In this document: positions 1 to 64,000 of the stretch, piece by piece
Layout of the letters: every line of letters begins with the position of its first letter
Position numbering within the stretch: position 1 is the first letter of the stretch
Source of the DNA: an uncultured bacterium
Lineage (GTDB): Bacteria > Bacillota > Clostridia > Christensenellales > UBA1242
Direction: 5' to 3'
Length of the DNA: 64,000 nt
Assembly (NCBI GenBank): GCA_949474265.1
Contig: CASXBC010000002.1
Span: 48,926-112,925, forward strand
The notes under the pieces: generated by a model
The model's input: the letters and a program-made list of their open reading frames with translations, nothing else
The model's database searches: none
Told to the model about the DNA's origin: nothing
Made by a program: the position numbers and the translations under genes

Positions 1-675
1 ATTTCAAAGCAATTTTTAGAAAATGGAGCCAAAGTTATTGCATTATATAAAGCAGATGATAAAAATGCAGAAAAGGCGGTTTCTATTTTATCAAAATTGG
101 GTGACTTTTCTGTGGTCAAATGTGATGTTACGGATGAAAAAGCTGTTGAAAGTGTTTTTGCATCAATTAAAAGTTTGGATTTCTTGATAAATTGTGCTGG
201 TATTAGCAATGAGGATTTTATTGAAAAGTTAACAGTTCAACAGATTAGAGAGACTATTGATGTAAACTTAATTGGAAAAATAATATGTTGTCGAAGTGCA
301 TTGTCTTTATTAAAAAAATCTAAGACGCCTGTAGTCATCAATATTGCTTCTAGATTTGCGGAACGTCCTTTGGCGACATGTATTCCATACACCACTAGTG
401 AAGCGGCAATTGTTATGCTGTCTAAAAATCTGGCGTTGGAATGGAAAGATTATAAAATAAGAGTCAATACAGTCAGTCCTTCATTGACTATAACTCCATT
501 AACACAAAAACTTTATACGAAGCAAGAAATTGAAGAGACTGCAAAGAGAAATCCATCACATAGATTAGGGCAAGTTGAAGATACTGCCAATGCGGTTTTA
601 TTTCTTTGTAGTGAGAAAGCAAGTTATATAAATGGCGAAAATCTAAATGTAAATGGCGGAATACTTTTGTTATAA
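1..675 (+). CDS. Short-chain dehydrogenase/reductase (FabG-like), 5' end outside window
   Basis: Frame 1 is open from nt 1 (ISKQFLENGAKVIALY...). SDR core NIASRF...YTTSEAAIVMLSKNLALEW...RVNTVSP. The listed ORF 97-675 is only the part after an internal start. Confidence 0.8.
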   Translation: MSKQFLENGAKVIALYKADDKNAEKAVSILSKLGDFSVVKCDVTDEKAVESVFASIKSLDFLINCAGISNEDFIEKLTVQQIRETIDVNLIGKIICCRSALSLLKKSKTPVVINIASRFAERPLATCIPYTTSEAAIVMLSKNLALEWKDYKIRVNTVSPSLTITPLTQKLYTKQEIEETAKRNPSHRLGQVEDTANAVLFLCSEKASYINGENLNVNGGILLL

Positions 676-679
676 AAAT

Positions 680-717
680 AAAAAACACACTATAGTCACT
701 CAATTTTGAAACTAGCG
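680..717. repeat. Island-1 left boundary half-sites AAAAAACACAC (680-690) and TTTGAAACTAGCG (705-717)
   Basis: Both motifs recur in inverted orientation at 8978-8990 and 9008-9019. Confidence 0.6.
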
Positions 718-730
718 GAATAATTAAAAG

Positions 731-758
731 GAACTCTATCGTTTTAGAGTTCTTTTTT
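731..758 (+). terminator. Hairpin GAACTCTA-N6-TAGAGTTC followed by T6; also T-rich on the other strand
   Basis: Perfect 8-bp stem read directly. T-run 753-758. Confidence 0.6.
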
Positions 759-788
759 GTGGCTTTATGCCGCGAAAGGTTCTTTACT

Positions 789-909
789 CAGGGCTTAAGA
801 ATGAAACATAATAAACAAAAGGCAAAAGAAAAAGCGAATGTAACTTCGCTTTAATAGCATAATGCTTGTTTCTTTGTCTTATTTGCCTAGATTCTCATTC
901 TAAGCCCTG
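789..909. repeat. ~120-nt long imperfect hairpin just downstream of recombinase 1
   Basis: CAGGGCTTAAGAATGA (789-804) pairs with TCATTCTAAGCCCTG (895-909) with one bulge. Inner AGGCAAA/TTTGCCT and small hairpins AGCGAA..TTCGCT and AGCAT..ATGCT. Confidence 0.55.
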
Positions 910-944
910 TGTCAAGAACACCGTGGAATAAATTAGCCACAAGT

Positions 945-2447
945 CTAAATAACCACATAAATATCATAAGTATTGGTTTTAGTTTTAATAATGCTACCTT
1001 TGAAGTGTCTTTCAGTTGTATAGGTTTCAGTAAAGACTTCTTGTATTATTGGCTCATTATTTGCTATTTGGTTTATCGCATAATTTATTCCTATCTCAAT
1101 CTTGTTATCATATACTTTAACAAACTTAATAAACAACTCAAAAGCCATATTTGGACATTGTTTCATTGTGTATTTGAAGAAATTTTGTATATCTTCTTTC
1201 GTCAGTTCGTATCTCTCTTTAGATTGCTCGATTATAACTTTCTCTTGTAAATCTTTCTTTGTTATTTCAAGTTCTTCTAATCTTGCCTTTGTAGTGTCGG
1301 TTATTATTCCTTTTTCAATTGCTGACATAATATTTGCAATTGAAGTGTTTACTTTTTGCAAGTCGCTTTTAAGTGCAGATAGTGATGTATTACTGTTTAC
1401 TCTTTTCTTATGCACTTCAAATATCTTTTCGGTCAATATTTCTAGGTTTTTATGTGTGTTAAATTGTTCTATTAAGAATTTGTCTATAACACCCTCAATA
1501 AAGTCCTTATACATTCTTTTGTTTGCACAATTGTCTTTCTTTGTGCCTATACAATTATAATATCTTAAGCTTTTACCATTAGAAGATATTGCAGATGTTG
1601 GATACATTTTCTTATTGCAATAACAACAAAAGATTTTATCTTTCAATCTAAATATTTCGTGATTATCTTTTCTTGAGCCATATCTTGTTTTGTTATATCT
1701 TTCCATTACTTTTTCATATAACTCATTTGATATAATTTGTGGATATATTTTGTCATATACTTTTCCGTTTTTTTTACAAATAACTGTGTAAATTTCTCGC
1801 TTTAAGATATATCGTATAACTTCTGGAATGAATTTTCTACCTTTGTTTGTAATGTTTTCTTCTTCAAGACTTTTAGATATTTGCAAGATTGTTTTACCAC
1901 TCGCATAGTCTTTATAAATTCTATTCAATATTTGCGATTCTTCTTCATTAGCAATTAACTTTTTGTTTTCTTTAATGTAGCCATAAGGCACTGAGCCAAT
2001 ACAATGTCCTTTCATTCGTGATTCGTGTAGTCCACGACTAACTTTTTGTGCTAGTTCTTCACTAAAGTATTGATTCATTCCCTCTAGTAGTGATTCAAGT
2101 AAAACTCCTTCTGGGGTTTCTGGAATATTCTCCATAGCAGATAATAGTTTAATACCATTGTCTTTTAAGTGCTTTCTATGAATTGCTGACTCGTATTTGT
2201 TTCTTGCAAATCTGTATAATTTGTAAACTAAAACATAGTTCCATTTTTTGTTGTTGCTATCTTTTAGCATTCTTTGAAAAGATTCTCTTTCATCCGTTGT
2301 TCCACTTATGGCTCGGTCAATGTATGAGTCCACGATTATTATGCCATTCCTTTTTGCATAATCCTCGCACACATGGACTTGTCCTTCAATGGATTGTTCT
2401 GTTTGGTTAGTGCTAGAGTATCTAGCGTAAATTACTGCTGTTTTCAT
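945..2447 (-). CDS. Large serine recombinase (resolvase/invertase N-domain plus recombinase and zinc-ribbon-like regions)
   Basis: 500 aa. N-terminus MKTAVIYARYSSTNQTEQSIEGQ has the catalytic Ser motif. Cys-rich CCYCN...YYNC region. RBS AAGGAG upstream. Paralogous to 28469-29974. Confidence 0.9.
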   Translation of the reverse strand: MKTAVIYARYSSTNQTEQSIEGQVHVCEDYAKRNGIIIVDSYIDRAISGTTDERESFQRMLKDSNNKKWNYVLVYKLYRFARNKYESAIHRKHLKDNGIKLLSAMENIPETPEGVLLESLLEGMNQYFSEELAQKVSRGLHESRMKGHCIGSVPYGYIKENKKLIANEEESQILNRIYKDYASGKTILQISKSLEEENITNKGRKFIPEVIRYILKREIYTVICKKNGKVYDKIYPQIISNELYEKVMERYNKTRYGSRKDNHEIFRLKDKIFCCYCNKKMYPTSAISSNGKSLRYYNCIGTKKDNCANKRMYKDFIEGVIDKFLIEQFNTHKNLEILTEKIFEVHKKRVNSNTSLSALKSDLQKVNTSIANIMSAIEKGIITDTTKARLEELEITKKDLQEKVIIEQSKERYELTKEDIQNFFKYTMKQCPNMAFELFIKFVKVYDNKIEIGINYAINQIANNEPIIQEVFTETYTTERHFKGSIIKTKTNTYDIYVVI

Positions 2448-2482
2448 TTTCTTTTTTCTCCTTTTATATATTTTATATTTGT

Positions 2483-2623
2483 CTTTCGACGGAGCGAAAA
2501 TAAACGAAAACGGATTATAATCTTTAACTTTGAAATATATATTTTTTAGTCAAGGTTTGCGACAAGCAATATACTTTAACCTTGGCTAAAAAGAGTTTTC
2601 GTTTACGCTCCACAAGGCGAAAG
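2483..2623. repeat. ~140-nt nested inverted repeat upstream of recombinase 1
   Basis: CTTTCG..GGAGCG..AAACGAAAAC (2483-2511) versus GTTTTCGTTT..CGCTCC..CGAAAG (2595-2623). Inner TTTTTAGTCAAGGTT (2543-2557) versus AACCTTGGCTAAAAA (2578-2592). Confidence 0.55.
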
Positions 2624-2734
2624 ATAAATACTCTCGTATCAAGACAAGCACACGCCTGAGTGCCAAATTATTTAAAATTTTATAAAATAAGTCAACGATT
2701 GCTTGCCAAAATTACATCGTTTATGTTATATTAA

Positions 2735-2752
2735 AAGTAAAGAAAGTAAAGA
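2735..2752 (+). promoter_or_regulatory. Tandem 9-bp direct repeat AAGTAAAGA x2 between putative promoter and RBS of the AbrB-like/hsdM operon
   Basis: Read directly. Lies about 20 nt upstream of the ATG at 2773. Candidate operator; function inferred. Confidence 0.35.
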
Positions 2753-2772
2753 ATTTTTAAGGAGCAAAAAAA

Positions 2773-2982
2773 ATGATAAAGCAAGCGAAGTTATCAAATA
2801 AATGTCAAATAACAGTTCCGAAAGAGGTTAGGAAATTGTTGGAGATTGATAAGGGAGATGATGTCGTTTTTTATATTGAAGATAATGAGGTAAAACTAAC
2901 CAGTATTAAAAACATAAATCTAAAACTAAAGAACCCAAAAAAGAAAACAACAATGAAAAAAGGAGAAAATAACAATGGATAA
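2773..2982 (+). CDS. AbrB/MazE/SpoVT-family DNA-binding protein
   Basis: 69 aa. SpoVT-AbrB-like N-terminus KCQITVPKEVRKLLEIDKGDDVVFYIEDNEVKL. RBS AAGGAG. Overlaps the hsdM start by 8 nt. Confidence 0.75.
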   Translation: MIKQAKLSNKCQITVPKEVRKLLEIDKGDDVVFYIEDNEVKLTSIKNINLKLKNPKKKTTMKKGENNNG

Positions 2983-4702
2983 ACAAAAGATTGATAATAA
3001 GGCAAGTTTGATATGGAGCATTGCAGATAAACTTCAAGGAGATTATAAGCCTCATGAATATGGAGATGTTATTCTTCCATTTACTGTGCTTAAAAGGTTT
3101 GATTGCGTCCTTGCCGAAACTAAAGATAAGGTTCTAAAAGTGGCATCTGAATATCCTGTTATTACTCCACCTGTTGACAAACTTCTTAAAAGTGTAGCAA
3201 AACAACAAATATACAATGTAAGCAAATATAATTTTAAAAACTTGCTTGACGACCCTGATAATATAAAAATTAATTTTAAAAAATATATTGCGGGTTTCTC
3301 TGAAGAAGTAAAGGATATCTTAAGTAAAGAGCATGGTTTTGAGTTTGACAGACAAATTGAAAAACTAGACAATGCAAGTTTGTTATATTTGATAATCGCT
3401 GAATTTAATACCGAAAAAGCAGATTTACATCCCAACAAAGTTAGCGATATCGAAATGGGATATATTTTTGAGGAAGTAATTAGAAAATTCAGCGAAACAT
3501 ATCAAGCTGACGCTGGAGAATTTTACACGCCAAGAGAAATTATTGATTTAATGGTCAATTTGCTTTTAAATAATGAAGAATTGAGTGAGAATAACAAGGT
3601 TATACAAATATACGACGGAGCGTGTGGCACAGGTGGAATGTTGTCTATCGCCTACGAACGAATCAAGGAACTAAACAGTACAAATGCTGTTTTTACAAAT
3701 GGTCAAGAAATCAACCCTCAAACTTATGCCATTTGTAAAAGTGATATGTTACTTAAAGGCGGTAAAAACTCGTTAATTAAATTTGGTAGCACACTTTCAA
3801 ATGACCAATTTCCTGAAGAACAATTTGATTATATTATTATGAATCCGCCATTCGGCAGAGAATGGAAAAAAGACAAAGAAGAAGTTGAAAAAGAACATAA
3901 GCGTGGTTTTGCTGGCAGATTTGGTGCAGGATTACCTGCAGTTAGTGATAGCCAAATGTTGTTTTTGCAAAATGCTATTTCAAAAATGAAACCAAGCGGA
4001 AGCAGGGTTGCAATAATACATAATGGTTCGCCTTTATTTTCTGGTGATGCTGGTAGTGGACCAAGTGAAATAAGAAAGTATATTATTGAAAATGATTTAC
4101 TTGAAGCCATCATTCAACTACCTAATAACATTTTTTATAATACTGGAATTACTACTTATATTTGGTTGTTGTCCAATAAAAAAACAAAGGAAAGAGCTGG
4201 TAAAATTCAACTTATAAAAGCGACTGAAATGTATATAAAACGTCGCAAAGTTTTAGGAGAAAAACGCAACGATATTTCAAAAAGTCAAATAGAGCAAATT
4301 GCTAAAATATATGATGACTTTAAAGAAACTGAGAACAGCAAAATATTCGACAATGATGCTTTTAAATATTTGAAAGTAGTAGTTGAAACGCCACTTAAAG
4401 ATGAGCAAGGTAATATAATCTTAGATAAAAAAGGCAAAAAACAGCCAAATGCAAGTTTACGAGATACAGAAATTATACCAGTCAAAGATAATATTGAAGA
4501 GTTTATGCAAAAAAAAGTTTATCCTTTTAACCCTGAGGCCTATGTAGATGAGGGTAAAACAAAAATAGGATATGAAATCCCTTTTGTAAAATTATTTTAC
4601 AAGTTTGTTCCACCAAAACCGTCAAAAGACATCTTTGCTGAAATAAAAGAGATGGAAAAACAAGAAGCCATATTAATGAAGGAGTTATTTAGTAATGATT
4701 AA
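2975..4702 (+). CDS. hsdM: Type I restriction-modification system, DNA methyltransferase subunit M
   Basis: 575 aa. N6-adenine MTase motifs YDGACGTGGML and IIMNPPFG. Followed by the S and R subunits with overlapping junctions. Confidence 0.92.
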   Translation: MDKQKIDNKASLIWSIADKLQGDYKPHEYGDVILPFTVLKRFDCVLAETKDKVLKVASEYPVITPPVDKLLKSVAKQQIYNVSKYNFKNLLDDPDNIKINFKKYIAGFSEEVKDILSKEHGFEFDRQIEKLDNASLLYLIIAEFNTEKADLHPNKVSDIEMGYIFEEVIRKFSETYQADAGEFYTPREIIDLMVNLLLNNEELSENNKVIQIYDGACGTGGMLSIAYERIKELNSTNAVFTNGQEINPQTYAICKSDMLLKGGKNSLIKFGSTLSNDQFPEEQFDYIIMNPPFGREWKKDKEEVEKEHKRGFAGRFGAGLPAVSDSQMLFLQNAISKMKPSGSRVAIIHNGSPLFSGDAGSGPSEIRKYIIENDLLEAIIQLPNNIFYNTGITTYIWLLSNKKTKERAGKIQLIKATEMYIKRRKVLGEKRNDISKSQIEQIAKIYDDFKETENSKIFDNDAFKYLKVVVETPLKDEQGNIILDKKGKKQPNASLRDTEIIPVKDNIEEFMQKKVYPFNPEAYVDEGKTKIGYEIPFVKLFYKFVPPKPSKDIFAEIKEMEKQEAILMKELFSND

Positions 4703-5972
4703 AAATATTTTGGAAAATCCTTCAAATATAACTATGTGTAGAGTTAAAGATTTATTTTTTATATCAAAAGAAAAAGCTCATCAAGAAAATCCTGTTGTTT
4801 TGAGCTTGGCAAGAGATGCTATTAAAATAAGGGATATTTCTAACAATGAGGGGCAACTCGCCGAAAGTTATGAAAATTATAATCCAGTGAAAATTGGCGA
4901 TTTATTGTTAAACCCTATGGACTTATATAGTGGTGCAAATTGCAATGTATCTTTAGTAGAAGGCGTTATAAGTCCTGCATACATTAATTTAAGAAAAAAA
5001 TATGAAGATATAAATCCTAAGTTTTATGATTACTACTTTAAAATACAATACTGGACAATGAATATGTTTGCTCATGGAAAAGGAGTTTCCTTTGATAATA
5101 GATGGACAATAAACACAGAAGGGATTTTAAATTTTGACATTCCCCATAGCACAATAGATTATCAAAATAAAACTGTAGAAAAAATTGATAAAAAATGTTT
5201 TCAAATTGATGACCTTATAAAACTACAAGAAAAAGAAATTGAAAAGTTGAAAGAATATAAACAATCTGTTATAAGCGAAGTTGTAACAAAGGGGTTAAAT
5301 CCTAATCCAAAAATGAAAGATAGCGGTATTGAATGGATAGGCGAAATTCCTGCAGATTGGAGTGTTAAGCGATTAAAAAATATAGGTAGCTTTTCTAGTG
5401 GAATTTCAAATAAGACCCCCGAAGACTTTGGTTTTGGTTATCCTTTTGTTAATTATAAAAATATATACAAAAACTACGAAATAGATCAGAATGTTGAAGA
5501 AAAAGTAAATTCAACAGAAGAAGATAGAAAAAAATATAATATTAAATATGGCGATTTGTTTTTTACAGGATCTTCAGAGACAATAGATGAACTTGGTTTT
5601 TCAAGCGTTGCAATGAAAGATTTTCCAAATGCTGTCTGGAATGGCTTTTGTATTAGAATGAGACCTTATTCATTTGAGAATTATAATCCTAAATATTTTC
5701 TTTATTTGACTAGGAGTAATATTTGCAGAAATTATTTGGGAGCAAATGACAATTCCATAACAAGAGCAAATTTAAGTCAATCTCGCTTAGGCAGTCTTCC
5801 TATTGTTTTTCCAAATATTGAAAAACAAAATATAAGCGTGCAATATTTAGACAAAGCGTGCGAATATATAGATAATTTAATAAAAGTAAAACAACTAAAG
5901 ATTCAAAAATTACAAGATTATAAAAAATCTTTAATATATGAATATGTAACAGGTAAAAAGAGGTGCGTTTAA
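4695..5972 (+). CDS. hsdS: Type I restriction-modification system, specificity subunit S
   Basis: 425 aa. Two variable halves separated by conserved helical spacers (LQEKEIEKLKEYKQSVISEVVTKG and KVKQLKIQKLQDYKKSLIYEYVTG). Position between M and R. Confidence 0.88.
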   Translation: MIKNILENPSNITMCRVKDLFFISKEKAHQENPVVLSLARDAIKIRDISNNEGQLAESYENYNPVKIGDLLLNPMDLYSGANCNVSLVEGVISPAYINLRKKYEDINPKFYDYYFKIQYWTMNMFAHGKGVSFDNRWTINTEGILNFDIPHSTIDYQNKTVEKIDKKCFQIDDLIKLQEKEIEKLKEYKQSVISEVVTKGLNPNPKMKDSGIEWIGEIPADWSVKRLKNIGSFSSGISNKTPEDFGFGYPFVNYKNIYKNYEIDQNVEEKVNSTEEDRKKYNIKYGDLFFTGSSETIDELGFSSVAMKDFPNAVWNGFCIRMRPYSFENYNPKYFLYLTRSNICRNYLGANDNSITRANLSQSRLGSLPIVFPNIEKQNISVQYLDKACEYIDNLIKVKQLKIQKLQDYKKSLIYEYVTGKKRCV

Positions 5973-8923
5973 TGGAAACGAAAGAAAAGAATTATGAAGC
6001 GTACATTGAAAGATATTTAACCACTACAGATGGCTATATAAAAGATAATGGCTCTGGTTATGATAATAAAATTGGAATAATTACACCTGATTTATTATCT
6101 TTTATTAAAACCACTCAACCTAAAGAATGGAAAAGGGTTCAGGATAGTCAAGGCTCTCAAGTAGAGATTTATTTCATTGATAGATTGAAGAAAAATATTG
6201 ATGAAAACGGACTTTTATATGTTTTACGCAATGGCATTAAGCTGAATGGAGTTACAATAAAACTTATTTTCTTTAAACCTGAAAGTGGAATCAATCCTGA
6301 TAGTATCAAGTTGTATAATCAAAACATTTGCAAGCTTGTTCGTCAATTGCACTATTCATATCTAAATAACAATAGTCTTGATACAGTGCTTTTTATAAAT
6401 GGATTTCCAATCGTAACAATTGAATTGAAAAATGAGTTTACTGGGCAGACCTGCCAAGATGCAATACGACAATATAAATATGATAGAGACCCAAATGAAG
6501 TAATCTTTCAATTTAACAAGAGGTCTTTAGTGCATTTCGCAGTTGATTTACAAGAAGTATATATGACAACAAAATTGAATGGCACATCAACAAAATTTTT
6601 GCCATTTAACCAAGGCTCAAATGGTGCTGGAAAAGTTGGTGGTAAAGGTAATCCTATAAATGAAAATGGTTTTGCAACTGCTTATTTGTGGGAGAATGTT
6701 TTAAATAAAGATAGTTTTTTTGAAATATTAAATAAATATATACAACTGGAAGTTAAGAAAAACAAAAAAACTGGCGAGATTAAAAAGACTTTGATTTTCC
6801 CTAGATATCATCAACTGGATGTTGTAAGAAAATTAATAGCAGATGCAAAAGCAAATGGTGCTGGAAAAAATTATTTAATTCAGCATAGTGCAGGAAGTGG
6901 AAAAAGTAATAGTATTGCATGGCTTGCTTATCGTCTTGCAACTTTACATGATAGTAATGACAATATAATTTTTGATAGTGTTGTAGTTATTACAGATAGA
7001 AGAGTTCTTGACCAACAACTTCAAGATAACATCTATCAATTTGAACATACTCTAGGCTTTATAGAAAAAATTGATAAGAACAAAACCAGCCAAGATTTAT
7101 TGAAAGCAATAAACGCAGGTAAAAAAATAATAATTACAACCTTACAGAAATTCCCTATTATTTATAAAGATATTGAATCTCAAAACAAACATTTTGCGGT
7201 TATAATTGATGAGGCACATTCTTCTCAGACTGGTAACAGTGCAAAGAAACTTAAAGCTGGTTTAGGGGATTTGGAAGAAGCAATCAAAATTGAGAACGAA
7301 CTGGAAGAAAAAACCTCTGAAGATGAAGATAAATTACTTTTTGAGCTTGCAAGTCAGGGAAAACAAAAAAATCTATCATTCTTTGCTTTTACTGCAACTC
7401 CAAAAGCCAAAACTCTTCAAATATTTGGAACAAAAACTGAAGAAGGTAAATTTGTTCCCTTCCATATATATTCAATGCAACAGGCAATTGAAGAAGGCTT
7501 TATTTTAGATGTTTTGCAAAATTATATGACCTATAGTACATTTTATAAGTTGGTTAAAAAGACAAATGAAGACCCTGAATTTGATGCTAGCAAAGGTATT
7601 AAAGAGCTTGTAAGGTTTGAAACTTTACATCCAACCAACATATCTCAAAAAACAGCAATTATTATAGAGCAATTTTTAAACACAACCACCAACAAAATAA
7701 ACGGAAAAGCAAAAGCTATGGTTGTTACTCCATCGAGATTGCATGCAGTAAAGTATGTAAATGCTTTTAAAGAATATATCAAAAAGATATCCATGGAAGA
7801 TAAAATTAGGGTGCTTGTTGCCTTTTCTGGCGAAGTTTTTGACCCTGACACAAAAGAGACTTATACGGAGCCAGGGATAAATAAAATAAGTGAAAGTCAA
7901 TTGCCTGAAGCTTTTGAAGATGAGTATAATGTATTAATAGTTGCTGAAAAATATCAAACAGGATTTGACCAACCATTGCTCCATACAATGTTTGTTGATA
8001 AAAAACTTTCTGGAATAAAGGCAGTCCAGACTCTTTCACGACTTAATAGAATTTGTGAAGGTAAAACTGATACTTTCGTTTTGGACTTTGTAAATAAAGC
8101 TGAAGATATACAAAGTTCATTTCAAGACTTTTACCAAGGTACTGTTTTGGCGGAAGGTTTTGATATTAATAATGTTTATGATATTTATGGCAGATTGGAG
8201 GCATATAAATTGGCTGATATAAATGACATAAATGGATTCGCTGAATTATATTATTCAAATTCTGAAGATATGGGTAAATTAAGTTCTTATTTGTATAGAG
8301 CAAAAGAAAAATATGTTGTTCTTGAAAAGAATGATAAACACGAATTTAAATCTATTATGCAAGCATTTTTAAGAAATTATAACTTTGTTACTCAAGTAAC
8401 TCGTATGAATGATAAAGAACTGCAATCAGCATATATTTATTATAAATATCTAAATCAGTTCCTTCCAAAAGACAACGCTAAATCAGTAGATGTTAAAGAT
8501 TTAGTTGACTTAGAGTTCTACAAGCTTGAAAAGAAGTTTGAAGGAAGCATAACTCTTACAAAAGAACAAGCCGAAATTGAGCCTCCTACTGGAAATATCG
8601 GCAAAAAAGGTGAAACGGCAAAGAGTAAATTGAGCGAAATTATCAATAAAATTAATCAAAAGTATCAGACAAAGTTCACGAATATGGATAAAGTCTTTGA
8701 GCAAATCGAAAACGATTATTTAAATGATGATAGAATGAAAGCATTTGCTAAAAACAACGAAGAAAAAGCATTTAAAAAAGTTTATGATATCGAGTTTGAA
8801 AACAAAGCAATACAAAGATATGAGCAAAACAGCGAATTGTTTAAGATTTTATTTACTGACGAAGAATTTATGAATGATGTTAAATCGGCTTTGTTTAAAG
8901 CAATTTATAGTAAATTAAAATAA
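5972..8923 (+). CDS. hsdR: Type I restriction enzyme, endonuclease/helicase subunit R
   Basis: About 983 aa. Walker A QHSAGSGKSN, DEAH box VIIDEAHSSQ, FAFTATPK. The ATG at 5972 overlaps the hsdS stop (TAATG); the track ORF begins at a GTG at 5963. Confidence 0.92.
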   Translation: METKEKNYEAYIERYLTTTDGYIKDNGSGYDNKIGIITPDLLSFIKTTQPKEWKRVQDSQGSQVEIYFIDRLKKNIDENGLLYVLRNGIKLNGVTIKLIFFKPESGINPDSIKLYNQNICKLVRQLHYSYLNNNSLDTVLFINGFPIVTIELKNEFTGQTCQDAIRQYKYDRDPNEVIFQFNKRSLVHFAVDLQEVYMTTKLNGTSTKFLPFNQGSNGAGKVGGKGNPINENGFATAYLWENVLNKDSFFEILNKYIQLEVKKNKKTGEIKKTLIFPRYHQLDVVRKLIADAKANGAGKNYLIQHSAGSGKSNSIAWLAYRLATLHDSNDNIIFDSVVVITDRRVLDQQLQDNIYQFEHTLGFIEKIDKNKTSQDLLKAINAGKKIIITTLQKFPIIYKDIESQNKHFAVIIDEAHSSQTGNSAKKLKAGLGDLEEAIKIENELEEKTSEDEDKLLFELASQGKQKNLSFFAFTATPKAKTLQIFGTKTEEGKFVPFHIYSMQQAIEEGFILDVLQNYMTYSTFYKLVKKTNEDPEFDASKGIKELVRFETLHPTNISQKTAIIIEQFLNTTTNKINGKAKAMVVTPSRLHAVKYVNAFKEYIKKISMEDKIRVLVAFSGEVFDPDTKETYTEPGINKISESQLPEAFEDEYNVLIVAEKYQTGFDQPLLHTMFVDKKLSGIKAVQTLSRLNRICEGKTDTFVLDFVNKAEDIQSSFQDFYQGTVLAEGFDINNVYDIYGRLEAYKLADINDINGFAELYYSNSEDMGKLSSYLYRAKEKYVVLEKNDKHEFKSIMQAFLRNYNFVTQVTRMNDKELQSAYIYYKYLNQFLPKDNAKSVDVKDLVDLEFYKLEKKFEGSITLTKEQAEIEPPTGNIGKKGETAKSKLSEIINKINQKYQTKFTNMDKVFEQIENDYLNDDRMKAFAKNNEEKAFKKVYDIEFENKAIQRYEQNSELFKILFTDEEFMNDVKSALFKAIYSKLK

Positions 8924-8945
8924 TCTCAATAAATCTTTTAATAAA

Positions 8946-8977
8946 AAAGACATACTAAATAAATAGTATGTCTTTTT
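8946..8977 (+). terminator. Rho-independent terminator after hsdR
   Basis: AGACATACT-N8-AGTATGTCT followed by TTTTT. Confidence 0.75.
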
Positions 8978-9019
8978 CGCTAGTTTCAAAGTTTATAACC
9001 TATTAAAGTGTGTTTTTTT
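8978..9019. repeat. Island-1 right boundary half-sites CGCTAGTTTCAAA (8978-8990) and GTGTGTTTTTTT (9008-9019)
   Basis: Reverse complements of the motifs at 705-717 and 680-690. Confidence 0.6.
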
Positions 9020-9063
9020 GTGATATGCCCAATTTGAAGAGGATAGGCAATACACGATTACAA

Positions 9064-9591
9064 TTATTTTCTAATTGTGTTGTAAAGAGTGCAAGCAGAA
9101 GCTCCGCCAGCACAAAGCAAGTTCAAAACAAGTCCAGCGATTGAAGCACTTGCAGGTGAAACTTTTGCAATGGCAGCAAATGGTTCGTTTGTTGCTGAAA
9201 CAAGGTTTGTGCAAGCAACAATGTTAAGCACTGCCAAAACAAAAACAATAACTGCAGAAACAACGCTCAACCACTTTACAAGTTTTGCAACCTTTTCGTT
9301 TGACAAAACGCCAAAATCACAAAGAAGTGAAAGAATGGCACTTATAATCAAAACGCTTGCAAAAATTACAAGAAGAAGCACGATAACTGCACTGAAAGTT
9401 TGCTCTGATGTTGGATTTGGTGTGCTGAAATCCAAGAAGTCATATCCAGATTTTGTCATTGCAGGAACGCCTATAGCTGAAACTGCTTTAACTGCCAAAT
9501 ATGGAAGTGCTAAGAATCCAAGAATCAAAGCTCCAAAAACTGCAGTAAGTCCGTGTAAAACTGTTTTTGTAAGATTTTCAGGTCTTTTCAT
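9064..9591 (-). CDS. Polytopic membrane protein, function unknown
   Basis: 175 aa with about 4 hydrophobic segments. Strong RBS AAAGGAGAGAGAAAATG on the minus strand. The equally long plus-strand ORF 9089-9619 has no RBS. Confidence 0.7.
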   Translation of the reverse strand: MKRPENLTKTVLHGLTAVFGALILGFLALPYLAVKAVSAIGVPAMTKSGYDFLDFSTPNPTSEQTFSAVIVLLLVIFASVLIISAILSLLCDFGVLSNEKVAKLVKWLSVVSAVIVFVLAVLNIVACTNLVSATNEPFAAIAKVSPASASIAGLVLNLLCAGGASACTLYNTIRK

Positions 9592-9775
9592 TTTCTCTCT
9601 CCTTTTGTTAAGATATTAAGAGAATAATCCAAAAATGCAAAGTTGTAAAACTTTATATAATATTTATTTTAAAATGTTATAAAATGGTGGGTTTTGTAAC
9701 ACTTTTGCTTAGAAAATCCAATTTTTTATTTATATAATATATAATTTAATTTTAGATTTGTGCTATAATGGTTAC

Positions 9776-10579
9776 ATGAAAATTGTTACATATAATATAA
9801 ATGGCATAAGAGCAAGTGCAAAATTGGGGCTTATAGATTGGCTTGCTGATTTTGATGCTGATGTATATTGCTTGCAAGAAGTTAGATGCAATGAAACTTT
9901 GGCAAGAGAAATAGTTTTTCCAAGTGAGAGCCAATTGAGTTTTTTTGATGTTCAACAAAAGGAAAATAAATTGAGTGAGTTTGATGCAATTTTTAATTGC
10001 GGAGAAAAAGCTGGTTACGCTGGCACTTTGATATTGACAAAGTCAAAACCTGACAAAGTGCTTTTTGATATGGGGCAGTTTTGGAAAGATGATGAGGGGC
10101 GAACAACAACAGTTATTTTGGGTAATGTAGCTATTGTTGATGCTTATATCCCAAATGGAAATAGTAGATTGGATTTTAAAATGCAATATTTGGATTCTCT
10201 TGTCAAATATTTGGCAAGTTTAAAAGAAAAATATCATGTTGTTTGTGTTGGAGATTTCAACATAGCTCACAATGAGATTGACCTTACAAATCCAAAGGAA
10301 TGTAAAAACAAGTCAGTGTTTTTACCTATTGAAAGAGAGGCTTTTCAAAACTTGTTGGATGTGGGATTGACAGATTGCTTTAGATTTTGCAATCCAGAGG
10401 CGGTAAAGTATTCTTGGAGAAGTTATCGTTCTCGTTATGACACGACTTATAACAGTTGGAAATATCGAATAGACTATATTCTTTCAAGTGACGGTCTGAA
10501 GGGGAAAATCAAGAGTTGTGATATTTTGGATTTGTCCTATAGTGACCATTTGCCTGTTGTTGCAGAAATAGAGGTGTGA
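9776..10579 (+). CDS. xth: Exodeoxyribonuclease III (AP endonuclease)
   Basis: MKIVTYNINGIRA...CLQEVR...GDFNIAH...SDHLPV; typical EEP/Xth motifs. Confidence 0.9.
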   Translation: MKIVTYNINGIRASAKLGLIDWLADFDADVYCLQEVRCNETLAREIVFPSESQLSFFDVQQKENKLSEFDAIFNCGEKAGYAGTLILTKSKPDKVLFDMGQFWKDDEGRTTTVILGNVAIVDAYIPNGNSRLDFKMQYLDSLVKYLASLKEKYHVVCVGDFNIAHNEIDLTNPKECKNKSVFLPIEREAFQNLLDVGLTDCFRFCNPEAVKYSWRSYRSRYDTTYNSWKYRIDYILSSDGLKGKIKSCDILDLSYSDHLPVVAEIEV

Positions 10580-10581
10580 TT

Positions 10582-10968
10582 ATGAAACATATTGTTATAC
10601 TTAGGCAACCATTTTTTGACATGGTTTTGAGTGGAGAGAAAACAATTGAAAGTCGTTGGAGCATGATGAAAATTGCTCCTTATGGAAAAGTTGCTGTGGG
10701 AGATGAACTTTTGCTGAAAGAAACAGGCAAAGCTGTTACGGCAATTGCAAAGGTCAACAAAGTTGTTTTTTATGAACTTACTCCGCAAAAGGTGGAAGAA
10801 ATAAGGACAAAATTTGGCAAGCAAATTGGTGTTGATAGATTTGAAGATTGGGAAAGCACTTATCAAAAAAAGTATTGCACTTTAATTTGGGTTTCTGATA
10901 TAAGGAGAATTGAGCCTTTGAGTGTTCCTCGTAGCAATGGTGCTGGATGGATTGTTTTGAAGGTCTGA
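10582..10968 (+). CDS. ASCH-domain protein
   Basis: About 128 aa. N-terminus ILRQPFFDMVLSGEKTIESRW resembles ASCH-domain proteins. Confidence 0.6.
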   Translation: MKHIVILRQPFFDMVLSGEKTIESRWSMMKIAPYGKVAVGDELLLKETGKAVTAIAKVNKVVFYELTPQKVEEIRTKFGKQIGVDRFEDWESTYQKKYCTLIWVSDIRRIEPLSVPRSNGAGWIVLKV

Positions 10969-11078
10969 GAAATTTTTATAACATGAAAAGTTTTATTTAC
11001 AATTTTTGACTTATGTGATATATTAAACTTGAAGGAAGGATGCACTTGCATTTTTAAATAGAAAAGCAGAGGTAATAT

Positions 11079-11696
11079 ATGGGAGATTTTAATTTGGCGA
11101 CTTTGATTGTTGGACTTTTGTCTCTTTCAGGTGTTGTCGTAAATATTTTTGTAACTATGATTGCTGACAAGAAAAGAAGATATACAGGACTTATCACAAC
11201 TCACCGTATTTCAAGTATGAAAGCGGCAGAGACACTGTTCAGCAAAATAATAGGTAATCTCTATAGTTTTCGCATACCAAGCGCTGACAAAGTTGCAGAA
11301 TTTAAAGCTTTTGAACTCAACAAGCAAGAAGTTTTGTATCTTATTGGTCAGGATGGCTCTCCGGAGGAGGAGATAAGACAAGTCCTTTCGGATATAGATA
11401 AATTTCTCTTTTTCTCTTCCGTGGACAAAACTGTGCTTAGTAGAGAACAACAACACAGGTTTTATGATATTTTGAAGGTTGCTATTGATTGTTTGCAAAA
11501 TCTCACAAGAGCTTATGCAAAATGTGAATGGGAAAAATGCAAACATACTAGTACTTATGGAAGTGAGTCAAAATTTGATAAGGCAAAGATTTTAAACAAT
11601 TTTTACATAAAAGATAAAGAGAAAGTTGATGAGCAAATGAAATTTTTGCAGGAAAATGATTATGACTCTGTGCTTAATTGGAAGAAAGTAAAATAG
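11079..11696 (+). CDS. Hypothetical protein with N-terminal TM helix
   Basis: 205 aa. Hydrophobic N-terminus LATLIVGLLSLSGVVVNIFVTMI, then a helical soluble part. RBS GCAGAGG upstream. Confidence 0.6.
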   Translation: MGDFNLATLIVGLLSLSGVVVNIFVTMIADKKRRYTGLITTHRISSMKAAETLFSKIIGNLYSFRIPSADKVAEFKAFELNKQEVLYLIGQDGSPEEEIRQVLSDIDKFLFFSSVDKTVLSREQQHRFYDILKVAIDCLQNLTRAYAKCEWEKCKHTSTYGSESKFDKAKILNNFYIKDKEKVDEQMKFLQENDYDSVLNWKKVK

Positions 11697-11861
11697 TTTT
11701 TTCAACAGTCAGTTAATTTCAACCTTTTAATATTTCAAAATTAAAAGATTTGATTTATGTATTTGCACGGAAGAGTATGTTGTGGTTTTAAAATAAGTTT
11801 TTTCATATTATATATAGAAATATATTCATTGAAAGTCTGTTGCTAAATGAGGCTGTAAAAA

Positions 11862-11887
11862 AGAGGCAAAATTATTTGCCTTTTTTG
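11862..11887 (+). terminator. Orphan rho-independent terminator about 170 nt after the preceding stop
   Basis: AGGCAAA-N4-TTTGCCT followed by TTTTTT. Confidence 0.55.
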
Positions 11888-11996
11888 TATTTTCTACAAA
11901 ATTGCTTAAAACTTTTTAAGTTTTTTTGTTCAATTTTTTGGATTATTAACGTATTTATGTTATAATGAAAAAGGTTTTATATAGGAGAAAAAGAAA

Positions 11997-13178
11997 ATGG
12001 ATATTTTTAAGAAAGTTGAAGCAGACCACCTTTATAAACAGGTGAAAAGAGAAGGAATTTATCCTTATTTTCATGCTCTCACAAGCGGACAAGACACTGT
12101 TGTTCAAATGGAGGGCAGAGAAACAATCATGATTGGCTCAAACAATTATCTTGGTTTCACATCAGAGCCTAGAGTTATCAACGCAGGCATTGAAGCCCTC
12201 AAAAAATATGGTTCTGGTTGCAGTGGTTCTCGTTTTTTAAATGGAACTTTGGATATGCACAGAGAGCTTGAAGATAGATTGGCAAAATTTTTGCATAAAG
12301 AAGCAGTTATGACTTTTAGCACAGGTTTTCAAAGCAATCTTGGCATTATCAGTGCAATTGCTGGAATGCATGATGTCATTTTGTGTGATAAAGAAAATCA
12401 TGCCTCAATTTATGATGGTTGTAGACTTTCTTATGGAGAAATGATTAGATATAAGCATAGTGATATGCAAGACTTGGAGAAAAAGCTCAAAGCTGTTCCA
12501 GAGGACAAAGGCATCCTGATTGTCACTGATGGCGTGTTCTCTATGGGCGGTGACATTTGCAAATTGCCTGAGATTGTTGCTCTTGCAAAGAAATATGGTG
12601 CAAGAGTTATGGTTGATGATGCACACGGTCTTGGAGTGCTTGGTAAGCACGGAAGAGGCACTGCTGAGCATTTCAATCTTGAAGATGATGTTGATATTTA
12701 CATGGGTACATTCTCAAAATCACTTGCAAGTCTTGGTGGTTACATGGCTGCAAAGAGAGAAGTTGTTGATTATGTTATGCACACTTCAAGACCTTATATT
12801 TTTAGTGCCAGCATAACTCCAGCTTCTGTTGCTTGTGCTCTTGAAAGTCTTAAAATGCTTGAAGAAAATCCTGAAAGAGTTAAACAACTTTTGGATATTT
12901 CTGAGTATATGAGAAATGGATTGAAAAAACTTGGAGTGAAGGTCATTGAAAGCACAACTCCTATCATACCTATTTACGTTTATGATGACGAGAAAGCTTT
13001 TGTGGCATGCAAACTTTTGCTTGAAAGAGGCGTATATGTAAACCCTGTTGTTTCACCTGCCACACCAAAGGGCATGGCATTGTTGCGTACTTCATATACA
13101 GCAACTCACACAAAAGAGCAAATGGATAAGGCTATGAAAGCTATCAAAGAGGTTTTGGACATTTTGCAGGTTAAATAG
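11997..13178 (+). CDS. PLP-dependent alpha-oxoamine synthase family (SPT/Kbl/BioF-like acyltransferase)
   Basis: 393 aa. SNNYLGF, GSGCSGSRFLNGT, DDAHG and the PLP-lysine motif GTFSKSLAS. Confidence 0.85.
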   Translation: MDIFKKVEADHLYKQVKREGIYPYFHALTSGQDTVVQMEGRETIMIGSNNYLGFTSEPRVINAGIEALKKYGSGCSGSRFLNGTLDMHRELEDRLAKFLHKEAVMTFSTGFQSNLGIISAIAGMHDVILCDKENHASIYDGCRLSYGEMIRYKHSDMQDLEKKLKAVPEDKGILIVTDGVFSMGGDICKLPEIVALAKKYGARVMVDDAHGLGVLGKHGRGTAEHFNLEDDVDIYMGTFSKSLASLGGYMAAKREVVDYVMHTSRPYIFSASITPASVACALESLKMLEENPERVKQLLDISEYMRNGLKKLGVKVIESTTPIIPIYVYDDEKAFVACKLLLERGVYVNPVVSPATPKGMALLRTSYTATHTKEQMDKAMKAIKEVLDILQVK

Positions 13179-13188
13179 TTTTTGTTTA

Positions 13189-13225
13189 AGGCAAGCAATT
13201 GGAAAAATTTGCTTGCTTTTTTTTT
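13189..13225 (+). terminator. Rho-independent terminator
   Basis: GCAAGCAA-N10-TTGCTTGC followed by T9. Confidence 0.75.
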
Positions 13226-13231
13226 CGATTA

Positions 13232-13240
13232 TGCTATAAT
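13232..13240 (+). promoter_or_regulatory. Extended -10 element TGCTATAAT upstream of the suf operon
   Basis: TGnTATAAT consensus read directly, about 70 nt upstream of the sufC ATG. Confidence 0.5.
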
Positions 13241-13309
13241 AATTCAGACTAAATTGGTAGGAATTAAAATTTGTCAAAATGGAAAAGACTTTTTAAGGGA
13301 GAAAAACAG

Positions 13310-14062
13310 ATGAAAACACTTTTAAAAGTGAAAAGTTTGAAAGCTAAGGTGGGAGAAAAAGAGATTTTAAAGGGACTTAATCTTGAAATTAAAGAAGGGG
13401 AAGTTCACGTCATTATGGGACCAAACGGAGCTGGAAAAAGCACCTTGGCAAATGTGATTTTCAATAATCCTCAATTTCAGAAAACAGCAGGCAGTGTTTT
13501 TTTTGATGGAAAAGACATAACTAATGCAAAAGTTGATGAAATTGCTAAAAGTGGAATATTTATGTCTTTTCAGACTCCAGAAGAGATTTCTGGGGTGAGT
13601 GTTTTCAACTTTATCAAAACTGCAAAGGGCAAGATTGAAAACAAAAATATAAATTATTTTGATTTTAAAGAAGAGATGCAAAAGAATGCCAAAGCTTTGA
13701 AGATGAAAGGTGACCTTGTAAACAGAGAACTCAATGTTGGCTTTTCTGGTGGAGAGAAAAAGAAAAATGAGATTTTGCAAATGCTTGAGCTTTCGCCAAA
13801 GCTTGCTATTTTGGATGAGACAGATTCGGGGCTTGATGTTGATGCAATAAAAACAGTTTCAAAAGGCATTGAGATGTTTAAGACGGAAAAAAATGCAGTG
13901 TTGATTATCACTCACTCTTGCAAAATCTTGCAAGCACTTAAAGTGGATTTTGTTCATATATTGGTGGACGGAAAAATCGTTTACACAGGTAATGCTTCAC
14001 TTGCAAAAGAAATTGAAGAAAATGGTTATGAAAAATTTGAGGCAGGTAAGAAAAATGCCTAA
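13310..14062 (+). CDS. sufC: Fe-S cluster assembly ATPase SufC
   Basis: Walker A GPNGAGKST, ABC signature FSGGEKKK, Walker B LAILDETDSGLD. First gene of the sufCBDSU order. Confidence 0.92.
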   Translation: MKTLLKVKSLKAKVGEKEILKGLNLEIKEGEVHVIMGPNGAGKSTLANVIFNNPQFQKTAGSVFFDGKDITNAKVDEIAKSGIFMSFQTPEEISGVSVFNFIKTAKGKIENKNINYFDFKEEMQKNAKALKMKGDLVNRELNVGFSGGEKKKNEILQMLELSPKLAILDETDSGLDVDAIKTVSKGIEMFKTEKNAVLIITHSCKILQALKVDFVHILVDGKIVYTGNASLAKEIEENGYEKFEAGKKNA

Positions 14063-15455
14063 GACAAAAGTTAAAGAAATAAATCAAAATATATATGATT
14101 TCAAAAATCAAGATAATTTTGATTTTAAAATGAAAAAAGGACTTTCGGAAGAAATAGTTAGAGAAATTTCAAAAAAGAAAGTTGAACCTGAATGGGTGCT
14201 TGATATTCGTCTTAAAGCACTTGAAGTTTATCACAAACTTGACCTTCCAATCTGGGGGCCTGATTTAAGTGAACTTAATATGGATGAGATTTCTACTTAT
14301 GTCAAACCAAAGACTGACAAAAAAGAAAGTTGGGAAGATGTGCCAGAAGAAATTAAAGATACTTTTGACAAACTTGGCATTCCAAAAGCGGAGCATGAGT
14401 ATTTGGCTGGAGTAGGTGCTCAGTATGACAGTGAAGTGGTGTATCACTCTATAAAAAATTCTCTTTTGAAACAAGGGGTGATATACACAGATTTTGACAG
14501 TGCAATAAGAGATTATCCAGAGCTTGTCAAAGAGTATTTTACAAAATGTGTTCCACTTTTTGACCATAAATTCATTGCACTGCATTATGCAGTTTTCTCT
14601 GGCGGAAGCTTTGTGTATGTTCCAAAGGGAGTAAAGCTTGAGATGCCACTCCAATCATATTTTAGACTAAATTCACCAGAAAGTGGACAGTTTGAACATA
14701 CTCTTATCATTGTTGATGAAGGGGCTAGTTTGCATTTTATTGAAGGATGCAGTGCTCCAAAGTATAACAAAGTTAATTTGCATGCAGGTTGTGTAGAGCT
14801 TTTTGTAAAAGAGGGGGCAAGCCTTAGATATTCTACAATAGAAAATTGGTCAAAAAATATGCTCAACTTAAACACCAAGAAAGCTATTGTTGAGAAAGAT
14901 GCAAAAATGGAGTGGGTGAGTGGAAGCTTTGGAAGTAAGATTTCTATGCTTTATCCAATGAGCATTTTGAAAGGAGAAAACTCCAAAACTGAGTTTACAG
15001 GCATTTCTTTTGCTGGCAAAGGACAAAACCTTGACAATGGTTTTAAAGTGGTGCATTTGGCACCAAACACTTCCAGCGTGGTTAGTTCTCGCAGTTTGTC
15101 TAAGAGTGGCGGTGTTGCAACTTATAGAAGTCTGGTAAGCATTTTGCCAGAGGCAACAAACAGCAGATGTAGCATAACCTGTGATGGACTTATGCTAGAT
15201 GATATATCAAGAAGTGATACAATACCATTTAGCAATGTTGAAGTGGATGATGTTGAGATTTCTCATGAGGCTAAAGTGGGCAAAATTAGCGAAAAAGCAA
15301 TTTTTTATCTTATGAGCAGGGGACTTTCAGAAGAGGATGCAAAAGCAATGATTGTTAGAGGCTTTGCTAATCCAATTTCTAAAGAACTTCCACTTGAATA
15401 TGCGGTGGAAATGAACAGACTTATAAATCTTGAATTGGAAGGGAGTATTGGGTAA
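14055..15455 (+). CDS. sufB: Fe-S cluster assembly scaffold SufB
   Basis: About 466 aa from MPKTKVKE. Conserved HYAVFSGGSFVYVPKGV and LIIVDEGASLHFIEGCSAP. The track ORF start at 13950 lies inside sufC. Confidence 0.9.
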   Translation: MPKTKVKEINQNIYDFKNQDNFDFKMKKGLSEEIVREISKKKVEPEWVLDIRLKALEVYHKLDLPIWGPDLSELNMDEISTYVKPKTDKKESWEDVPEEIKDTFDKLGIPKAEHEYLAGVGAQYDSEVVYHSIKNSLLKQGVIYTDFDSAIRDYPELVKEYFTKCVPLFDHKFIALHYAVFSGGSFVYVPKGVKLEMPLQSYFRLNSPESGQFEHTLIIVDEGASLHFIEGCSAPKYNKVNLHAGCVELFVKEGASLRYSTIENWSKNMLNLNTKKAIVEKDAKMEWVSGSFGSKISMLYPMSILKGENSKTEFTGISFAGKGQNLDNGFKVVHLAPNTSSVVSSRSLSKSGGVATYRSLVSILPEATNSRCSITCDGLMLDDISRSDTIPFSNVEVDDVEISHEAKVGKISEKAIFYLMSRGLSEEDAKAMIVRGFANPISKELPLEYAVEMNRLINLELEGSIG

Positions 15456-15457
15456 TT

Positions 15458-16510
15458 ATGCGTTTAAATAATTCACCGATTTTGACAACAAGAAATTATG
15501 GCATCAATGACGCAAAAGTTGATGACAGTGTTTTTTGTCAAGAAATCACTCCTTTTGAAAATATAATTATTGAAAACGCTGATAGTTTTTTTAATAAAAA
15601 TGCAAAAAAAATAAGCTTTTCAAAAAAAATAGGTGGAGATTTTGATCTTCAACTTTCACAAAATAATAATGCTGTTTTGAATTTTGAAATTGATAAATCA
15701 CAAGAAAATCCAATTTGCATCAGTTTTAAATTTGATGAAAACAACAAAATGCTTGTTGAACAAATTGTTTTCAACATAAAAGAAAATGTTGATGCAAAAT
15801 TGATTGTCTCTTTGAGCGGAGAGGTGGATGCTTATCATAATGGAATTGTGAAAATTAATTGTGAGAAAAACTCAAAGGCTGAAATGCTTTTTATTACTGA
15901 TTTTGAAAAAGAGTCTGTCAATGTTTTGAGATTTGAAAATTCGGTTGACGAAGCTTCCAAGTTGAAAGTGTCTCTTGTTGATTTCGCAAACGGACACTCT
16001 ATCATCAATTATTACAGCAAGCTTAATGGGGATGAGAGTAAGTCGATTTTAAATTGTGTTTATGTTGCTGGTGGAAAAACCTTTGTAGATTTAAACTTTG
16101 AGCAAGATGTGTTTGGAAAAAAATCTGAGGCAAGTATACAAACTGTTGGGGCTTTGCTTGCAGAGGCTAGAAAGCATTTTAAAGGGACAATCAATTTTGA
16201 AAAGGGCTGCAAAAAGAGCAGTGGAAGTGAAGATGAACTTTGTTTGCTTCTTTCAAAAAATGCTAAATCCAAAGCTTTGCCAATGCTTTTATGCACGGAG
16301 GAGGATGTGGACGGAAAACACGCAAGCAGTGTTGGCAAAGTTTCTGAAAAGGAATTGTTTTACATTATGAGCAGAGGTTTTTCTAGGCAGGATGCAATAA
16401 AACTTGTTGTAAAAGCAAAGTTTAATATTGTGCTTGAAAACTTGTTTGATGTAAAGTTGAAGCAAAAGTTGATAGATTTAGTTGATAGGAAGTTGAACTA
16501 TGAAGAATAA
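15458..16510 (+). CDS. sufD: Fe-S cluster assembly protein SufD
   Basis: 350 aa. C-terminal GKHASSVGKVSEKELFYIMSRGFS motif shared with SufB. Operon position. Confidence 0.85.
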   Translation: MRLNNSPILTTRNYGINDAKVDDSVFCQEITPFENIIIENADSFFNKNAKKISFSKKIGGDFDLQLSQNNNAVLNFEIDKSQENPICISFKFDENNKMLVEQIVFNIKENVDAKLIVSLSGEVDAYHNGIVKINCEKNSKAEMLFITDFEKESVNVLRFENSVDEASKLKVSLVDFANGHSIINYYSKLNGDESKSILNCVYVAGGKTFVDLNFEQDVFGKKSEASIQTVGALLAEARKHFKGTINFEKGCKKSSGSEDELCLLLSKNAKSKALPMLLCTEEDVDGKHASSVGKVSEKELFYIMSRGFSRQDAIKLVVKAKFNIVLENLFDVKLKQKLIDLVDRKLNYEE

Positions 16511-17726
16511 ATATAAAGAAGATTTTGGTATTTTTGACAACAATACAATTGTTTATCTTGACAGTGGTGCAACAACTCAAAAGCCAAGATGTGTGCTTGA
16601 TGCCATGAAAATGTTTTATGAAAAAGAAAATGCAAATCCTTATCGTGCGGCGTATGGGCTGAGTGTTCGTGCGACAGAGTGTTACAATACAGCCAGAGAA
16701 AAAGTCGCTAAGTTTATTGGTGCCAAAAATTCATGTGAGATTATTTTTACTAAGAATGCTACTGAGGCACTCAATCTTCTTGCATATTCTTATGGGCTTG
16801 ACAATCTCAAAAAAGAGGATGAGGTGGTCATTTCTATTATGGAGCATCACAGCAATTTGGTGCCTTGGCAAAAAGTAACAAAAGAAAAAAAAGCAAAACT
16901 TTCTTATCTTTATATAAATGATAATTATGAGATTTCTGAAAATGAGATAGAAAACAAAATCACAGCTAAGACAAAAATTGTAAGTATTTTAAGTGTTTCA
17001 AATGTTTTGGGTACAGCGGTCAACCTTGAAAAAATAATAAAGAAGGCACACAGCGTTGGAGCGGTTGTCATTGTTGATGCTTCACAAAGTGTCGCTCATC
17101 AAAAGCTTGATGTTTCAAGACTTGACGCAGATTTTTTGGTTTTTTCTGGGCACAAAATGTATGGACCACTTGGCATTGGCGTGCTATATGGAAAACAGGA
17201 CTTGCTTGAGAAGATGTCTCCTTTCATAATGGGTGGAGATATGATTGAGTTTGTGCATGAGCAAGAGACCTCTTTTGCGACTTTGCCAAACAAGTTTGAA
17301 GCAGGGACGCAAAATGTCGGAGGTGCTGTGGGACTTTCAAGTGCCATAAGTTATCTTGAAAAGATTGGGTTTTCTAAAATTGAAAAAGTTGAAAAAGAGC
17401 TTCTTTCTTATGCGGTAAAAAAACTTTCTGCACTCTCGTTTATTGAACTTTATTGCCCAAAGGAGATTGAAAAAATGGCTTCAGTTGTCTCTTTCAATAT
17501 TAAAGGAGTGCATCCTCATGATGTGGCATCACTTCTTGATTTGAAAGGAGTTTGTTTGCGTGCAGGAAATCATTGTGCTCAACCACTCATGAGATTTTTG
17601 GACATTGACAGCACTTGCAGAATCAGTTTTGGTATTTACAACACAAAAGAAGATGCGGATGCACTAGTTGATGCGTTGAAAGAAATTTATCAAAAATTTG
17701 AAAAATATATAAAGGATGAAAAATAA
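16500..17726 (+). CDS. sufS: Cysteine desulfurase SufS
   Basis: 408 aa. HHSNLVPWQ, SGHKMYGP (PLP Lys), RAGNHCAQP (active-site Cys). Confidence 0.92.
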   Translation: MKNKYKEDFGIFDNNTIVYLDSGATTQKPRCVLDAMKMFYEKENANPYRAAYGLSVRATECYNTAREKVAKFIGAKNSCEIIFTKNATEALNLLAYSYGLDNLKKEDEVVISIMEHHSNLVPWQKVTKEKKAKLSYLYINDNYEISENEIENKITAKTKIVSILSVSNVLGTAVNLEKIIKKAHSVGAVVIVDASQSVAHQKLDVSRLDADFLVFSGHKMYGPLGIGVLYGKQDLLEKMSPFIMGGDMIEFVHEQETSFATLPNKFEAGTQNVGGAVGLSSAISYLEKIGFSKIEKVEKELLSYAVKKLSALSFIELYCPKEIEKMASVVSFNIKGVHPHDVASLLDLKGVCLRAGNHCAQPLMRFLDIDSTCRISFGIYNTKEDADALVDALKEIYQKFEKYIKDEK

Positions 17727-18157
17727 TGAACGGATTTGATGATATTTACAACGAGCTTATTATGGAGCATAGCATGAACAGCTTTAACAAGAAGTCTCTT
17801 CAAAGTCCAACAGGCTGTCAACTTGGTCACAATCCAAACTGTGGGGATGAGATTGAACTTCAAGTGAAAATTAGAAATGGAGTTGTGGAGGATGCTGCTT
17901 TCACAGGGCATGGCTGTGCCATTTCTCAAAGTTCAACATCAATAATGATTGACACATTGAGAGGGAAGAAAGTTGAGCAGGCAAAAAAGATTGTTGAGAT
18001 TTTTATAAAGATGATAAAAAGAGAGAAAATTTCAAGTGCAGAGAAAAAATTGCTTGGAGATAGTGTGGCTTTTGAAAACATCAAAGATATGCCTGCAAGA
18101 GTGAAGTGTGCACTTTTGTCTTGGCACACAATGGAAGAGTTGCTGGAAAGAAAATAA
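17726..18157 (+). CDS. sufU: SufU/IscU-like sulfur-transfer scaffold
   Basis: 143 aa. NPNCGDEIEL, GHGCAISQSS and a C-terminal VKCALL Cys. Start overlaps the sufS stop. Confidence 0.88.
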   Translation: MNGFDDIYNELIMEHSMNSFNKKSLQSPTGCQLGHNPNCGDEIELQVKIRNGVVEDAAFTGHGCAISQSSTSIMIDTLRGKKVEQAKKIVEIFIKMIKREKISSAEKKLLGDSVAFENIKDMPARVKCALLSWHTMEELLERK

Positions 18158-18185
18158 AAGTTGAATTTATTTGATAGTTTTTCAA

Positions 18186-18219
18186 TTATCGACAGAAATT
18201 TCACTGCCGATAATTTTTT
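18186..18219 (+). terminator. Terminator after the suf operon
   Basis: TTATCGACAG-N8-CTGCCGATAA (one mismatch) followed by TTTTTTA. Confidence 0.7.
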
Positions 18220-18233
18220 ATTGACACAAAAAC

Positions 18234-18262
18234 TTTACATTTTTTCTTTAAAATCATATACT
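18234..18262 (+). promoter_or_regulatory. SigA-type promoter of groESL (TTTACA-17-TATACT)
   Basis: Hexamers and 17-nt spacer read directly. No CIRCE (TTAGCACTC-N9-GAGTGCTAA) between 18158 and 18291. Confidence 0.5.
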
Positions 18263-18291
18263 TAAAGGGAAAGAAAAGGAGAACGAAAATT

Positions 18292-18579
18292 ATGAACATA
18301 AAACCTTTGTTTGACAGAGTTGTTTTGCTTCCAAAAGAGGCAGACAAAGAGACAAAAAGTGGAATCATTTTGCCATCTGCAAGTGCAGAAAAATCTCAGG
18401 TTGCTACAGTTGTTGCTGTTGGTATGGGAGGAAATTTGGATGGAAAAGAAATCAAGATGGAGGTTTCTGTAGGGCAAGAAGTCTTGTACGCAAAGTATAG
18501 CGGAACAGAATTTTCTCTTGATGGAAAGAAATATATAGTTATTAAGCAGTCTGATATTTTGGCTGTTTTGGAAAAGTAG
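18292..18579 (+). CDS. groES: Co-chaperonin GroES
   Basis: 95 aa. MNIKPLFDRVVL...GIILP...VLYAKYSGTE. Confidence 0.95.
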   Translation: MNIKPLFDRVVLLPKEADKETKSGIILPSASAEKSQVATVVAVGMGGNLDGKEIKMEVSVGQEVLYAKYSGTEFSLDGKKYIVIKQSDILAVLEK

Positions 18580-20208
<1,629 letters not shown>

Positions 20209-20226
20209 AATAAAACAAAAATAATA

Positions 20227-20265
20227 AAGTGGTGGATGTTTTATAAACAAAAACCACTTTTTTTG
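20227..20265 (+). terminator. Terminator after groEL
   Basis: AAAGTGGT-N18-ACCACTTT followed by TTTT. Confidence 0.65.
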
Positions 20266-20384
20266 TTGTTAAATTCTTTGAAAATTAGCGAAAACTTGCG
20301 ATTTATTCTATATATAGTGATTTTTTTATAATTATTTTGCCAAAAATAAAGGAAATTGACAAAGTTTTGTGGTAAAATAAGACA

Positions 20385-22181
20385 TTGAAGTCTATTTTGG
20401 GAGGAGAATTGGAAAACAAAGGCGTAACAGCTAGTTGGCTTACCGAACTTAAAAGAAAAAACGAGCTTGCAACCATTGCTTCAAGCTATCTTCATTTGGA
20501 GCAAAAGGGAAGAAGATTTTGGGCTTGCTGTCCTTTTCATAATGAGAAAACACCATCATTTTCAATTAATAATGATGATGGTATATATTATTGTTTTGGT
20601 TGTAAGGAATCGGGTGATGTCATAAAGTTTGTTCAAAAGTTGGAAAATGTAGACTTTATGGATGCGGTTAAAATTTTGGCAGACAAAGTTGGCATGGAAA
20701 TTCCTGAGTTTCAGACTTCAGATAAGAGAAAAGAAGGTCAAAAGAAAAAAGAAAGACTGCTTTCTGTTTTGGATTATTCTTACAAACACTATATGGACAA
20801 CCTGTACGGCAAAGATGCCAAGGTTGCACAAGATTATATTAAAAGCAGAAAATTTACCAGAAGAGAGCTTGAGGATTTTAAAATTGGCTTTTCAAAAGAT
20901 TGGAATGACCTTGTAAATTATCTCAAATCAAAAGGTTTTTCTGATGATGAAATGCTTGAAGCTGGCGTTTGTGCAAAGAAAAATAATCATCTTTTTGATG
21001 TGCTTGCTGGCAGACTTATCTTTCCGATTTTCAATGCTTTTAATGAATGTATTGGTTTTTCTGCAAGAGCACTTGAAAAAACAGATTTCGCAAAGTATAA
21101 AAATACTGCTGAGACAGCTGTTTTTCAAAAAGGAAAAGTTGTTTTTGGAATAAACCTTTTGAAAGCACAAAAGCAACAGCAACTTGTCAAAAATGTCATT
21201 CTTGTTGAGGGGCAAATGGATGTCATTGCAATGCACAAGGGTGGCTTTAAGTCGGCAGTTGCTTGCATGGGTACAGCGCTTACAAAAGACCATATCAGCG
21301 AATTAAAGCGTTATAGCGACCAAATTTTGCTTTGTTTTGATGGTGACAGTGCTGGTGTTAAAGCAACCGTCAGAGCAATAGATATGTGGAGAGAAGAAAA
21401 TGTCAATCTGAAAGTTGTAAAACTTTCAGGAGGCAAGGACCCAGATGAAATTTTAAATACGCTTGGAAAAGAAAAGTTGCAAGAAATGATTGACAATGCA
21501 ATCCCTTATATGCAGTACTTAATAGATTATCACAAATCAAGATACAATCTTGAAAGTCCAGAAGAAAAAGGCAAATTTGTAAAAGATGTGCTTGCAGAGA
21601 TTAAAAAACTTGGAAGCCCAACCCTTTATGAGCCTTATTTGGAAATCATTAGAGACCTTTCAAAGATTCCACTTGATGTGCTGAGAAGAGATATCAACAG
21701 CAGTGAAGCAAAAACAAAATTTGTTTTTAAAGAAACCTCTGTTGTTCAAACTGCAAATTCAAGTGTGGATGAGAAAGCACAAAAATATATTTTGTCTTGT
21801 CTTTTGCACAAAAGGGAAATTGTTGATAAGAGATTGGATTATGGCAGGATTCTTGAAGGTTATGAAAAATATTTGGAAATAATAAATAAAAACATGCCAC
21901 TCTCATCAATTTTCGATATTGATGGAGCGAGTGAAGATGCGTACTTAATGGAACTTGTAAATTTCAATTTTGCTGAGTTTGAAAAAGATGAAGAGAGATA
22001 TTTCAAAGAGTGCATTTGGAGAATTGCTGAGCAAAGGCTTAAGAAGTTTCAAGCTGAGTACAACGAAAAATACCGTAGTTGCGAGGACCTTGAGCAGAGG
22101 GCTGAGATTGCAAGAAAACTTGGCAAACTTGCTTTGCAACTGAAGAATAAGAGTTTGGAGGAATTTTATGTCAGAAGATAA
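20385..22181 (+). CDS. dnaG: DNA primase DnaG (start uncertain; a TTG at 20409 after GGGAGGAG is an alternative)
   Basis: Zinc finger [13 protein letters not shown]...[27 protein letters not shown] and CFDGDSAG. Confidence 0.9.
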
Positions 22182-23241
22182 AGAAGAATTAGCAAAAATA
22201 AAGTTGATGCACGACAAGTTGCAAGCACTCGCAATGAAGAAAGGGTCTATCAATGAAGAAGATGTTTATTTTGCACTTCAGAAAGTGGGGGACAATGCTA
22301 AAAATGTTGAAAAGTTTTTGGCAGTTTTGCAAAAGAGAGGCATCAAAATCATCAGAGCAAATGAAGAGGATTTGTATAAAGACAACTTTTCAGACCTTGT
22401 TATGTCAGTGAGCGTGGATGACCCTGTTAAGATGTATCTGAAGGATATTGGAAAAGTTCCTCTTCTCACAAGCGAAGAAGAAAAAGAGATTGCAAAAAAA
22501 GTTATGCAAGGTGACGAATATGCAAAAAAGAAGCTTTGCGAATCAAACCTTCGTCTTGTTGTCAGTGTAGCTAAAAAATATGTTGGAAAGACATCAATGT
22601 CTTTCTTGGATTTGATTCAAGAGGGAAATATGGGACTTTTGCGTGCAGTTGACAAATTTGACTATACCAAAGGTTTCAAATTTTCTACCTATGCGACTTG
22701 GTGGATAAGACAAGCTATCACTCGTGCCATGGCAGACCAATCAAGAACAATCCGTATTCCTGTGCACATGGTGGAGACAATCAACAAGTATGTCAAAGTT
22801 TCAAGAAGTTTGATGCAAAAACTTGGAAGAGAGGCTACAATTGAAGAGATTGCAAAAGAGATGGATTTGACTGTTGCAAAAGTTATGGAAATTCAAAGGA
22901 CTGCTCAAGACCCAATTTCTCTTGAAACACCAATGGGTGAAGAAGATGATGGAAAGATGGCAGATGTAATTGTGGACGAGACAGCAAAATCTCCTATTGA
23001 AAGTGCAACTCAAACACTTCTTCGTGAGCAACTGCTTGCAGTTATTGACACCCTTACTCCAAGAGAACAAGAAGTTATCAGACAAAGATATGGGCTTTTG
23101 GACGGAAAACAGAAAACTTTGGAAGAAGTTGGAAAGGAGTTTTCTGTCACAAGAGAACGTATCAGACAGATTGAGGCAAAAGCTCTCAGAAAGCTTAAAA
23201 ATCCAAACAGAAGCAAAAGACTTATTGATTTTGTGGAATAA
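22168..23241 (+). CDS. rpoD: Primary RNA polymerase sigma factor (sigma-70/SigA)
   Basis: 357 aa. Region 2 [27 protein letters not shown]; region 4 [16 protein letters not shown]. Follows dnaG. Confidence 0.95.
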
Positions 23242-23286
23242 GTCAAGTTTTGGCTTTGGATAAATAAATATAAATGGAGAAAAAGT

Positions 23287-23988
23287 ATGAATATAGAAAG
23301 TTTATTGAAATATCAAAAGGCTGATGAAGAGCTTTATAGAGTTGAACAAAAAATCTCAAACAGTCCTTACAAAAAGAAAGCGAATGAGCTTGCACAACTC
23401 GCTAAAAAAGCACAAACTCGTTCAACCGAGCTTGAAAATGAGGCGGAGAGACTTATTGCAGAGATTTCTGATATAAAAGAAAAATACAACTTTAATAAGT
23501 CAAAATCAGATGAGATGCTTGAGAAGAACATTGAAGATTTAAGTGTTGAGGACCTTGACAAACTCAACGCCTTGAAGTCTAAGTTGTTGTCAAATCTCAA
23601 TATTTTGGAAAAGATGCTTCAAAAAAGTGCAGAAAGCATAAATCATATCTTGTCAGAGTTTAACAAAACAAAAAAACTTTATGATGATGCAAAGACAAAA
23701 TATGGTCAGTGTAAAGAAAAGATTGATGAAGAATCAAAAGTTTTAGAGCCAGAAAAAGAGAAAATTAGAAAAAGTCTTGTAGCTCTTGAAAAAGAAGTTG
23801 AGCCTTCTCTTATGGCAGAGTATAAGAAAAAGAGAAATGACAATATTTTTCCGGTTATTGTTCCTCTTGAAAACAACAATTTCTGTGGAAGATGCAGAAT
23901 GGAACTTCCAAAGGTTGCAATCTCAAGAATCAAAGATACAGGCGTCATTACTTGTGAGCATTGTAAAAGATTTGTCTATAAAAAATAA
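23287..23988 (+). CDS. Coiled-coil protein with C-terminal C4 zinc ribbon (COG1579-like)
   Basis: 233 aa. Long heptad-rich region, then FCGRCRMEL...ITCEHCKRF. Confidence 0.7.
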   Translation: MNIESLLKYQKADEELYRVEQKISNSPYKKKANELAQLAKKAQTRSTELENEAERLIAEISDIKEKYNFNKSKSDEMLEKNIEDLSVEDLDKLNALKSKLLSNLNILEKMLQKSAESINHILSEFNKTKKLYDDAKTKYGQCKEKIDEESKVLEPEKEKIRKSLVALEKEVEPSLMAEYKKKRNDNIFPVIVPLENNNFCGRCRMELPKVAISRIKDTGVITCEHCKRFVYKK

Positions 23989-23996
23989 TAAAAAAC

Positions 23997-24020
23997 ACCT
24001 CCCAATTTGGAGGTTTTTTT
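23997..24020 (+). terminator. Rho-independent terminator
   Basis: ACCTCC-N6-GGAGGT followed by T7. Confidence 0.8.
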
Positions 24021-24079
24021 GTTTTTCTTGTCAGCTTAAAATAAAAAAATCCATGTCGAAAAAAAGTTAAAATTGGGTA

Positions 24080-24108
24080 TTGACAAGTGCCATAAAGTCT
24101 TGTATAAT
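24080..24108 (+). promoter_or_regulatory. Near-consensus SigA promoter TTGACA-17-TATAAT with TG extension
   Basis: TTGACA 24080-24085, TGTATAAT 24101-24108. Confidence 0.65.
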
Positions 24109-24163
24109 GCATATATCAAACATAAGAAATCTGTTTGGAAAAACAGAAAAAGGAGAAAAATAT

Positions 24164-24736
24164 ATGACTAGAAATTCAGTGGGTTTAAAAACAAAAAAAC
24201 CTGGTTTGAAAGAAGAAAAGAAGGCAGTTAAACTTGCATCAACTGAACCAGCAGCACAACGTTTGGACTACGTTACTAAGCTTGAAAAAAATGGAAGCGG
24301 AGTTCCAAGTAAGCCAAAGTATAATGGTGAAAAGCTTTTGAGAACTGTTGCGGCAGAACATTCTGCGAAAAAAGTAGAAAGAACAGTTGAACTTTTGCGT
24401 CAAAATGGTTACGAAGCAGATGCAAATAGTATTGCAACTAGACAAGCAAAAAAGCATGAAAAGGTTGTTTATACTAAAGGCGAAAAGAAAAGCATTTTGA
24501 GAAAGAGAAATGAGCAAAGACAAATTGTTGCTGTACAAGAAGCTTTTGATAGAGAAGTTGAAGAGACTTGGGGACAAGAGAGAGGTGAATTTGCCACTCT
24601 TGCAGACAAAGAACTTTTTGAAAAGAGGTCTGCTGCTGCAAAGAAAGGTGCAGAAACAAAAAAAGCAAATCAAAGAGCTAGTGATTATGCTTACGAACAA
24701 TGGTATCTTTCAACAAATGAGGGAAAGGGGAAATAA
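24164..24736 (+). CDS. Lys/Glu-rich hypothetical protein
   Basis: About 190 aa from MTRNSVGLKTKK. RBS AAAGGAGAAAAATATATG. The upstream part of the track ORF overlaps the promoter. Confidence 0.65.
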   Translation: MTRNSVGLKTKKPGLKEEKKAVKLASTEPAAQRLDYVTKLEKNGSGVPSKPKYNGEKLLRTVAAEHSAKKVERTVELLRQNGYEADANSIATRQAKKHEKVVYTKGEKKSILRKRNEQRQIVAVQEAFDREVEETWGQERGEFATLADKELFEKRSAAAKKGAETKKANQRASDYAYEQWYLSTNEGKGK

Positions 24737-24740
24737 TTAA

Positions 24741-24768
24741 AAAGACTTCAAATTGAAGTCTTTTTTTT
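24741..24768. terminator. Bidirectional terminator between convergent genes
   Basis: AAGACTTCA-N3-TGAAGTCTT flanked by A- and T-runs. Confidence 0.8.
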
Positions 24769-25909
24769 ACGTTCTGTTTTGGTGTTTAATGAGTGTTTTT
24801 ATGGCAAGCACGAGGCGTTCGATTTCTTGGTAGGTGTTGAAGTAGGACATTGATACTCTGACGGCACCTGTATCAAGTGTGCCAAGAGATTTGTGTTTAA
24901 GTGGGGCACAGTGAAGTCCACTTCTTGTGCAAATATTCCACTTTTCATCAAGGTAATTTGCAATGTCATTTGACAAAATGCCAGGGATGTTAAAGGCTAA
25001 GACGCCAGAGGTGTTTTCTGTTTTTGTGTAAACGGTTACTCCAAGTTTTGAAAGCTCATAATGAAGATATATTGTCAAATCCTCTAGTTTTGTGTGGATG
25101 AAATTAAAGTTTTCTTCAACAAATTTTATTCCTTCACCAAAGCCTAAGATTGCAGGAGTGTTTAAGGTGCCTGCTTCAAGATGCTCTGGAAGGTTTTGTG
25201 GCATGATTGGGTCAAGGGAGTTGATTCCAGAGCCACCAAATCTGATTGGATTTATTTCAAAATCTCCATTTATTGCCAAAACTCCAACGCCTTGTGGAGA
25301 GTAAAATCCTTTGTGTGGAGCAAGTGCCAAAAGGTTTATTCCCATTTTTTGCATGTCATAGATGAAATGTCCACCACCTTGAGCACCATCAACCAAAAAC
25401 AAAATACCTCTTTCTTTACATTCTTTTCCTATTGCTTCAATATCTGCAATGTCTCCATTAACATTTGAGATGTGATTGCAAGCTACAAGATAAGTGTTTG
25501 GCAAAAGTTCTTTCTCAATATCTTTCCAAGTTATTCCAAGCCTGCCTGATTGCTCTGCGACTGAATATGAAAAGCTTTCATCAATTTGTTTTAAATGTTC
25601 AAGTGGACGGCGAGTGGAGTTGTGTTCATTGACAGTGCAAATCACATGTCCGCCTTTTTTGTGGGTGCCAAGGATTGCCATATTTAGTGCATCTGTACAG
25701 TTTAGTGTAAAAACGATTTTGTCAGAACTTGTGCCGACATGATTTGCAACAAGTTCTCTTGTTTTTTCAACTTCTAGTGCAGTTTTAATTGCCTGTTTGT
25801 GACCACTTCTTCCAGGGTTTGCAGAGAAGTTGTTGAGTGCGTTTAAAACGGCTTTTTGGACATTTTTTGGCTTTATCAAGCTTGATGCTGAGTTGTCTAG
25901 ATATATCAT
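24767..25909 (-). CDS. Class V aminotransferase-fold cysteine desulfurase family protein
   Basis: 380 aa. IYLDNSASS, APHKGFYSPQGVGVL (PLP Lys), SGLHCAPL (Cys loop). Confidence 0.85.
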   Translation of the reverse strand: MIYLDNSASSLIKPKNVQKAVLNALNNFSANPGRSGHKQAIKTALEVEKTRELVANHVGTSSDKIVFTLNCTDALNMAILGTHKKGGHVICTVNEHNSTRRPLEHLKQIDESFSYSVAEQSGRLGITWKDIEKELLPNTYLVACNHISNVNGDIADIEAIGKECKERGILFLVDGAQGGGHFIYDMQKMGINLLALAPHKGFYSPQGVGVLAINGDFEINPIRFGGSGINSLDPIMPQNLPEHLEAGTLNTPAILGFGEGIKFVEENFNFIHTKLEDLTIYLHYELSKLGVTVYTKTENTSGVLAFNIPGILSNDIANYLDEKWNICTRSGLHCAPLKHKSLGTLDTGAVRVSMSYFNTYQEIERLVLAIKTLIKHQNRT

Positions 25910-26021
25910 AATTCACCTACTTTTGCTTTTTAAATTTTTTTTCACTTTGCTTTGTGTTGTCAATCTTTTTATATTTATAATATAATATTTTAGGGGAGAT
26001 TTTGTGCATAAGGAGTGAGAT

Positions 26022-26306
26022 ATGAATTATACTTTGGCAGTTTTTAAGTCTCGCTTTGCAACTTTAAATTTTGCTAATCTGCTCAGAGCAAACAATGTGC
26101 CTGTTGCGATAATAAATACCCCTTCTCAAATTGGAAGTGCTTGCGGAATTTCTGTAAAGTTTTTAAGCGATTATTATTCAAAAGTCCAAACAATAATAGC
26201 TACAAAGGGAGGACTTAACAATTTTGTTGGTTTCTACTCTTATGGAGACAACAGTGGGAGAGTTATGATGCTTAAAGTTTGCGAGGATTCAAGATTTTTC
26301 CATTAA
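26022..26306 (+). CDS. DUF3343-like small protein (putative S/Se carrier-associated)
   Basis: 94 aa. AVFKSRFATLNFANLLRANNVPVAIINTPSQIGSACGISVKF pattern. Divergent from the cysteine desulfurase. Confidence 0.55.
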   Translation: MNYTLAVFKSRFATLNFANLLRANNVPVAIINTPSQIGSACGISVKFLSDYYSKVQTIIATKGGLNNFVGFYSYGDNSGRVMMLKVCEDSRFFH

Positions 26307-26356
26307 ACAATCAACATGCAGAGCATATATTTGTTCATTTTTCATAAAATAGCGTT

Positions 26357-26893
26357 ATGAAATGGTTTTTGTCTTTCTTTTTCGCTTCGGCTTTTTTGTT
26401 TTTGCTAGTTTTTGGGGTAAATTGCTGCTATGGAATAATATTTCCGCAAAAATACTCCGCAGAGGTTTCTTCTGCAAGTGAAAGATTTGATGTTGATAAA
26501 GCTATTATTTACTCTGTAATAAATATTGAAAGTCATTTTGACAAGAATGCTCTTTCAAACAAAGGTGCGGTCGGACTTATGCAAATTATGCCAAGCACGG
26601 CAGAAGAGCTGGCTAAGGAGCTTGATATTGAGGATTATGATTTGAAAAATCCTCATCACAATATTTTGATTGGCACTTATTATATAAATAAGCTTTGTAA
26701 AAAATTTGAGAACCTTGAAACTGCGCTGTGTGCTTATAATGCAGGCCCTGCAAATGTTAGTTTGTGGCTGAAGGATGAGCAAAAAAGTCTGGATGGTAAG
26801 ACTTTACAAAATATTCCATTCTTACAAACAAAAAACTATGTGGAAAAATTTGCAAAAAATTTCAAATATTATTCTCATAAAATAAAAAATTAA
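26357..26893 (+). CDS. Lytic transglycosylase (SLT domain), membrane-anchored or secreted
   Basis: N-terminal hydrophobic segment. IESHFDKNALSNKGAVGLMQIMPSTA and AYNAGPANV. Confidence 0.88.
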   Translation: MKWFLSFFFASAFLFLLVFGVNCCYGIIFPQKYSAEVSSASERFDVDKAIIYSVINIESHFDKNALSNKGAVGLMQIMPSTAEELAKELDIEDYDLKNPHHNILIGTYYINKLCKKFENLETALCAYNAGPANVSLWLKDEQKSLDGKTLQNIPFLQTKNYVEKFAKNFKYYSHKIKN

Positions 26894-26918
26894 GAAGAGC
26901 GTAAGGCTCTTCTTTTTC
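26892..26918 (+). terminator. Rho-independent terminator
   Basis: GAAGAGC-N5-GCTCTTC followed by TTTTT. Confidence 0.8.
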
Positions 26919-27054
26919 TTTCGATTGTGCTTAGGTTTTTCAATATTTTTAAATAAAAAATATAAAAAATACTTTTGTAAAATTTTGTAAAAATGTTTGC
27001 CAAAAATGTCGAAATATGATATATTGTTAACAGTAAACTAAGAGGGGAGTTTTT

Positions 27055-27450
27055 ATGCAAAAAAACAGTGAAATTGAAAAGATAGTAAAGCTTGCACTTA
27101 TCAGACTTGGTATAAAATGTGATTTGGTTGGATTTGCTTATTTGGCTAGAGCAATAGAGTATGTTATTGAGACTCCATCTAAACTATATAATTTAGCAAA
27201 GCTATTTGGAGAGGTTGCGGAGGATTATGAAGTACGAAATCCATTTAGGGTTGAGGCTAATATTCAAAATGCTATCACTCAAGCCTACAACACCAAAGGG
27301 CTTCAAGGTATAAATGATATGTATAAGATGGAAGTTTTTGATGAAAAGTACAAGCCAACAACGGCAGAAGTGATAAATCTTATAGTTGAGTATTACAATC
27401 TGGGGCTTTACAAAAATGTAGACACAAGTTTCAGTAGAGCAGTAAAGTAA
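27055..27450 (+). CDS. Stand-alone Spo0A C-terminal-like DNA-binding domain protein
   Basis: 131 aa. LGIKCDLVGFAYLARAIEYVI...LFGEVAEDYEV..FRVEANIQNAITQAYN matches the Spo0A_C helix pattern. No receiver domain. Confidence 0.65.
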   Translation: MQKNSEIEKIVKLALIRLGIKCDLVGFAYLARAIEYVIETPSKLYNLAKLFGEVAEDYEVRNPFRVEANIQNAITQAYNTKGLQGINDMYKMEVFDEKYKPTTAEVINLIVEYYNLGLYKNVDTSFSRAVK

Positions 27451-27502
27451 AAAGTAAAGATTTGCTTTTTACTTTTTCATTACATGCTTTTGTCTGTTGC
27501 TT

Positions 27503-28114
27503 TTATATTTTTGTTTTTGAGATTATGCTTTGCAAAATCTTTCCGTACTTAATTATCGGAATTTCATTTATAATAACTAAAAAGTTATCTATAGTTAAAT
27601 CAACATCGCAAGAAGTTTCTTGTGCGATTTTGATGGCAGTTATACGGCTTAATTTCTGGTTGAACAAATCTAGGCAGGCTTGCGCATTTATTTTCACAAC
27701 ACCCAATACCTCATTTGTATCAAATGAGTATGCTTGAAAATTGGAGTCAATTAAATTCATATAAACATTTGCAAAGGCTTTATCAATAAATGGTTCGCCA
27801 TATTTTATTTTTTCCATTCGCCAAACATTAATTTCAATTAACTCAGAGTGTGAAATGTCGACAGGGACTCCGATTTCTTCTAAAACTTCTCTATGAAAAG
27901 CTTCTTTGACTGTTTCTCCAGCAAAAATATGTCCAGAAGCTGTTGTGTAAAGTTTTTGCGAATCACTGCGAATTTGAAAATAAACATTGCCTTTAGAATC
28001 ATAAAGCCAACAATGTATTGTTTTGTGCCAAAAACCAATATCTCTTTCTTCATTTCCAAGATAGTTCATATTTTCGTCATAAAAATCCAATCTTTCCATA
28101 GACATAATATACAT
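27503..28114 (-). CDS. NUDIX hydrolase
   Basis: Nudix box GHIFAGETVKEAFHREVLEEIGV. Confidence 0.85.
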   Translation of the reverse strand: MYIMSMERLDFYDENMNYLGNEERDIGFWHKTIHCWLYDSKGNVYFQIRSDSQKLYTTASGHIFAGETVKEAFHREVLEEIGVPVDISHSELIEINVWRMEKIKYGEPFIDKAFANVYMNLIDSNFQAYSFDTNEVLGVVKINAQACLDLFNQKLSRITAIKIAQETSCDVDLTIDNFLVIINEIPIIKYGKILQSIISKTKI

Positions 28115-28240
28115 GAAAATATGTAAAATAATTTTAAATAAAAATGCGTTTCTTTGATTCGTTAAAATAATATTGGGGGCAAATTTTTACATAACACTAA
28201 GTAAGAGATGGAATTTAAACTTTTAATATATGTTTGAGAA

Positions 28241-28270
28241 ATAAAAATTACCAATCATGATATTGATTGG
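28241..28270 (-). terminator. Displaced terminator of the tRNA operon (now separated from it by island 2)
   Basis: CCAATCA-N6-TGATTGG. On the minus strand it is followed by TAATTTTTAT. Lies about 30 nt beyond the tRNA-Lys 3' remnant. Confidence 0.55.
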
Positions 28271-28301
28271 CATTTTTAGATTTCAACTACAATTTGGTAG
28301 T

Positions 28302-28322
28302 TGGTGGCTCGCCCGGGATTCG
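28302..28322. repeat. attL: 21-bp copy of the tRNA-Lys 3' end (TGGTGGCTCGCCCGGGATTCG)
   Basis: Identical 21-mer at 41397-41417, where it forms the 3' end of an intact tRNA-Lys. Confidence 0.85.
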
Positions 28323-28468
28323 CTTTTGAGCAGGATGCGAAAATGAGCACGCACGCTTAAAGAGTTCGCTCACAGCCGGGACAAGGCTCCGGGTTCATCT
28401 TGCCAAAATGGCAAGAGGCAAATAAAATTTGCCAAATCCCGAACAAATATGAATAAAAAAGAACGCTA

Positions 28469-29974
28469 TTAGCGTTCTAAAGTTATGGTGGAGCATTGTG
28501 TTTTGTGTAAGAACTCGTTAACAGCTTGCTCTCTATGTTCCTTTGCCTGTTTAAAGGTAAACTTTTTATTTCTTTCAAACAAGTCAAAGTAAATGTTTAT
28601 GTAGTCATCAAATACATAAATGCTGTTTACAAAAGTATTTATGATGGTCTCTTTAAACTTTTCTGTCTTTGGCTGGTCAATGAAAACTTGCAAATATTCA
28701 ACAATGTCTTGCTTTGAGTGATGTATGCTTAAGGCTATTTTTATTTTTTTAACCTGCTCGCTGTAAGTTGCTTGTTGCTCAGAAAGGTCATCTGCTTGCT
28801 TGTTAAGACGTGAAATAATATTGTCGTTTGTGCTTTTCATTATTTGCTGAGTTATTTTGTCAAACTTCTTCTCAATCTCTTCAAGTTGCTTTTCAAGAGA
28901 TACAAGTTCAGAATTGTTTATTTCATTTTTATAAGACTCTAAAATTCCATCTGCAATTGTGTTGATGTTGTCTTTTTGCAAAACCATATCAAAAATAAAA
29001 TTGAAAACATCTTCTTCAAGTTGTTGCTTGTTTTCATTTGACTTGTTGCAGGTATGTTTCTTATATCTCTCTTGACATGAATAGTAAGAGTGAGTTTTGC
29101 CTGTGTGGCTTGTTCCTGAAGTGCCAACCATGCTTGCTCCACAATGACCACAATACAGCTTGCCAGAAAGTAAAAACTTCTCCTTTGCTTTGTTTGAAAA
29201 TCTTTTGTTCTTTTTTAACATATCTTGTACCTTTTCAAATGTTACTTTATCAATTATCGCTGGATAGTAGTCGTTGTTCTCTACAAAAGAGTTTTTATAA
29301 AGACCAATATATTTTTGATTTGATAAATTGTATTGAAGACTATGAAGAGTAAATTTTTGCCCCTTATTTGTCCGATAGCCCATTTCATTGAGTTGTTTTA
29401 CAATTTCATTCATGCTTGTGCCTTTAGCATATTCACTAAAGAAAAATCTTACTGCAGGAGCCTGTTCTTCGTTGATTTTGATTTTCTTGTCAACTACCTT
29501 ATAGCCATATAAAATATTGCCACCTGTAAAATTGCCCTTTAATATATTCTCTCTCATTCCTCTTGTGACTTTTTGGCTCAAGTCTTTTGAATACATCTCA
29601 GCAAACATCTCAAGCAAGCCTTCCATCAAGACACCTTCTGGGGTGTTGCTTATCACTTCAGTTGCTGAAATCACTCTCACACCGTTTTGCTGAAGCTTGT
29701 GTTTGTATATTGCGTTGTCATACTTACTTCTGCTAAATCTATCCAGCTTGTAGACCAAAACATATTCAAATTGCTTTTTAGCACTATCAGCAATCATTCT
29801 TTGAAACTCTGGGCGGTCGGCATTTGTGCCTGTCATGGCACGGTCAATGTATTCATGAATGATTTTATATCCTTTTCTTTCGGCATATTCACGACACACA
29901 CGCAGTTGACCTTCAATGCTTTGTTCTGTTTGTGCTGATGAAGAATACCTGGCATAAATAACAATATTTGTCAT
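28469..29974 (-). CDS. Large serine recombinase (integrase of island 2)
   Basis: 501 aa. MTNIVIYARYSSSAQTEQSIEGQ, canonical YKLDRFSRSKY, Cys-rich LYCGHCG...YYSC zinc-ribbon-like region. Confidence 0.92.
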   Translation of the reverse strand: MTNIVIYARYSSSAQTEQSIEGQLRVCREYAERKGYKIIHEYIDRAMTGTNADRPEFQRMIADSAKKQFEYVLVYKLDRFSRSKYDNAIYKHKLQQNGVRVISATEVISNTPEGVLMEGLLEMFAEMYSKDLSQKVTRGMRENILKGNFTGGNILYGYKVVDKKIKINEEQAPAVRFFFSEYAKGTSMNEIVKQLNEMGYRTNKGQKFTLHSLQYNLSNQKYIGLYKNSFVENNDYYPAIIDKVTFEKVQDMLKKNKRFSNKAKEKFLLSGKLYCGHCGASMVGTSGTSHTGKTHSYYSCQERYKKHTCNKSNENKQQLEEDVFNFIFDMVLQKDNINTIADGILESYKNEINNSELVSLEKQLEEIEKKFDKITQQIMKSTNDNIISRLNKQADDLSEQQATYSEQVKKIKIALSIHHSKQDIVEYLQVFIDQPKTEKFKETIINTFVNSIYVFDDYINIYFDLFERNKKFTFKQAKEHREQAVNEFLHKTQCSTITLER

Positions 29975-29977
29975 ATT

Positions 29978-30610
29978 TCATCCCTTGTTGATGTTATAAG
30001 CGGTTTGTATTGTGACATTTACATGAATAGGTGAAGTATCTGAATAATAATCAGAGTTTATCATAAAATCGTATTCAGTTTTACAGTTGCTTTTTGTATA
30101 AAAGCGAAGCGTGTTATCAACTTCTTTAGTATAACAAGTAAATGTTTTCGAATAAGAGTTTCTAGAAAGTTTACCATCTCGCCATTCTTTAGTTACAAAA
30201 GAAATATATAATTTAACTTTTCCAACATTTGTATCGATTAAGTGGTCATTTTCATTTTTCTGTGTGTCTTTGTATGTAGATGTTAGAGTGTTCCCTTCTG
30301 TTGTGTTTTTAGCAATTACATACTCAAAGAATTTATGAGAGTCGTTTGTGAGATGAATTACATAAGCAGAAAAGTAAAAAGGTTTATAATTTGCATGACT
30401 TATATCTTTATCAACAGAAATTGATGTGCTATATATCTTGTTTAATTGAAGATTTTGTTTTTGCTTATTTGTATGATACATTATTGTAAATGACATAAAA
30501 GTCAAAAACAATACAGCAAAAATTAAAGCAAAAAGGTATTTTAATTTATACTTTTTGAGAACTGCTTTTAAGTTTTCAAATCGAGATGTATTTTTATTTT
30601 CTTCTTCCAT
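29978..30610 (-). CDS. Membrane-anchored hypothetical protein (moron or exclusion-type position)
   Basis: 210 aa. Single TM YLFALIFAVLFLTFMSFTIMY. Stop lies 3 nt before the integrase ATG. Confidence 0.65.
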   Translation of the reverse strand: MEEENKNTSRFENLKAVLKKYKLKYLFALIFAVLFLTFMSFTIMYHTNKQKQNLQLNKIYSTSISVDKDISHANYKPFYFSAYVIHLTNDSHKFFEYVIAKNTTEGNTLTSTYKDTQKNENDHLIDTNVGKVKLYISFVTKEWRDGKLSRNSYSKTFTCYTKEVDNTLRFYTKSNCKTEYDFMINSDYYSDTSPIHVNVTIQTAYNINKG

Positions 30611-30642
30611 TATTTATTTCTCCTTTGAGTTAATAATTTTTA

Positions 30643-31254
30643 TTAGTGTTTTTTGTTTCTTTGAATGAATTTTTTAAGCTGTTTCAAAAGTTTTTGCTCA
30701 AGTGGGTTTGTGTAAAACTGATTTCTGTCTTTTATTTCGTTGTAGCGCTTCATGCGAAATATTGCTGCATCGATACTGACATCACAAAGCAAAGCGAGTT
30801 CTTCTGCTGTTTCGATGTTCAGCTCTTTGATAAGTAACATTGGCATAAGCACTCTTGCTGAAAACATGTTCGCTTCTTTCTCAAGTTTTGTGCCTTTGTA
30901 TGTTTTGTGCAGCACAATGTGTCCAATTTCATGACATATAGTAAATCGATTACGCCAGCGGTCATTGTTTTGGTTATAACAGATGACATACGACCCTTCC
31001 ATTATCTCAGTGAAACCATCGGGGTATTGTTCTATCAGTTTTTCTTGCTTTATGCCATGCACTTGGCTATATTTGTTGTAACTCCATATTTGCCAATTAT
31101 TGTTTTTGGCAATCTTGCGAAGGTCTAAAGGATAACTTTTGACCTTGTTTTTTATTAAAAACTCCCACGCATTGTTTCTGACAGCATAGTAGTTGACATC
31201 GTATGTGGGCGGGTTGTGATTTGGTTTTTCAATAATGACATTTTCTTTTTCCAT
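30643..31254 (-). CDS. ImmA/IrrE-family metallopeptidase
   Basis: 203 aa. HEXXH motif in FTICHEIGHIVLH. Adjacent to the XRE repressor. Confidence 0.85.
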   Translation of the reverse strand: MEKENVIIEKPNHNPPTYDVNYYAVRNNAWEFLIKNKVKSYPLDLRKIAKNNNWQIWSYNKYSQVHGIKQEKLIEQYPDGFTEIMEGSYVICYNQNNDRWRNRFTICHEIGHIVLHKTYKGTKLEKEANMFSARVLMPMLLIKELNIETAEELALLCDVSIDAAIFRMKRYNEIKDRNQFYTNPLEQKLLKQLKKFIQRNKKH

Positions 31255-31301
31255 GAAAATATTATGTCATAGATTGTGAAAGAATATTTAAATATTGAAA
31301 A

Positions 31302-31637
31302 TTAAAACTTGTCAACATCTGGAGAGTCTTTCATATTTTCAATTAGGCTTTTCAAAAGTTTGATTTGCTCATCTGACATATGATATTCTTCTCTGCCTGT
31401 TCCACGACCAAACACAACGATTGTGTTTGTTTTTGGTGGGTCATAAGTGTTTGTTTTGCCAAGTAAATAATCAATCGACACATTAAAGAAATTTGCCAAT
31501 GTGGAAAGCATCTTAATATCTGGAATTGCCTTGTCTTGTTCCCATTTGCTTATTGTTGACCTATCTACATTTAAGATTTTTGAAAACTCATCTTGAGTTA
31601 GATTTTTGTTTTTTCTTAGTTGTTTGTAAATATTCAT
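31302..31637 (-). CDS. XRE-family HTH repressor
   Basis: 111 aa from MNIYKQLRKNKNLTQDEFSKILNVDRSTISKWEQDK. The track ORF extends further upstream into the promoter region. Confidence 0.85.
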   Translation of the reverse strand: MNIYKQLRKNKNLTQDEFSKILNVDRSTISKWEQDKAIPDIKMLSTLANFFNVSIDYLLGKTNTYDPPKTNTIVVFGRGTGREEYHMSDEQIKLLKSLIENMKDSPDVDKF

Positions 31638-31670
31638 AATACCAACCTTTAAACAAATTATAGGAATTAA

Positions 31671-31761
31671 ATTCACATTTTTCAATATTTTTTTAAAAAA
31701 ATGGTAAAAAGGGCTTGACATTCACATTTTTAAAGTTTAGAATGTGAATATAAATCACATT
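31671..31761. promoter_or_regulatory. Divergent switch region with four ATTCACATT-type operator copies
   Basis: ATTCACATT at 31671-31679 and 31720-31728. Inverted AATGTGAAT at 31741-31749. AATCACATT at 31753-31761. Confidence 0.6.
31715..31743 (+). promoter_or_regulatory. Rightward early promoter TTGACA-17-TAGAAT
   Basis: Hexamers read directly. Operator copies overlap the spacer and the -10. Confidence 0.6.
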
Positions 31762-31773
31762 TGGGGGTAAATT

Positions 31774-31998
31774 ATGAAACTTAAAGAACTTTTGAAGGTG
31801 TTAGACTTAGAAACTCTTTTCAAAGTGAGAGTTGATGGTGAAATTGGTTGTAAAACAAGCACATTATATCCGCCGACAATTCAATGTATGGAATTAAAGA
31901 ACTACATGGACAATGAAGTTGAGTCGGTTATGTGGACAGAACGCCATGGAATTGTGGTGCTTATTAGCAATGAAAAATCACCACAAGTGGGAGATTAG
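31774..31998 (+). CDS. Hypothetical early protein
   Basis: 74 aa. RBS GGGGG upstream. First gene after the rightward promoter. Confidence 0.55.
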   Translation: MKLKELLKVLDLETLFKVRVDGEIGCKTSTLYPPTIQCMELKNYMDNEVESVMWTERHGIVVLISNEKSPQVGD

Positions 31999-32000
31999 CC

Positions 32001-32189
32001 ATGAAAGTTTTAGTAGGATATGTGATTTCAAGAAAGACAGGGCAAGAGATGCCGATATATGAAGATTTTACAGAAGAAGACGCAAAACGCATTGAAGAAA
32101 GTCAAAACAATGCTCTTGCAGATATTTTGAAAGACTGCATCAAGCCACAGCTTGTGCAAAAGAAAATTGAAAGCGGAGGTGTGATATGA
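32001..32189 (+). CDS. Hypothetical early protein
   Basis: 62 aa; tightly packed with its neighbours. Confidence 0.5.
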   Translation: MKVLVGYVISRKTGQEMPIYEDFTEEDAKRIEESQNNALADILKDCIKPQLVQKKIESGGVI

Positions 32190-32296
32190 GTTTAAAAGGC
32201 TACAAGCAATTTTGCAAAGAAGAAGGGTTGAAAGAGTGCCGTTGGGAGAGTTTGCAAAGTTACAAGCATAAATGTGGAAAAGTCGAAGGGGTGTAA
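32186..32296 (+). CDS. Possible 36-aa ORF (below the ORF-track cutoff)
   Basis: Its ATG overlaps the preceding TGA (ATGA). RBS GGAGG. MSLKGYKQFCKEEGLKECRWESLQSYKHKCGKVEGV. Confidence 0.3.
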   Translation: MSLKGYKQFCKEEGLKECRWESLQSYKHKCGKVEGV

Positions 32297-32297
32297 G

Positions 32298-32537
32298 ATG
32301 GTAGATAAAAGATTTTTTATAGAGAACAGCTTTGTGTTTGTGTTGAAGTGGAAACAACCAAATTCACTTATGTTGCCAAATAGACCAAAGACAGAAGATT
32401 GTCACTTGATAGTCTGCAGTGAGAAAAAGGCAAGAGAAACTTATGCAGATTTCAAAAGAGATGAACAAAAGAAAAAGAAAGTCTGTACCGGACTTTATAA
32501 AGAGTTTGCAGATGGCTCAGAAGAACGCATTGCGTAG
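32298..32537 (+). CDS. Hypothetical early protein
   Basis: About 79 aa from MVDKRFFIENSF. RBS GAAGGGG. Confidence 0.5.
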   Translation: MVDKRFFIENSFVFVLKWKQPNSLMLPNRPKTEDCHLIVCSEKKARETYADFKRDEQKKKKVCTGLYKEFADGSEERIA

Positions 32538-32546
32538 GAGGGTTAT

Positions 32547-33236
32547 ATGTCATTTTGGAGTATGCCATTGCCAAACTACATAAAAAATTCCAAGTCAATT
32601 TCAAGTGATGAAAAGCTGTTGTTTCAAAGAATTATGGAAAACAGAAATCAACTTGGTTGGTGTGGTTTGACAAATAAAATTTTTGCAGGTTGTTTTAGTG
32701 TGTCAGAAAGGACAATATCTGCGTGGGTTTCAAATCTTGAAAGACAAGGTTTTATCAACATCACAAACAGCCGACACAACAAAGAAAGACACATCTATTG
32801 CAACATTCCAAAGAGAGCTCCAGCAATGCCAGATTACAATGTCAATATGTCGATTGATGATTATCTCAAAATTTTCACTCTTGCATTTCCAAGCAACGAA
32901 AATGACATCCAAGAAAATATCACAGTTGAACAGGCAAACTTCTTGCGTTCGTTCAGAACCCATTTTCCAAACAAGAAGATTGATTGCCAAATCACTTGCA
33001 AGAAGATAGACAACTACACAGAACTTATGCTTGCTTGCAAGAGAAGTCGATTTGTTTCAGAAAATGATAATCTTGGTCTTGCATGGGTATTGGCAAATAG
33101 TGAAGAAATTATTGCTGGGAGATGGAAAACTTTTGATGATTCTTCAGTTATTAAATCAAACTTTTCACAGGGTAGAAATTACACCAGAGAAGAAATGAAT
33201 GCTTGTTTACAAAGTATTGAGGATGTGGAGATATGA
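32547..33236 (+). CDS. Winged-helix DNA-binding protein (replication-organiser-like?)
   Basis: 229 aa. N-terminal region GLTNKIFAGCFSVSERTISAWVSNLERQGFI looks like a wHTH. No HUH or helicase motifs seen. Confidence 0.45.
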   Translation: MSFWSMPLPNYIKNSKSISSDEKLLFQRIMENRNQLGWCGLTNKIFAGCFSVSERTISAWVSNLERQGFINITNSRHNKERHIYCNIPKRAPAMPDYNVNMSIDDYLKIFTLAFPSNENDIQENITVEQANFLRSFRTHFPNKKIDCQITCKKIDNYTELMLACKRSRFVSENDNLGLAWVLANSEEIIAGRWKTFDDSSVIKSNFSQGRNYTREEMNACLQSIEDVEI

Positions 33237-33808
33237 AAGCACTTGTATTATTTGAGACTTCTGGTGCGGTGTCAGTTCCATTCCGTGAAGCTGGCTGGGA
33301 TGTGCTGACAATAGACATCTTGCCTCACAAAGTTGACAATGAACATCACATACAAGCTGACATCCGGGACATAGACAAACTTGGACTTGACTTTTCACAA
33401 TTTGACTTTCTTATGGCATTTCCTCCATGTACTTATTTTTCAAAAGCTGGACTTCATTATTTGAGAACGCAAGAAGGAAGAAAAGAGAAACAGATTGCTG
33501 ACTTAGAAATGGTAAAAAAATTATGGGAAATACCAATAAAACGAAAGTGTTTTGAAAATCCTGCTGGTAGTGCTTTAAACAAACTTTGGAAGAAACACTC
33601 TTGTCGTATTGATTATTGTCAATTTGCGGACTTTAAAAAATTGACTGATTTGTGGTTAGAAAATTTACCACCCCTTCTACCAGAATAAATCAATTTGAAA
33701 CGTTACGGAGAATTTATAAGCAGAATGAGATATGGTTCTTATAGAAGATGCTTAACACCTATAGAAGTGGTATATGCAATGGTTAAGCAGTGGGGGGGGG
33801 AGTTTTAA
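33233..33808 (+). pseudogene. Small phage-type DNA (cytosine-5) methyltransferase-like gene interrupted by an in-frame TAA at 33686
   Basis: Motif I-like LFETSG, motif IV FPPCTYFS, FENP, LWLENLPPLLPE, then TAA. A further 39 in-frame sense codons (..RRCLTPIEVVYAMVKQWGGEF) contain a G9 run. Confidence 0.55.
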
Positions 33809-33826
33809 GGATAGGGAGACAATTCA

Positions 33827-34042
33827 ATGAAAGAAAAACGACCGATGAACAAATGGCTCAAGAGAGTGATTATTTTGCTTGTCATTTTAGTTTTGTTAAT
33901 TTTCTTAGGACCTGTAGTTTTTTACTTGGGCAGTTATGTGCTTGAAGGGCTTAAATACTTGCTAGGATGGATAATTTGGCTTTTAAGATTTTTAGCTAAA
34001 CTTTTAGACTTTTTTCACTTTACAGGAATATTTGGAGGATAA
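33827..34042 (+). CDS. 71-aa double-TM protein
   Basis: Two hydrophobic helices (VIILLVILVLLIFLGPVVFYLG; LLGWIIWLLRFLAKLL). RBS GGGAG. Confidence 0.6.
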   Translation: MKEKRPMNKWLKRVIILLVILVLLIFLGPVVFYLGSYVLEGLKYLLGWIIWLLRFLAKLLDFFHFTGIFGG

Positions 34043-34045
34043 AAT

Positions 34046-35257
34046 ATGGCAAAAGAAAATTCAATTTTAAACAAAATAATTACATTGATTGCAGGTCTTT
34101 ACATCCCCATTGCCATTGTGGTACTTGGGTTTAATTGTTGGTTTATATATTACAAACTTGAATTAGAAGCAAACGTTTCTACACTTAAAACATCATTTAT
34201 AAATGATGCCACTTATAGTGGAGATGAGCAAGTTTTCTTTATGGAAGCAAATGTTTTTGATAATGTAGTTGAATGGAAATGGACTTATTATGTTGACACC
34301 TCGTTACCAAATCAAAAAGAGGACGGCTCTTTTGAAAGAAAATATATGTATTCCACAGGTGTACAATTTTACTCTCAAAATAAGGATGAGTGTTTTGTTA
34401 AAAAGGATAACTCAAATTTTTTCAAAGGTACAACACGACATTGGTACGAAACAAAGGATTGCACGTTTTATAGTACACCAGAGGGGATGGACTATGGTTT
34501 TGTTTCTCCAGATGAAGCAGAACTGAGAGACCAAAATAAGTGGGTTTGGGATATTGGTGGACAGCTTTGTCAGTTGAGAACGAAAGGTGATATACAATAT
34601 AACAAAATTTTATGGAAGAAACATACTTTGAGTTATGATGCAAATTACCTCATGTATACAAACATGGACTCTTTACTTTCATTTAAAGAGGGTGTGACAA
34701 TTACATACTTTGATATGTCAAAATTCTTTGATGTTGCATTGTATAACAAAGAGACAGGCAAGTTTGGTGAAGAAAATGTTGATGTAGATAAAAATATACT
34801 TGATGCACTGACTTTTGTTGCGGTTAAGGTAACAAAACATGATAGAGATATGGTCTCTTCAAGACAATCACTTTTTAAATTATATAAAGGTAATACAAAT
34901 TGGGAAGCAGATGGCTCAGATTCTTCACTTCAGTATTGGCAAGATAAAACAGTTTATACTGCTACAGCTAATGACTTTCAATTTATGTCTGCTGAAACAA
35001 AATATAATATTGAGTTAAAAAGCTCTTGCTTATATTATTTATCTAATTTTTCAGACGTTGTTGTTAGAATTGACATAAATCTCAACGACTTTGGCAGTGT
35101 TGCGGTGATTGGTTTTTCGGACAAGCCATTTGGAGAGTTGAATGTCTTAAGTGTAAATATTACAGCCACAGAACAAAGAGACTTCAGTATTCCGCAAAAC
35201 AAATGGACGATTACTACAACAAACATAAATCTCATTGAAAGGGGGACTGCAGTATGA
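34046..35257 (+). CDS. 403-aa membrane-anchored protein, unknown
   Basis: N-terminal TM IITLIAGLYIPIAIVVLGF. Large Trp/Tyr-rich ectodomain. 3-nt gap to the upstream gene. Confidence 0.65.
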   Translation: MAKENSILNKIITLIAGLYIPIAIVVLGFNCWFIYYKLELEANVSTLKTSFINDATYSGDEQVFFMEANVFDNVVEWKWTYYVDTSLPNQKEDGSFERKYMYSTGVQFYSQNKDECFVKKDNSNFFKGTTRHWYETKDCTFYSTPEGMDYGFVSPDEAELRDQNKWVWDIGGQLCQLRTKGDIQYNKILWKKHTLSYDANYLMYTNMDSLLSFKEGVTITYFDMSKFFDVALYNKETGKFGEENVDVDKNILDALTFVAVKVTKHDRDMVSSRQSLFKLYKGNTNWEADGSDSSLQYWQDKTVYTATANDFQFMSAETKYNIELKSSCLYYLSNFSDVVVRIDINLNDFGSVAVIGFSDKPFGELNVLSVNITATEQRDFSIPQNKWTITTTNINLIERGTAV

Positions 35258-35895
35258 AGAATGTGCTTTTAAAAATCAATTTTGATTTGTTTGGTGGTAT
35301 CAAAGAAACAATAATAACTTCTATAACAATACTTGCAGTTGTTGCCGGCATAATTGCGATTATCAAAGCAAAACATTTAAGACCTCTTGTGTACACAGTG
35401 TTTGCAGTTGCATGGTTGTTTACAGGTGTATTTTCAATTTCAAAGTATGTGTCATATAAAAACACAATCAGTTATGTGATTGGTACACCTGAGATATTTG
35501 AGCCTTATAAAGATTTCGACTTCTTGGAATACAATTTAAAAAATGTTGTGTGGGAGCCTAAAGAGGGTAGTTATATTTTTGAAGAGATATATCAAACATC
35601 AGCAAAATTTGAGGGAGAAGAAAAAAAATATTCAGTTATTGTAAACAATACACCGGCAACTTATTGCAATTCAGCAAATGGGCGACTTATTGCTAGATAT
35701 GAGAAGATTTTTAAAGACATTGATGGTGAGATTGATGCGGACATTACATTTAATATTCAAATAGTTTTTAAATCTTCGAGTATTACACTGAAAGTAACGT
35801 GTAATGCAACCGTAGATAATATTGGCATTGTAAGAGAGTATACAAATTTGAATGGACTACACATCAGAATAATTAAAACTGTATATTCGGCTTAA
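35254..35895 (+). CDS. 213-aa double-TM protein, unknown
   Basis: TMs ITSITILAVVAGIIAII and LVYTVFAVAWLFTGVFSI. 4-nt overlap with the upstream gene. Confidence 0.65.
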   Translation: MKNVLLKINFDLFGGIKETIITSITILAVVAGIIAIIKAKHLRPLVYTVFAVAWLFTGVFSISKYVSYKNTISYVIGTPEIFEPYKDFDFLEYNLKNVVWEPKEGSYIFEEIYQTSAKFEGEEKKYSVIVNNTPATYCNSANGRLIARYEKIFKDIDGEIDADITFNIQIVFKSSSITLKVTCNATVDNIGIVREYTNLNGLHIRIIKTVYSA

Positions 35896-35906
35896 AAGGA
35901 GAAGTT

Positions 35907-37526
35907 ATGAAAATAAAAAAAATAGTTACATGGATTATATTTGTAATAATTGTAGGTGTTGTTATTTTTGGAGTAACTTGGATTGGAATAAATTGGAAAA
36001 AAATCACATCCAAAAGTGAACTCTATACGCATGATGAGTATCTTCAATATGGTGAAGATAGATATCAAGCAGGACTTCAACAAGGCGAGGTATATAGAGT
36101 GCAACTTCTTGAATGTCAAAGAAAGCTTGCAGAGAACGAAAGTGAAACTGCTAAACTTGTTATTCAAGTGAATGATTTAATAAACAAAGGAAATGCTGAT
36201 GCAGAGATAATTGGCTCTTTAACTCTTAGAGTTGAGGAACTTCAGACAAATCTAGATGCTTCTCTTGAAAGTTTAGAAAATTTAAAACAAGAAAATGAAG
36301 AGTTATTGTCATCAAATGAAGCATTATCAAAAACAGTTTCATCTCTCGAAGTACAAGTGCAAAACTTGCAAAACGAGATTACAAGGTTTAATTGTTTGCT
36401 TGAAGCCTATGAGCAGATTGCTAATGAAACTGAAATGCTTGACTTTTATGATGATGATAATCCAAGTACTTTAGTTACAACAAAAGTTGTTAAGCATGGA
36501 CAAACTCTGAATGTATTGGATGTTCCAAATATGGAATCTACAGACAAGAGGGTTTTCAAGGGTTGGGCAAAAACAAAAGATGGTGAGGTTATTGATTTCT
36601 CAACTTATAGTGTTTTTGAGAGAGAAGTCTTTTATGCAGTATATACCTATTATTATGATGTTACCTTTTCAATGCCACATTACAGACCAAATGGACTATT
36701 GGATGAAGAGACAAGTACTCAAAGGGTAGAGAAAGGCTCGGTAGTTAAGTCGCCTTCGATTGAATTTGTTGGCTATATCTTTAATGGCTGGGAGTATGTT
36801 TTTAATGAACAAACCGGTACTAGATATGATGTCGATTTATCTAATTTTAAAATTGTTAGAGATATTACTTTCATAGCAAAACTTCAGCAGAAAACATTTG
36901 AGGAACTTACATGGTCTGAAATTTCTGGAATGTCTATTAGTGGAGGTTTGTCAAGTTGGCTTTCTGTTGGAGATGAAAGAGATATTGAGTTTGCGAATGG
37001 AGAAGTACAAACATTGGTTGTGTTAGGCATTAGCCATGACACAATAAAACGTGGAGGTACAGCTTTGTATTCAGATTCATGTGTAACTATTGGCTTAAAA
37101 AATTTAATGAATGGATTAAGTCAAGTAAATGATACAAAAACAAATGTTGGAGGCTATTCAAATTCAGCTATACGTGAATATTTGAACACTACAATATATG
37201 GGCAACTTCCAGAGGACTTGAGGTCAGTTATTCAACTGACAATAGGAAAGTCTGATACAGAGGATAAACTCTTTTTGTTAAGTGCTACTGAAGTGAGCGG
37301 ACAATCAAATTCTAATTATGCTGACGAAGGAAAGCAATATGATTATTTCAAAACACATGATTGGTCAAAACGTTTGTCAAATGGAGAGGGTGATGCACTT
37401 GAATATTGGTTGCGTACAACATATCTTGGAAATCAGTCTAATTTTATGTTGGTTGGTAAAGCAAACTTTATAACAACAACTGATGCAGATATGCTTTATG
37501 GTACTTGCTTTGCATTCTGTATTTAG
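35907..37526 (+). CDS. 539-aa membrane-anchored coiled-coil protein with B-repeat-like and DUF6273-like C-terminal domains (candidate adhesin or receptor-binding protein)
   Basis: TM IVTWIIFVIIVGVVIFGVTWIGI. Coiled coil about residues 60-170. FKGWAKTKDGEVIDF and FNGWEY repeats. C-terminal IREYLN..LFLLSATEV..YWLRTTY. Confidence 0.65.
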   Translation: MKIKKIVTWIIFVIIVGVVIFGVTWIGINWKKITSKSELYTHDEYLQYGEDRYQAGLQQGEVYRVQLLECQRKLAENESETAKLVIQVNDLINKGNADAEIIGSLTLRVEELQTNLDASLESLENLKQENEELLSSNEALSKTVSSLEVQVQNLQNEITRFNCLLEAYEQIANETEMLDFYDDDNPSTLVTTKVVKHGQTLNVLDVPNMESTDKRVFKGWAKTKDGEVIDFSTYSVFEREVFYAVYTYYYDVTFSMPHYRPNGLLDEETSTQRVEKGSVVKSPSIEFVGYIFNGWEYVFNEQTGTRYDVDLSNFKIVRDITFIAKLQQKTFEELTWSEISGMSISGGLSSWLSVGDERDIEFANGEVQTLVVLGISHDTIKRGGTALYSDSCVTIGLKNLMNGLSQVNDTKTNVGGYSNSAIREYLNTTIYGQLPEDLRSVIQLTIGKSDTEDKLFLLSATEVSGQSNSNYADEGKQYDYFKTHDWSKRLSNGEGDALEYWLRTTYLGNQSNFMLVGKANFITTTDADMLYGTCFAFCI

Positions 37527-37649
37527 AGACTTGTATATTGACTTACATAGTATCAAGAGATGGTGGGGAGATACTACTCACCACCAAAGGCGAGCAACAA
37601 GCTGGTACGACTCCTACTCGCCTTAATTTGAACAAAAGGAGGAGAAGAG

Positions 37650-37877
37650 ATGTCAAAAAGTAAGGCACAAAAGAGAAAGTTTGGTTTTGGCTCGTTTTGT
37701 GTTGGAGTTGCTTGTGTTGTTGCTCTTGGTGGTGTTGCGTTTGGAATTTACAAACTAGTTAAACACTTTGATAAGAAAGATACATCACAATCAGAAGAAA
37801 ATAAAGAAAATCAAGACCAATCTATTCAAGCAACCGCAGAATATAAAATAGCAGAAAAGCTAGTTGCTGGAATTTAA
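37650..37877 (+). CDS. 75-aa single-TM protein
   Basis: Basic N-terminus, TM FGSFCVGVACVVALGGVAFGIY, acidic C-terminus. RBS AAGGAGGAG. Confidence 0.6.
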   Translation: MSKSKAQKRKFGFGSFCVGVACVVALGGVAFGIYKLVKHFDKKDTSQSEENKENQDQSIQATAEYKIAEKLVAGI

Positions 37878-37950
37878 AAAATCAACATAAGCCTTAAAAA
37901 ATTATTCATTAAAATACCTAAAAATAAAACCAAGTTAAAAAGGAGTGTGT

Positions 37951-39177
37951 ATGCGAAAGAAAAAGAGAAAAGGAAAAGAAATTATAGGAGAGCCTATAAA
38001 GGAATATCCTTTGTCGCTTTTAGAAAGGATTGCACATAATCGACCATATTTAATTTGGTTTTTTTGGTCAGTAGTAACTGCAATGATTGTTGCTCCGACT
38101 ATTGTTAAAAACTATGAGAATTGGTGGTATTATCTGTTGATTGCACCTGTAATGTTTTTCTTTATCAAAGGGTGTATAAATTCAGTTAGACAAATTCACT
38201 ATTCAATTAGATGTTTTGTTAAAATATACGAGTATTGTAGAAATTCGTCGTCGTTTAGAATATTCTCAGGACCTCCCGGAACAGGAAAGTCATTTTGTGG
38301 AATGTTTTTAAGTTATATGAAAGCTTTGTATAATTGGCAAAAATTAAAGTTTAAATATTGGTGTATATGTAAGAAACTTAAAGATAAAGATTATAATCCA
38401 ACAGTTGATGAACTTGAAGTTATAGAGGCATATAAGTTTTATATTGAGAATGGCGGAGTTCCATGTTGGGGGTCAAATACGCCAGCTTATTCAAAAAAAT
38501 TTAAACGTTATTCTTATGATATAACATCAAGAATTGTGAGACAAGAAGAACGAGCACCATATATGCTTTCTGGGTTTTATGATGAATGGGGAACAGAAGT
38601 TTCTCTTGAACTTAAAGATGCTAGGAAATCAAATGCTTGTGGTGCTGCAAATATATCTGATTTCTGTAAATTCCCAAGACATTTTGGAGAATTAGAGTTT
38701 GTTGGTGGAGAGCAAGACCCAAACAATCTTTATAAAGATGCAAGGCGTGTTGTAGGGGAGATTAGGGTATATAACGGAAAAAAAGAATTGTTAAAACCAA
38801 GGTTTTTGATGTGGTTATATGAAAAGTTTGAAAAGCGTTTTACTAATAGAATGAGATATAGTGATGCAAAGTTGTTTTCTGGATTTATGGTTTTGTTAAA
38901 TAAATATATAAATGCTTGTGGGTATATGAAATTTACTTATAAAGTAATGGGAAATACTGAGACGGGTGCAAATGTTTCATTGAGTGAAACGGGGGAAAAA
39001 GAGTTTGTTTATATTCCTTGTGCTAATGATATTGTTTATCGAACTAGAGCATTTAGAGAAGCGTATCTTTGTAAGAATGATAAAGTTCGTTTGAAACCTT
39101 GGACAAGTTTGTATATGACGGAAGAGCGTGCTAGAAGTATGCTCAAAAGTGAAAATTTAGTAAAAAAAGAAGATTAA
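37951..39177 (+). CDS. Membrane-anchored P-loop NTPase
   Basis: Two N-terminal TMs (LIWFFWSVVTAMIVAPTIV; YYLLIAPVMFFFI). Walker A FSGPPGTGKS. Walker B-like SGFYDEWGT. RBS AAGGAG before the ATG at 37951. Confidence 0.7.
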   Translation: MRKKKRKGKEIIGEPIKEYPLSLLERIAHNRPYLIWFFWSVVTAMIVAPTIVKNYENWWYYLLIAPVMFFFIKGCINSVRQIHYSIRCFVKIYEYCRNSSSFRIFSGPPGTGKSFCGMFLSYMKALYNWQKLKFKYWCICKKLKDKDYNPTVDELEVIEAYKFYIENGGVPCWGSNTPAYSKKFKRYSYDITSRIVRQEERAPYMLSGFYDEWGTEVSLELKDARKSNACGAANISDFCKFPRHFGELEFVGGEQDPNNLYKDARRVVGEIRVYNGKKELLKPRFLMWLYEKFEKRFTNRMRYSDAKLFSGFMVLLNKYINACGYMKFTYKVMGNTETGANVSLSETGEKEFVYIPCANDIVYRTRAFREAYLCKNDKVRLKPWTSLYMTEERARSMLKSENLVKKED

Positions 39178-39196
39178 ATGCAACACATACCAATTT

Positions 39197-39237
39197 ACAT
39201 TCACATACACACACGGTGCGTGAGTGTGGGTGAATGT
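39197..39237. repeat. Strong hairpin ACATTCACATACACACAC / GAGTGTGGGTGAATGT
   Basis: Arms read directly. Both arms contain the switch-region motif ACATTCAC. Confidence 0.7.
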
Positions 39238-39428
39238 TTAAATAGATATAGTGTTGCTAAAATTGCTTATTTTACTAAATTTTCACATAGAACAAACAAC
39301 AAGCACCTCTGCCAATCAAATATAAAATCAAATACCAATTAAAAAATACTTTTATATAAAAAAGATTAACTAAATGTGAAAATTTAGATAAAGAAACAAA
39401 ATTGAAAATTTATAAAAAAATACTACTT

Positions 39429-39473
39429 GCCCGAACTTGTTCGGGCTTAAGATTTGCATTTGTGCAAATGCAA
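39429..39473. repeat. Two adjacent perfect hairpins (GCCCGAA-N4-TTCGGGC; TTGCATTT-N4-AAATGCAA)
   Basis: Read directly; lie just upstream of the RBS of the 39491 gene. Confidence 0.65.
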
Positions 39474-39490
39474 TTAAAGGGAGAGAGAAA

Positions 39491-39985
39491 ATGAGTGCAA
39501 AAGCAATTATTGTAATATCAATAGTAATAACAATTTGGGTTTGTATGATGGGATGTATTATATGGCTAAACCTAGCAGAAAAAGATGAAAAAACAAACAA
39601 AATTAAATTAAGAAAGTTCAAGAACTATTACATAGGCAGATTAGAGGCTTTGGAAGAGTATTGCAGTGTATCGAAAGAGATAAAAAAAAGATGGGGGTAT
39701 GTTTATATACACCTTCTAGGTTGTAAACAAAATAATCAACGACAAACAAAAAAGCAATGGAAAATAAGAAATTCAGAAGCATACAAGCTTGGATGGGAAG
39801 ACTTTGCAAACTTAAAAATGAGGAATATACCTACAGTTTGTCGAATGTGTGGACAGCCAAAACATGACTTCTATTGTTTAGGTAATTGTAGAAGTTGCAG
39901 AAGCTATAATGGCTCACAAGATTTGTTGTGGGAAGAAAAATCGAAAGAAGAGGTGAAAAAATTATGCAAATACATACATCATTAG
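39491..39985 (+). CDS. Membrane-anchored protein with C-terminal Cys-rich (zinc-ribbon-like) region
   Basis: About 164 aa from MSAKAIIVISIVITIWVCMMGCIIW. CRMCGQPKHDFYCLGNCRSCRSY. RBS AAAGGGAGAGAG. Confidence 0.6.
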   Translation: MSAKAIIVISIVITIWVCMMGCIIWLNLAEKDEKTNKIKLRKFKNYYIGRLEALEEYCSVSKEIKKRWGYVYIHLLGCKQNNQRQTKKQWKIRNSEAYKLGWEDFANLKMRNIPTVCRMCGQPKHDFYCLGNCRSCRSYNGSQDLLWEEKSKEEVKKLCKYIHH

Positions 39986-40222
39986 GAAAAAGAGAAGTGC
40001 CAGATTGTATGGCAAACGATTCCAAAAATATGTCTGACATTGAGCTTATTGAAACTCTACTTGAACAGAAAATAAGCGTTGGTCTGTCCTTATTGTATCA
40101 ATGTTAAAACATCAAGGGACAATCGTTTTAAGAGAGCAGATAACAAGAACTCTCGCAACAATGCTGATGCACATGGACTATTTAAACGGCGAAATTATAG
40201 ATGAAAGGAAGGTTATTGAAAT

Positions 40223-40705
40223 ATGTTGATTTTAGATGAAGATTGCGTAGTGAGAAGAGTTAAAGCGAAATCGCAAGTTATTAAACCTATATATGCTATG
40301 CTTGTCAGAACAGACCAAATTTTTGACAATAAGGAAGAGTATAGCAAGGCTTATATTTCAGATACTTGGACTGGCTTAAAATACGAGGAAATATATTTTG
40401 TTACAAACAAAGGGAAACTGACAAGGAGAATATCGAAAGCAAGACAATTTAAAAGTTTGTTTGGTTATATATGGTGGTGTTATTGGCATAGTCTAATGGA
40501 CATCCCAGCTCCACATAAGCTTATAAACATTGCTCCATACCTTGAAGCTTTAAAATACAAAAGAACAAAGTGGAGAGAATTTGAAGAATGGTTGTCATTT
40601 CAACCTTGGGAAAATGGTTGTGTTTCAAAAGACAAATTGCTGGCAAAAGTAAGAAAGTTAGATGAGACAATCGTTGTGCCTTACAATGAGTTTGAAGATA
40701 CATAA
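40223..40705 (+). CDS. Hypothetical protein
   Basis: 160 aa, Trp-rich, no recognised motif. RBS GAAAGGAAGG. Confidence 0.55.
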   Translation: MLILDEDCVVRRVKAKSQVIKPIYAMLVRTDQIFDNKEEYSKAYISDTWTGLKYEEIYFVTNKGKLTRRISKARQFKSLFGYIWWCYWHSLMDIPAPHKLINIAPYLEALKYKRTKWREFEEWLSFQPWENGCVSKDKLLAKVRKLDETIVVPYNEFEDT

Positions 40706-40716
40706 AAGGAGAAGAT

Positions 40717-40935
40717 ATGGTTGTAGAAAACACAAAGGAAATGATTGAAGAAATCATGGAATACTACGCACTTGATAGGCTCAGATTTGCCAAAAAATAC
40801 GGGCTACAAGCCTCTCAAGTAACAAGGTGGCTCAATGACGAGCAAGAGCCAAAAACAAAGACATATTTGCTTATTAAAGAGGAATACGACAAGATAAAGG
40901 GCAAAGTTCCACCACAAATGAAAATGATAATTTGA
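40717..40935 (+). CDS. Small HTH-like protein
   Basis: 72 aa. FAKKYGLQASQVTRWLNDEQEP resembles an HTH. RBS AAAGGAGAAG. Confidence 0.5.
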   Translation: MVVENTKEMIEEIMEYYALDRLRFAKKYGLQASQVTRWLNDEQEPKTKTYLLIKEEYDKIKGKVPPQMKMII

Positions 40936-41396
40936 TAAGTCGTCCAGAGTGAAAGCCTCTGTTTATATATGAACAGCTTGAATATGTAATTTATTATCGA
41001 GACACAAGGTGCCTTGCGTTTTTTATTGTCATAATTAACATAGAAATACATTTCAAACTACATGGAAAAAATTTACAATTAGTAAAGAAAAAGAAGCAAA
41101 AAGAAAATACTACTCTAAATTATAAACTTTTTAAAAATATTTTTTGAGAAAAAATATTTAATAATTATAATACGCGTGCGTAGATGCCAAATAATAGGTG
41201 TTATTATATATAATAATACAAGCTGTAGCACTACGAACAGTTTTTGTATCGAAACAAAGTAAGAAAGCGACCATGAAGGTCGCTGGCTTGTGAAAAAGAA
41301 AAAAGATAAGCATATTTACTTATCTTTTTATTATTACACCAAACGAGCTGTGCCAAAATATAAATAAATTGTTTTGAGTTCGTATAGTGGTTAATG

Positions 41397-41417
41397 TGGT
41401 GGCTCGCCCGGGATTCG
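41397..41417. repeat. attR: 21-bp direct repeat, part of the intact tRNA-Lys
   Basis: Identical to 28302-28322. Confidence 0.85.
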
Positions 41418-41472
41418 AACCCGGGACCCCTTGATTAAAAGTCAAGTGCTCTACCGGCTGAGCTAGCGAACC
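41397..41472 (-). tRNA. tRNA-Lys (anticodon UUU)
   Basis: Minus strand GGTTCGCTAGCTCAGCCGGTAGAGC..CTTTTAA loop..GGTTCGAATCC..GCGAGCCACCA. Cloverleaf folds by hand; CCA is encoded. Confidence 0.92.
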
Positions 41473-41475
41473 ATA

Positions 41476-41550
41476 TGGCAGGGGTGGCAGGATTTGAACC
41501 TACGGATGCAAGAGTCAAAGTCTTGTGCCTTACCACTTGGCGACACCCCT
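41476..41550 (-). tRNA. tRNA-Gln (anticodon UUG)
   Basis: Anticodon loop CTTTGAC. T-arm GTAGGTTCAAATCCTGC. CCA encoded. Confidence 0.88.
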
Positions 41551-41580
41551 TCATTGATGGTGGTGTACTCCTTCCCCTAT

Positions 41581-41656
41581 TGGCTGGGGTGGTAGGATTC
41601 GAACCTACGCAATGTTGGAGTCAGAGTCCAATGCCTTACCGCTTGGCGACACCCCA
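41581..41656 (-). tRNA. tRNA-Gln (anticodon CUG)
   Basis: Anticodon loop CTCTGAC. T-arm GTAGGTTCGAATCCTAC. U1-A72 acceptor pair. CCA encoded. Confidence 0.88.
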
Positions 41657-41686
41657 TCGTCCACCATAAAATTGGTGGGATTAATG

Positions 41687-41763
41687 TGGGGTGATTTAAG
41701 GGGGTCGAACCCTTGACCTCCAGAGCCACAATCTGGCGCTCTACCAACTGAGCTAAAACCACC
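41687..41763 (-). tRNA. tRNA-His (anticodon GUG)
   Basis: Extra 5' G(-1). Anticodon loop TTGTGGC. T-arm AAGGGTTCGACCCCCTT. CCA encoded. Confidence 0.9.
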
Positions 41764-41929
41764 ACATCGTCGTAACCTACGCTGCTTATTTTTGTGCAAG
41801 CACAAAAAGTTGCCCTTTAACGCTTGGTCACTCCTCTTCCCCAGAAATGTAAGCATTTCCGTGGACCCCAATGCACCTTCAACCTATAGATAGGTTTTTG
41901 ATTTGTTTGTGCATCAGGAAAAAGGTTGC

Positions 41930-42006
41930 TGGTGCTCCCAAAAGGATTCGAACCTTTGACCTTTGCCTTAGAAGGGCACTGCTCTATCCAGCTGAGCTAT
42001 GGAAGC
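41930..42006 (-). tRNA. tRNA-Arg (anticodon UCU)
   Basis: GCTTCCATAGCTCAGCTGGATAGAGC. Anticodon loop CTTCTAA. GGTTCGAATCC. CCA encoded. Confidence 0.9.
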
Positions 42007-42009
42007 AAA

Positions 42010-42083
42010 TGGAGCAGGTGAAGGGAATCGGACCCTCGCAACCAGCTTGGAAGGCTAGTGTTCTACCACTGAACTACACCTGC
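42010..42083 (-). tRNA. tRNA-Gly (anticodon UCC)
   Basis: GCAGGTGTAGTTCAGTGGTAGAAC. Anticodon loop CTTCCAA. GGTCCGATTCCC. CCA encoded. Confidence 0.9.
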
Positions 42084-42160
42084 AAATGCTCTAGTAGTTT
42101 ACCATGCACGGCGAAAATTGTCAAGAAAAAATCAAAAAATTATAAGATTCAATTTAAATT

Positions 42161-42373
42161 TTAATAATTGAAGCCGAATATTTCGTTGGGAGATATATCA
42201 AGAAGTTTGCAAATATCAATGATTTGTTGGTAGTTCAGTTCAAAAACACCATTTTCAAATCGGCTGTATTGTTGTTGAGTCATGTGAAAAATTTCAGCAA
42301 CTTGCTTTTGAGTAAGTGCTTTTATTTTTCTCGCTTCTTTGATATTGTTACCAATTTGTTTTGCAAGTTCCAT
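42161..42373 (-). CDS. XRE-family HTH regulator
   Basis: 70 aa from MELAKQIGNNIKEARKIKALTQKQVAEIFHMTQQQYSRFENG. The track ORF extends upstream through the divergent promoter. Confidence 0.8.
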   Translation of the reverse strand: MELAKQIGNNIKEARKIKALTQKQVAEIFHMTQQQYSRFENGVFELNYQQIIDICKLLDISPNEIFGFNY

Positions 42374-42407
42374 ATTTAATTGTTTACCACAAACTGATGT
42401 AAAATAC

Positions 42408-42436
42408 TTGACATACATCACTATATGATGTATTAT
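42408..42436 (+). promoter_or_regulatory. Promoter TTGACA-17-TATTAT with palindrome ACATCA-N5-TGATGT in the spacer
   Basis: Read directly. The palindrome is a candidate operator for the divergent XRE protein. Confidence 0.55.
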
Positions 42437-42461
42437 ATTTTTATAAATGGGAGATTGTGTA

Positions 42462-43073
42462 ATGGAAAAAGAACAAGATGTTTCAAAGAAAAAAAATAAT
42501 GGAATTGTTACAGTGATAACTATATTTATATTTTTTGCAATAATAGGAGCTATTTGTGGCATCTTTACTAATTCTTCTGAAGATGGGCAAAAACCTGTTA
42601 ATACACCTACGGATGAAGAACAAATAAATTATACATATTGTAATATTGGTGAAGAATTTTTATATGATGATTTAAAAATTACTATCAATAAATTTTCTAG
42701 AACAGGTGAAATATATTCAGGAGGGCATTATATTTATCCAGGTGCTTATAATACATGGTATGTTTTAGATGCAAAAATCAACAATACGAGCAATCAAAGA
42801 AAACAATTGAGTGGTTTATTTGGCAGTATTACGTATTTCACTTCTTTGATAATTGTAAGTGAGAATGGAGATGAAACAAGATATAATTCTACATATTATA
42901 CAAATAGTGATTTTATAGGTAATTATGAAGAGATTCTTGCTCATGGAACAATTGCAGGAATGTATTTATATAGAGTCCCAGGTGCAGCATATTCAGAGAC
43001 GAGTAAATTATATTGGGAATTTGGTATAAATAAAAAAACTTGTAAAGATTATGTTAGAGTGATTTTAAATTAA
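42462..43073 (+). CDS. Membrane-anchored DUF4352-like extracytoplasmic protein
   Basis: About 203 aa from MEKEQDVSKKK. TM IVTVITIFIFFAIIGAICGIF. Beta-rich ectodomain (LKITINKFSRT...WYVLDAKINNTS). Confidence 0.6.
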   Translation: MEKEQDVSKKKNNGIVTVITIFIFFAIIGAICGIFTNSSEDGQKPVNTPTDEEQINYTYCNIGEEFLYDDLKITINKFSRTGEIYSGGHYIYPGAYNTWYVLDAKINNTSNQRKQLSGLFGSITYFTSLIIVSENGDETRYNSTYYTNSDFIGNYEEILAHGTIAGMYLYRVPGAAYSETSKLYWEFGINKKTCKDYVRVILN

Positions 43074-43086
43074 AAAAGGAAAAAAT

Positions 43087-43650
43087 ATGAAGAAGTTAAA
43101 AAAAATCAAAAAAGCACTTTTAATAACTATCTTAACTATGATTGTCACTTTAATTGTTTTGGTTTCTACAGATTTAAAATATAAATATATGCCATTTGCT
43201 GATTGGATAAGTATTTATATTTCAATAGCAGCATTATTAGTATCAATTTTTACTATCTTTCTTAATGATGCAAATAAAGAAATAAATAACTATAAAAATT
43301 TTGTTATTGATACATTGATAAGAAAAAGAAATTTAATTATAAAAGAATTACAAGATTCTATTAATGCCATGAAACAAGAAATATCTATAAATGAGTTTCC
43401 TATTGTGGATGAGTTGTTAAATGCACAAATCTTTTCTAATATCTTTACTGAATTTTACAATGAAATTAACACTATATTTTGTAATTATGGTAATAACCTT
43501 TTAGGAAAAAGTGATTCAAGTTTGATAAAGGATAAAATATATAAAAGCATTGGAGAGTTAGTTCAATTAAGAGTGGACTTTGAAGCCGAGATTGATAAAC
43601 TTATAACGCAGCTATATATAGGAGAAATAGATATTAAAGATGTCAAATAA
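43087..43650 (+). CDS. 2-TM protein with helical cytoplasmic tail, unknown
   Basis: 187 aa. TMs LLITILTMIVTLIVLV and ISIYISIAALLVSIFTIFL. Confidence 0.6.
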   Translation: MKKLKKIKKALLITILTMIVTLIVLVSTDLKYKYMPFADWISIYISIAALLVSIFTIFLNDANKEINNYKNFVIDTLIRKRNLIIKELQDSINAMKQEISINEFPIVDELLNAQIFSNIFTEFYNEINTIFCNYGNNLLGKSDSSLIKDKIYKSIGELVQLRVDFEAEIDKLITQLYIGEIDIKDVK

Positions 43651-43756
43651 GTCAAACACGCAAGTAAAATTGCGTGTTTTTTCTTTTAAATATGTAATAT
43701 TGTTTTTATTTTTGTTAAATGTTTTGTATAATAATTTTAATTGGTAGGAGGATTTA

Positions 43757-45118
43757 ATGAAAACAAATTTATGGGAAAACTATGCAGGCGAGAAGAGAAA
43801 AGATGTTGAAGCTTTTTGTGGAGATTATAAAGAATTTTTAAGCAAAAATAAGACAGAAAGAGAATGCGTAAAGTTTGCTGTTTCAGAGGCAGAGAAAAAT
43901 GGTTTTAAAAATCTCAAAGTTTTGATGGAAAGTGGGAAGAAGCTAAAGGCTGGAGACAAAGTTTATGCTGTCAACATGGACAAAAATGTTATGCTTTGTG
44001 TGATTGGAAAAGAGCCCATTGAAAAAGGTATTAACATTGTTGGAGCACACATTGACTCTCCAAGACTTGATTTAAAGGCAAAACCTCTTTATGAAAGCCA
44101 AGGTTTTTGTATGATTGACACTCATTATTATGGTGGAATCAAAAAATATCAATGGCTTGCACAGCCACTTGCACTTCATGGAGTTGTTTTCAGAAAAGAT
44201 GGCTCTGAAGAGACAATAGTCTGTGGTGAAGGAGATGACCCTGTTTTTGCTGTTTCTGATTTGCTTCCTCATCTTGACAGAAAACCAGACCCAAAGGATA
44301 TTAAAGGTGAAGATTTAAATCTGTTGGGAGGAAATATTGGTGATGCAAAAGCAGAGAAAGACAGATTTAAAGCATCTATTTTAAGTATTTTGAAAACAAA
44401 AAACATCACAGAAGAGGACTTCTTCTCAGCAGAAATTGAAGTTGTACCTGCTGGAAAAGCAAGAGATTGCGGACTTGACAGAAGTATGATTATTGGCTAT
44501 GGACATGATGACAGAGTTTGTGCTTACACAGGGCTTAGAGCTCTTCTTGAAACAAAGAAACCAGAATATACTATTGTCAATCTTCTTGTAGACAAAGAAG
44601 AGATTGGAAGTGTTGGTGCAACAGGAATGGAAAGTAAGTTTTTTGAAAACACAATGGCAGAGATTATGAACTTGTGTGGGGAGTACAACGAACTTGCTCT
44701 TCGTCGTGCCCTTACAAATTCAAACACTCTTTCAAGCGATGTGACTGCTGCCGTTGACCCAACTTACACGACGGCTTATAATATTGACACAGATGCTCAT
44801 TTTGCAAGAGGTATTTCATTTAATAAGTTTACGGGTGCAAGAGGTAAGTCTGGGGCAAATGATGCAAACCCTGAGTTCATAGCAAAACTTAGAAGATGTC
44901 TTGATGATGCGAAGGTGACTTATCAGGCAACTGAAATGGGGAAAGTTGACCAAGGTGGTGGCGGAACAATTGCTTACATTATGGCAAAGTATGGCATGAA
45001 TGTTATTGATGCTGGTGTTCCCGTGCTTAATATGCACGCTCCTTGGGAGATTGTCAGCAAAGTTGATGTTTACGAAACTTACAGAGCATACAAAGCTTTC
45101 TATGAGATGAAAGCCTAA
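43757..45118 (+). CDS. M18-family aminopeptidase
   Basis: 453 aa. VGAHIDSPRLDLKAKPL, GYGHDDRVC, VDKEEIGS, MHAPWE. Confidence 0.85.
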   Translation: MKTNLWENYAGEKRKDVEAFCGDYKEFLSKNKTERECVKFAVSEAEKNGFKNLKVLMESGKKLKAGDKVYAVNMDKNVMLCVIGKEPIEKGINIVGAHIDSPRLDLKAKPLYESQGFCMIDTHYYGGIKKYQWLAQPLALHGVVFRKDGSEETIVCGEGDDPVFAVSDLLPHLDRKPDPKDIKGEDLNLLGGNIGDAKAEKDRFKASILSILKTKNITEEDFFSAEIEVVPAGKARDCGLDRSMIIGYGHDDRVCAYTGLRALLETKKPEYTIVNLLVDKEEIGSVGATGMESKFFENTMAEIMNLCGEYNELALRRALTNSNTLSSDVTAAVDPTYTTAYNIDTDAHFARGISFNKFTGARGKSGANDANPEFIAKLRRCLDDAKVTYQATEMGKVDQGGGGTIAYIMAKYGMNVIDAGVPVLNMHAPWEIVSKVDVYETYRAYKAFYEMKA

Positions 45119-45130
45119 AACGGTAAAAAG

Positions 45131-45157
45131 AAAAGAAGAGACATCTCTTCTTTTTTC
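45131..45157. terminator. Bidirectional terminator
   Basis: AAGAAGAG-N4-CTCTTCTT flanked by A- and T-runs. Confidence 0.8.
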
Positions 45158-45158
45158 T

Positions 45159-45586
45159 TTATAATAATGTAAATGCCCAACCGATTATTGGTCCAACGAA
45201 TATTGCAATGTAGATAAGTGTTATCCATGGTTGATAGTCAACATAAAACTCTTTGAAAGTGAGTCTCCATGGATGTTTGATAAGCACCCAGCCGATAAGG
45301 TCAAACACAATGCAGATTGACACCCAAATGGCACCTGTGATGAGGGCTCCTTGCCATGTCGGATTTGCAAGCCCATGTAGAGCCAACCAAAAAGTGAAAA
45401 GAGCAAGATGTTGTAAAGAGGGTGCCAAGGCTTTGTTTTTTCATAGCCTTCTCCCATGCCTGGACCATCTTTCATAGATTTCATGTGCAGTACTGTGATG
45501 TTGAATATTGTGTGTATCATGCCAATGAGAGTTACCACAATGTAACACACCCAAAACCAAAGCATTGACATTCCGAAATTTTGCAT
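45159..45586 (-). pseudogene. Small polytopic membrane protein gene split over two frames (frameshift)
   Basis: ORF 45221-45586 has a strong RBS (AAGGAG) and a hydrophobic N-terminal half. ORF 45159-45428 has a hydrophobic C-terminal half ending just before the terminator. The two frames overlap at 45365-45428 around a T5 run. Confidence 0.6.
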
Positions 45587-45760
45587 AATGACTCCTTTTT
45601 ATGTGTAAATTATAAAGCGAAACAAAAATTATGTCAAATTTTGAGTTGTGAAAATACATAATTTAGAATATTTTATAAAGGGTGTATTTTATAAAAGCCT
45701 AAAATTTTTATGCTTTAAAGGTTGAGAAAAAGATTGTGTTATGTTAAAATAAATTTATAT

Positions 45761-45842
45761 GCTGATGTGGTGGAATGGCAGACACGCTGGATTTAGGTTC
45801 CAGTCCGAGAGGGTGCAGGTTCAACTCCTGTCATCAGCACCA
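45761..45842 (+). tRNA. tRNA-Leu (anticodon UAG)
   Basis: GCTGATGTGGTGGAATGGCAGACAC. Anticodon loop TTTAGGT. Long variable arm. GGTTCAACTCC. CATCAGCACCA. Confidence 0.9.
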
Positions 45843-45880
45843 AATATGCTTTACAAAAAGTCTTATTGAGGAGAGGTTAA

Positions 45881-46273
45881 ATGGAAAATATAAATCAATG
45901 GAAACCTGATTGTGTTTGTCCTGTTTGTGGGCAATACAAGTTTTATGGAATAGGAGACATTTGCAATGTTTGTTTTTGGGAAAATGATGATGTGCAATAT
46001 GAAAATCCTGACTTAGACAGAGACAGAAGCGGTGGTCCAAACAGAAGCTCCTTAAATGAATATAAAAAATGGTGGGATAAATTGGAAAGAATAATGCCAT
46101 ATTTGATTAAAAAATATGAAGTATCTTATTTCAAGAATAATCAATGGAAATATGAAAAGTTAAAAGTTCGTAGGAAATACAGAAAAGAATTTGTAGAAGA
46201 ACTATTAAATAACGATATCAATCTTGAACATAGTTGGTATTGTATAAACATACTGACAGAAGGAGAATGTTAG
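45881..46273 (+). CDS. Cysteine-rich CPCC-domain protein
   Basis: CVCPVCGQYKF...ICNVCFWENDDVQ pattern at the N-terminus. Confidence 0.7.
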   Translation: MENINQWKPDCVCPVCGQYKFYGIGDICNVCFWENDDVQYENPDLDRDRSGGPNRSSLNEYKKWWDKLERIMPYLIKKYEVSYFKNNQWKYEKLKVRRKYRKEFVEELLNNDINLEHSWYCINILTEGEC

Positions 46274-46417
46274 TATTTCGCGAAATCAAATTTGATTTAT
46301 TTTTGATTTTTGTGAGAAATTATAAATAATCAAAAGTGTCGCATAATCAAAAAGAAGAAATCGAAAAAAGACTTCTTGTAATGTTGACACAAAGATTCTT
46401 TTGAGGGGAATATTGAA

Positions 46418-46828
46418 ATGGAAAATGCTTGGGATAAACTTATTAATGCTGCAGAGTCAGCTGTTCAAGGAGAACGCATAATTTCTCCATTTATGAAAGG
46501 CGGATATGTTTCAACTGCACTACAAACAGACAAAGGAAACATTTACACCGCAGTCAACTTTGAGGCTAAATGTGGGCTTACGCAATGTTCTGAAAGATAC
46601 GCACTTTACAAAGTTTTTGAAGCAAACAAAGATGAAAAAGTTGTTCGCTGTGTTTGTTTTTACAGAAATAAAGTTAGTTTGCCTTGTGGAGCTTGCCGAG
46701 AGTTTTTTATGCAATATGGAAACGGAATTGAAGATATGGAAATTTTGCTTGACTTAAATACCAAAAAGTCTGTCAAGCTTAAAGATACCATGGACCCATG
46801 GTGGGGAGTTAAGAAAATAAAAGCTTAA
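46418..46828 (+). CDS. Cytidine/deoxycytidylate deaminase-fold protein (cdd-like)
   Basis: 136 aa. Zinc motifs CSERYAL (C-x-E) and PCGACREF. Confidence 0.7.
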   Translation: MENAWDKLINAAESAVQGERIISPFMKGGYVSTALQTDKGNIYTAVNFEAKCGLTQCSERYALYKVFEANKDEKVVRCVCFYRNKVSLPCGACREFFMQYGNGIEDMEILLDLNTKKSVKLKDTMDPWWGVKKIKA

Positions 46829-46862
46829 ATTTTTGTTTGTATTTTGAGGGGATGAGGTTGTT

Positions 46863-48053
46863 ATGGAAAATACTGAAGCAAAAAATGTAATAAAAAAGAA
46901 CAATTGGTTTTTAGCTTTTTTTAATGACAAAAGCAAAACCAATCTTAAATGGTGGAACAGAAATTATTTTTATGCTGGAACAATTTTGATTGTTATTATC
47001 AATATTTTGATTTTTGCATTTGTTAAAAAAGAGCCTTGGGAAATTCTTGGTTATAAAGAAGGTGAAGGGGCGTGGACTAGTATTTTTTATTTAAAACCAA
47101 CGCTTAGCATGTTTTTAAGTAGTTTTTTTCATTCTAATTGGCAACATGTTTTGTTTAATATGTTATGTTTTTTTGTGGCAGGGATTTATTTAGAAAGAAA
47201 AATGGGGACATTTGGCTTGCTGGGCTTTGTTTTGTTTGCCTCTTATATTTCTGCTTTAGCAATAGGTGCAAATGCTTTGAATATTTATTCTGTGGGATAT
47301 TCAGGAGTAAACTATTTTATTTATTCAACTATAATTATTGATTATATTTTATCCTTTCAAAAGCAAAGAAGAAATAAAACAAATATAATTCTCGGAGCAA
47401 TATTAGTGTGCTTAATCTATTTGGCAATGTGTTTTAAGGGTGGCACATCAAAGATTTCTTTTTCGTTTGCTCCTTATGATTTGATTCACAATATGGGGCA
47501 TTATACAAGTTTTGTTGCAGGATTAATTGTCGGATTATTTGGTGAAACTATTAAATTTTCCCTGAAAAAATATGTTTTAAAAGAAAAATCATCAGAGGAG
47601 ATTTCTTCTACAAAAGAAAGTCGCAAGAAAAAACAAAAGCAAACTACAAAAACAGATAAGAAGAAACGTCAAAAGAAGGTAAACAATGAAAATTCTTTGA
47701 AAGAAGAAGCAAAGGCTGAGATTGAAGTAAAAGAAGAGAAAGTCCAAGTTAAGAAGGGTAAAAAGGTTAAGACTGAGAAAAAGAAGGCTCTGAAAGCTGA
47801 AAAGAAAGTTAAAGAAAAAGATGTTGCATTTGAAGAGCCAACCGTTCAGACTGTGCCTGAGGTTAAGATAGAAGAGGAAAAAGTGCAAGTTTCACTTCCA
47901 GAAAAGAAACTGACTGCACTTCCAGAAGATATGAAAAATGTGCCAGCAAGAAAACCTTATAGAAAGAAGAAAAAAGCAACAACAGAGACTCGTCCACTTG
48001 TAATAAAACCTGTTGTTGCAAAGCAACCAGCAAAAAAGAGTATCAAGAAATAA
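46863..48053 (+). CDS. Rhomboid-family intramembrane serine protease with Lys/Glu-rich C-terminal tail
   Basis: HSNWQHVLFNMLCFFVAG, GYSGVNY (GxSG), a later His. About 160-aa KE-rich tail with a repeated EEKVQV. Confidence 0.8.
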   Translation: MENTEAKNVIKKNNWFLAFFNDKSKTNLKWWNRNYFYAGTILIVIINILIFAFVKKEPWEILGYKEGEGAWTSIFYLKPTLSMFLSSFFHSNWQHVLFNMLCFFVAGIYLERKMGTFGLLGFVLFASYISALAIGANALNIYSVGYSGVNYFIYSTIIIDYILSFQKQRRNKTNIILGAILVCLIYLAMCFKGGTSKISFSFAPYDLIHNMGHYTSFVAGLIVGLFGETIKFSLKKYVLKEKSSEEISSTKESRKKKQKQTTKTDKKKRQKKVNNENSLKEEAKAEIEVKEEKVQVKKGKKVKTEKKKALKAEKKVKEKDVAFEEPTVQTVPEVKIEEEKVQVSLPEKKLTALPEDMKNVPARKPYRKKKKATTETRPLVIKPVVAKQPAKKSIKK

Positions 48054-48145
48054 ACTTTTAATAAAAACGGTTTGCATTTATGGCAAAAGTGGGTTTTTGC
48101 TGAGAAATTTTATTCAAAAAAAGATTTTAAATAGTTTGATGATAA

Positions 48146-48180
48146 ATAAACCGAGTTATACAACAACTCGGTTTATTGTT
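48146..48180 (+). terminator. Hairpin AAACCGAGTT-N7-AACTCGGTTT followed by a T-rich tract
   Basis: Read directly. Confidence 0.6.
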
Positions 48181-48328
48181 GTTGATTCGACACGCTATTG
48201 ATAATTTTGTCAATTTTTGGCGAAACTAGTCTTATATTATTACATGTTTTGTACAAAATTAATTGATTATGTTGTAGATTATTGTTATAATGCTAGTGAT
48301 ATATTATTTAAAATGGTAGGTTGAGATT

Positions 48329-51300
48329 ATGAAAAAATTTACTAGTTTAGTACTTGGAGTTATTATGTGTGTCATGATGGGAGGACTTGTTCTTGTTGGC
48401 TGTAACAAAAATTATGATGACACAATTATTGGTGAAATTGAGCAGGAGCAAATCTCTATGCTTGTTTCTGCCACTCATGACAAAATTCAAATCGAGTTGA
48501 ATAGCAATGAAGAAGAGGTTGGAAATACAAATGTTAAAGTGATTGGTATGAAAGCATATCAATACTTTGAAGCAGACAAACTCAATGGTCTTTCAAAAGA
48601 GATTGTTGGTCAAGACCTTGTTGGTGGTGTTGAAATAGACACTTATTCTCTTGGCACAACTAAGAGCATAGAGTTTGACCGTTTTGGTGAAGACGGATAT
48701 GACAATCTCTACAACAAATATTATGTTGTTTATGGAGAAAGGGTTTTGAGAGGTCCTGTTTATGCAACAGAAATTGAGGACATGATTACTGAAGCTCCTT
48801 CTTTAGATATAAAGTCAAAAAAGGGTATGTTTACAGAAAACTCATATACGACAGGATTGGCTTATTATAATGATTTAAACTGCTCTTATGCTACATTAAA
48901 CTTTAGTATTAATACTTATCTTTACCCAAATGAGATAATTGAGGATGGAGAGATTATTGAATTGGCTCCACCTACAGACAGCAATGCAATAGCTTTTGTT
49001 TCAAATGGAAAGACCTATTATTTTAATAAGGCTTTGGTAAACGCTTTTGATAGATTGATTAGAGCTTATTATAATGCTGGCGCACATATAACAATGATAA
49101 TAACTATCAAAAATACAACAAACCAAGAGGAAGTTCCTCAAAGTTTGACATATTATCCTTGGTCATCTCAAGGGACAGCAATCATGGCAATCAACACTGC
49201 AAATGAGCTTGGTTTTGGATATTATATTGCTACAATGGAATTTTTGGCGAGCCGTTATACTCAAGCAGGTTTCCCAAATGGTTATATTGGAAACTTTGTA
49301 ATTGGCAATGAAATTGACTATGCAAAAGACTACAACAGAATTTCAGAAGAACAAGCAAGTCTTGATACTTATATGGAAGAATATTCTAGACTGCTTAGAC
49401 TCAGCAACCTTGCTGTTAAAAAATATGACAACAATATTACTGTTTGCTTGCCAATAACACAAGCATGGGCGGAGCCTGGATATACTTTGAGTGACAACAG
49501 CGTGGCTGCGTATGCACCATTAGTTATGGTTGAATGGCTCAATGCAAAAACGAAAATGGAAGGAGATTACAATTGGGGATTGGCTCCACATTGCTATACT
49601 TATGGACTTTTCTCGCCTCAAGTTTCTTTGATGGATACATTGACAAATGGTGGAAGAAAAGCTGGAATGACAGGCAAATATTTGACATCTTCAAAAGTGA
49701 CCTTCTCAAACTTGGAAATTTTAGATAAATATCTCCACTCAAAAAAAATGACAGTAAATGGAGCTCTTAGACCTGTTTATTTGACAGAATCTGGGGTAAA
49801 TTCTTATGACTTTGGAAACGAGAAAAATGCAGAAGAATATCAAGCAGCTTCTATTGCACAAGCTTACTATAAAATCAGTCAGTTGGAATCTATCGTTGCA
49901 TTTTCATATTATCGTCTTATTGACCACCCAAATGAACAGCCAAAATTTGGTTTGATTTACACAGATGGTCAACTTAAGCTTGCTTACGAAGTTTATAAAT
50001 ATATTGATACACAATACTCTGAGCGTGTCGCAAATAAATATATTTCTTATGTTGAATATGAAGATAATGATGGTGTAATGCATAACAAAAATGATATTAA
50101 AGCCTATACAGATGCACTTGATGTGTTTGGAACAGGCTATTTTGAAGAGTTTGATTGGAGTTTGGCAACAACAAACGATTGTGAAATAGTTTTGGAATGG
50201 GAAGATAAAATAGACCTTGGCAATATTAAGTTTGAGAGTAAAAACTTCTTGTATGATGGCACAGAGAAATCTGTTGAGGTAGTAAATGTTCCTGAAGGCG
50301 TTGAAGTTACTTACAGTGAAGAGCCTACTCAAACTGAAATTGGAAGCAAGACAATTCTTGCAACATTCACAAAGGATGGTGAAGTTGTTGGAAACAGAGA
50401 AGCTTCAATAACGGTTTCAAAACTCAGCACAAACAAAGTTATTTATGAGTTTGGTGAAAACATCTACGTTACAACCACACGAGAAGGTGAGACTCTGGCA
50501 AAAGATGCGTGGATTGGAATTTATAAAAAAGGTGCAGTGCCAGGAGAAGGAGAAGATGTTTCAACTTACTACTATTATTTCAATGAAAATGATGATAACT
50601 ACATCAGAACAATTTGTTTGCAAGACAACAAATTGAATGAAGTTCATGGTTTATTGACAGGCGAGTATGTTATTTACTATTTTGTTAATGGTGGCTATGA
50701 TTATCTTTATTCAATCGATATTGAGATTGTTTCTCAGGTAATGCTTACTGACAATGTTGACCTTTCTGATGTTAAGTTTGTAGATACAGAAGTTGTGTTT
50801 GACGGAACTTCTGCAAGTTTGACAATTTCAGGTACCCTCCCTGAAGGAGTTTCTGTAGAGTATGAAAACAACACAATAAATGAGTTGGGTTCAGTTCAAG
50901 CAATTGCTATTTTCAAGAAAGACGGAATTGAAATTGAAAGAAGATATGCTGTTTTGACAGCAGTTTTGGACCGTCTCCTTATCAATGGAGAGACAACTGA
51001 CAATAAAACATATTATTTCTATGAAGGCGAAGAAATCATAGTTACTGCAACAGCATCTGACAGTTCTCCATTGTCACAATGGTGGGTTGGCGTTTATGCA
51101 GAAGGTGATAAATATACCGGAACTAATGTTGCTTTTTCGCTTTATTGGTATTATGTTAAAGATGCCAACAGACCAAATGGCTCAGAAGTTAGTATTAAAA
51201 ATCTTACATTTAATGACCCTGATAGAGAGTATTTGAAAGACCTTCCTGCAGGGAAATATATCATTGCACTTTACAACACAAGCGGTTATTCTCTTGAAAC

Positions 51301-51340
51301 AGAAAAAACAATTGTTATACTTCCTGAAAAAACAGCTTAA
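48329..51340 (+). CDS. Large lipoprotein: clan GH-A-like TIM-barrel glycosidase domain plus repeated Ig-like modules
   Basis: Lipobox LVLVGC. Candidate acid/base VIGNEID and nucleophile VYLTESG. C-terminal alternating repeats (YDGT..PEGV..; W[IV]G[IV]Y modules). Confidence 0.75.
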   Translation: MKKFTSLVLGVIMCVMMGGLVLVGCNKNYDDTIIGEIEQEQISMLVSATHDKIQIELNSNEEEVGNTNVKVIGMKAYQYFEADKLNGLSKEIVGQDLVGGVEIDTYSLGTTKSIEFDRFGEDGYDNLYNKYYVVYGERVLRGPVYATEIEDMITEAPSLDIKSKKGMFTENSYTTGLAYYNDLNCSYATLNFSINTYLYPNEIIEDGEIIELAPPTDSNAIAFVSNGKTYYFNKALVNAFDRLIRAYYNAGAHITMIITIKNTTNQEEVPQSLTYYPWSSQGTAIMAINTANELGFGYYIATMEFLASRYTQAGFPNGYIGNFVIGNEIDYAKDYNRISEEQASLDTYMEEYSRLLRLSNLAVKKYDNNITVCLPITQAWAEPGYTLSDNSVAAYAPLVMVEWLNAKTKMEGDYNWGLAPHCYTYGLFSPQVSLMDTLTNGGRKAGMTGKYLTSSKVTFSNLEILDKYLHSKKMTVNGALRPVYLTESGVNSYDFGNEKNAEEYQAASIAQAYYKISQLESIVAFSYYRLIDHPNEQPKFGLIYTDGQLKLAYEVYKYIDTQYSERVANKYISYVEYEDNDGVMHNKNDIKAYTDALDVFGTGYFEEFDWSLATTNDCEIVLEWEDKIDLGNIKFESKNFLYDGTEKSVEVVNVPEGVEVTYSEEPTQTEIGSKTILATFTKDGEVVGNREASITVSKLSTNKVIYEFGENIYVTTTREGETLAKDAWIGIYKKGAVPGEGEDVSTYYYYFNENDDNYIRTICLQDNKLNEVHGLLTGEYVIYYFVNGGYDYLYSIDIEIVSQVMLTDNVDLSDVKFVDTEVVFDGTSASLTISGTLPEGVSVEYENNTINELGSVQAIAIFKKDGIEIERRYAVLTAVLDRLLINGETTDNKTYYFYEGEEIIVTATASDSSPLSQWWVGVYAEGDKYTGTNVAFSLYWYYVKDANRPNGSEVSIKNLTFNDPDREYLKDLPAGKYIIALYNTSGYSLETEKTIVILPEKTA

Positions 51341-51352
51341 TAGGAGTTTTTT

Positions 51353-52978
51353 ATGAGAAAAGGCTTAAAAATATTTTCATGCTTGCTTTTACTTTGTTTG
51401 GTTTTTCCATTCTTTTCAACTTTTGTTGGTTGTTCTAAATCAGACAAAAATTATGCACTTTCAACTAACAAAACTGAATATTTGACAGGTGAAGAGATTT
51501 ATGTTACTGCCAAAGGACATGGTGACTCTTGGGTTGGCGTTTACAGAGCCAAAGATAATTTAAATACTGTAGAGTCAATCAGATGGTACAATGTTGCAAA
51601 AAATGGTTTTATTTCAAATCAAAGTTATGGTTTACAACATTCGGCAACATATAATGCGAGCAGAGAGTTGTTTAGAAATTTTCCTGCTGGTGATTATAAA
51701 GCCGTTTTGTTTAAAGATAATACAAATAAAAATATTGCTAAGGTTGTTAATTTTAAAGTTAAAAATGTTAAAATTGGCAAACCATCTGCGCCAGCAAAAA
51801 TTGAGTACACTCTCAATAACAGTTCAGATGGCTTAGCTGATGGAAAGCTTACAATTTCCTTTGATAAAGCTTACACTGCTTCTGAAGCAATTTTGTATTG
51901 GGCAAATGATGAAGGGATTTTGACTGATTATGCAAGCCTTGCACCAATTAAAGTTGTCAACAATCCTACAGTGGTAGAAATGCCAAAAAATATGTTTATC
52001 CCTGCCGAAGCATCAAAAATAATTGCTTACAGCAAAAATAGTGTTGGTCTGAGTGAGGGATATGCCGAATTTGTTTTGCCAGAAGGCTGTCAATTTAAAC
52101 TTGAAGAAAGCCTGATTTCAGAGTTTCAAGTTGTGAGTGATGTACATATTACAGTTGCAAACACGCATCTTGCAAGTGCGGATGCAAAAGAGCTTCATGA
52201 CAAGCATTTTGTTGATATGCTTCATGATGTTGTTGAAAACAGTCCAAACAGTGATGGCGTTTTTGTAGTTGGGGATATTGCAAACTCAGGTCGTGATTAT
52301 GAATATAAGCACACTCAAGAGTTGATTTCTCAAGTTGCTGATGCTCCAGATATGTATTTCTCAATTGGAAACCATGATTTGTATGGAGACGAATCTTTTG
52401 AAACTCTTGTTTCAAATTATTATGAATTTGCAAATACAAACTCTGTTTATTTTGAAAGAGTGATAAATGGCTATCACCATGTCTTTCTTGGCAGTGAAAG
52501 CAAGTCAAATGGATTGTATGCTGATATGTCAGATGCTCAATTGCAATGGTTTGACAACTTAATGGCAAGCCTTACTGCCGAGCAAGCGAATAAGCCTGTG
52601 TTTGTTTATTTGCATCAATCTTTATATGACACAATTGCGGGAAGCTTTGAGGGACAAGGCTGGAATGGAATTGTTCAAGACTCAGCGTTTAGACAGATTG
52701 TTTCAAAGTATTCACAAATTGTTATGTTTAATGGACATAGCCATTGGGATTTGAATTCAATAGGAAATATGCACAGTGCTGGCGATGGACTTCCTTCTAT
52801 ATTCAATACTGCATCTGTTGCTTATCTTTGGGACAGTTTTTATATTCCAACAGGTGAGTATTTGTTGGGCTCACAGGGATATTATTTAAGAGTTTATCAA
52901 GACAAAGTTTTGGTGCTTGGAAGAGATTTTGCAAACAAAAAATGGCTTCCTAATGCATGCTATGTAATTGATTTTTAA
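51353..52978 (+). CDS. Lipoprotein with calcineurin-like metallophosphoesterase domain
   Basis: Lipobox TFVGC. SDVHIT, GDIANSG, GNHD, GHSHWD. N-terminal W[IV]G[IV]Y module shared with the upstream protein. Confidence 0.8.
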   Translation: MRKGLKIFSCLLLLCLVFPFFSTFVGCSKSDKNYALSTNKTEYLTGEEIYVTAKGHGDSWVGVYRAKDNLNTVESIRWYNVAKNGFISNQSYGLQHSATYNASRELFRNFPAGDYKAVLFKDNTNKNIAKVVNFKVKNVKIGKPSAPAKIEYTLNNSSDGLADGKLTISFDKAYTASEAILYWANDEGILTDYASLAPIKVVNNPTVVEMPKNMFIPAEASKIIAYSKNSVGLSEGYAEFVLPEGCQFKLEESLISEFQVVSDVHITVANTHLASADAKELHDKHFVDMLHDVVENSPNSDGVFVVGDIANSGRDYEYKHTQELISQVADAPDMYFSIGNHDLYGDESFETLVSNYYEFANTNSVYFERVINGYHHVFLGSESKSNGLYADMSDAQLQWFDNLMASLTAEQANKPVFVYLHQSLYDTIAGSFEGQGWNGIVQDSAFRQIVSKYSQIVMFNGHSHWDLNSIGNMHSAGDGLPSIFNTASVAYLWDSFYIPTGEYLLGSQGYYLRVYQDKVLVLGRDFANKKWLPNACYVIDF

Positions 52979-53077
52979 AAAAGAAAAAACATATTGAAAA
53001 AATTTATCTTTTTGACTTGGCATTAGACTTTGTTGGTGATGTTTAGTTATGCTGGTTTAAAAACTCAAGGAGTTTGT

Positions 53078-53623
53078 ATGAGAGTGATAAGCGGAAAAGC
53101 TCGTGGCACAAAATTGAAAGGTCCAAGCACTGAAGAAACTGTTCCTATTACTGATAGGGCAAAGGATGCTCTGTTTAATATAATTATGCCACAAATTTCC
53201 AATTGTAAATTTCTTGACCTCTTTGCAGGAACCGGAGGTGTTGGCATAGAGGCTCTTAGCCGAGGGGCGAGCAGTGCAACATTTATTGAGATATCAAAAC
53301 AAATTTATCGTGATTTGACATGGAATATTGAGCATACTCATTTTTCAAAACAAGCAGTGATTTTAAACTATGATGCTTTCAGATTTTTGCAAGAGGACAA
53401 GCATGTGTATGACATTATTTTTGTGGCACCACCGCAATGGAAAAACCTTTGCCAAGATGCAATGACATCACTTTGTAAAAACATTCATTTGCTTTCAGAA
53501 GATGGGGTTGTCATCACCCAACATGACCCAACGGAGATTGTTAAGGTGGACCCAAAAGTTTTGGTCGAGTGTGATAAAAGAATTTATGCAGGCGTTCAAT
53601 TTAATTTTTACAAAAAGAAATAG
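53078..53623 (+). CDS. rsmD: 16S rRNA (guanine966-N2)-methyltransferase RsmD family
   Basis: MRVISGKARGTKLKGP...TDRAKDALFNII, DLFAGTGGVGIEALSRGA. RBS AAGGAG before the ATG at 53078. Confidence 0.85.
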   Translation: MRVISGKARGTKLKGPSTEETVPITDRAKDALFNIIMPQISNCKFLDLFAGTGGVGIEALSRGASSATFIEISKQIYRDLTWNIEHTHFSKQAVILNYDAFRFLQEDKHVYDIIFVAPPQWKNLCQDAMTSLCKNIHLLSEDGVVITQHDPTEIVKVDPKVLVECDKRIYAGVQFNFYKKK

Positions 53624-53670
53624 TCAATTAATATTTTTATTAATTGGATAAAAAGTACGGAGGAAAAGAG

Positions 53671-54651
53671 ATGAGGGTACTACAAAAAGTTGAAAACTGC
53701 ATAAAGGATTTTTCTTTGCTGAAAAAGAGTGAGCCTGTGATGGTGGCATACTCAGGTGGAAAGGACTCTCTTATGCTCTGCAAGCTTTTGAATGATATTG
53801 GATATGATGTAAGAGCATTTATTATTGATATTGGTTATAATGCTGATTGGTCGCTTGCACTTGAAAATATCAAAGCTCTCGGAGGAAATATTCAGTGCGA
53901 AGTGATTGACAAAAGCTATGTCTCAAAAAACTTTCCGGAAATAGAAGAGGAAGTTGAAAACTATTTTAAAATTGTTCAGCAAGTATATTCTAAACAAGGT
54001 AGCATTTCTACAACAATTTGCACCCCTTGCTATAATGCAAAATATGTTATTTTGAAAGCCTTGGGCGAGAAACTTGGCATAAACAGAATTGCATTTGGAC
54101 ATCATGGAACAGATGCTGTCACATCACTTTTAAAAAGTTATTTTATGTTTGAGGACCGCTGGACTGTGGGACATGAAAAGTTTGAACTTAAGAATATTTA
54201 CAATTTGGTAGACAGCAAAGCAAAACTTTTTTCTGATAAAAAAGTTTTTGAGGAAAAAGTTAAACCGACTTTAGAAAAATTGCTCGAAGCTGAAAAAATT
54301 TCCACAAATGAAGCTCCTTTGGAGAGTAAAAAAGGAATAAATATTATCCGTCCATTTTTCTATTGTAGGGAAGAAGAAATAAAAAGAGAAATAGAAAACA
54401 TGAAGTTTGTGCCGGTTAAATCGGAGTGTTCTTATTTTTATAGAAAAAATTTGGTTGAAACTTCACGTGAATACATACAATTTCATCTTGTAAATAAGTT
54501 TATGAGTGATGATGTTTTTGAAAGTATGATAGGTTTAATCAAAATCTCACTTACAAAAGCGGGCTCGGTCAAGTTTGATGCAAGAAAAAACAGAAACAAA
54601 CTCTTGGGAGACACATACAAGAATGATGGAATTTGTGCAAAGAAACTTTAG
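53671..54651 (+). CDS. PP-loop ATP pyrophosphatase (TtcA/TilS-like)
   Basis: PP-loop VAYSGGKDSLML. CTPC pair. GHHGTDAVTS. Confidence 0.75.
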   Translation: MRVLQKVENCIKDFSLLKKSEPVMVAYSGGKDSLMLCKLLNDIGYDVRAFIIDIGYNADWSLALENIKALGGNIQCEVIDKSYVSKNFPEIEEEVENYFKIVQQVYSKQGSISTTICTPCYNAKYVILKALGEKLGINRIAFGHHGTDAVTSLLKSYFMFEDRWTVGHEKFELKNIYNLVDSKAKLFSDKKVFEEKVKPTLEKLLEAEKISTNEAPLESKKGINIIRPFFYCREEEIKREIENMKFVPVKSECSYFYRKNLVETSREYIQFHLVNKFMSDDVFESMIGLIKISLTKAGSVKFDARKNRNKLLGDTYKNDGICAKKL

Positions 54652-54660
54652 GAGGATGAT

Positions 54661-55062
54661 ATGAAAGATTTGATGAAAAGCAACATTTATGACTGTGAAG
54701 ACAAGATTGTTATTGTTGGCAGTTGTCTCAAGGCTGTGCAACCTAAAGCTTTTGAAGAACTTGAGAAAATGGGGCTTCCTATTTTTGATTTATGTTTGGA
54801 GCAAACACATATAAATATGGCAATAACCAAGGTGCTTGGTATGATAAGGGCAAAGAAAATTAAAAAGATTGTTTTTGCAACCGTTGACCGCTCCCCACAT
54901 TGCACTCAGGTGCATTATATTCAAGATGAAATCGCAAAACTTGGTTTTGATGTCAAGAGTGAAAATTATGTTGCTGTGGACAACAAATTGGTTTTTATCC
55001 CTACGGAGACAATTTCCTTATCAAAAAACCTTTCAGCACTCAGTGCTTTAAGAAAAAACTAA
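54661..55062 (+). CDS. Hypothetical 133-aa protein
   Basis: No recognised motif. Conserved-looking Cys residues (GSC, SPHC). 9-nt gap to the PP-loop gene. Confidence 0.55.
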   Translation: MKDLMKSNIYDCEDKIVIVGSCLKAVQPKAFEELEKMGLPIFDLCLEQTHINMAITKVLGMIRAKKIKKIVFATVDRSPHCTQVHYIQDEIAKLGFDVKSENYVAVDNKLVFIPTETISLSKNLSALSALRKN

Positions 55063-55077
55063 ATCATAGAGGAAAAA

Positions 55078-55632
55078 ATGGTTGATTTCAACAAATATAA
55101 TTTAAAAACACCAAAAGATTTGATGAATTATTTTCAAACAAATATGAAATACGGTTTTACTTACCGTAAAAAAGTTTTTACAGATATGCAACAGGATTTT
55201 CAAAAAAATATGGATAGGTTTTATAAGTTGCGTGTTGGAGATGATTTTTTGAAAAGTGGATATGGTGTGTGTTGGGATTTTTGTGAGCTTGAAAGAGAAT
55301 TTTTCTTAAGCAAAAGTATTGAACATGAGTGCTTTTTTATTGAGAGTTTTGTAAACAGGCAGGAGGGTGGACCAACTCACACTTTTGCTCTTTTTCAGGA
55401 GAATGGAAAGTGGTTTTGGTTTGAATATGCTTGGGCTTTTTATCGAGGTATCTGGCAATACTCTTCAAAGCAGGAGGCTTTGAAAGATGTTGTCGAAAAA
55501 TTTAAAGAGTTTTATGATAGAAAACTTTTTGATGTTGGAGTTTACAAAACAAAAAGAATTTGTAAAAGGCTCGACACTTTTGAATTTGTTGAAAGGTGCA
55601 TAAACTGTGAGCAAATATGTATGAGATTGTAG
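55078..55632 (+). CDS. Transglutaminase-like/papain-fold putative cysteine peptidase
   Basis: 184 aa. GYGVCWDFCE (Cys) and a downstream THTFALF (His). Confidence 0.5.
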   Translation: MVDFNKYNLKTPKDLMNYFQTNMKYGFTYRKKVFTDMQQDFQKNMDRFYKLRVGDDFLKSGYGVCWDFCELEREFFLSKSIEHECFFIESFVNRQEGGPTHTFALFQENGKWFWFEYAWAFYRGIWQYSSKQEALKDVVEKFKEFYDRKLFDVGVYKTKRICKRLDTFEFVERCINCEQICMRL

Positions 55633-55640
55633 GAGAATTA

Positions 55641-56456
55641 ATGAAAGAACTTATTATCACAAACAGAAAAGGCTTGAAAATGGCACTGCGTGTGACAACA
55701 AACCCAAATGCAGATAAGTTGGTGTTTTTGGAGCATGGACTTGGTGCAAGAAAAGAATATCCACACATGCTTGTTTTGGAAGAAGAGTTTTCAAAACATG
55801 GCTATAATGTTGTCAATATTGATGCGACAGATTCACTTAATGCCAGCGATAGTTCAAGGGGGGGGGTAACCTTCAGTGGATTTTATCAAGATTTGGAAGA
55901 TGTAATTGCATGGGCTAAGGAGCAAAGTTTTTACAGAGAACCTTTTGCTTTGGCAGGGCAATCCTTGGGAGCAGAAGCGGTAGTATTTTACGCAAGTCAA
56001 AATCCTGAAAAGGTGGAGTTTTTGGTGCCTTGTTCTTTCCCTTGGATTGATGGCAAGCTTGAGTTTCAAAACAACAAGAGGACAAAAGACATTCTTGAAA
56101 AAGGATATTTTGACCAAATTTCAAAAAGTACAGGTAGAGTGCTTAGAATCAATAGAAATTATTTGGATGATTTGCTTTCGTATGATTTAACAACACAGGT
56201 TGGAAAAATTGTTGCGGAGACACACTTGATTGTTGGATTGAAAGACAGCGAGTATCACATTGAAAACAATAAAAAACTGTTTCAACTTTTAAATTGCAAA
56301 AAATCCTTGCAGATGCTTGATGGAGTTCCGCATGATTTGGCAAACACTACTGAAGATAAAGAAAAGTTTTTAAAAGCACTTGAAAAAGTTTTGATTAGTC
56401 ATAATAAAAATTATGGAGATTGTTATGGATTTAACAAAAGAATTGATAAACCTTGA
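55641..56456 (+). CDS. Alpha/beta hydrolase
   Basis: Nucleophile elbow GQSLGA, HGLGARKE, C-terminal GVPHD. Contains a G8 run at 55858-55865. Confidence 0.8.
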   Translation: MKELIITNRKGLKMALRVTTNPNADKLVFLEHGLGARKEYPHMLVLEEEFSKHGYNVVNIDATDSLNASDSSRGGVTFSGFYQDLEDVIAWAKEQSFYREPFALAGQSLGAEAVVFYASQNPEKVEFLVPCSFPWIDGKLEFQNNKRTKDILEKGYFDQISKSTGRVLRINRNYLDDLLSYDLTTQVGKIVAETHLIVGLKDSEYHIENNKKLFQLLNCKKSLQMLDGVPHDLANTTEDKEKFLKALEKVLISHNKNYGDCYGFNKRIDKP

Positions 56457-57066
56457 AATTTATGAAAGGAGTGGTCTTTTTAAATATATTTCTTCTTATG
56501 AAATGCAAAGATATTCAATGACCGTTGAAATTGATATTACACCAATTTTTAAATATTGTAAGAAATATGGAAATTTTAATGCTTGCATGGTTTACGCTTT
56601 TGTGAATGCCTGCAATAATGTTGAAGAGTTTAGAATGCGAATAGAGAATGGAAAACTTTATAAACATAAATTTGCGCATGCTGGGGTGTGTTTTTCTACG
56701 CAAAATAAGCAATTTAGGCAGGGAGTAATAAATATTGACCAGATGCTTGATAATTTTATTGAAGATTATCAAAAACTTAAAGAGGAGTGTTGGCAGACAG
56801 GAAAAATAATTCAGAATGGTTTTGGTCAAGGTATAATAGAAACCTCTTGTGTCAAATGGTATAATTTTATTGGGTTGTGCGAAATTGCTAAATCTAGAGA
56901 TGATAGTATCCCAAGTTTGACATGGGATAAGGTTTATAAAGATGGCTTTAAGAGAAAAGTGCATCTTGCAATAACTATGAATCACTCTATTGTGGATGGT
57001 TATCATATTGGACTTTTGATAGAGGCAATAAAAAAAGAAGTTGAAAAATTTAAGTCAAAAAGATGA
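56425..57066 (+). CDS. Chloramphenicol acetyltransferase (CAT type A)-family acetyltransferase
   Basis: About 213 aa. C-terminal catalytic motif MNHSIVDGYHIG (compare HHAVCDGFH). Confidence 0.7.
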   Translation: MDLTKELINLEIYERSGLFKYISSYEMQRYSMTVEIDITPIFKYCKKYGNFNACMVYAFVNACNNVEEFRMRIENGKLYKHKFAHAGVCFSTQNKQFRQGVINIDQMLDNFIEDYQKLKEECWQTGKIIQNGFGQGIIETSCVKWYNFIGLCEIAKSRDDSIPSLTWDKVYKDGFKRKVHLAITMNHSIVDGYHIGLLIEAIKKEVEKFKSKR

Positions 57067-57173
57067 GTAGCAAAAAAAATTTTGGTAAGGATTGACATTC
57101 AATTGCCAATCTTTTTTCTTTAAATACAAGCAAATGACACAAAAGTGTGCTATAATATTTGCAGGAGATTTAT

Positions 57174-57914
57174 ATGGCGAGATATATGTGGAGCCCATGG
57201 CACGGATGTCATAGATGTAGTCCAGGTTGCAAAAATTGCTATGTTTTTTATCTCGATAAAATCAGAGACAAAGATGCTAATATTGTTTCTAAGACAAAAA
57301 CCAATTTCAATTTGCCTCTTAAAAAAGATAGGCAAGGCAATTTTAAAATACCGTCTGGTGCAAGTGTCGCCACTTGTTTTACGTCTGATTTCTTTTTGGA
57401 GGAAGCGGATGCTTGGAGGGATGAGGCTTGGCAGATAATAAAAAAGAGAAATGATGTTTATTTTCTTATTTGCACCAAGCGTCCTGAAAGAATTATGCAA
57501 TGCTTGCCATTGGATTGGGGTGCGGGCTATGAAAATGTCATACTCACTGTCACATGTGAAAATCAGCAAATGGCTGACAAGAGAATGCCAATATTTCTTA
57601 CTATTCCAGCAAAAAGAAAATTTGTTTTTGTTGCACCTATACTAGAAAATGTCAACTTAGACAGTTTTTTGGAAAGTGGTCAAATTGATGAAGTTTCTGT
57701 TGGTGGAGAATCTTATGATTTTGCAAGAGAGTGCAATTTTGATTGGGTGAAAAACATTTATGCTTCTTGCAAAAAATATAATGTAGATTTTGATTTTCAT
57801 CAGACGGGTTCGAATTTTGTTTTCAATGGAAAGCGATTTAAAATAAAGCATCATGATGAGTATTCTCAGGCAAAAAAAGCTATGGAGTATTTAAAAAGTA
57901 GCGAAAAAGATTGA
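57174..57914 (+). CDS. DUF5131 (phage Gp37/Gp68-like) protein
   Basis: N-terminus MARYMWSPWHGCHRCSPGCKNCY is typical of the family. Confidence 0.7.
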   Translation: MARYMWSPWHGCHRCSPGCKNCYVFYLDKIRDKDANIVSKTKTNFNLPLKKDRQGNFKIPSGASVATCFTSDFFLEEADAWRDEAWQIIKKRNDVYFLICTKRPERIMQCLPLDWGAGYENVILTVTCENQQMADKRMPIFLTIPAKRKFVFVAPILENVNLDSFLESGQIDEVSVGGESYDFARECNFDWVKNIYASCKKYNVDFDFHQTGSNFVFNGKRFKIKHHDEYSQAKKAMEYLKSSEKD

Positions 57915-57974
57915 AATTGGTCAAGCCTTTAAGGTTTGATAACAATGAATTTTATGTTAGCGTAAGGAGGAGTT

Positions 57975-58280
57975 ATGGCAACAACAAAAGAATTTAGGGA
58001 TTTTGTGGTTCAGAGTTTAAGTTGTTTGGAAGAAATAACTTGTAGGTCTATGATGGGAGAATATTTGCTTTATTATAAAGGCTTGCTTTTTGGAGGCATT
58101 TATGACGGTAGATTGTTAGTCAAAATCACAGACACAAACAAAGCTTTTGGGATGAGTGAAGAAATCCCTTACAAAGGTGCAAAACCTATGTTTTATTTTG
58201 TTGAACTTGAAAACCAAAAATTACTTAAAGAGGTTGTGCTTGCAACCTGTGATGGTTTGAGACAAAGTGTGAAAAAGTGA
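57975..58280 (+). CDS. TfoX N-terminal domain protein
   Basis: 101 aa. MMGEYLLYYKGLLFGGIYDGRLLVK. Confidence 0.7.
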   Translation: MATTKEFRDFVVQSLSCLEEITCRSMMGEYLLYYKGLLFGGIYDGRLLVKITDTNKAFGMSEEIPYKGAKPMFYFVELENQKLLKEVVLATCDGLRQSVKK

Positions 58281-58294
58281 TTTTGGAGAGGAAT

Positions 58295-58789
58295 ATGGAA
58301 ATAAGAATTGCAAAAATTGAAGAAATTGAAAAGTGGTGGGATAAAAAGATAAAGACAGTTCCAAAGGATTTGTCTTATAAGAAATGGAAAGAAAACTTTG
58401 TTTCTGGAAATAAAAATGGAGAAAGAAAAACTTTTTTTGCTTTTGACAATGGGAAATATATTGGACAAGGCACACTGCTTTTAAAGAGCAACAACTCTGT
58501 TTTGACAGGAAATGGAAAGGCTGAAATTCTGAAGCTTGAAATTTTGCCAAAATATAGAGGTAAAGGCATTGCAACTAAAATTTTTGAAAAAATGCAGGCT
58601 TACGCAAAAGCGAATAAGATAAAAACATTAACTATAGGAGTTGAGCCTTGTGAGATAAGAAATATGCAAATCTATTTTCATTGGGGATTTACAAACTTTT
58701 TGCAATGTATAGTTGAAGAATACCCTCCGAAAGCGGAAGGTGAAAAGGGAGAAATTATCACAGTTTTGTGTTATTCTAAAAACATTTAA
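58295..58789 (+). CDS. GNAT-family N-acetyltransferase
   Basis: Acetyl-CoA loop YRGKGIATKIFEKM. Confidence 0.75.
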   Translation: MEIRIAKIEEIEKWWDKKIKTVPKDLSYKKWKENFVSGNKNGERKTFFAFDNGKYIGQGTLLLKSNNSVLTGNGKAEILKLEILPKYRGKGIATKIFEKMQAYAKANKIKTLTIGVEPCEIRNMQIYFHWGFTNFLQCIVEEYPPKAEGEKGEIITVLCYSKNI

Positions 58790-58798
58790 AGAAAAATT

Positions 58799-59446
58799 AT
58801 GACAAAAGATGAATTGATTAAAGAGTTTGACTTGCTTCAAGAAAAATTTGGAAGCAAGACTCGAAATGCAGTTTATGGTGGTGGTTGTGAGAATAAGCCG
58901 GATTTATGTTTGGTTTTTATCAATCCGACTGCAAAAAATGTTGCAACGAGCAAGACATGGAAGGGAATTAGAAGACAGTGGCTTGGAACTAAGTTAATTT
59001 GGGATTTTTTGACAAAAGCAAAATTGTTTGACGATAGATTAAATAAAGAAATCCAAAGCATAAAAGCAAGTGAGTGGACAGAGCAGTTTTGTGAGAAAGT
59101 GTATGAAGAGGTTGAAAAGAGAAAACTTTATATCACCAATCTTGCAAAATGCACGCAAGATGATGCAAGAGAATTGCCAAATGCCGTCTTTGAAGCTTAT
59201 AGAGATTTGTTTTTGGAAGAGATGAAGATTGTCAAGCCTAAGGCTATTGTTCTTTTTGGAAATCAAGTTTCAAGTATTGTTTTGGAAAAGAAGATAAGTG
59301 TAAGCAAAGAGAGGAGAGTTGCCCATGTGCTAAACATAGGTGGAGAAAATTATATATGTTATTCGCTCTTCTATCCTGTTGGCAACGGAAGATTTAATAT
59401 GCCTAAGGCAATTGAAGATTTGTTGTATTTGCAACAACAAAAATAA
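58799..59446 (+). CDS. Uracil-DNA glycosylase-superfamily protein (divergent)
   Basis: 215 aa. LVFINPTAKN and a later NLAKC resemble UDG-fold motifs. Assignment tentative. Confidence 0.5.
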   Translation: MTKDELIKEFDLLQEKFGSKTRNAVYGGGCENKPDLCLVFINPTAKNVATSKTWKGIRRQWLGTKLIWDFLTKAKLFDDRLNKEIQSIKASEWTEQFCEKVYEEVEKRKLYITNLAKCTQDDARELPNAVFEAYRDLFLEEMKIVKPKAIVLFGNQVSSIVLEKKISVSKERRVAHVLNIGGENYICYSLFYPVGNGRFNMPKAIEDLLYLQQQK

Positions 59447-59461
59447 TTTTGGAGAGGTTTT

Positions 59462-59728
59462 ATGATTCATTCTTGTGCAGGTGGAGTGGTAAGAGAAAAA
59501 AGACATTTCGACTTTGCTAAAGTTGAAATTTTGTCTTGTGGGCAGATTTGCTGGTATATTTGCAATATTCCTTTACTTGAAGAAGGAGATGTTGTTATTG
59601 TTTCTTTTGGAAGAGATAATAAGAGAGAAAAAGCAAAAGTTTTGCGTATTGATAGAAATGTCTCTGAGCAAGTTTCTCCAATTTCGGTAAAAATTGCTAA
59701 AGAGATATTGGAGGTTTGTTATGAGTGA
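59462..59728 (+). CDS. Hypothetical 88-aa protein
   Basis: RBS GGAGAGG. Overlaps the galE start by 8 nt. Confidence 0.5.
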   Translation: MIHSCAGGVVREKRHFDFAKVEILSCGQICWYICNIPLLEEGDVVIVSFGRDNKREKAKVLRIDRNVSEQVSPISVKIAKEILEVCYE

Positions 59729-60728
59729 AATTTTGGTGACAGGTGGAGCTGGCTATATAGGAACTAATGTTGTCAATGCTTTGGCATTACGTGGCGAAAA
59801 AGTTGTGGTTGTGGATGATTTTTCAAACTGTAAACAAAAATATATTGATAAACTTAAAAATCTTTACAAAGGGCAAGTTGAGTGTTTTTCTTTTAGTTTT
59901 GGTGACAGAGAAAAACTTGAAAGCCTTTTTAAAACACACAATTTTTCAGCAGTCATTCATCTTGCTGGCAAGAAGTATGTTCAAGAAAGCAATGAAAAGC
60001 AAGAGCTTTACAAGCTGGTTAATGTAGACATGACACAGACCTTGCTTGATGTTATGAAAGAGTTTTCGGTGAAGAAGATTGTTTTTTCTTCAACTGCAAT
60101 GGTTTATGGAAATGTTATGCCTTGCCCAATTTCAGAACTGAGAGAACTTAGTCCTGTGTCCTATTATGCAACTACCAAACTTATGGCAGAGAAACTTATT
60201 GCTGACTTTGTCAAAACCTCAAAAGGACAAGGTGTAATTCTTAGGCTTTCAAACCCAATTGGTGCAGATGACAAGTTGATGCTTGGAGATGACAATTTGG
60301 CAAAAGCGAAGCCTATTTTGCCTTATCTTTTGGATGCCGCCAAGAATGGCAATAAAGTCGTGCTTAATGGCAATGACTACAACACCAAAGACGGCACACC
60401 TGTGAGAGATTATGTGCATGTTTGTGATGTCGCAGAGGCGTTTTGCTTGGCAGTAGAAAAAGATGTTGAAGACCTTGAAATCTACAACATTGGCTCTGGA
60501 AATGAAGGGCAATCAGTTTTGCAAATTTTGCAAGAAGTTGAAAAAGTTGTTGGAAAGTCAGTTGACCATTCGTTTGGCGAAAGAAGAGAAGGAGATGTGG
60601 AAATTTTTGTTTCAGACAACTCAAAGGCAAAAAATGATTTAGGCTTAAAAATTTCAAGAGATTTAAATGACATGGTTTTGTCACAATACAAATTTTTGGA
60701 AGAGACTCAGAAAAAGTCGACAAAATAA
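59721..60728 (+). CDS. galE: UDP-glucose 4-epimerase / NAD-dependent epimerase
   Basis: ILVTGGAGYIG, YATTKLMAE (YxxxK). About 335 aa. Confidence 0.85.
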   Translation: MSEILVTGGAGYIGTNVVNALALRGEKVVVVDDFSNCKQKYIDKLKNLYKGQVECFSFSFGDREKLESLFKTHNFSAVIHLAGKKYVQESNEKQELYKLVNVDMTQTLLDVMKEFSVKKIVFSSTAMVYGNVMPCPISELRELSPVSYYATTKLMAEKLIADFVKTSKGQGVILRLSNPIGADDKLMLGDDNLAKAKPILPYLLDAAKNGNKVVLNGNDYNTKDGTPVRDYVHVCDVAEAFCLAVEKDVEDLEIYNIGSGNEGQSVLQILQEVEKVVGKSVDHSFGERREGDVEIFVSDNSKAKNDLGLKISRDLNDMVLSQYKFLEETQKKSTK

Positions 60729-60797
60729 AAGAAATCGTTTTGATTTCTTTTTTCTTTGCAAATGGCAAGAAATATGATATTCTTTATATTATAAGAC

Positions 60798-62912
60798 ATG
60801 AAAGAACAAACGAAGAAAATAGTACATTTTAGACCGCTTTTTTATTCTTTTTTAATTTTGACACTTGCAATTTCTTGTGCCAAGTTTATTTTTGATGGCA
60901 AACTTTCTTATATACTTTTGGTGGTAGGAATCTTTGCAAGTTTGCTTCTTTTTTGTATACTTCAAAAGAAATTTATTTATTTTATTGTACTGTTTGCTGT
61001 TTTTGGTTTTGGTATAGGTTGGTATTTCTTAGGAATGTCAACATTTGTAGGAAAAGAGTATTCTGGAGTCTGCCAAATTACAGGCAGAGTCAGTGACGAT
61101 TTAAGTTATTCGGAGTATGAAGACTCGTTTACGGTTGTTCTTAAATCAGCAAAGATTAACAACAAAAAAGATAAAAATATTTTGTTAACAGTAAATTTTG
61201 AAAGTGCGGAAGACATAAAAATTGGGGATGTTATTTCTTTTTCTGCCAAGCTTGAAAATATAAAGCCCTTTAAACTTGGACAGTTTCAAAGTTTTTATTA
61301 CAGAGACAATGTCGCTTATACGGCGGAAATTGAATCTTCTCAAGTTAGCATTTTGAAAAACAAAATGACTTTGGATGAGAGAATTAGGCAAAAGGCACGA
61401 AAAAGTTTTTCCAAAATGAAATATGGCGGTGTGGCTTATGCTGTCATTTTTGGCGACAAGGTAGATTTACCAAAAGCAGAAAAAAATGCTTTTATAAATG
61501 CTGGTGTCGTACATTTGCTGACTGTTTCAGGGCTTCATATAAGTTTCCTAATTGGCTTATTAAGTTTTCTGTTGAAAAAATGTAGGGCTAGGGGTTGGCT
61601 TAATCTTTTAATTTGCACTATATTTGTTTTGTTCTACGCATTTTTGTGTGGCTTCTCTCCGTCTGTTACGAGAGCTTGTGTCATGGGGTTGGTGCTTTCA
61701 TTGGCATCAGCCTTTGGAAAGAGATATGACAGCTTGAGTGCAATGGGACTTGCTGGTATTTTGATACTTTTAGTTAGACCTTTGTTTGCTCTTGACTTAG
61801 GATTCTTGATGAGTTTCTTTTGTGTGATGTCAATTTTTATGCTTTATCCTGTTTTCAAAAGGCTTTTTGATAAAGTTTTCCCAAGTAAAGTGTCTGCAAC
61901 AATTGCCTTGACATTAGCTGCACAAATTGGCTCTTTCCCTTTTATCCTGCAAATAAACGAAAAGACAAATCTTCTTTCTGTCTTTGCCAATATGATTATT
62001 GTGCCAATCTTTTCAGTGGTTTACCCGTTACTTTTTGTTTCAACATTGCTCGTGTTGATTTTGCCATTTATGTCATTTCTGTTTAAAGTGATTGACTATG
62101 GTTTTGTTTGCGTATACAAGCTTGCAGAGTTTTTTGGTCAGACTCATGTGTTTGGAAGCTTTGACCAGCCAAATGCTTTTACTATTGCTATTTGTTTTAT
62201 AGCGGTTTTTTCTTTGAGCCTGTTTGTCATGGTTGATAAGAAAACCAAGATATTATTGTGTTGCGGTTTGCTTTGTCTGGCATCTGTATCAATTGTTTTG
62301 CCGGACTTTTGGAAAAAAGCAGAGCCAGGCATAAGCGTTTGCTATGAATATTCAAACAGTGTTATTTTGTTGACTAATAACTCACAAGAAAGTGTTATAA
62401 TAGATATAGGAAGTTCGAGTTTTACTAAAAGACTCTTGAAAATTCAAAACGTTGAGAAAGTCTCTGCCGTTTTTGTTTTGCAATCCTCAAGGGTGAAGGT
62501 GGATGCCCTGCGTGATGTTGGATGCCAAAAACTCATTCGTACCGGAAACGGCGAGGGTTATGCTGAGGAAAATTTAGTTGAGCTGGACACTTTTGGCAAG
62601 GTTGGAAATTTTGTTTTTAGGTATCGTTCCGACCAGAATAAAATGGTTGGTTTGGAAATAATTTTTGATGATATAAAGATTTTTATAACTCGGGATAGGT
62701 ATACAACAGTGAAAAATTTTGAAGTCATTGGTAAAGATAATTATGATTTTGTGCTGTTAGGCAAAAATCCGGATTTTGATTCCGTGTTTGAAAAAACTGA
62801 TAAAATTGCGGGTTTTTATCACAAAACGGGTGTTTTTTCGAATTTTGAGAAAAATGGAAATATGCAATTTTTACTTAAAAACAAAAACTTTGTAGGGAGG
62901 TGTTTAGATTGA
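60798..62912 (+). CDS. comEC: ComEC/Rec2 DNA internalisation channel family protein
   Basis: 704 aa. Polytopic competence domain (GVVHLLTVSGLHISFL). Followed by holA, as in Bacillus. No HxHxDH motif seen in the C-terminal region. Confidence 0.85.
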   Translation: MKEQTKKIVHFRPLFYSFLILTLAISCAKFIFDGKLSYILLVVGIFASLLLFCILQKKFIYFIVLFAVFGFGIGWYFLGMSTFVGKEYSGVCQITGRVSDDLSYSEYEDSFTVVLKSAKINNKKDKNILLTVNFESAEDIKIGDVISFSAKLENIKPFKLGQFQSFYYRDNVAYTAEIESSQVSILKNKMTLDERIRQKARKSFSKMKYGGVAYAVIFGDKVDLPKAEKNAFINAGVVHLLTVSGLHISFLIGLLSFLLKKCRARGWLNLLICTIFVLFYAFLCGFSPSVTRACVMGLVLSLASAFGKRYDSLSAMGLAGILILLVRPLFALDLGFLMSFFCVMSIFMLYPVFKRLFDKVFPSKVSATIALTLAAQIGSFPFILQINEKTNLLSVFANMIIVPIFSVVYPLLFVSTLLVLILPFMSFLFKVIDYGFVCVYKLAEFFGQTHVFGSFDQPNAFTIAICFIAVFSLSLFVMVDKKTKILLCCGLLCLASVSIVLPDFWKKAEPGISVCYEYSNSVILLTNNSQESVIIDIGSSSFTKRLLKIQNVEKVSAVFVLQSSRVKVDALRDVGCQKLIRTGNGEGYAEENLVELDTFGKVGNFVFRYRSDQNKMVGLEIIFDDIKIFITRDRYTTVKNFEVIGKDNYDFVLLGKNPDFDSVFEKTDKIAGFYHKTGVFSNFEKNGNMQFLLKNKNFVGRCLD

Positions 62913-63841
62913 AAACATTAAAAGCGAGATTAAATAAAAAAGTAGAAGTATGTTATTTGGTTCAGGGAGAGGATGTCCTTCTTTATGACAAAGCATTGGA
63001 AATGATAAAAAAGGCTGTAAATTTGCAACTTGAAGATTTCAATTTCAATGTTTTTGATGATGATTCTTTCAATGCCGATTTGGTGATGGATACCCTTGAG
63101 ACCATGCCAATGGGCAGTGATAAAAAAGTGGTTTTACTTAAAAATATTACAAATATAAACGAAAATTTTAAGAAAAAGCTTAAAGAATATTTGAAAAACC
63201 CGGTTCAAAGCACATGTTTAATCATTTTTGACTTTTTCAACAAATTTGATTTTTTGATTAGCGAAAAAATTAGTGCAAAAAGATTGGATGATGCCAGCTT
63301 AAAAGAATTGATAAGGGCAGAGTTAAAAAAATACAATAAAGAGATTTCTAATGATGCTTGTCAAAAGCTGATTGAAGCGTGTTGCAGTTATTATTCTTTG
63401 ATAAAAAATGAACTTGAAAAACTTGGCTCTTGTGAAGATATTGACATTTCTGAAAAGTCTGTTGAAGAGTTGGTTTGCAAACAGACTGAATTTACTGTTT
63501 TTGAACTTACAGATGCGTTGTCAAAAAGAGATGCAGATAAGGCTCTTTCATTGTTGAATCTCATGCCAAAAGATACAAAGACGTTCTCTTTGGTTTTAAA
63601 TCATTTTAGAAGATTATTTTTTGTGGCAGTCTCTGAAGGCTCTGATAAGGACTTGTCAGAACTGCTTGATGTCAAAGAATATGCCATTATCAAATCAAAA
63701 AGTTTGGCTAAAAATTTTTCTAAACTTCAGCTCAAAAATATCTATGAAATGATGAGTGATGTCGATTTTTATATAAAAAATGGACAAATGCAAGTAGAAA
63801 ATGCTCTCTACTATTTGGTGTTTGGTATACTTTATTGTTAA
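62909..63841 (+). CDS. holA: DNA polymerase III delta subunit
   Basis: About 310 aa. Conserved comEC-holA synteny. A TTG at 62909 after GGGAGG is the likely start; the track ORF begins at a GTG at 62900. Confidence 0.75.
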   Translation: MKTLKARLNKKVEVCYLVQGEDVLLYDKALEMIKKAVNLQLEDFNFNVFDDDSFNADLVMDTLETMPMGSDKKVVLLKNITNINENFKKKLKEYLKNPVQSTCLIIFDFFNKFDFLISEKISAKRLDDASLKELIRAELKKYNKEISNDACQKLIEACCSYYSLIKNELEKLGSCEDIDISEKSVEELVCKQTEFTVFELTDALSKRDADKALSLLNLMPKDTKTFSLVLNHFRRLFFVAVSEGSDKDLSELLDVKEYAIIKSKSLAKNFSKLQLKNIYEMMSDVDFYIKNGQMQVENALYYLVFGILYC

Positions 63842-63866
63842 ACTAATAAACGATGGGAGAATATAT

Positions 63867-64000
63867 ATGGATATAGAAAAAATAAAACAAGAATACTTAG
63901 AAATATTTTATGATAATATAGATAGAGACGGTGCAGAAGAAATACTTAATTATCTTGAAAAGACAGACTTCTTTACTGCACCAGCTTCTTCAAGATTTCA
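63867..64000 (+). CDS. HD-domain phosphohydrolase-like protein, 3' end outside window
   Basis: MDIEKIKQEYLEIFYDNIDRDGAEEILNYLEKTDFFTAPASSRF. The FFTAPAS motif precedes the HD domain in this family. Confidence 0.45.
   Translation, partial: MDIEKIKQEYLEIFYDNIDRDGAEEILNYLEKTDFFTAPASSRF

Follow-up and report, generated by a model that had tools for sequence, protein, structure and literature searches.

The window, the whole 64-kb stretch of DNA analysed here, belongs to a mouse-gut Clostridia bacterium. Its 8.3-kb restriction cassette is an integrative element that lies within the loop of a two-way terminator, at 694-9003 (8,310 bp). The left host flank is the 3′ part of an SDR gene (1-675, plus strand; Pfam adh_short_C2, E=1.3e-48), the DNA of which is 79% identical in a relative of the same genus, G017. 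The right flank is a convergent hydrophobic ORF of 175 aa (9064-9591, minus strand), with no Pfam match and with a homologue 3′ of an intact hairpin in G017. Pfam searches of the element ORFs were carried out at E<=0.001. The element encodes a 500-aa large serine recombinase (LSR), a 69-aa AbrB/MazE-like protein and hsdM-hsdS-hsdR. The gene content proposed in an initial annotation of this DNA (SDR, recombinase, AbrB-type protein, hsdMSR and a convergent membrane-protein gene) was thus recovered, with each ORF in its place.

The LSR gene (945-2447, minus strand) specifies the resolvase catalytic, large C-terminal recombinase and zinc-ribbon domains (Resolvase, Recombinase and Zn_ribbon_recom; PF00239, PF07508 and PF13408), with an N-terminal YARYSS motif and a Cys-rich ribbon; DUF4368 was absent from its Pfam matches at E<=0.001. 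Its best relative of solved structure is the TP901-1 catalytic domain (E=1.9e-13), a TnpX fragment is a remote match (E=1.5e-4), and a plasmid look-up returned distant relatives only, at most 36% identical.

The cargo reads in the opposite direction. An AbrB/MazE-fold (SpoVT-AbrB) protein (2773-2982, plus strand; Pfam MazE_antitoxin, E=2.2e-10) overlaps the start of hsdM by 8 nt. It is the only small ORF on the element, fused to the restriction-modification (R-M) operon, and is a possible candidate for the controller of that operon; a PADLOC search with it gave no match. The methyltransferase gene hsdM (2975-4702; Pfam N6_Mtase and HsdM_N; PADLOC MTase_I, E=1.6e-236), the specificity gene hsdS (4695-5972; PADLOC Specificity_I, E=2e-79, a full-length match with residues 26-422 aligned) and the restriction gene hsdR (5963-8923; Pfam HSDR_N, SWI2_SNF2, ResIII and T1R_D3-like; PADLOC REase_I) follow on the plus strand. 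HsdM, HsdS and HsdR are intact and adjacent, and the type I R-M system is complete; with this cargo, the element amounts to a mobile unit of defence. A divergent control region (2448-2772) separates the LSR gene from the cargo. Sequences that match a promoter consensus, and are promoter-like in that sense only, face the LSR gene at 2695-2667 on the minus strand and abrB-hsdMSR at 2703-2732 on the plus strand. The region also contains a second long hairpin (2476-2630, z=-5.6) that would fall in the 5′ leader of the LSR transcript.

Terminators are borne by the element just inside both ends. At the left, GAACTCTA-loop-TAGAGTTC followed by TTTTTT is read directly from the sequence (731-760, plus strand) and is predicted to end the SDR transcript in place of the host terminator that the insertion split; each of the other family members examined has a counterpart 3′ of its arm. 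The terminator scan assigned this hairpin to the minus strand. At the right, a two-way terminator, AAAAAGACATACTA / TAGTATGTCTTTTT (8944-8976), again read directly, stops 1 nt short of the P arm. Because each end has its own terminator, host transcripts would still stop and the cargo would be insulated. Between the left terminator and the LSR gene is a long imperfect hairpin module (758-940; MFE -77 kcal/mol, z=-8.2). Rfam (E<=1, window 1-10000) gave no match to the hairpins.

Attachment sites and the empty target

The left end carries AAAAAACACAC (680-690), a 14-nt spacer and TTTGAAACTAGCG (705-717), and the right end carries CGCTAGTTTCAAA (8978-8990), a 17-nt spacer and GTGTGTTTTTTT (9008-9019); all four motifs of the initial annotation are located where it had placed them. 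The difference in spacer length reflects a crossover displaced by 1.5 bp from the hairpin centre and not an irregularity of the sites. With one mismatch allowed, the 13-nt inner motif occurs at only two places in the window (0.14 expected), and none of 100 shuffles reached two copies. In the 1.11-Mb genome the sole further exact copy lies on contig C11, where it marks an end of a second cassette, and the two matches with one mismatch are the other end of that cassette and a site on contig C24, which was rejected as a chance match inside a coding sequence. The outer motif AAAAACACAC alone is less specific (three copies in the window against 0.6 expected).

The ends were resolved into hybrid sites of the form attL = B-[AT]-P′ and attR = P-[AT]-B′, the arrangement that had been proposed, with P and P′ equal at 24 nt. 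In attL, the B half-site (680-691), the left arm of the split terminator hairpin (A-run and CACACT), is followed directly by the crossover dinucleotide AT (692-693), and this in turn, with no gap, by the 24-nt P′ arm AGTCACTCAATTTTGAAACTAGCG (694-717, plus strand). The P′ arm is identical at 24/24 positions to an arm of the C11 cassette, and the likeness ends beyond it. In attR, the P arm CGCTAGTTTCAAAGTTTATAACCT (8978-9001, plus strand; 19/24 positions identical to the P arm of the C11 cassette) is followed by AT (9002-9003), placed from the sequence and the empty-site joint described below. Sequence, empty site and fold agree on the B′ half-site (9004-9019), which is what remains of the loop together with the right-hand arm of the split terminator (AGTGTG, T-run). 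The reconstructed attP, CGCTAGTTTCAAAGTTTATAACCT[AT]AGTCACTCAATTTTGAAACTAGCG, is 50 bp long and symmetric (24+2+24); such an attP of about 50 bp with imperfect dyad symmetry was found in the window, in the C11 cassette and in genome G349. Its central dinucleotide is palindromic. In characterised serine integrases, asymmetric cores set the polarity, so the element departs from them in this feature.

The empty site is present in contigs from other mouse-gut samples as AAAAAACACA[CTAT]TAAAGTGTGTTTTTTT. A 195-nt contig of sample X4 joins 562-689 to 9000-9066 with 0 mismatches, the B half-site running straight into 9000-9066; the four letters CTAT, among which the attL dinucleotide lies, are ambiguous at this joint. 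A 773-nt contig of sample X7 has the same junction plus one extra A. The junction string is AAAAAACACACTATTAAAGTGTG. The hairpin junction predicted in the initial annotation is therefore the actual empty site in these samples. No target duplication beyond the shared core is seen at the precise empty sites (X4 and X7; X3 and X13 for the C11 cassette). The rebuilt attB, AAAAAACACACT[AT]TAAAGTGTGTTTTTTT, lies where the SDR and membrane-protein genes converge; it is a two-way terminator hairpin and folds on both strands with a U-run after it (-14.6 and -13.1 kcal/mol). The island-free relative G017 likewise has intact hairpins of the predicted type at the locus, AAAAACACGCC..GGTGTGTTTTTT and AAAAACACACCG..CGGTGTGTTTTTT.

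Insertion of 694-9003 by an LSR, from a 50-bp attP into a terminator-loop attB, is the reading that we hold with considerable confidence. The reaction would be conservative site-specific recombination between attP and attB, catalysed in all likelihood by the element's own LSR. The LSR would read the A-run/T-run symmetry of the terminator on double-stranded DNA, so that many terminators could be used as targets (multi-targeting).

A family of cassettes with shared arms

The arm motif AGTCA-N6-TTTGAAACTAG was found at at least 119 loci in gut Christensenellales-like MAGs. The elements that carry it constitute a large and apparently undescribed family of terminator-loop gene cassettes. A run of at least five A residues lies just outside 134 of 154 arms (87%), compared with 10.7% of random positions. 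The core is TT in 113/119 P′ arms, and AT in the window element and the C11 cassette. All 44 reconstructed attB sites, from pairs pre-selected for similar flanks by a filter that 33/35 exact-arm pairs passed, fold as an A-tract/T-tract hairpin round the crossover, and the core is unpaired in the loop in 43 of these 44. The initial annotation had allowed that the motifs might prove to be generic terminator sequences. The inner motifs are indeed widespread, but they are always element ends, and they adjoin varied half-hairpins derived from the target.

An LSR is encoded at 17 of the 119 loci, and its gene adjoins the P′ arm in 17/17. The other 102 have no LSR match in the sequence searched and are small cassettes with varied cargo. 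LSRs found beside the same arm motif elsewhere are 74% identical to that of the window. Five loci (L072, L079, L096, L124 and L192) have LSRs 93-97% identical and five different flanking hairpins. LSRs at least 90% identical at more than three sites, the measure used for multi-targeting, occur in the sister clade, and the 74%-identity lineage of the window has two sites in one genome. For an LSR of 54% identity in genome G409, the element ends were not recognisable with the arm motif.

The C11 cassette, in the same genome as the R-M island, is 2.5 kb long, lacks a recombinase and carries radical-SAM/ATP-grasp cargo. It has the AT core of the island and similar arms, and the interiors are unrelated. 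Its target hairpin is weak (-4.1 kcal/mol, z=-1.7). Its empty-site form is present in contigs of X3, a sample that carries the R-M island, and of X13. From the shared arms and core, the LSR of the island probably serves the C11 cassette in trans as well. By their att-site boundaries, this cassette and the 102 loci without LSR class as non-autonomous cassettes, similar to CIMEs or pseudo-SCC elements. On sequence comparison, recombinase-less cassettes of the family are evidently mobile; one of them, 98.6% identical, was found with unrelated flanks in two MAGs. The description of the R-M island as a minimal cassette holds only in a relative sense, since the family includes recombinase-less cassettes that are smaller still.

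Some members of the family keep the long hairpin module at a constant spacing: a scan of 123 P′ arms placed it +75 to +243 from the arm in 26 cases, the one in the window included. The module has 36 consensus pairs, six with compensatory change. In recombinase-less cassettes, the P′-side module is conserved over about 400 nt, and the long hairpin contains TTGACA-N18-CATAAT. A role as cargo promoter was rejected because the cargo is co-directional in eight cases and opposite in seven.

Mobility of the element and other explanations

The view of the island as self-mobile was sustained in one part only. There is good support for integration by its own LSR, but neither an excised circle nor a directionality factor came to light, nor did any gene for replication or transfer. 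An excised circle would show the attP junction GTTTATAACCT-AT-AGTCACTCAAT. The circle joint, 9003 to 692, was absent from contigs of X1, X2, X3, X4, X7, X12, X13 and X17, these data being assembler contigs, where rare forms drop out; the family-wide attP pattern was likewise absent from IMG/VR and JGI metagenome contigs. Among the element ORFs, no known family of recombination directionality factors, no Rep and no transfer gene was recognised. Metatranscriptome contigs of X20, X28 and X29 contain almost nothing of the island. The initial annotation had suggested a search for the cassette at other loci; exact-protein look-ups placed the identical LSR (7/7 contigs) and the identical flank protein (10/10) at the same insertion, with no second site for the R-M island.

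These observations could be attributed to a fixed relic, in which a single LSR insertion took place in a species-level ancestor and is now immobile, the empty sites belong to lineages that never received it, and the LSR persists without excising. The single site in all assemblies with the identical LSR or flank protein and the failure to find a circle or attP junction in contigs, IMG/VR or JGI are in keeping with it, as is the want of a directionality factor and of a Rep gene, which a relative that was examined does have. Against it, the element is undamaged in its LSR ORF, in its two arms and throughout the R-M operon. Over 195 nt, the flanks of the X4 empty site do not differ from the window at all, which points to a recent gain or loss, and the C11 cassette, whose core is likewise the rare AT, is present or absent independently. 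A fixed relic is on balance unlikely, and the element may still be excised at the present day.

Two further explanations give the recombinase another role, and both are very improbable. It might be a phase-variation enzyme of the R-M system, acting by hsdS shuffling or promoter inversion and not as an integrase; serine and tyrosine recombinases near type I hsdS genes commonly serve specificity switching. The island has a single hsdS with no silent copy and no inverted repeat inside it, apart from the element ends and the two hairpins it has no strong inverted repeat, and the same LSR family is found beside unrelated cargo. Alternatively, the inverted repeats at the ends could be those of a transposon with its transposase elsewhere, the recombinase being a resolvase or passenger. 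This is contradicted by the lack of a target-site duplication beyond the shared core, the 24+2+24 LSR attP geometry of the arms, the constant position of the LSR gene beside the P′ arm, and the large C-terminal recombinase and zinc-ribbon domains, which do not belong to the small-resolvase build. That the motifs are chance or generic terminators flanking an ordinary chromosomal R-M operon has a negligible probability: A-run/T-run hairpins are the usual terminators of this low-GC genome, but the precise empty-site contigs already refute such a reading, and the inner-motif counts and the conservation of the arms beside unrelated cargo at the family loci also oppose it.

Beyond LSR-mediated insertion of the single island, a wider proposal can be put forward tentatively, its parts taken together being somewhat less probable than an even chance. 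Gut Christensenellales-like Clostridia would possess a dispersed serine-recombinase cassette system in which any A-run/T-run terminator loop would be a landing pad. Most cassettes would have no recombinase and would be moved in trans by the minority of elements with an LSR, the R-M island among them. The P′-side module would act in cis as a single-strand origin or a site of transfer, by which Rep-bearing relatives would replicate or export excised circles. Since the cassettes bring replacement terminators, insertion would cost the host nothing.

Relation to known systems and significance

Multi-targeting LSRs such as Cp36 use many sites that share a loose motif, a TT core and A/T-rich sides, and DUF4368 is frequent but not obligatory in their clade (Durrant et al. 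2022, PMC10083194). Near-identical LSRs (at least 93%) of the arm-motif family at five different targets conform to this behaviour. The present targets differ in being A-run/T-run terminator loops, the core of the window element is AT and not TT, and DUF4368 was not detected; the word 'terminator' is absent from that paper (Durrant et al. 2022, PMC10083194).

Tn4451/Tn4453 and Tn5397 (TnpX, TndX) are also small clostridial LSR elements with relaxed targets and a dinucleotide core. Unlike Tn4451/Tn5397, which have a GA core and mobilisation or conjugation genes, the island has an AT core (TT in the family), different arms and no mob gene. Tn4451/Tn4453 and Tn5397 have a circular intermediate, and we know of no report of terminator loops as targets for elements of this type. 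Phage serine integrases (phiC31, Bxb1, A118/LI, TP901-1) share the domain build, the attP of about 50 bp, the 2-bp crossover, the hybrid attL and attR and the lack of target duplication. They differ in having one specific attB, usually intragenic, and a known directionality factor, against the non-phage cargo of the island and the many targets of its family.

Pseudo-SCC elements, which accompany SCC/SCCmec, and CIMEs (cis-mobilisable elements), which lie beside ICEs, likewise lack a recombinase and are delimited by att sites for the enzyme of a larger relative; SCC elements too carry type I R-M genes. SCC elements and CIMEs gather at one chromosomal site (rlmH, a tRNA or a gene end), whereas arm-motif cassettes are scattered singly over terminators. 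Integron cassettes resemble them in being small, mostly of one or two genes, varied in cargo and exchanged between genomes. Unlike integrons, the family has no IntI tyrosine recombinase, attI, attC or array; its cassettes are dispersed and have their own terminators, with no platform promoter. Mobile restriction-modification units, reportedly described by Furuta, Abe and Kobayashi in 2010, are similarly present or absent between otherwise collinear genomes; for the island, both the mover and the sites that it uses have been identified. In the literature on serine recombinases with terminator, hairpin or cassette, no description of an arm-motif cassette system was found.

Many contigs of these MAGs break off at the arm motif, which the cassette family accounts for. 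The LSR is a candidate enzyme for insertion of DNA at terminator-like sites, and one attP set against at least 44 different attB sites amounts to a natural data set on how an LSR reads a degenerate symmetric target. The harmless insertion strategy, in which a terminator loop is entered and spare terminators are supplied, is one for which we found no description among serine recombinases. It would provide a concrete mechanism for the movement of a complete defence system and many other accessory genes in poorly known gut bacteria with small genomes.

Gene content and empty site of the R-M island

The four end motifs described in the initial annotation were all found exactly where it had placed them. 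The inner 13-mer TTTGAAACTAGCG, with up to one mismatch allowed, occurs in the window only at 705-717 (+) and 8978-8990 (-), against 0.14 copies expected by chance. The outer motif AAAAACACAC is less specific (3 copies in the window vs 0.6 expected). Between the motifs lie five genes, which make up the cargo that had been claimed: a recombinase, an AbrB-type regulator and hsdMSR. The large serine recombinase (LSR; 500 aa, 945-2447, minus strand) has Resolvase, Recombinase and zinc-ribbon domains and the catalytic motif YARYSS. The stop of the gene for the 69-aa AbrB/MazE-fold protein (2773-2982) overlaps the hsdM start, and hsdM, hsdS and hsdR are all intact (2975-8923). Promoter-like sites for the LSR gene and for abrB-hsdMSR diverge from 2667-2732. 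No directionality factor, Rep gene or transfer gene was found within the window's element. The island is flanked on the left by the 3′ end of a short-chain dehydrogenase (SDR) gene, which ends at 675, and on the right by a convergent hydrophobic ORF of 175 aa ending at 9064.

The island was present in 10/10 contigs encoding the identical flank protein and in 7/7 contigs with the identical LSR; as an empty-site test, Logan contigs from mouse-gut and from faecal metagenomes were therefore aligned to the region. A contig of 195 nt from run X4 joins 562-689 straight to 9000-9066 with 0 mismatches, the four letters CTAT being ambiguous. It reads AAAAAACACA[CTAT]TAAAGTGTGTTTTTTT, so that the predicted attB junction exists exactly. 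A contig of 773 nt from run X7, of a more divergent strain, has the same empty junction with one extra A; in run X3 the island is present. Once rebuilt, attB forms on either strand a 12-bp stem with a U-run after it (-14.6 and -13.1 kcal/mol) and in this respect resembles a two-way intrinsic terminator between convergent genes; it looks like the bidirectional terminator that had been proposed. G017, a relative from the same genus, is the closest species-level relative with the locus (SDR DNA 79% identical). The island is absent there and the locus shows a pair of intact hairpins of this type, as a comparison with relatives lacking the island was expected to show. In G017 (L002, C4; minus strand, ~1510-430), two near-identical A-run/T-run hairpins bracket a 2-hydroxyacid-dehydrogenase-like gene that separates the SDR gene from the membrane gene. 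The window's species instead has a 2-Hacid_dh gene upstream of SDR (L193). A circular form or free attP was not found in mouse-gut metagenome contigs, IMG/VR or JGI metagenome contigs, and no second insertion site of the window's element was seen among the identical-LSR and identical-flank-protein contigs.

Attachment sites and the second cassette of the genome

The ends were fixed by comparing four junctions, those of the window element and of an element on contig C11 of the same genome, located by a whole-genome search with the inner motif. The P′ arm AGTCACTCAATTTTGAAACTAGCG is identical at 24/24 positions between the two elements and similarity ends beyond it, while the P arms are identical at 19/24. 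The dinucleotide AT stands between the arm and unrelated flanking DNA at 4/4 junctions. From this four-end comparison, attL is ...AAAAAACACACT[AT]-P′ (AT at 692-693), attR is P-[AT]TAAAGTGTGTTTTTTT (AT at 9002-9003), attP is symmetric (24+2+24 bp) and the element is 8,310 bp long. The spacers of 14 nt and 17 nt seem irregular because the crossover sits 1.5 bp off the hairpin centre. These results support overall the initial interpretation of attL and attR of an LSR element split across a terminator, and the underlying observation is confirmed. Serine integrases do not usually have a palindromic core such as AT, which alone should not fix the orientation of recombination. At L162:1637-3070, an AT-core cassette has both ends of the P′ type (AGTCA...), an arrangement that a palindromic core would allow.

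The C11 element is a cassette of ~2.5 kb (C11:11066-13582; L025:2067-4583) located between tRNA-Trp and a DUF378 gene; it shares its att arms and AT core with the window element. It carries radical-SAM and ATP-grasp genes, the latter interrupted at a C-run (about L025:4025-4035), and no recombinase gene. Its empty-site form, L025 ...ACACTCTAT + TG + GGTTTTTTTT, was found in runs X3 and X13. X3 has the R-M island without the C11 cassette, so the two elements vary independently. They are the only elements of this type in the genome, which encodes no LSR of this family other than the window's; on the simplest reading, this LSR would serve both. Another LSR, at ~28598-29968 (-) of the window, is 37% identical to the first and unrelated to the terminator-loop family.

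Targets and cargo of the family

A scan of prokaryotes, with each species represented by one genome, gave at least 119 loci with exact TAGTCA-N6-TTTGAAACTAGYR. Of those listed, all but one come from gut MAGs that carry the labels uncultured Clostridia, Eubacteriales, Christensenella, Ca. Onthoplasma or Ca. Caccovivens; judged from record titles, the animal hosts appear to include mouse, human, chicken, goat, deer and buffalo. At the 119 P′ arms of the listed loci the core is TT in 113, AT in 5 and CT in 1. An A5+ run lies within 22 nt outside the arm at 134 of the 154 arms in these loci (10.7% at random positions), and the frequency of A outside the arms reaches its maximum of 0.93-0.95 at 11-12 nt from the core. 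Targets were rebuilt from 44 pairs of arms whose outer flanks match, the two arms of a pair being 0.77-8.3 kb apart. In these pairs, preselected for flank similarity (a filter that 33/35 exact-arm pairs passed), a hairpin surrounds the crossover in 44/44 and the core is unpaired in the loop in 43/44, with medians of -11.8 kcal/mol and z -5.4 (n=44). Contig ends occur within ~130 nt of many arm motifs (L080, L087, L091, L102, L106, L111, L118, L129, L149, L153, L164, L189 and others). These sites commonly break MAG assemblies, as expected of repeated or variably occupied sites.

An LSR gene is present in only 17/119 of the loci listed, and wherever it occurs among them its 3′ end is ~90-170 nt from the P′ arm. 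The LSR closest to the window's (74% identical) is in genome G349. Its element there is 6 kb long, shares the arm motifs, has a TT core, encodes other cargo (DegV and a Rep_ORF2/G2P-like protein) and splits the hairpin AAAAAAGCCC-GATT-GGGCTTTTTT. The Rep_ORF2/G2P-like gene, of rolling-circle type (L072:12864-13745), is just upstream of the LSR gene; the window element has no such gene. Five LSRs with 93-97% mutual identity (L072, L079, L096, L124, L192) occupy five different hairpins and so qualify as multi-targeting LSRs in the published sense (PMC10083194).

The cargo of 54 cassette ORFs is very diverse, with C5 methylases, a HaeIII-type endonuclease, SDRs, GNATs, metallo-beta-lactamase-fold, NUDIX, ABC ATPase, APH and HNH proteins. 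One recombinase-less cassette, which has a 266-aa and a 100-aa ORF, occurs in two MAGs (L156:96-1519, CALVML010000029; L172:432-1761, CASFHD010000010) with 98.6% identity over 1,348 nt; it sits there in different target hairpins and between unrelated flanks. This is direct evidence that recombinase-less cassettes move.

The mechanism of the window element is that of serine integrases, target choice matches that of the multi-targeting LSRs described by Durrant et al. (PMC10083194), and the recombinase-less cassettes resemble pseudo-SCC elements and CIMEs. A literature search found no description of terminator loops as a class of LSR targets, of dispersed recombinase-less cassettes on such a scale, or of replacement terminators carried by an LSR element.

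Hairpin module and terminators carried by the elements

A strong imperfect hairpin module (z=-8.2) occupies 758-940 and has no match in Rfam. At 26/123 P′ arms scanned, mostly of recombinase-less cassettes, it is conserved at a constant spacing from the arm; it is also present in 12/61 genomes searched (the window's own counted in both), all of the same genus, in some cases beside 43%-identical LSRs. Its consensus structure has 36 pairs, 6 with compensatory change. A TTGACA-N18-CATAAT/CAATAT motif is conserved within the module; cargo lies in either orientation with respect to it (8 vs 7), and the P′-side block common to recombinase-less cassettes reaches ~400 nt. Our working idea is that the module may act, together with Rep proteins of larger relatives, as a single-strand origin or as some other cis site. 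In run X13 a 178-nt contig of the module has ~5x the flank depth, and X7 has head-to-tail module joints that lead from 933 back to 764 through 11-12 variable letters (AGCCTTTGGCGG, AGCCGTAGGCGG, AGCGAATGCGG). These may represent tandem copies or a closed rod of the 170-180-nt module. Another long imperfect hairpin, at 2476-2630 (36-nt arms, 72% complementary; region z=-5.6), separates the LSR start from its promoter-like site and would therefore form part of the 5′ leader of the LSR.

The element has its own terminator inside attL (731-760), facing the SDR gene, and a two-way terminator at 8944-8976 that ends 1 nt before the P arm. The same layout, with a terminator inside the arm, is common to the other family members examined. 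Insertion therefore splits the host terminator yet supplies replacements.

Follow-up and report, generated by a model that had tools for sequence, protein, structure and literature searches.

What kind of mobile element occupies the 3' end of a lysine tRNA gene in an uncultured member of the Clostridia (Christensenellales, UBA1242), and where are its ends? For the window, that is, the whole 64,000-nucleotide stretch of contig CASXBC010000002.1 that was analyzed, an earlier note made from the sequence alone had described a 13.1-kb element bounded by a perfect 21-bp direct repeat. The features of the locus are collected in Table 1.

Table 1. Features of the integrated element and its flanks (window positions; LSR, large serine recombinase; TM, transmembrane)
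Feature	Position	Strand	Description
Left 21-bp copy of tRNA-Lys 3' end	28302..28322		Predicted not to be part of the unit that the serine recombinase moves
Putative native tRNA-Lys downstream flank	28323..28485	-	Terminator hairpin (28460-28478) and conserved GC-rich stretch
Proposed core, left copy	28486..28491		TGGTGG; within last LSR codons (CCACCA on coding strand)
LSR	28469..29974	-	501 aa in integrated form; last 5 codons and stop probably host-derived
210-aa protein	29978..30610	-	One N-terminal TM segment
ImmA-like metallopeptidase	30643..31254	-	Peptidase_M78 (PF06114, E 4e-13); anti-repressor protease
XRE/ImmR-like HTH repressor	31302..31721	-	HTH_3 (E 5e-18); divergent from rightward operon
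Three small early ORFs	31774..32537	+	74, 62 and 87 aa
Replication initiator/replisome organiser	32547..33236	+	N-terminal winged HTH (wHTH); family core gene
151-aa protein	33233..33688	+	Short C5 cytosine methyltransferase-like
71-aa membrane protein	33827..34042	+	Two hydrophobic segments; family core gene
403-aa protein	34046..35257	+	N-terminal TM anchor; family core gene (9/9 loci)
213-aa protein	35254..35895	+	Two TM segments
539-aa protein	35907..37526	+	Candidate adhesin/receptor-binding protein
75-aa protein	37650..37877	+	Basic N-terminus, Gly/Ala-rich TM helix, acidic tail
P-loop ATPase	37945..39177	+	Two N-terminal TM helices; Walker A GPPGTGKS, Walker B DEWG, EQD motif
182-aa protein	39437..39985	+	One TM segment, Cys-rich C-terminus
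160-aa protein and 72-aa HTH protein	40223..40935	+	
Element right end	41320..41396	-	Proposed attP P' arm; 25 codons extending LSR frame in excised circle only
tRNA-Lys(UUU), intact	41397..41472	-	Last 6 nt (41397-41402) form proposed right core copy

Boundaries and insertion site

Both copies of the repeat, TGGTGGCTCGCCCGGGATTCG, were confirmed (28302-28322 and 41397-41417); they are the only two in the window, with no further match at up to three mismatches and none in 100 shuffles. As had been proposed, the right copy coincides with the 3' terminus (with its CCA) of an intact minus-strand tRNA-Lys gene (anticodon ttt; Rfam, 71.4 bits), the final gene of a Gly-Arg-His-Gln-Gln-Lys cluster. 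Integration at the 3' end of this tRNA gene is upheld, whereas the left boundary is most likely not the 21-bp copy but the recombination core TGGTGG at 28486-28491, which starts 164 bp inward of it; recombination very probably did not take place at the 21-bp repeat. At the right end, the 25 codons that would extend the LSR frame on the minus strand are followed by a terminator-like hairpin at 41266-41284.

Evidence for the shorter core comes mainly from related elements. LSR-bearing relatives inserted at tRNA-Glu show 9-14-bp repeats, located in the last LSR codons and at the CCA end of the tRNA; their crossover falls within these codons and at the CACCA end of a tRNA. The excised-form LSR proteins predicted for two relatives have exact matches in public data, and one of them is carried, with attP exactly at the predicted junction, by L043, a 15,915-bp contig (a 15.9-kb circle) with a 47-bp terminal overlap, 240x coverage and no host genes. 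The circle and the exact excised-form proteins prove, at the level of sequence, the core geometry of the relatives. Since the window shares this geometry (TGGTGG at 28486-28491 and 41397-41402), its mobile unit would be about 12.9 kb long.

The reconstructed attP of the window has the form GAGTTC-N40-GAACTC with CACCA at offset 20, the same as in the relative L007, and the dyad centre falls at one common place in all three reconstructed attP sites. Across the reconstructed junction the LSR frame stays open for 25 more codons, and the resulting tail (TLTTIRTQNNLFIFWHSSFGVIIKR, followed by a stop) matches that of L007 without gaps, at a score reached by none of 20,000 shuffles. Under the 6-bp core, the expected products are an attB containing ...GCGAGCCACCATAACTTTAGAACGC... 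and an attP containing ...CAATGCTCCACCACATTAACCAC....

To the left of the core, the sequence is colinear with the native downstream flank of tRNA-Lys in two other loci, L022 and L013, in both of which the motif GAACCCG-N-GTCCCGG (28376-28396 in the GC-rich stretch, its single occurrence in the window) sits 81-90 nt past the tRNA-Lys CCACCA. The terminator and GC-rich segment directly follow tRNA-Lys in L022 and the tRNA-Lys repeat in L013. L022, from a related genome, runs from tRNA-Lys through the terminator and GC-rich segment to its own partial 21-nt copy, 161 bp past the tRNA, with no element between. Judged by this comparison, bases 28302-28485, the 21-bp copy included, are native flank.

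It is improbable that the 21-bp repeat is instead the attP/attB identity of a 13.1-kb element, the 165 bp between repeat and LSR gene being element-borne. The repeat is perfect, which suggests a recent event, it is non-random, regenerates the tRNA end and encloses the whole gene set, and the short version in L022 could be what a deletion has left of an element of this kind; however, LSR relatives use a 9-14-bp core in the LSR 3' end, the attP dyad, its spacing and the in-frame conserved tail are all retained across the 6-bp core, and for an attP made with the 21-bp repeat the best dyad centre lies elsewhere, at TCCCGG|GCGAGC. The placement of the terminator and GC-rich segment in L022 and L013 argues in the same direction. 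With the attP/attB identity proposed in the earlier note falls the claim that it is notable for this recombinase class, a 6-bp core at a CACCA end being typical of serine integrases. The perfect match of the left 21-bp copy is counted against the explanation preferred here.

Comparison with relatives therefore strongly supports a model in which the LSR would cross the circle into the 6-bp CCACCA at the 3' extremity of tRNA-Lys, leaving the tRNA intact. Because attP would lie within the 3' end of the LSR gene, the integrated gene would end with five host-encoded codons, while the circular form, in which relatives do occur, would regain the conserved 25-residue tail and its own terminator; the 21-bp repeat, as native flank, would stay behind upon excision. 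Searches for the empty site and circular junction, both proposed in the earlier note, and for the excised-form LSR recovered none of the three for this exact element; circular relatives were found.

Gene content

The leftward module described in the earlier note proved real, its domains being confirmed with Pfam and PHROGs, and the ICEBs1-like immR-immA-int order, here with a serine recombinase, was supported. The LSR has Resolvase, Recombinase and Zn_ribbon_recom domains (Pfam) and matches phrog_95 (E 7e-119; PHROGs), and its closest NCBIfam models, CcrB and XisF, were both under the cut-off. The 210-aa TM protein has no homologue among the related loci and may be an accessory protein with a role in superinfection exclusion.

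In the rightward operon, a Cro-like regulator or a recombination directionality factor may be encoded among the three early ORFs, of which the 62-aa one is also conserved in relatives with an LSR. The initiator is DnaD-like, matches phrog_19658 (E 2.5e-11), has no HUH motif and is present in 9/9 loci. TM segments were predicted in 10 of the 19 element ORFs, including the 403-aa protein, in which no known domain was found. Besides its N-terminal TM anchor, the 539-aa protein has a coiled coil and a Listeria-Bacteroides repeat, and it ends in a DUF6273 domain; this C-terminal domain also occurs in phages of Faecalibacterium and Roseburia, and relatives carry LRR_5 or Gp53-like_C in its place. 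A basic-TM-acidic protein like the 75-aa product, a candidate major coat or membrane protein, lies directly upstream of the ATPase in 8 of 11 loci checked (none is listed in L010, L011 and L013), and the 72-aa HTH protein is conserved near the right end in most relatives. As the earlier note had suspected, tailed-phage and conjugation genes are missing: Pfam, PHROGs, NCBIfam and PADLOC searches found no terminase, portal, capsid, tail, lysin, relaxase, VirB4 or VirD4.

A membrane-anchored ATPase

The most informative gene, missed in the earlier listing, encodes a membrane-anchored pI/Zot-like ATPase, the hallmark of the family, whose nearest counterparts are pI/Zot of inoviruses, ORF3 of Acholeplasma phage L2 and packaging ATPases of viruses. 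Its predicted structure (pLDDT 94.5) gave weak best fold matches in the PDB to STIV2 B204 and Neisseria Zot (E about 2e-3), and best BFVD matches to an unnamed viral protein (E 1.6e-9), Inoviridae Zot (3.7e-6) and L2 ORF3 (1.7e-4), the last relationship being visible at the fold level only. Pfam Zot was the commonest family match among relatives (11/92); the window's own ATPase did not reach the threshold of that model. An hhalign comparison with M13 pI, aligning Walker B, EQD and R, gave a probability of 61% (E 8e-5), while controls stayed under 1%. The topology (a TM hairpin, then the ATPase domain) is the reverse of that of pI. A small single-TM protein precedes the ATPase, as gene VI precedes gene I in M13 and ORF2 precedes ORF3 in L2. 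Neither the family ATPase nor the 403-aa protein was found in IMG/VR.

A family of temperate elements

By gene content and comparison, the element is a member of a coherent, rare and previously uncharacterised family of 12-16-kb temperate elements in uncultured gut Clostridia. The genes common to the loci are those for the initiator, the 71-aa and 403-aa proteins and the ATPase, plus an integrase and a repressor, and the family core may be summarized as a wHTH initiator and a P-loop ATPase with two TM helices, accompanied by five or six membrane proteins and one small basic-TM-acidic protein. Integrases are of the serine or tyrosine type and use five or more tRNA targets in Clostridia MAGs and metagenome loci; one tyrosine-integrase relative was seen in an integrated copy (L032) and also as a circular permutation (L033). 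Relatives retain the membrane-protein and ATPase module down to ~33% ATPase identity to that of the window, and an ATPase that is much more divergent still (P0049, L031) has a comparable set of genes around it.

Nature of the element

What these genes do together is best explained, with a probability of roughly 0.55, by a provirus of about 12.9 kb (28486-41402) belonging to a non-tailed, non-lytic, membrane-assembling virus of inovirus- or plasmavirus-like type. In such a virus, the XRE repressor would silence the rightward operon until the ImmA protease inactivates it upon induction, and the wHTH initiator would bring the host replisome to the double-stranded circle. The 71-, 403-, 213-, 539- and basic-TM-acidic 75-aa proteins may then build up in the membrane, where the ATPase, held by its N-terminal hairpin, would push DNA into or through the assembly; particles would exit by extrusion or budding without lysis and attach to new hosts via the exchangeable C-terminal binding domain of the 539-aa protein. 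In favor of a virus are the viral matches of the ATPase and its lack of any match in plasmids, the number of ORFs with TM segments and the small TM protein ahead of the ATPase, the adhesin domain shared with phages of gut Clostridia, and the absence of lysis, tail, capsid and conjugation genes from the searches. On the other hand, the host is walled (SLT and Spo0A genes are in the flank), which makes budding difficult; neither a rolling-circle Rep nor an ssDNA-binding protein was found in the element, which does not fit classical inoviruses; and no structural protein matched L2. If correct, the viral explanation would imply an undescribed virus-like family with a filamentous-phage-type assembly ATPase.

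An integrative element transferred by contact, without a virion, is an unlikely alternative, in which the ATPase would be a dsDNA translocase and the membrane proteins would serve mating or spread, like TraB and the Spd proteins of actinomycete AICEs. The AICE plan is matched in size, in tRNA integration, in the presence of a replication initiator and in the single membrane ATPase (FtsK-HerA/pI kind), N-terminal TM helices followed by an ATPase resemble coupling proteins, and a surface adhesin would suit mating too. However, FtsK_SpoIIIE, TraG/VirD4, VirB4 and relaxase gave no match at any threshold, the ATPase has its best matches, by sequence and by fold, exclusively in viral proteins, and no homologue of it was found among 72,556 plasmids. 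AICE-type transfer is known only from mycelial actinomycetes, and the 240x coverage of L043 without host sequence suggests strong amplification or packaging.

Just as unlikely is a satellite or cryptic island that excises and replicates, and either needs a helper phage for packaging or has lost transfer, its membrane proteins serving the host or excluding phages. Its size and int-repressor-rep layout are like those of phage-inducible chromosomal islands, no capsid gene is recognisable, and the element occupies the same site in every sampled genome of the species; yet terS, capsid-remodelling and primase-helicase genes were not found in it, circular forms occur, and conservation of the membrane-protein/ATPase module across distant relatives suggests selection on a self-contained function, an argument also made for Dehalococcoides IME1 (bioRxiv 10.64898/2026.09.15.751708). 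Finally, a remnant of an ordinary tailed prophage with lost structural genes is very improbable: the integrase/ImmA/XRE module and replisome-organiser gene are common in Firmicute siphophages, but the same ~13-16-kb gene set recurs in many genomes and complete circles without any tailed-phage gene, which is not expected of a decay product.

Comparison with known systems

The element has much in common with filamentous phages (Tubulavirales), among them M13/Ff, Gram-positive phage B5 and the cryptic inoviruses of Roux et al. 2019 (PMC6813254): a pI/Zot-like assembly ATPase as sole recognisable hallmark, several short TM proteins, no lysis genes, a small hydrophobic protein and a large one of adsorption type encoded directly before the ATPase, and tRNA-gene integration by serine or tyrosine recombinases. 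Its size also lies within that given for cryptic inoviruses. In contrast, their TM segment follows the ATPase domain, the charge polarity of the element's small TM protein is reversed (basic N-terminus, acidic C-terminus), the coat and adsorption proteins show no sequence similarity, and the wHTH initiator, in place of a rolling-circle Rep, suggests a double-stranded replicon.

Plasmaviridae (Acholeplasma virus L2, L13696; ICTV profile, PMC12662186) are similarly temperate, non-lytic and tRNA-integrating, with ~12 kb and ~32% G+C. ORF3 of L2, besides its fold match, has a hydrophobic N-terminal region directly before the P-loop and follows a small two-TM protein (ORF2); the wHTH of L2 ORF11 weakly matches the element's initiator, and many L2 proteins are membrane proteins. 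However, the L2 envelope proteins ORF1, 12, 13 and 14 have no detectable homologue in the element, L2 membrane proteins are anchored C-terminally behind signal peptides whereas those of the element are anchored N-terminally, and L2 infects a wall-less mollicute instead of a walled, Clostridium-type host.

Compared by description, Dehalococcoides IME1 (bioRxiv 10.64898/2026.09.15.751708) is also an integrated element without tailed-phage hallmarks, once taken for an IME or satellite, which occurs in integrated and circular forms. Its pI-like ATPase gene precedes genes for small TM proteins, a repressor and an integrase, and IME1 has been put forward as a double-stranded virus that is filamentous or leaves by budding. 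IME1 differs in size (21-28 kb), in its tyrosine recombinase and archaeal-type primase-helicase, in being reported from Chloroflexota only, and in the metavirome and EM data behind the proposal.

The lysogeny module resembles ImmR-ImmA of ICEBs1 and phage phi105, in which an XRE repressor, M78 metalloprotease and integrase also lie together at one divergent end; the element differs in its serine instead of tyrosine integrase, the extra TM protein between integrase and ImmA and, compared to ICEBs1, the lack of conjugation genes. With large serine integrases (phiC31, Bxb1, A118, TP901-1 and SCCmec CcrAB), the LSR shares the three-domain architecture, a short core identity and a crossover at the centre of a ~50 bp imperfect dyad. 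Unlike these, it targets a tRNA CACCA end (Lys here, Glu in relatives), and because attP is embedded in its own last codons, integration would swap the C-terminal tail of the enzyme. A comparable case, and the nearest one, is that of SSV1-type tyrosine integrases, whose gene is split upon integration.

Element boundaries and an attachment site within the integrase gene

The 21-mer TGGTGGCTCGCCCGGGATTCG occurs as two exact copies in the window, at 28302-28322 and 41397-41417, and no further match with up to three mismatches was detected in the window or in shuffled sequences. The right copy is the 3' end, including CCA, of an intact tRNA-Lys(ttt) gene (41397-41472, minus strand), which closes a Gly-Arg-His-Gln-Gln-Lys cluster as its last gene; an Rfam search returned nothing but tRNAs. 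Thus, the perfect repeat described in the earlier note is present, as is the leftward order of XRE repressor, ImmA, transmembrane (TM) protein and large serine recombinase (LSR) reported there, which was confirmed by Pfam and PHROGs domains. The LSR has the N-terminal resolvase catalytic, recombinase and zinc-ribbon domains of a phage-type integrase (PF00239, E 2e-32; PF07508, E 8e-19; PF13408, E 1e-12) and matches the phrog_95 integrase (E 7e-119). The rest of this module consists of a one-TM protein, an M78 ImmA-like peptidase and the XRE repressor, so that an HTH_3 repressor adjoins a Peptidase_M78 next to the integrase, as in ImmR/ImmA modules. The element was not distinguishable from its flanks by G+C content or base composition.

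The recombination site was located with the help of related elements whose LSRs are integrated at tRNA-Glu. Their flanking repeat is only 9 bp (loci L006 and L007) or 14 bp (L002), with one copy at the CCA end of the tRNA and the other within the last codons of the LSR gene. Joining the LSR 3' end in silico through the core to the right end of the element gave predicted excised-form LSRs, and those of L006 (516 aa) and L002 (520 aa) were present as exact sequences in a public collection. A further 516-aa LSR (P0193), which falls into the same 90%-identity cluster as the predicted forms, is encoded on L043. This contig spans 15,915 bp, its ends overlap exactly over 47 bp, its coverage is 240x and it lacks host genes; its attP reads ...GAGTTCTCATGCTTAACCGAAAA[GGTCACCAA]TAAAATAACCACGAGAACTC..., precisely at the predicted junction. 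The exact excised-form proteins and the L043 junction demonstrate that in this LSR clade crossover occurs at the tRNA CACCA end, that attP lies within the integrase gene, and that a circular form exists. L043 (ENA ERZ1643254 NODE_1833) is a complete circular relative. Its coverage is high among metagenome contigs, which could mean that it was replicating actively or producing particles.

The same geometry is seen in the window, where the last codons of the LSR gene hold TGGTGG (28486-28491), identical to the tRNA-Lys end at 41397-41402 (CCACCA on the coding strand). The reconstructed attP has the form GAGTTC-N40-GAACTC with CACCA at offset 20, the same as in L007, and in each of the three attP reconstructions the dyad scores best when centred directly 5' of CACCA. 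A short att identity within an imperfect dyad is therefore common to these sites, with a core of 9-14 bp in the relatives and a probable 6 bp in the window, for which the predicted att sequences are ...GGGCGAGCCACCATAACTTTAGAACGCTAATAGCG... (attB) and ...CACAATGCTCCACCACATTAACCACTATACGAAC... (attP). Beyond the reconstructed junction the LSR frame remains open for 25 codons, encoding TLTTIRTQNNLFIFWHSSFGVIIKR and a stop codon. This tail aligns with that of L007, NKITTRTLTIKFVFYKNIFGAIVKK and stop, without gaps and at equal length, with a score reached by none of 20,000 shuffles, and four conserved residues in it (Thr, Arg, Gly and Ile) were seen by eye to use differing synonymous codons in the two loci. 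Sequence comparison thus strongly supports that the LSR integrates and excises the element at the CACCA core, and that the C-terminal tail of the enzyme is exchanged in passing from one state to the other. The integrated LSR of the window terminates in five host-encoded codons (ITLER and stop), so that integration replaces the conserved 25-residue tail by a few host-encoded codons; in L002 and L012 the integrated ORF instead extends about 40 codons into host DNA.

Table. Coordinates of features in the window and in related loci
Feature	Location	Strand or direction	Remarks
Large serine recombinase	28469-29974	leftward	Resolvase, Recombinase and Zn_ribbon_recom domains
attP within integrase gene (reconstructed in the window)	window 28469-28491 and 41320-41396; L043 9133		
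Terminator-like hairpin directly after core	28460-28478		as expected at the end of a tRNA operon
Terminator-like hairpin after extended LSR ORF	41266-41284	(-)	
Native tRNA-Lys flank	window 28302-28485; L022 16139-16320; L013 15233-15345		
Anchored coiled-coil protein upstream of ATPase	window 35907-37526; L032 11868-13280; L035 11859-14374		
P-loop ATPase, 410 aa	37945-39177		two N-terminal TM helices, then GPPGTGKS, DEWG, EQD

The DNA to the left of the core was compared with loci in which other family members are integrated. In L022, where the element occupies tRNA-Leu and the host tRNA cluster is the same as in the window, the sequence directly behind tRNA-Lys consists of a terminator, then a GC-rich stretch and finally 21 nt that repeat the 3' end of this tRNA, a layout colinear with the window from 28485 down to 28302. 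The same terminator and GC-rich stretch follow the 45-bp tRNA-Lys repeat in L013, and the motif GAACCCG-N(2-9)-GTCCCGG, found once in the window (28376-28396), sits 81-90 nt after CCACCA in all three loci. Because L022, with its element elsewhere, shares this layout, and L013 its terminator and GC-rich stretch, the sequence left of the core is, on this comparison, host DNA. Together with the TGGTGG geometry, this indicates that the unit moved by the LSR very probably extends from 28486 to about 41402 (12,911 bp with one core copy), and that the 21-bp repeat would stay behind on excision. The earlier note had proposed a 13.1-kb element (28302-41417) bounded by the 21-bp repeat; the repeat itself is perfect and ends an intact tRNA, as observed there, and such boundaries are nevertheless quite unlikely, since its left copy falls within the native flank. 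The note had further regarded 21 bp of identity as unusual for a serine recombinase, which appears to be an artefact of taking the longest repeat: with a core of 6 bp, this puzzle disappears. For att-site calling, this is a caution that recombination need not take place at the longest direct repeat flanking an island.

The searches for an empty site and a circular junction that the note had suggested gave neither for this exact element. No empty site was found among same-species contigs matched exactly by the ATPase and both flanking proteins (NUDIX and 208 aa), and every contig of this species that was found carries the element in the same place. An IMG/VR scan for either candidate attP junction gave no match, and the predicted 521-aa excised-form LSR of the window was absent in an exact look-up. 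Circles were found for the relatives L043 and L033.

The partial tRNA copies in the window and L022 are perfect and share their starting point in the T-loop. Each is identical to the tRNA-Lys of its own genome, and 4 of these 21 positions differ between the two tRNAs. An old scar should have drifted. It is possible that the copies arose by recent independent events, in which another tRNA-Lys-targeting element left a 165-190-bp remnant, or by gene conversion, or that the copy has a function. The flank with the 21-nt copy could also be a scar or a cis-mobilisable remnant. A second GC-rich copy is present in L022 at 16587-16659. Consensus folding of the GC-rich flank proved uninformative, and a tRNA-like fold of the GC-rich stretch and 21-nt copy was rejected by eye, because the acceptor and T stems both lack their 5' strands.

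A family with conserved cargo and exchangeable integrases

Relatives of the ATPase are rare: only 15 were found among 5.8 billion clustered proteins, all unnamed, and an exhaustive profile search collected 265 cluster representatives. Their contigs come from uncultured Clostridia MAGs, one Catabacter MAG and gut-type metagenomes. A common gene plan is shared by these loci, in which the integrase and XRE genes (with or without ImmA) run leftward and are followed by small ORFs, a wHTH replication initiator, a 71-aa membrane protein, an N-terminally anchored protein of ~400 aa and more anchored proteins, and then by a small TM protein, the ATPase and a few ORFs including a 72-aa HTH protein. Even the distant ATPase relative P0049 is encoded on a 12.6-kb contig of the same outline. 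The integrases are of two types, the LSR being carried by the window, L002, L006, L007, L012 and L023, and a tyrosine recombinase by L001, L008, L009, L013, L022 and L032; the targets are tRNA genes for Lys, Glu, Leu, Val, Gly and Ala. L032, whose 403-aa protein is 71% identical to that of the window, is integrated in tRNA-Val with a 48-bp repeat (14,073 bp), and a contig from another sample (L033) holds the same tyrosine-integrase relative in circularly permuted form, with the attP junction present. Nucleotides 1-54 of L033 are a poly-C run, which arose at a G9 tract as an artefact of assembly or sequencing and masks a 45-bp end overlap in a simple circularity test.

No description of this family in Firmicutes was found in the literature. 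The ATPase had no tblastn match among 50,697 phage records and 72,556 plasmids, and neither the alignment of the ATPase nor that of the 403-aa protein found a match in IMG/VR.

A membrane-anchored ATPase probably related to morphogenesis proteins

The TM helices of the ATPase (about residues 36-81) lie ahead of Walker A (109-116). Thus, a TM hairpin comes first, whereas in pI an N-terminal cytoplasmic ATPase domain precedes the TM segment. Searches of PDB sequences with the protein and its profile gave P-loop matches only. An AlphaFold model based on a 123-sequence alignment (pLDDT 94.5) was used for fold comparison; it replaced a first model from 15 sequences (pLDDT 63), whose fold matches were not significant. 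With this predicted structure, the best PDB fold match in Foldseek was the STIV2 genome-packaging NTPase B204 (E 2.3e-3), followed by the N-terminal domain of Neisseria Zot (2r2a; E 2.6e-3, target TM-score 0.50-0.54) and then by AAA+ proteins. Among the predicted viral structures of BFVD, the best match was an unnamed viral protein (E 1.6e-9), on whose accession no literature was found; further matches included Inoviridae Zot proteins (E 3.7e-6 and weaker), ORF3 of the Acholeplasma phage L2 (P42538; E 1.7e-4, probability 1.0), an acid-mine-drainage virus protein and A32-like packaging ATPases.

Pfam Zot was matched by 11 of the 92 family members (best E 3e-5), making it the commonest Pfam family among the relatives, and gave no match to the ATPase of the window itself. 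M13 pI aligned to the family profile in hhalign over Walker B, EQD/VQD and a conserved arginine (probability 61%, E 8e-5), compared with probabilities below 1% for the controls pIII, pIV, B5 ORF6 and B5 ORF9. L2 ORF3 gave a probability of 15% (E 1.7e-3) and was not significant in HMMER. The fold matches in PDB and BFVD, the Zot matches of the relatives and the M13 pI alignment suggest that the ATPase is probably a divergent member of the virion-morphogenesis branch containing pI/Zot, with reversed topology.

Other proteins of the element

A simple hydropathy scan detected TM segments in 10 of 19 ORFs, including the 75-aa protein (one segment) and the 71-aa protein (one or two), which are short single-TM proteins (30-90 aa) of the kind sought by Roux et al. 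(2019). In 8 of the 11 loci checked, the ORF just upstream of the ATPase encodes a protein of 73-97 aa whose N-terminus is basic and whose tail is acidic, with a single Gly/Ala-rich TM helix between them. The 539-aa protein combines an N-terminal anchor, a coiled coil, a Listeria-Bacteroides repeat and DUF6273, and its C-terminal domain recurs in Faecalibacterium and Roseburia phages, with one copy annotated as a Hoc-like decoration protein. In close relatives, LRR_5 or Gp53-like_C takes the place of DUF6273, and such swapping of C-terminal domains is typical of host-recognition proteins, like phage receptor-binding proteins. Three small scaffolds labelled 'Bacteriophage sp.' (MT837512, MT838026 and MT839912) share DUF6273 and no other family gene, and were rejected as relatives.

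The only replication protein present is a wHTH initiator resembling a replisome organiser, and neither HUH nor Rep_trans was matched in the element with Pfam and PHROGs. A wHTH initiator without an HUH motif suggests a double-stranded replicon.

Nature of the element

These elements form a rare, coherent, mobile, tail-less and virus-like family of gut Clostridia. From the gene content and the predicted ATPase fold, we consider it probable, at roughly 0.55, that the element is a temperate, non-lytic virus-like entity assembled at the membrane. ImmR would hold the rightward operon off until ImmA lifts repression upon induction, by analogy with ICEBs1 and phi105. The homology of the initiator and the gene plan suggest that it recruits the host replisome; the structural proteins would then insert into the membrane, where the anchored ATPase may load or extrude DNA for non-lytic release, and the 539-aa protein may attach to new hosts. 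No lysis genes were found in the element.

Contact-dependent transfer of the AICE type is unlikely, given that no relaxase, coupling protein, VirB4 or FtsK-type translocase was detected with Pfam, NCBIfam and PHROGs, even at E values up to 10 for the large ORFs. A satellite or cryptic island is similarly unlikely, as Pfam and PHROGs revealed no small terminase, capsid-redirection or primase-helicase genes. A decayed tailed prophage is very improbable: the sole structural-category match in 20 ORFs is the Hoc-like decoration domain of the 539-aa protein, no terminase, portal, major capsid, tail, holin or endolysin gene was found with Pfam and PHROGs, and conserved cargo with exchangeable integrases is expected of an autonomous mobile element or virus rather than of a decaying prophage. 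The absence of terminase, portal, capsid, tail, lysin, relaxase, VirB4 and VirD4 genes noted at first reading held in Pfam, PHROGs, NCBIfam and PADLOC searches.

Comparison with known systems

In the way it works, the virus-like element comes closest to inoviruses, plasmaviruses and Dehalococcoides IME1, and its features place it in neither of the first two groups. It differs from Tubulavirales in the reversed topology of its ATPase, in having no rolling-circle Rep, and in candidate coat proteins without similarity to those of inoviruses. The small TM protein encoded ahead of the family ATPase mirrors the design of the major coat protein of inoviruses. Comparable arrangements are seen in M13, where gene VI, for a small hydrophobic protein, lies before gene I, and in L2, where ORF2, for a small protein with two TM segments, lies before ORF3. 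A pI-like ATPase together with small TM proteins was also the basis on which thousands of cryptic inoviruses were detected (Roux et al. 2019; PMC6813254).

Plasmaviruses have circular dsDNA of about 12 kb, are temperate and integrate in a tRNA gene (PMC12662186). Similarly, this element is 12.9 kb at tRNA-Lys, and its relatives form circles of 14.1 and 15.9 kb. Its host, however, is walled: genes for Spo0A and an SLT lytic transglycosylase lie in the flank, and the relatives occur in Clostridia and Catabacter MAGs. Among all L2 proteins, only the ATPase and a generic wHTH match between Rep and ORF11 (E 4.5e-4) were found with the family profiles, and the virion or envelope proteins of L2 (ORF1, 12, 13 and 14) had no homologue below E 0.01 by BLASTP and hhalign. 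As plasmaviruses are reported to share only the integrase with other viruses (ICTV profile; PMC12662186), the fold links of L2 ORF3 to this family and to Zot are of some interest.

In September 2026, IME1 was described as a new viral lineage confined to Chloroflexota, identified by its pI-like ATPase and small TM proteins and delimited by 14 shared HOGs (bioRxiv 10.64898/2026.09.15.751708). The present element also has small TM proteins and an ATPase that is probably related to pI, a likeness that concerns gene plan only.

A more tentative proposal, to which we give somewhat less than even odds as a whole, is that the family represents a new lineage of temperate, non-lytic, membrane-assembled dsDNA viruses of walled gut Clostridia, sharing the morphogenesis ATPase of inoviruses and plasmaviruses yet being neither a classical inovirus nor a plasmavirus, and that its LSR clade, with attP in its own gene, targets the universal CACCA end of tRNAs so that integration rewrites the enzyme C-terminus. 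If so, egress of the plasmavirus/inovirus type would be extended to Gram-positive anaerobes. If particles are made, a non-tailed virus group would be added to gut Clostridia, from which almost only tailed phages are known, and it would link the isolated Plasmaviridae and the filamentous phages via a shared membrane ATPase. Current virus-detection pipelines would miss such a group, since neither hallmark protein was found in IMG/VR. In addition, a serine integrase clade is defined with natural attB sites at tRNA CACCA ends and target switching between Lys and Glu. Its att sites are now testable, one attP being verified by a circular contig, and such enzymes are sought as genome-engineering tools.

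Additional features of the window and related loci

The 151-aa protein (33233-33688) resembles C5 cytosine methyltransferases in their N-terminal third alone. In relatives, the ORFs found in this position also show weak or faint Pfam DNA_methylase matches, and the protein may represent a small family of its own instead of the product of a truncated gene. Just past the tRNA cluster, the region 42161-43650 contains an HTH/MqsA-like gene (minus strand) and two ORFs (208 and 187 aa) with a G+C content of only about 25%, compared with about 32-35% elsewhere, and may be another small island. The tRNA-Glu-targeting elements carry an internal tRNA-Asn(gtt) just upstream of the small TM protein and ATPase genes (9253-9325 in both L002 and L006, 9257-9329 in L007). 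In L035, the tyrosine-integrase element is flanked by an imperfect repeat of about 112 bp (6345-6456 and 18206-18317, 86% identity), and the region directly upstream (3481-6164) encodes a 450-aa protein and a 444-aa DUF6273 protein, suggesting a second element or remnant in tandem.

Follow-up and report, generated by a model that had tools for sequence, protein, structure and literature searches.

Positions 33827-39177 of the window, the whole 64-kb stretch of DNA analysed here, hold six consecutive plus-strand ORFs, each with an N-terminal hydrophobic anchor, the last of which encodes a P-loop ATPase. What would such a series of membrane proteins build or export? The initial annotation had proposed a module for non-tailed virions or DNA export. 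We consider it probable that this region serves as the morphogenesis module for a temperate, tailless and probably non-lytic virus-like element, 13.1 kb long and inserted at tRNA-Lys in a gut Clostridia genome, of an undescribed lineage related to inoviruses. Relatedness to inoviruses is argued from the pI/Zot-type ATPase; full identity with the inoviruses is unsupported.

An element at tRNA-Lys and its early genes

The 13.1-kb element is flanked by a 21-nt direct repeat matching the 3′ end of tRNA-Lys. Its boundaries and mobility genes are:

28302-28322: attL, 21 nt identical to the tRNA-Lys 3′ end and representing its displaced original (repeat search and sequence inspection); a terminator-like hairpin of the tRNA operon lies leftward of it
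28469-29974, minus strand: large serine recombinase for integration and excision, 501 aa (Pfam Resolvase 2e-32, Recombinase 8e-19, Zn_ribbon_recom 1e-12)
29978-30610, minus strand: 210-aa protein with one N-terminal TM segment, without a family match and not kept in relatives; possibly an accessory or exclusion gene
41397-41417: attR, the 21-nt repeat as the 3′ end of the intact tRNA-Lys(ttt)
41397-41472, minus strand: intact tRNA-Lys(ttt)

Integration of the element is deduced from the exact att repeat at the tRNA-Lys 3′ end together with the serine recombinase. A search for a circular contig or attP junction of the element found none. The recombinase is followed by a putative lysogeny switch and early genes:

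30643-31254, minus strand: ImmA/IrrE-type metallopeptidase, an anti-repressor protease (Pfam Peptidase_M78 4e-13)
31302-31721, minus strand: Xre/CI-type HTH repressor (Pfam HTH_3 5e-18), kept in relatives
31640-31773: divergent promoter/operator region lying between repressor and rightward genes; it contains an inverted repeat and several copies of an (A)TTCACATTT motif
31774-32537, plus strand: three small early ORFs (74, 62 and 87 aa)
32547-33236, plus strand: winged-helix DnaD-like replication initiator, 229 aa (phrog_19658 2.5e-11, phrog_270, phrog_186)
33233-33688, plus strand: short C5-cytosine DNA methyltransferase-like protein, 151 aa (phrog_757 8.5e-35; Pfam DNA_methylase 1e-5; PADLOC MTase_II 2e-5)

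The best sigma-70-like sites of the element lie at 31715-31743 (+) and 31685-31657 (-), with 11/12 matches each. The position of an RCR Rep is filled by the DnaD-like initiator, which is neither an HUH nor a Rep_trans nuclease and whose family occupies the identical slot in five related loci (L001, L002, L010, L011 and L015). No SSB signature was detected in the three small early ORFs, and Pfam and PHROG profile searches found neither an RCR Rep nor an SSB in the element or any relative, in agreement with the initial remark that an HUH Rep and a ssDNA-binding protein were not evident.

The membrane-protein module and its ATPase

The six ORFs were confirmed in number, position and order, with hydrophobic segments called by a Kyte-Doolittle scan, that is, by hydropathy alone and not by a dedicated TM predictor. 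The segments number 2, 1, 2, 1, 1 and 2 in gene order and are all N-terminal.

33827-34042, plus strand: 71-aa protein, two hydrophobic segments, conserved RWLAKVLDxFG motif
34046-35257, plus strand: 403-aa universal core protein, N-terminal TM helix and beta-rich ectodomain
35254-35895, plus strand: 213-aa protein, two hydrophobic segments
35907-37526, plus strand: 539-aa protein with N-terminal TM, coiled-coil stalk, Listeria-Bacteroides repeats and DUF6273 tip (Pfam)
37650-37877, plus strand: 75-aa protein with basic N-terminus, Gly/Ala-rich TM and acidic C-tail
37951-39177, plus strand: pI/Zot-like morphogenesis ATPase, 408 aa, two N-terminal hydrophobic segments

The second ORF follows the first after 3 nt and overlaps the third by 4 nt, 11 nt separate the third from the fourth, and the last two are preceded by gaps of 123 and 73 nt. 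Homologues of the 71-aa protein were found in 6 loci at 35-48% identity (tblastn), with an aligned positional ORF in L015, and it is a candidate for a small core membrane protein with a structural or assembly role, akin to procoat or pVI. Among the genes of the operon, the 75-aa gene has the best RBS; it has positional counterparts in L001, L002, L008, L009, L011 and L014, and a tblastn match in L010. Size, charge and position are the only basis of the coat assignments, and they make the 75-aa protein a candidate coat protein with the charge layout of pVIII in reversed order. The 403-aa protein falls into 16 clusters in 5.8e9 proteins and resembles its positional counterpart in L002 (hhalign 99.1%, E=1e-18); its AF2 model (pLDDT 69) had no fold match, and sequence comparisons likewise matched nothing.

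In the 539-aa protein, the FxGW units and LFLLS...YWLRT domain noticed earlier were identified by Pfam as the Listeria-Bacteroides repeat (PF09479, 1.3e-6) and DUF6273 (6.7e-20). Binding-domain proteins 5′ of the ATPase vary between loci, and this slot is hypervariable: it holds BspA LRR in L015 and L019, Kelch in L011, Flg_new in L016 and, in L010, a sub-threshold match to a gp53-like tail-fibre C-terminus. The 539-aa protein is a candidate adsorption or receptor-binding protein. The structural proteins of the module exceed those of classical inoviruses in size and number.

The ATPase may start at a GTG at 37945 (410 aa) or at an ATG at 37951 (408 aa), which has the better RBS. Its motifs are Walker A (G109-S116), Walker B (D213/E214), an EQD motif (256-258) and a conserved C-terminal region; the GPPGTGKS and FYDEWGT strings of the first two, as initially reported, are kept in homologues. 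Alone, the window ATPase matched nothing in Pfam, PHROG, PDB sequences or the phage database (tblastn), and its mediocre AF2 model (pLDDT 63) gave no significant Foldseek match, although Zot 2r2a ranked first (E=0.49). The wider family comprises 265 representatives, and among the 105 members in which matches were counted, 17 match Pfam Zot and 16 match PHROG Zot-like, while no non-Zot ATPase family was matched by more than 3. Member P0084, annotated by NCBI as a Zot-domain protein, scores 36.3 bits against Zot (cut-off 20.3) and 1.4e-48 against the window-family profile. Direct comparison of the family profile with 24 canonical (M13-type) pI proteins gave hhalign 91.1% (E=1e-6), and with the E. 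bolteae (Enterocloster) inovirus pI 93.8% (E=1.8e-7); a narrow 15-sequence profile reached only E=0.006 against pI. These sequence comparisons support placement of the ATPase in a very divergent branch of the pI/Zot family, as a relative of filamentous-phage assembly ATPases. The filamentous-phage layout proposed initially is supported to this extent; the support does not reach full inovirus identity, and RCR Rep and SSB are absent from all relatives.

It had been objected that the P-loop follows the TM segments. This objection falls because the pI of monoderm-host inoviruses typically has its TMD at the N-terminus (Roux 2019 supplement), and TM segments precede Walker A across the whole ATPase family. 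A TraB/FtsK-style dsDNA transfer machine, another suggestion, was rejected together with T4CP identity because no family member matches these Pfam families and no relaxase is present.

The adhesin-type domains of the variable proteins (BspA LRR, Listeria-Bacteroides repeat, DUF6273) are frequent in cell-surface proteins. They would also suit a non-viral integrative element that makes no virion and whose products serve in display at the cell surface, adhesion or secretion, or as a minimal machine for DNA transfer, for host benefit or cell-to-cell transfer. Firmicute ICEs also use the regulatory set of ImmA/Xre plus serine recombinase, as ImmA/Xre regulation in those of ICEBs1 type illustrates, and no relative occurs in the viral databases searched. 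This explanation is nevertheless unlikely: relaxase, T4CP, VirB4 and FtsK domains are absent from the element and the 105 ATPase family members, and a virion better fits the small coat-like proteins and the hairpin described below. Sequence inspection detected no sortase signal in the adhesin-like proteins, which are anchored N-terminally as are phage pre-assembly proteins. Moreover, virion assembly is the sole known role of pI/Zot-family ATPases (PMC6813254).

As a virus-like element, it would excise and replicate upon ImmA-mediated loss of the repressor, and the module would supply the particle proteins and the assembly/export ATPase. Structural proteins would build up in the cytoplasmic membrane, where the ATPase would oligomerise, its P-loop domain on the cytoplasmic side, and use ATP to thread the genome, either ssDNA as in inoviruses or dsDNA, outward; the long hairpin beside its gene may provide the signal for recognition. 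On its way out the DNA would be coated by the 75-aa protein, with the basic N-terminus facing the DNA and the acidic tail outward, and possibly also by the 71-aa protein. The adsorption end would consist of TM-anchored coiled-coil proteins whose binding tips can be swapped, here the 539-aa protein. The conserved 403-aa and 213-aa proteins may be core assembly or tip components, and release would proceed without lysis.

Relatives and known systems

The gene order of the module is kept in about 15 independent Clostridia loci, all in mobile contexts, so the arrangement is not due to chance. All loci with enough upstream sequence contain Xre and an integrase, the latter swapping between serine and tyrosine types (tyrosine in L001, L010, L011, L015 and L018). 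Searches for relatives in IMG/VR (by pattern-based scan), GenBank phages and PLSDB plasmids found none, and profile searches of the element gave no matches to genes for capsid, terminase, portal, tail, lysin or relaxase, nor to T4SS or defence genes.

The small size (13 kb) and the lack of recognisable capsid genes could also indicate a satellite needing a helper phage, or a decaying provirus whose module no longer functions. PICI-like elements likewise combine an integrase, a repressor and a replication initiator. We regard this as very unlikely, as every ORF is intact, conservation across loci is purifying (33-66% identity), a conserved morphogenesis ATPase and structural candidates are encoded by the element itself, and searches for terS, capsid-remodelling and helper-interaction genes found none. 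The IME1 elements of Dehalococcoidia, proposed to be dsDNA budding or filamentous viruses, were also initially interpreted as satellites, and budding was left open for them (bioRxiv 10.64898/2026.09.15.751708). Like the virus-like element proposed here, IME1 combines a pI-like ATPase (compared by description) and several small TM proteins in an integrative element with a lysogeny-type regulator, a non-RCR replication module and adhesion-domain proteins, without tailed-phage hallmarks. Unlike it, IME1 measures 21-28 kb, has an archaeal-type primase-helicase, is reported only from Chloroflexota, and has virome and EM support.

Acholeplasma phage L2 (Plasmaviridae) is a dsDNA, temperate, non-lytic and membrane-protein-rich virus of about 12 kb, and the element resembles it in membrane proteins and size and would do so in lifestyle. 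An enveloped pleomorphic budding virus of plasmavirus or pleolipovirus type would use the membrane proteins as envelope spikes and matrix-like components, and the ATPase would help to load DNA into a vesicle instead of extruding a filament. This would accord with a module whose proteins are all membrane-anchored, several with ectodomains of 200-700 aa, with replication that appears to be of dsDNA type, with the budding archaeal viruses reported to have related ATPases and hydrophobic proteins, and with the IME1 preprint. It is quite improbable, however, since the hosts are Clostridia, presumed walled monoderms, whereas the known bacterial plasmavirus host, Acholeplasma, is wall-less. GenBank phage records had no detectable sequence similarity to the element (tblastn), and the significant affinities of the ATPase are to filamentous-phage pI; L2 is not known to have a pI/Zot ATPase.

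Clostridial inoviruses have already been predicted and partly validated (PMC6813254, PMC8530359, PMC10061712), and the initial statement that no described Firmicute system matches was therefore overstated, though the lineage differs. Clostridial inovirus proviruses release DNase-protected DNA and filaments (PMC10061712). The comparison group of monoderm-host inoviruses with 'atypical' pI included iPF_00013 of Roux et al. 2019 (Propionibacterium B5, Thermus and Spiroplasma isolates), candidate 'Vespertilinoviridae' (Clostridia/Tenericutes), Enterocloster inoviruses (Burckhardt et al. 2023) and gut Clade-1 (Sugimoto et al. 2021). Shared with this group are a Zot/pI-superfamily ATPase whose TM segment(s) precede the P-loop, small TM proteins, the order of large variable protein, small TM protein and pI, an integrase, att site and Xre regulator, Clostridia hosts, and unidirectional, mostly unannotatable genes without lysis genes. 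Size is also alike, at 13.1 kb against the 7-14 kb predicted for Clostridial proviruses. In contrast, the element has a DnaD-like winged-helix initiator and no HUH/Rep_trans RCR Rep or SSB, while validated Clostridial inoviruses have RCR Reps and its own relatives do not. The membrane-anchored proteins of 200-750 aa number three to five, the candidate coat protein has the opposite charge order, and relatives were not found in IMG/VR or GenBank phages. The ATPase differs from the E. bolteae pI (262 aa, one TM) in its length of 408 aa, its two hydrophobic segments and an additional conserved C-terminal region, and is too divergent for a direct Pfam/PHROG match.

The order of large variable protein, small TM protein and pI also parallels III-VI-I of M13 and orf6-7-8 of B5. 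As in Ff phages (M13/fd), an adsorption protein, a small membrane protein and pI follow one another, and Walker B DE(C/W)GT can be aligned, as can the R...QD...R motifs downstream of it; the DECGT initially given for M13 pI was correct (LVLDECGTWF). Protein comparisons limit similarity to the ATPase core. Ff pI has the reversed topology, with the ATPase followed by the TM and a periplasmic domain, and Ff phages have a pIV secretin, pII RCR Rep and pV SSB, which the element does not.

The ATPase-stop hairpin and downstream genes

39149-39286: ~130-nt long imperfect compound hairpin straddling the ATPase stop, with inverted exact 12-mers GTGAAAATTTAG at both ends
39376-39413: further direct 12-mer copies (GTGAAAATTTAG), iteron-like
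39429-39446: small GC hairpin
39454-39473: conserved palindrome TTGCATTTGTGCAAATGCAA, before the 164-aa gene
39491-39985, plus strand: 164-aa protein, one TM, Cys-rich C-terminus
40223-40705, plus strand: 160-aa protein, partial homologues in L002 and L014
40717-40935, plus strand: 72-aa HTH-like protein, 40-58% identity in 7 loci

The initial description of the intergenic region as hairpin-rich has to be corrected; it contains the one compound hairpin, the small GC hairpin and the cluster of iteron-like 12-mers, whose exact copies in the 64 kb number three, all within 39149-39387. The compound hairpin is the most stable 150-nt stretch of the element (dG -36.5 kcal/mol, z -9.3), and its counterparts in L001, L002, L010, L014, L017 and L019 keep the structure and not the sequence. 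Lying immediately 3′ of the morphogenesis genes, it resembles the packaging-signal hairpin of Ff phages. It is a candidate packaging signal, single-strand origin, or double-stranded palindromic ori or operator. The conservation of the 72-aa HTH-like gene is second only to that of the ATPase, irrespective of integrase type.

The integrated element and its gene content

A 21-nt sequence, the 3' end of tRNA-Lys(ttt), is repeated exactly and in direct orientation at 28302-28322 and 41397-41417 and delimits a 13.1-kb element in the window. Like its relatives (loci L001-L019, Clostridia MAGs and metagenome contigs with a homologous ATPase and gene order), the element has the features of a provirus, namely an integrase, an att site, and a mobile context. 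Its genes are arranged as follows.

Left part, minus strand: large serine recombinase, 210-aa transmembrane (TM) protein, ImmA/IrrE peptidase, and Xre repressor
Right of the minus-strand block: divergent promoter region
Before the module: three small ORFs, a winged-helix DnaD-like replication initiator (phrog_19658, 2.5e-11), and a short C5-methylase-like protein
33827-39177, plus strand: module of six ORFs encoding 71, 403, 213, 539, 75, and 410/408 aa, the last being the ATPase
After the module: three further genes, one encoding a well-conserved 72-aa HTH-like protein

The six plus-strand ORFs of the module were present as claimed in the initial annotation. The first four are separated by a 3-nt gap, a 4-nt overlap, and an 11-nt gap, and the ATPase probably starts at the ATG at 37951, where an AAGGAG ribosome binding site (RBS) is found. 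The proposed membrane anchoring was borne out at the level of a hydropathy scan, in which the ORFs showed 2, 1, 2, 1, 1, and 2 N-terminal hydrophobic segments, respectively.

In Pfam, PHROG, and PADLOC scans the element gave no match to capsid, terminase, portal, tail, lysin, relaxase, type IV secretion system (T4SS), or defence genes, and no lysis genes were found by the same scans. A tailed-phage remnant was rejected, as its hallmark genes are missing. A host envelope operon was rejected because the module is always accompanied by an integrase and Xre. A defence system was likewise rejected, since PADLOC gave no match for the ATPase and membrane proteins; its other matches were noise from the coiled coil of the 539-aa protein and MTase_II for the short methylase. 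An Rfam scan of the element returned tRNAs alone. A free or excised form was sought in L001 (12.3 kb), which proved non-circular, with its start inside a tRNA, and a degenerate attB/attP junction scan of metagenomes gave no match. That the element is a satellite or defective is very improbable.

The large serine recombinase (28469-29974) is paired with a 21-nt att identity that restores the tRNA 3' end; large serine recombinases need only a ~2-bp crossover. Sister elements have tyrosine integrases beside tRNA genes, and L001 begins in the 3' end of a tRNA. Between attL and the recombinase stop codon, a GC-rich stretch (28323-28468) contains the second most stable 150-nt fold of the element (-52 kcal/mol, RNA parameters) and is a possible attP arm or small RNA. 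The C5-cytosine methyltransferase-like protein (33233-33688, 151 aa), as read from its sequence, keeps motifs I, IV (PPC), and VI (ENP) and misses the C-terminal half; the gene is absent from related elements.

The flanks resemble a low-GC, Clostridia-like host in composition and in a Spo0A_C-domain gene. The latter (27055-27450) encodes a 131-aa stand-alone Spo0A C-terminal DNA-binding domain (3.7e-17), with SLT transglycosylase and NUDIX genes nearby. Directly right of the tRNA cluster (42161-43650), an HTH protein of the Xre type, extended at its N-terminus by a hydrophobic stretch, is encoded divergently from two small TM or secreted-looking proteins of 208 and 187 aa, and this region may be another small island.

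Homology of the ATPase to the pI/Zot family

The GPPGTGKS and FYDEWGT motifs noted in the ATPase were confirmed and are kept as Walker A and Walker B in its homologues. G109-x2-G-x-GK-S116 and D213-E214 (hhhDE Walker B) are invariant or nearly so, both in the 15 sequences of the narrow profile and in 105 members of the wider family. The window ATPase itself is rare, with 15 clusters among 5.8 billion proteins. It falls below the Pfam Zot gathering threshold, with 0 Pfam and 0 meaningful PHROG matches, and a PADLOC scan also gave no match; a precomputed Pfam domain is absent from all 14 close homologues. A tblastn search of 50,697 phage records and 72,556 plasmids returned nothing, and no relatives were found in IMG/VR with the narrow alignment, in a pattern-based scan that distant members could escape. 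PDB sequence searches with the narrow and broad profiles gave matches confined to the P-loop. The AF2 model (pLDDT 63) had no Foldseek match in PDB or BFVD at E<=0.001, the first-ranked structure being Zot 2r2a (E=0.49).

Searching 1.84 billion representatives with a profile uncovered a wider family of 265 ATPase clusters (counted at 50% identity), 205 of them at E<=1e-10. When 105 family members were scanned singly against Pfam and PHROG, Pfam Zot (PF05707) was matched by 17 (best 5e-9) and the PHROG 'Zot-like toxin' by 16, the runner-up families being nSTAND3 (3), AAA_25 (2), and AAA (2). Three members, P0084, P0173, and P0106, lie above the Zot gathering score. P0084, named a Zot-domain protein by NCBI and found in a Clostridia MAG, scored 36.3 bits against Zot (cut-off 20.3) from Walker A to profile position 148 of 197, and was matched by the window-family profile at 1.4e-48. 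Like that of the window ATPase, its gene is directly 3' of a gene for a Flg_new-repeat protein. P0084 is the best bridge from the window ATPase to Zot. B5 Orf8 was also tried as a bridge and was not significant.

Independent tests by profile-profile alignment agreed with this. The family profile, run by hhalign against 24 canonical Ff-type pI sequences, aligned 131 columns covering Walker A, Walker B, and R...QD...R (91.1%, E=1e-6), and against the pI of the Enterocloster bolteae inovirus, which has been studied experimentally, it gave 93.8% (E=1.8e-7). The narrow 15-sequence profile aligned the same region of canonical pI at 5.9% (E=0.006). The DECGT motif given for M13 pI in the initial annotation is correct, and it aligned with the DEWGT of the window. 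Together, the transitive and profile-profile matches indicate family-level homology of the ATPase to pI/Zot.

The same annotation had held the order of TM segments before the P-loop against a pI identity. By hydropathy, the window ATPase has hydrophobic segments at ~36-54 and 63-81, both before Walker A, and nearly all of 122 family sequences have two to four such segments N-terminal to Walker A, a few having one or none. The objection does not stand, as this order matches the published architecture of iPF_00013, an 'atypical' pI in which a stand-alone Zot domain is preceded by a TMD (Roux et al. 2019, PMC6813254). In that study pI was required to have one or two TMDs, N-terminal in monoderm hosts, and the candidate 'Vespertilinoviridae' were mostly from Clostridia and Tenericutes (PMC6813254).

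The leading reading, in which the six genes form a morphogenesis module around a pI/Zot-type ATPase in a temperate tailless element, is probably right in kind. A non-viral surface or transfer apparatus made of these membrane-anchored proteins is unlikely. TraB/FtsK-type transfer, one of the options first offered, and T4SS transfer were rejected: FtsK_SpoIIIE, T4CP, VirB4, and relaxase were unmatched in the element and in the 105 ATPase relatives (Pfam, PHROG), and FtsK and T4SS families as a whole had zero matches among those 105.

Gene order and candidate virion proteins in related loci

Relatives were found in metagenome contigs and in eight MAGs of uncultured Clostridia, of which one is Catabacter. 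Their loci have a constant order of recombinase, Xre with or without ImmA, small ORFs, and the winged-helix DnaD-like initiator, followed by a run of N-terminally anchored proteins, a small TM protein, the ATPase, and small soluble proteins. The recombinase is of the serine type in the window, L002, L008, L009, and L014, and of the tyrosine type in L001, L010, L011, L015, and L018. The ATPase is broadly conserved, as are the 71-aa protein and the HTH-like protein of 72 aa. A large variable protein, then a small TM protein, then pI is also the order of M13 III-VI-I and B5 orf6-7-8.

The slot of the large protein is hypervariable, with a TM anchor and coiled coil bearing different distal domains. 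The 539-aa protein of the window has a Listeria-Bacteroides (Flg_new) repeat (PF09479, 1.3e-6) and a C-terminal DUF6273 (6.7e-20), with a coiled coil before them. In the same slot BspA LRR is found in L015 (1.7e-102) and L019, Kelch in L011, and a sub-threshold match to a gp53-like tail-fibre C-terminus in L010. Such variation in domain content is what would be expected of receptor-binding proteins. If particles are made, these exchangeable, adhesin-like tips would matter for host range and for interaction with the gut.

The 75-aa protein of the window has one TM segment by hydropathy and a coat-like but reversed charge layout, and its gene has the strongest RBS of the operon. The ~75-aa proteins of this slot have in common a basic N-terminus, a Gly/Ala-rich TM segment, and an acidic tail, which is the same charge logic as in the major coat protein of filamentous phages, but in the opposite order. 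From this it is inferred that the ~75-aa protein is a candidate coat protein. The 71-aa protein has two hydrophobic segments by hydropathy, the first possibly a signal peptide, and neither it nor the 75-aa protein is similar to known coat families in Pfam and PHROG.

The 403-aa protein is a universal core component of these elements, and its profile aligned with the protein at the same position in L002 (99.1%, E=1e-18). It had no match beyond these elements in Pfam, in PHROG, or by Foldseek on its AF2 model (pLDDT 69; none in PDB or BFVD at E<=0.001). Comparison with M13 pIII and B5 Orf6 showed no similarity. A weak relationship (E=0.001) links the 213-aa protein to the N-terminal part of a 503-aa protein of L002. 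Candidates for carrying a filament across a thick cell wall in the absence of a secretin are the 403-aa and 213-aa proteins, both of them conserved.

The accessory right arms of several relatives contain a DUF4417 / phrog_940 'nuclease' gene (2.5e-54; L002 14886-15545, L015 13428-14078) that is absent from the window element. Its product is a candidate non-canonical nicking function.

Replication, proposed genome export, and the hairpin after the ATPase

Among the phages of Gram-positive gut anaerobes, tailless chronic ones, including filamentous phages, have hardly been studied, and standard tools overlook them. The proteins of the element fall outside current profile libraries, and the element is unmatched in Pfam, PHROGs, GenBank phages, and IMG/VR unless a deep family profile is built. 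The replication families described by Roux et al. 2019 are rolling-circle (RCR) or Rep_trans types (PMC6813254). RCR Reps are also encoded by the Enterocloster inoviruses, from which DNase-protected DNA and filaments are released (PMC10061712), and by the gut Clostridiales clade of Sugimoto et al. As initially reported, no HUH Rep is evident: HUH, Rep_trans, and phiX-type Rep were unmatched in the proteins of the element and its relatives. The winged-helix DnaD-like initiator fills the Rep slot in seven loci, and the distant member L019 has a DnaD/DnaB_2-type protein (DnaB_2/Lin1244_N). The reported lack of a ssDNA-binding protein (SSB) also held, with no SSB-type match among the small ORFs, where a divergent SSB is possible. 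The element would work like an inovirus of a monoderm host but differs in the RCR Rep and SSB features.

IME1, a group of integrative elements of Dehalococcoidia, encodes a pI-like ATPase, small TM proteins, and a non-RCR replication module (bioRxiv 10.64898/2026.09.15.751708). Its authors propose dsDNA budding or filamentous viruses and report a range restricted to Chloroflexota (bioRxiv 10.64898/2026.09.15.751708). Compared by features rather than by gene homology, the window element is alike in the pI-like ATPase, small TM proteins, non-RCR replication, and integrase, but differs in size, replication gene, and host phylum. IME1 is the closest conceptual parallel. An enveloped budding virus is quite unlikely for the window element.

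It is possible, though doubtful, that these loci represent a lineage of non-lytic viruses, of family level or above, whose hosts are walled, Gram-positive gut Clostridia and in which the pI/Zot-type membrane ATPase extrudes a dsDNA genome replicated by the DnaD-like, theta-type initiator. If so, they would be the Firmicute equivalent of the IME1 elements of Chloroflexota, which were proposed in 2026, and would link ssDNA inoviruses with dsDNA archaeal viruses of the budding or filamentous kind; the 403-aa protein would then be a new core component of the virion or of the passage through the cell wall. If particles are made at all, the elements would be a new and widespread non-lytic virus lineage of gut Clostridia. 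A pI-type exporter combined with non-rolling-circle replication raises the question of whether ssDNA packaging is obligatory for pI-driven extrusion, which has only just been raised for IME1.

The region after the ATPase had been called hairpin-rich, a wording that proved too broad; what was found is one imperfect hairpin of ~130 nt straddling the ATPase stop (39149-39286, dG -36.5 kcal/mol, z -9.3). L001, L002, L010, and L014 have counterparts that differ in sequence (z -5.6 to -11.1). In a sliding-window scan, the ATPase-stop site or the stretch just after it was the most stable 150-nt window of the locus in the window, L002, L010, L014, L017, and L019, and ranked second in L001. L013 and L015 have no hairpin at the ATPase stop and instead have a stronger one 0.5-2 kb or more downstream. 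A relocation of the cis element is possible. The hairpins at L013 ~2011-2160 and L015 ~12901-13050 and ~15181 are extreme, at -64 to -73 kcal/mol per 150 nt. The Ff packaging signal is a long imperfect hairpin just 3' of the morphogenesis genes, and the window hairpin is similar in position. No strand asymmetry was found; since either strand folds equally well, the hairpin cannot tell a ssDNA signal from a double-stranded palindromic site.

The window hairpin is flanked by inverted exact copies of GTGAAAATTTAG, which has three exact copies in 64 kb, all inside 240 bp. A reverse copy lies 83-99 nt past the ATPase stop in 7 of 10 loci. The forward copy (39149-39160, codons K-S-E-N-L) overlaps the conserved ATPase C-terminal motif LKSENL, and the protein and DNA motifs may be mutually constraining.

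The exact 8-mer ACATTCAC has four copies in 64 kb (31718, 39197, 39230 on the minus strand, and 50363), one in the early promoter/operator region and two forming the arms of the post-ATPase hairpin. Their placement hints that the repressor might also bind at the hairpin. As an operator ACATTCAC was rejected, as it was not enriched over shuffles with one mismatch allowed. A palindrome, TTGCATTTGTGCAAATGCAA, is found just upstream of the gene after the ATPase (39454-39473). It is exact in the window, L010 (11525-11544), and L011 (11470-11489) and nearly exact in L001, L002, L009, and L014, and it looks like a putative operator of a conserved regulator, perhaps the 72-aa HTH-like protein.
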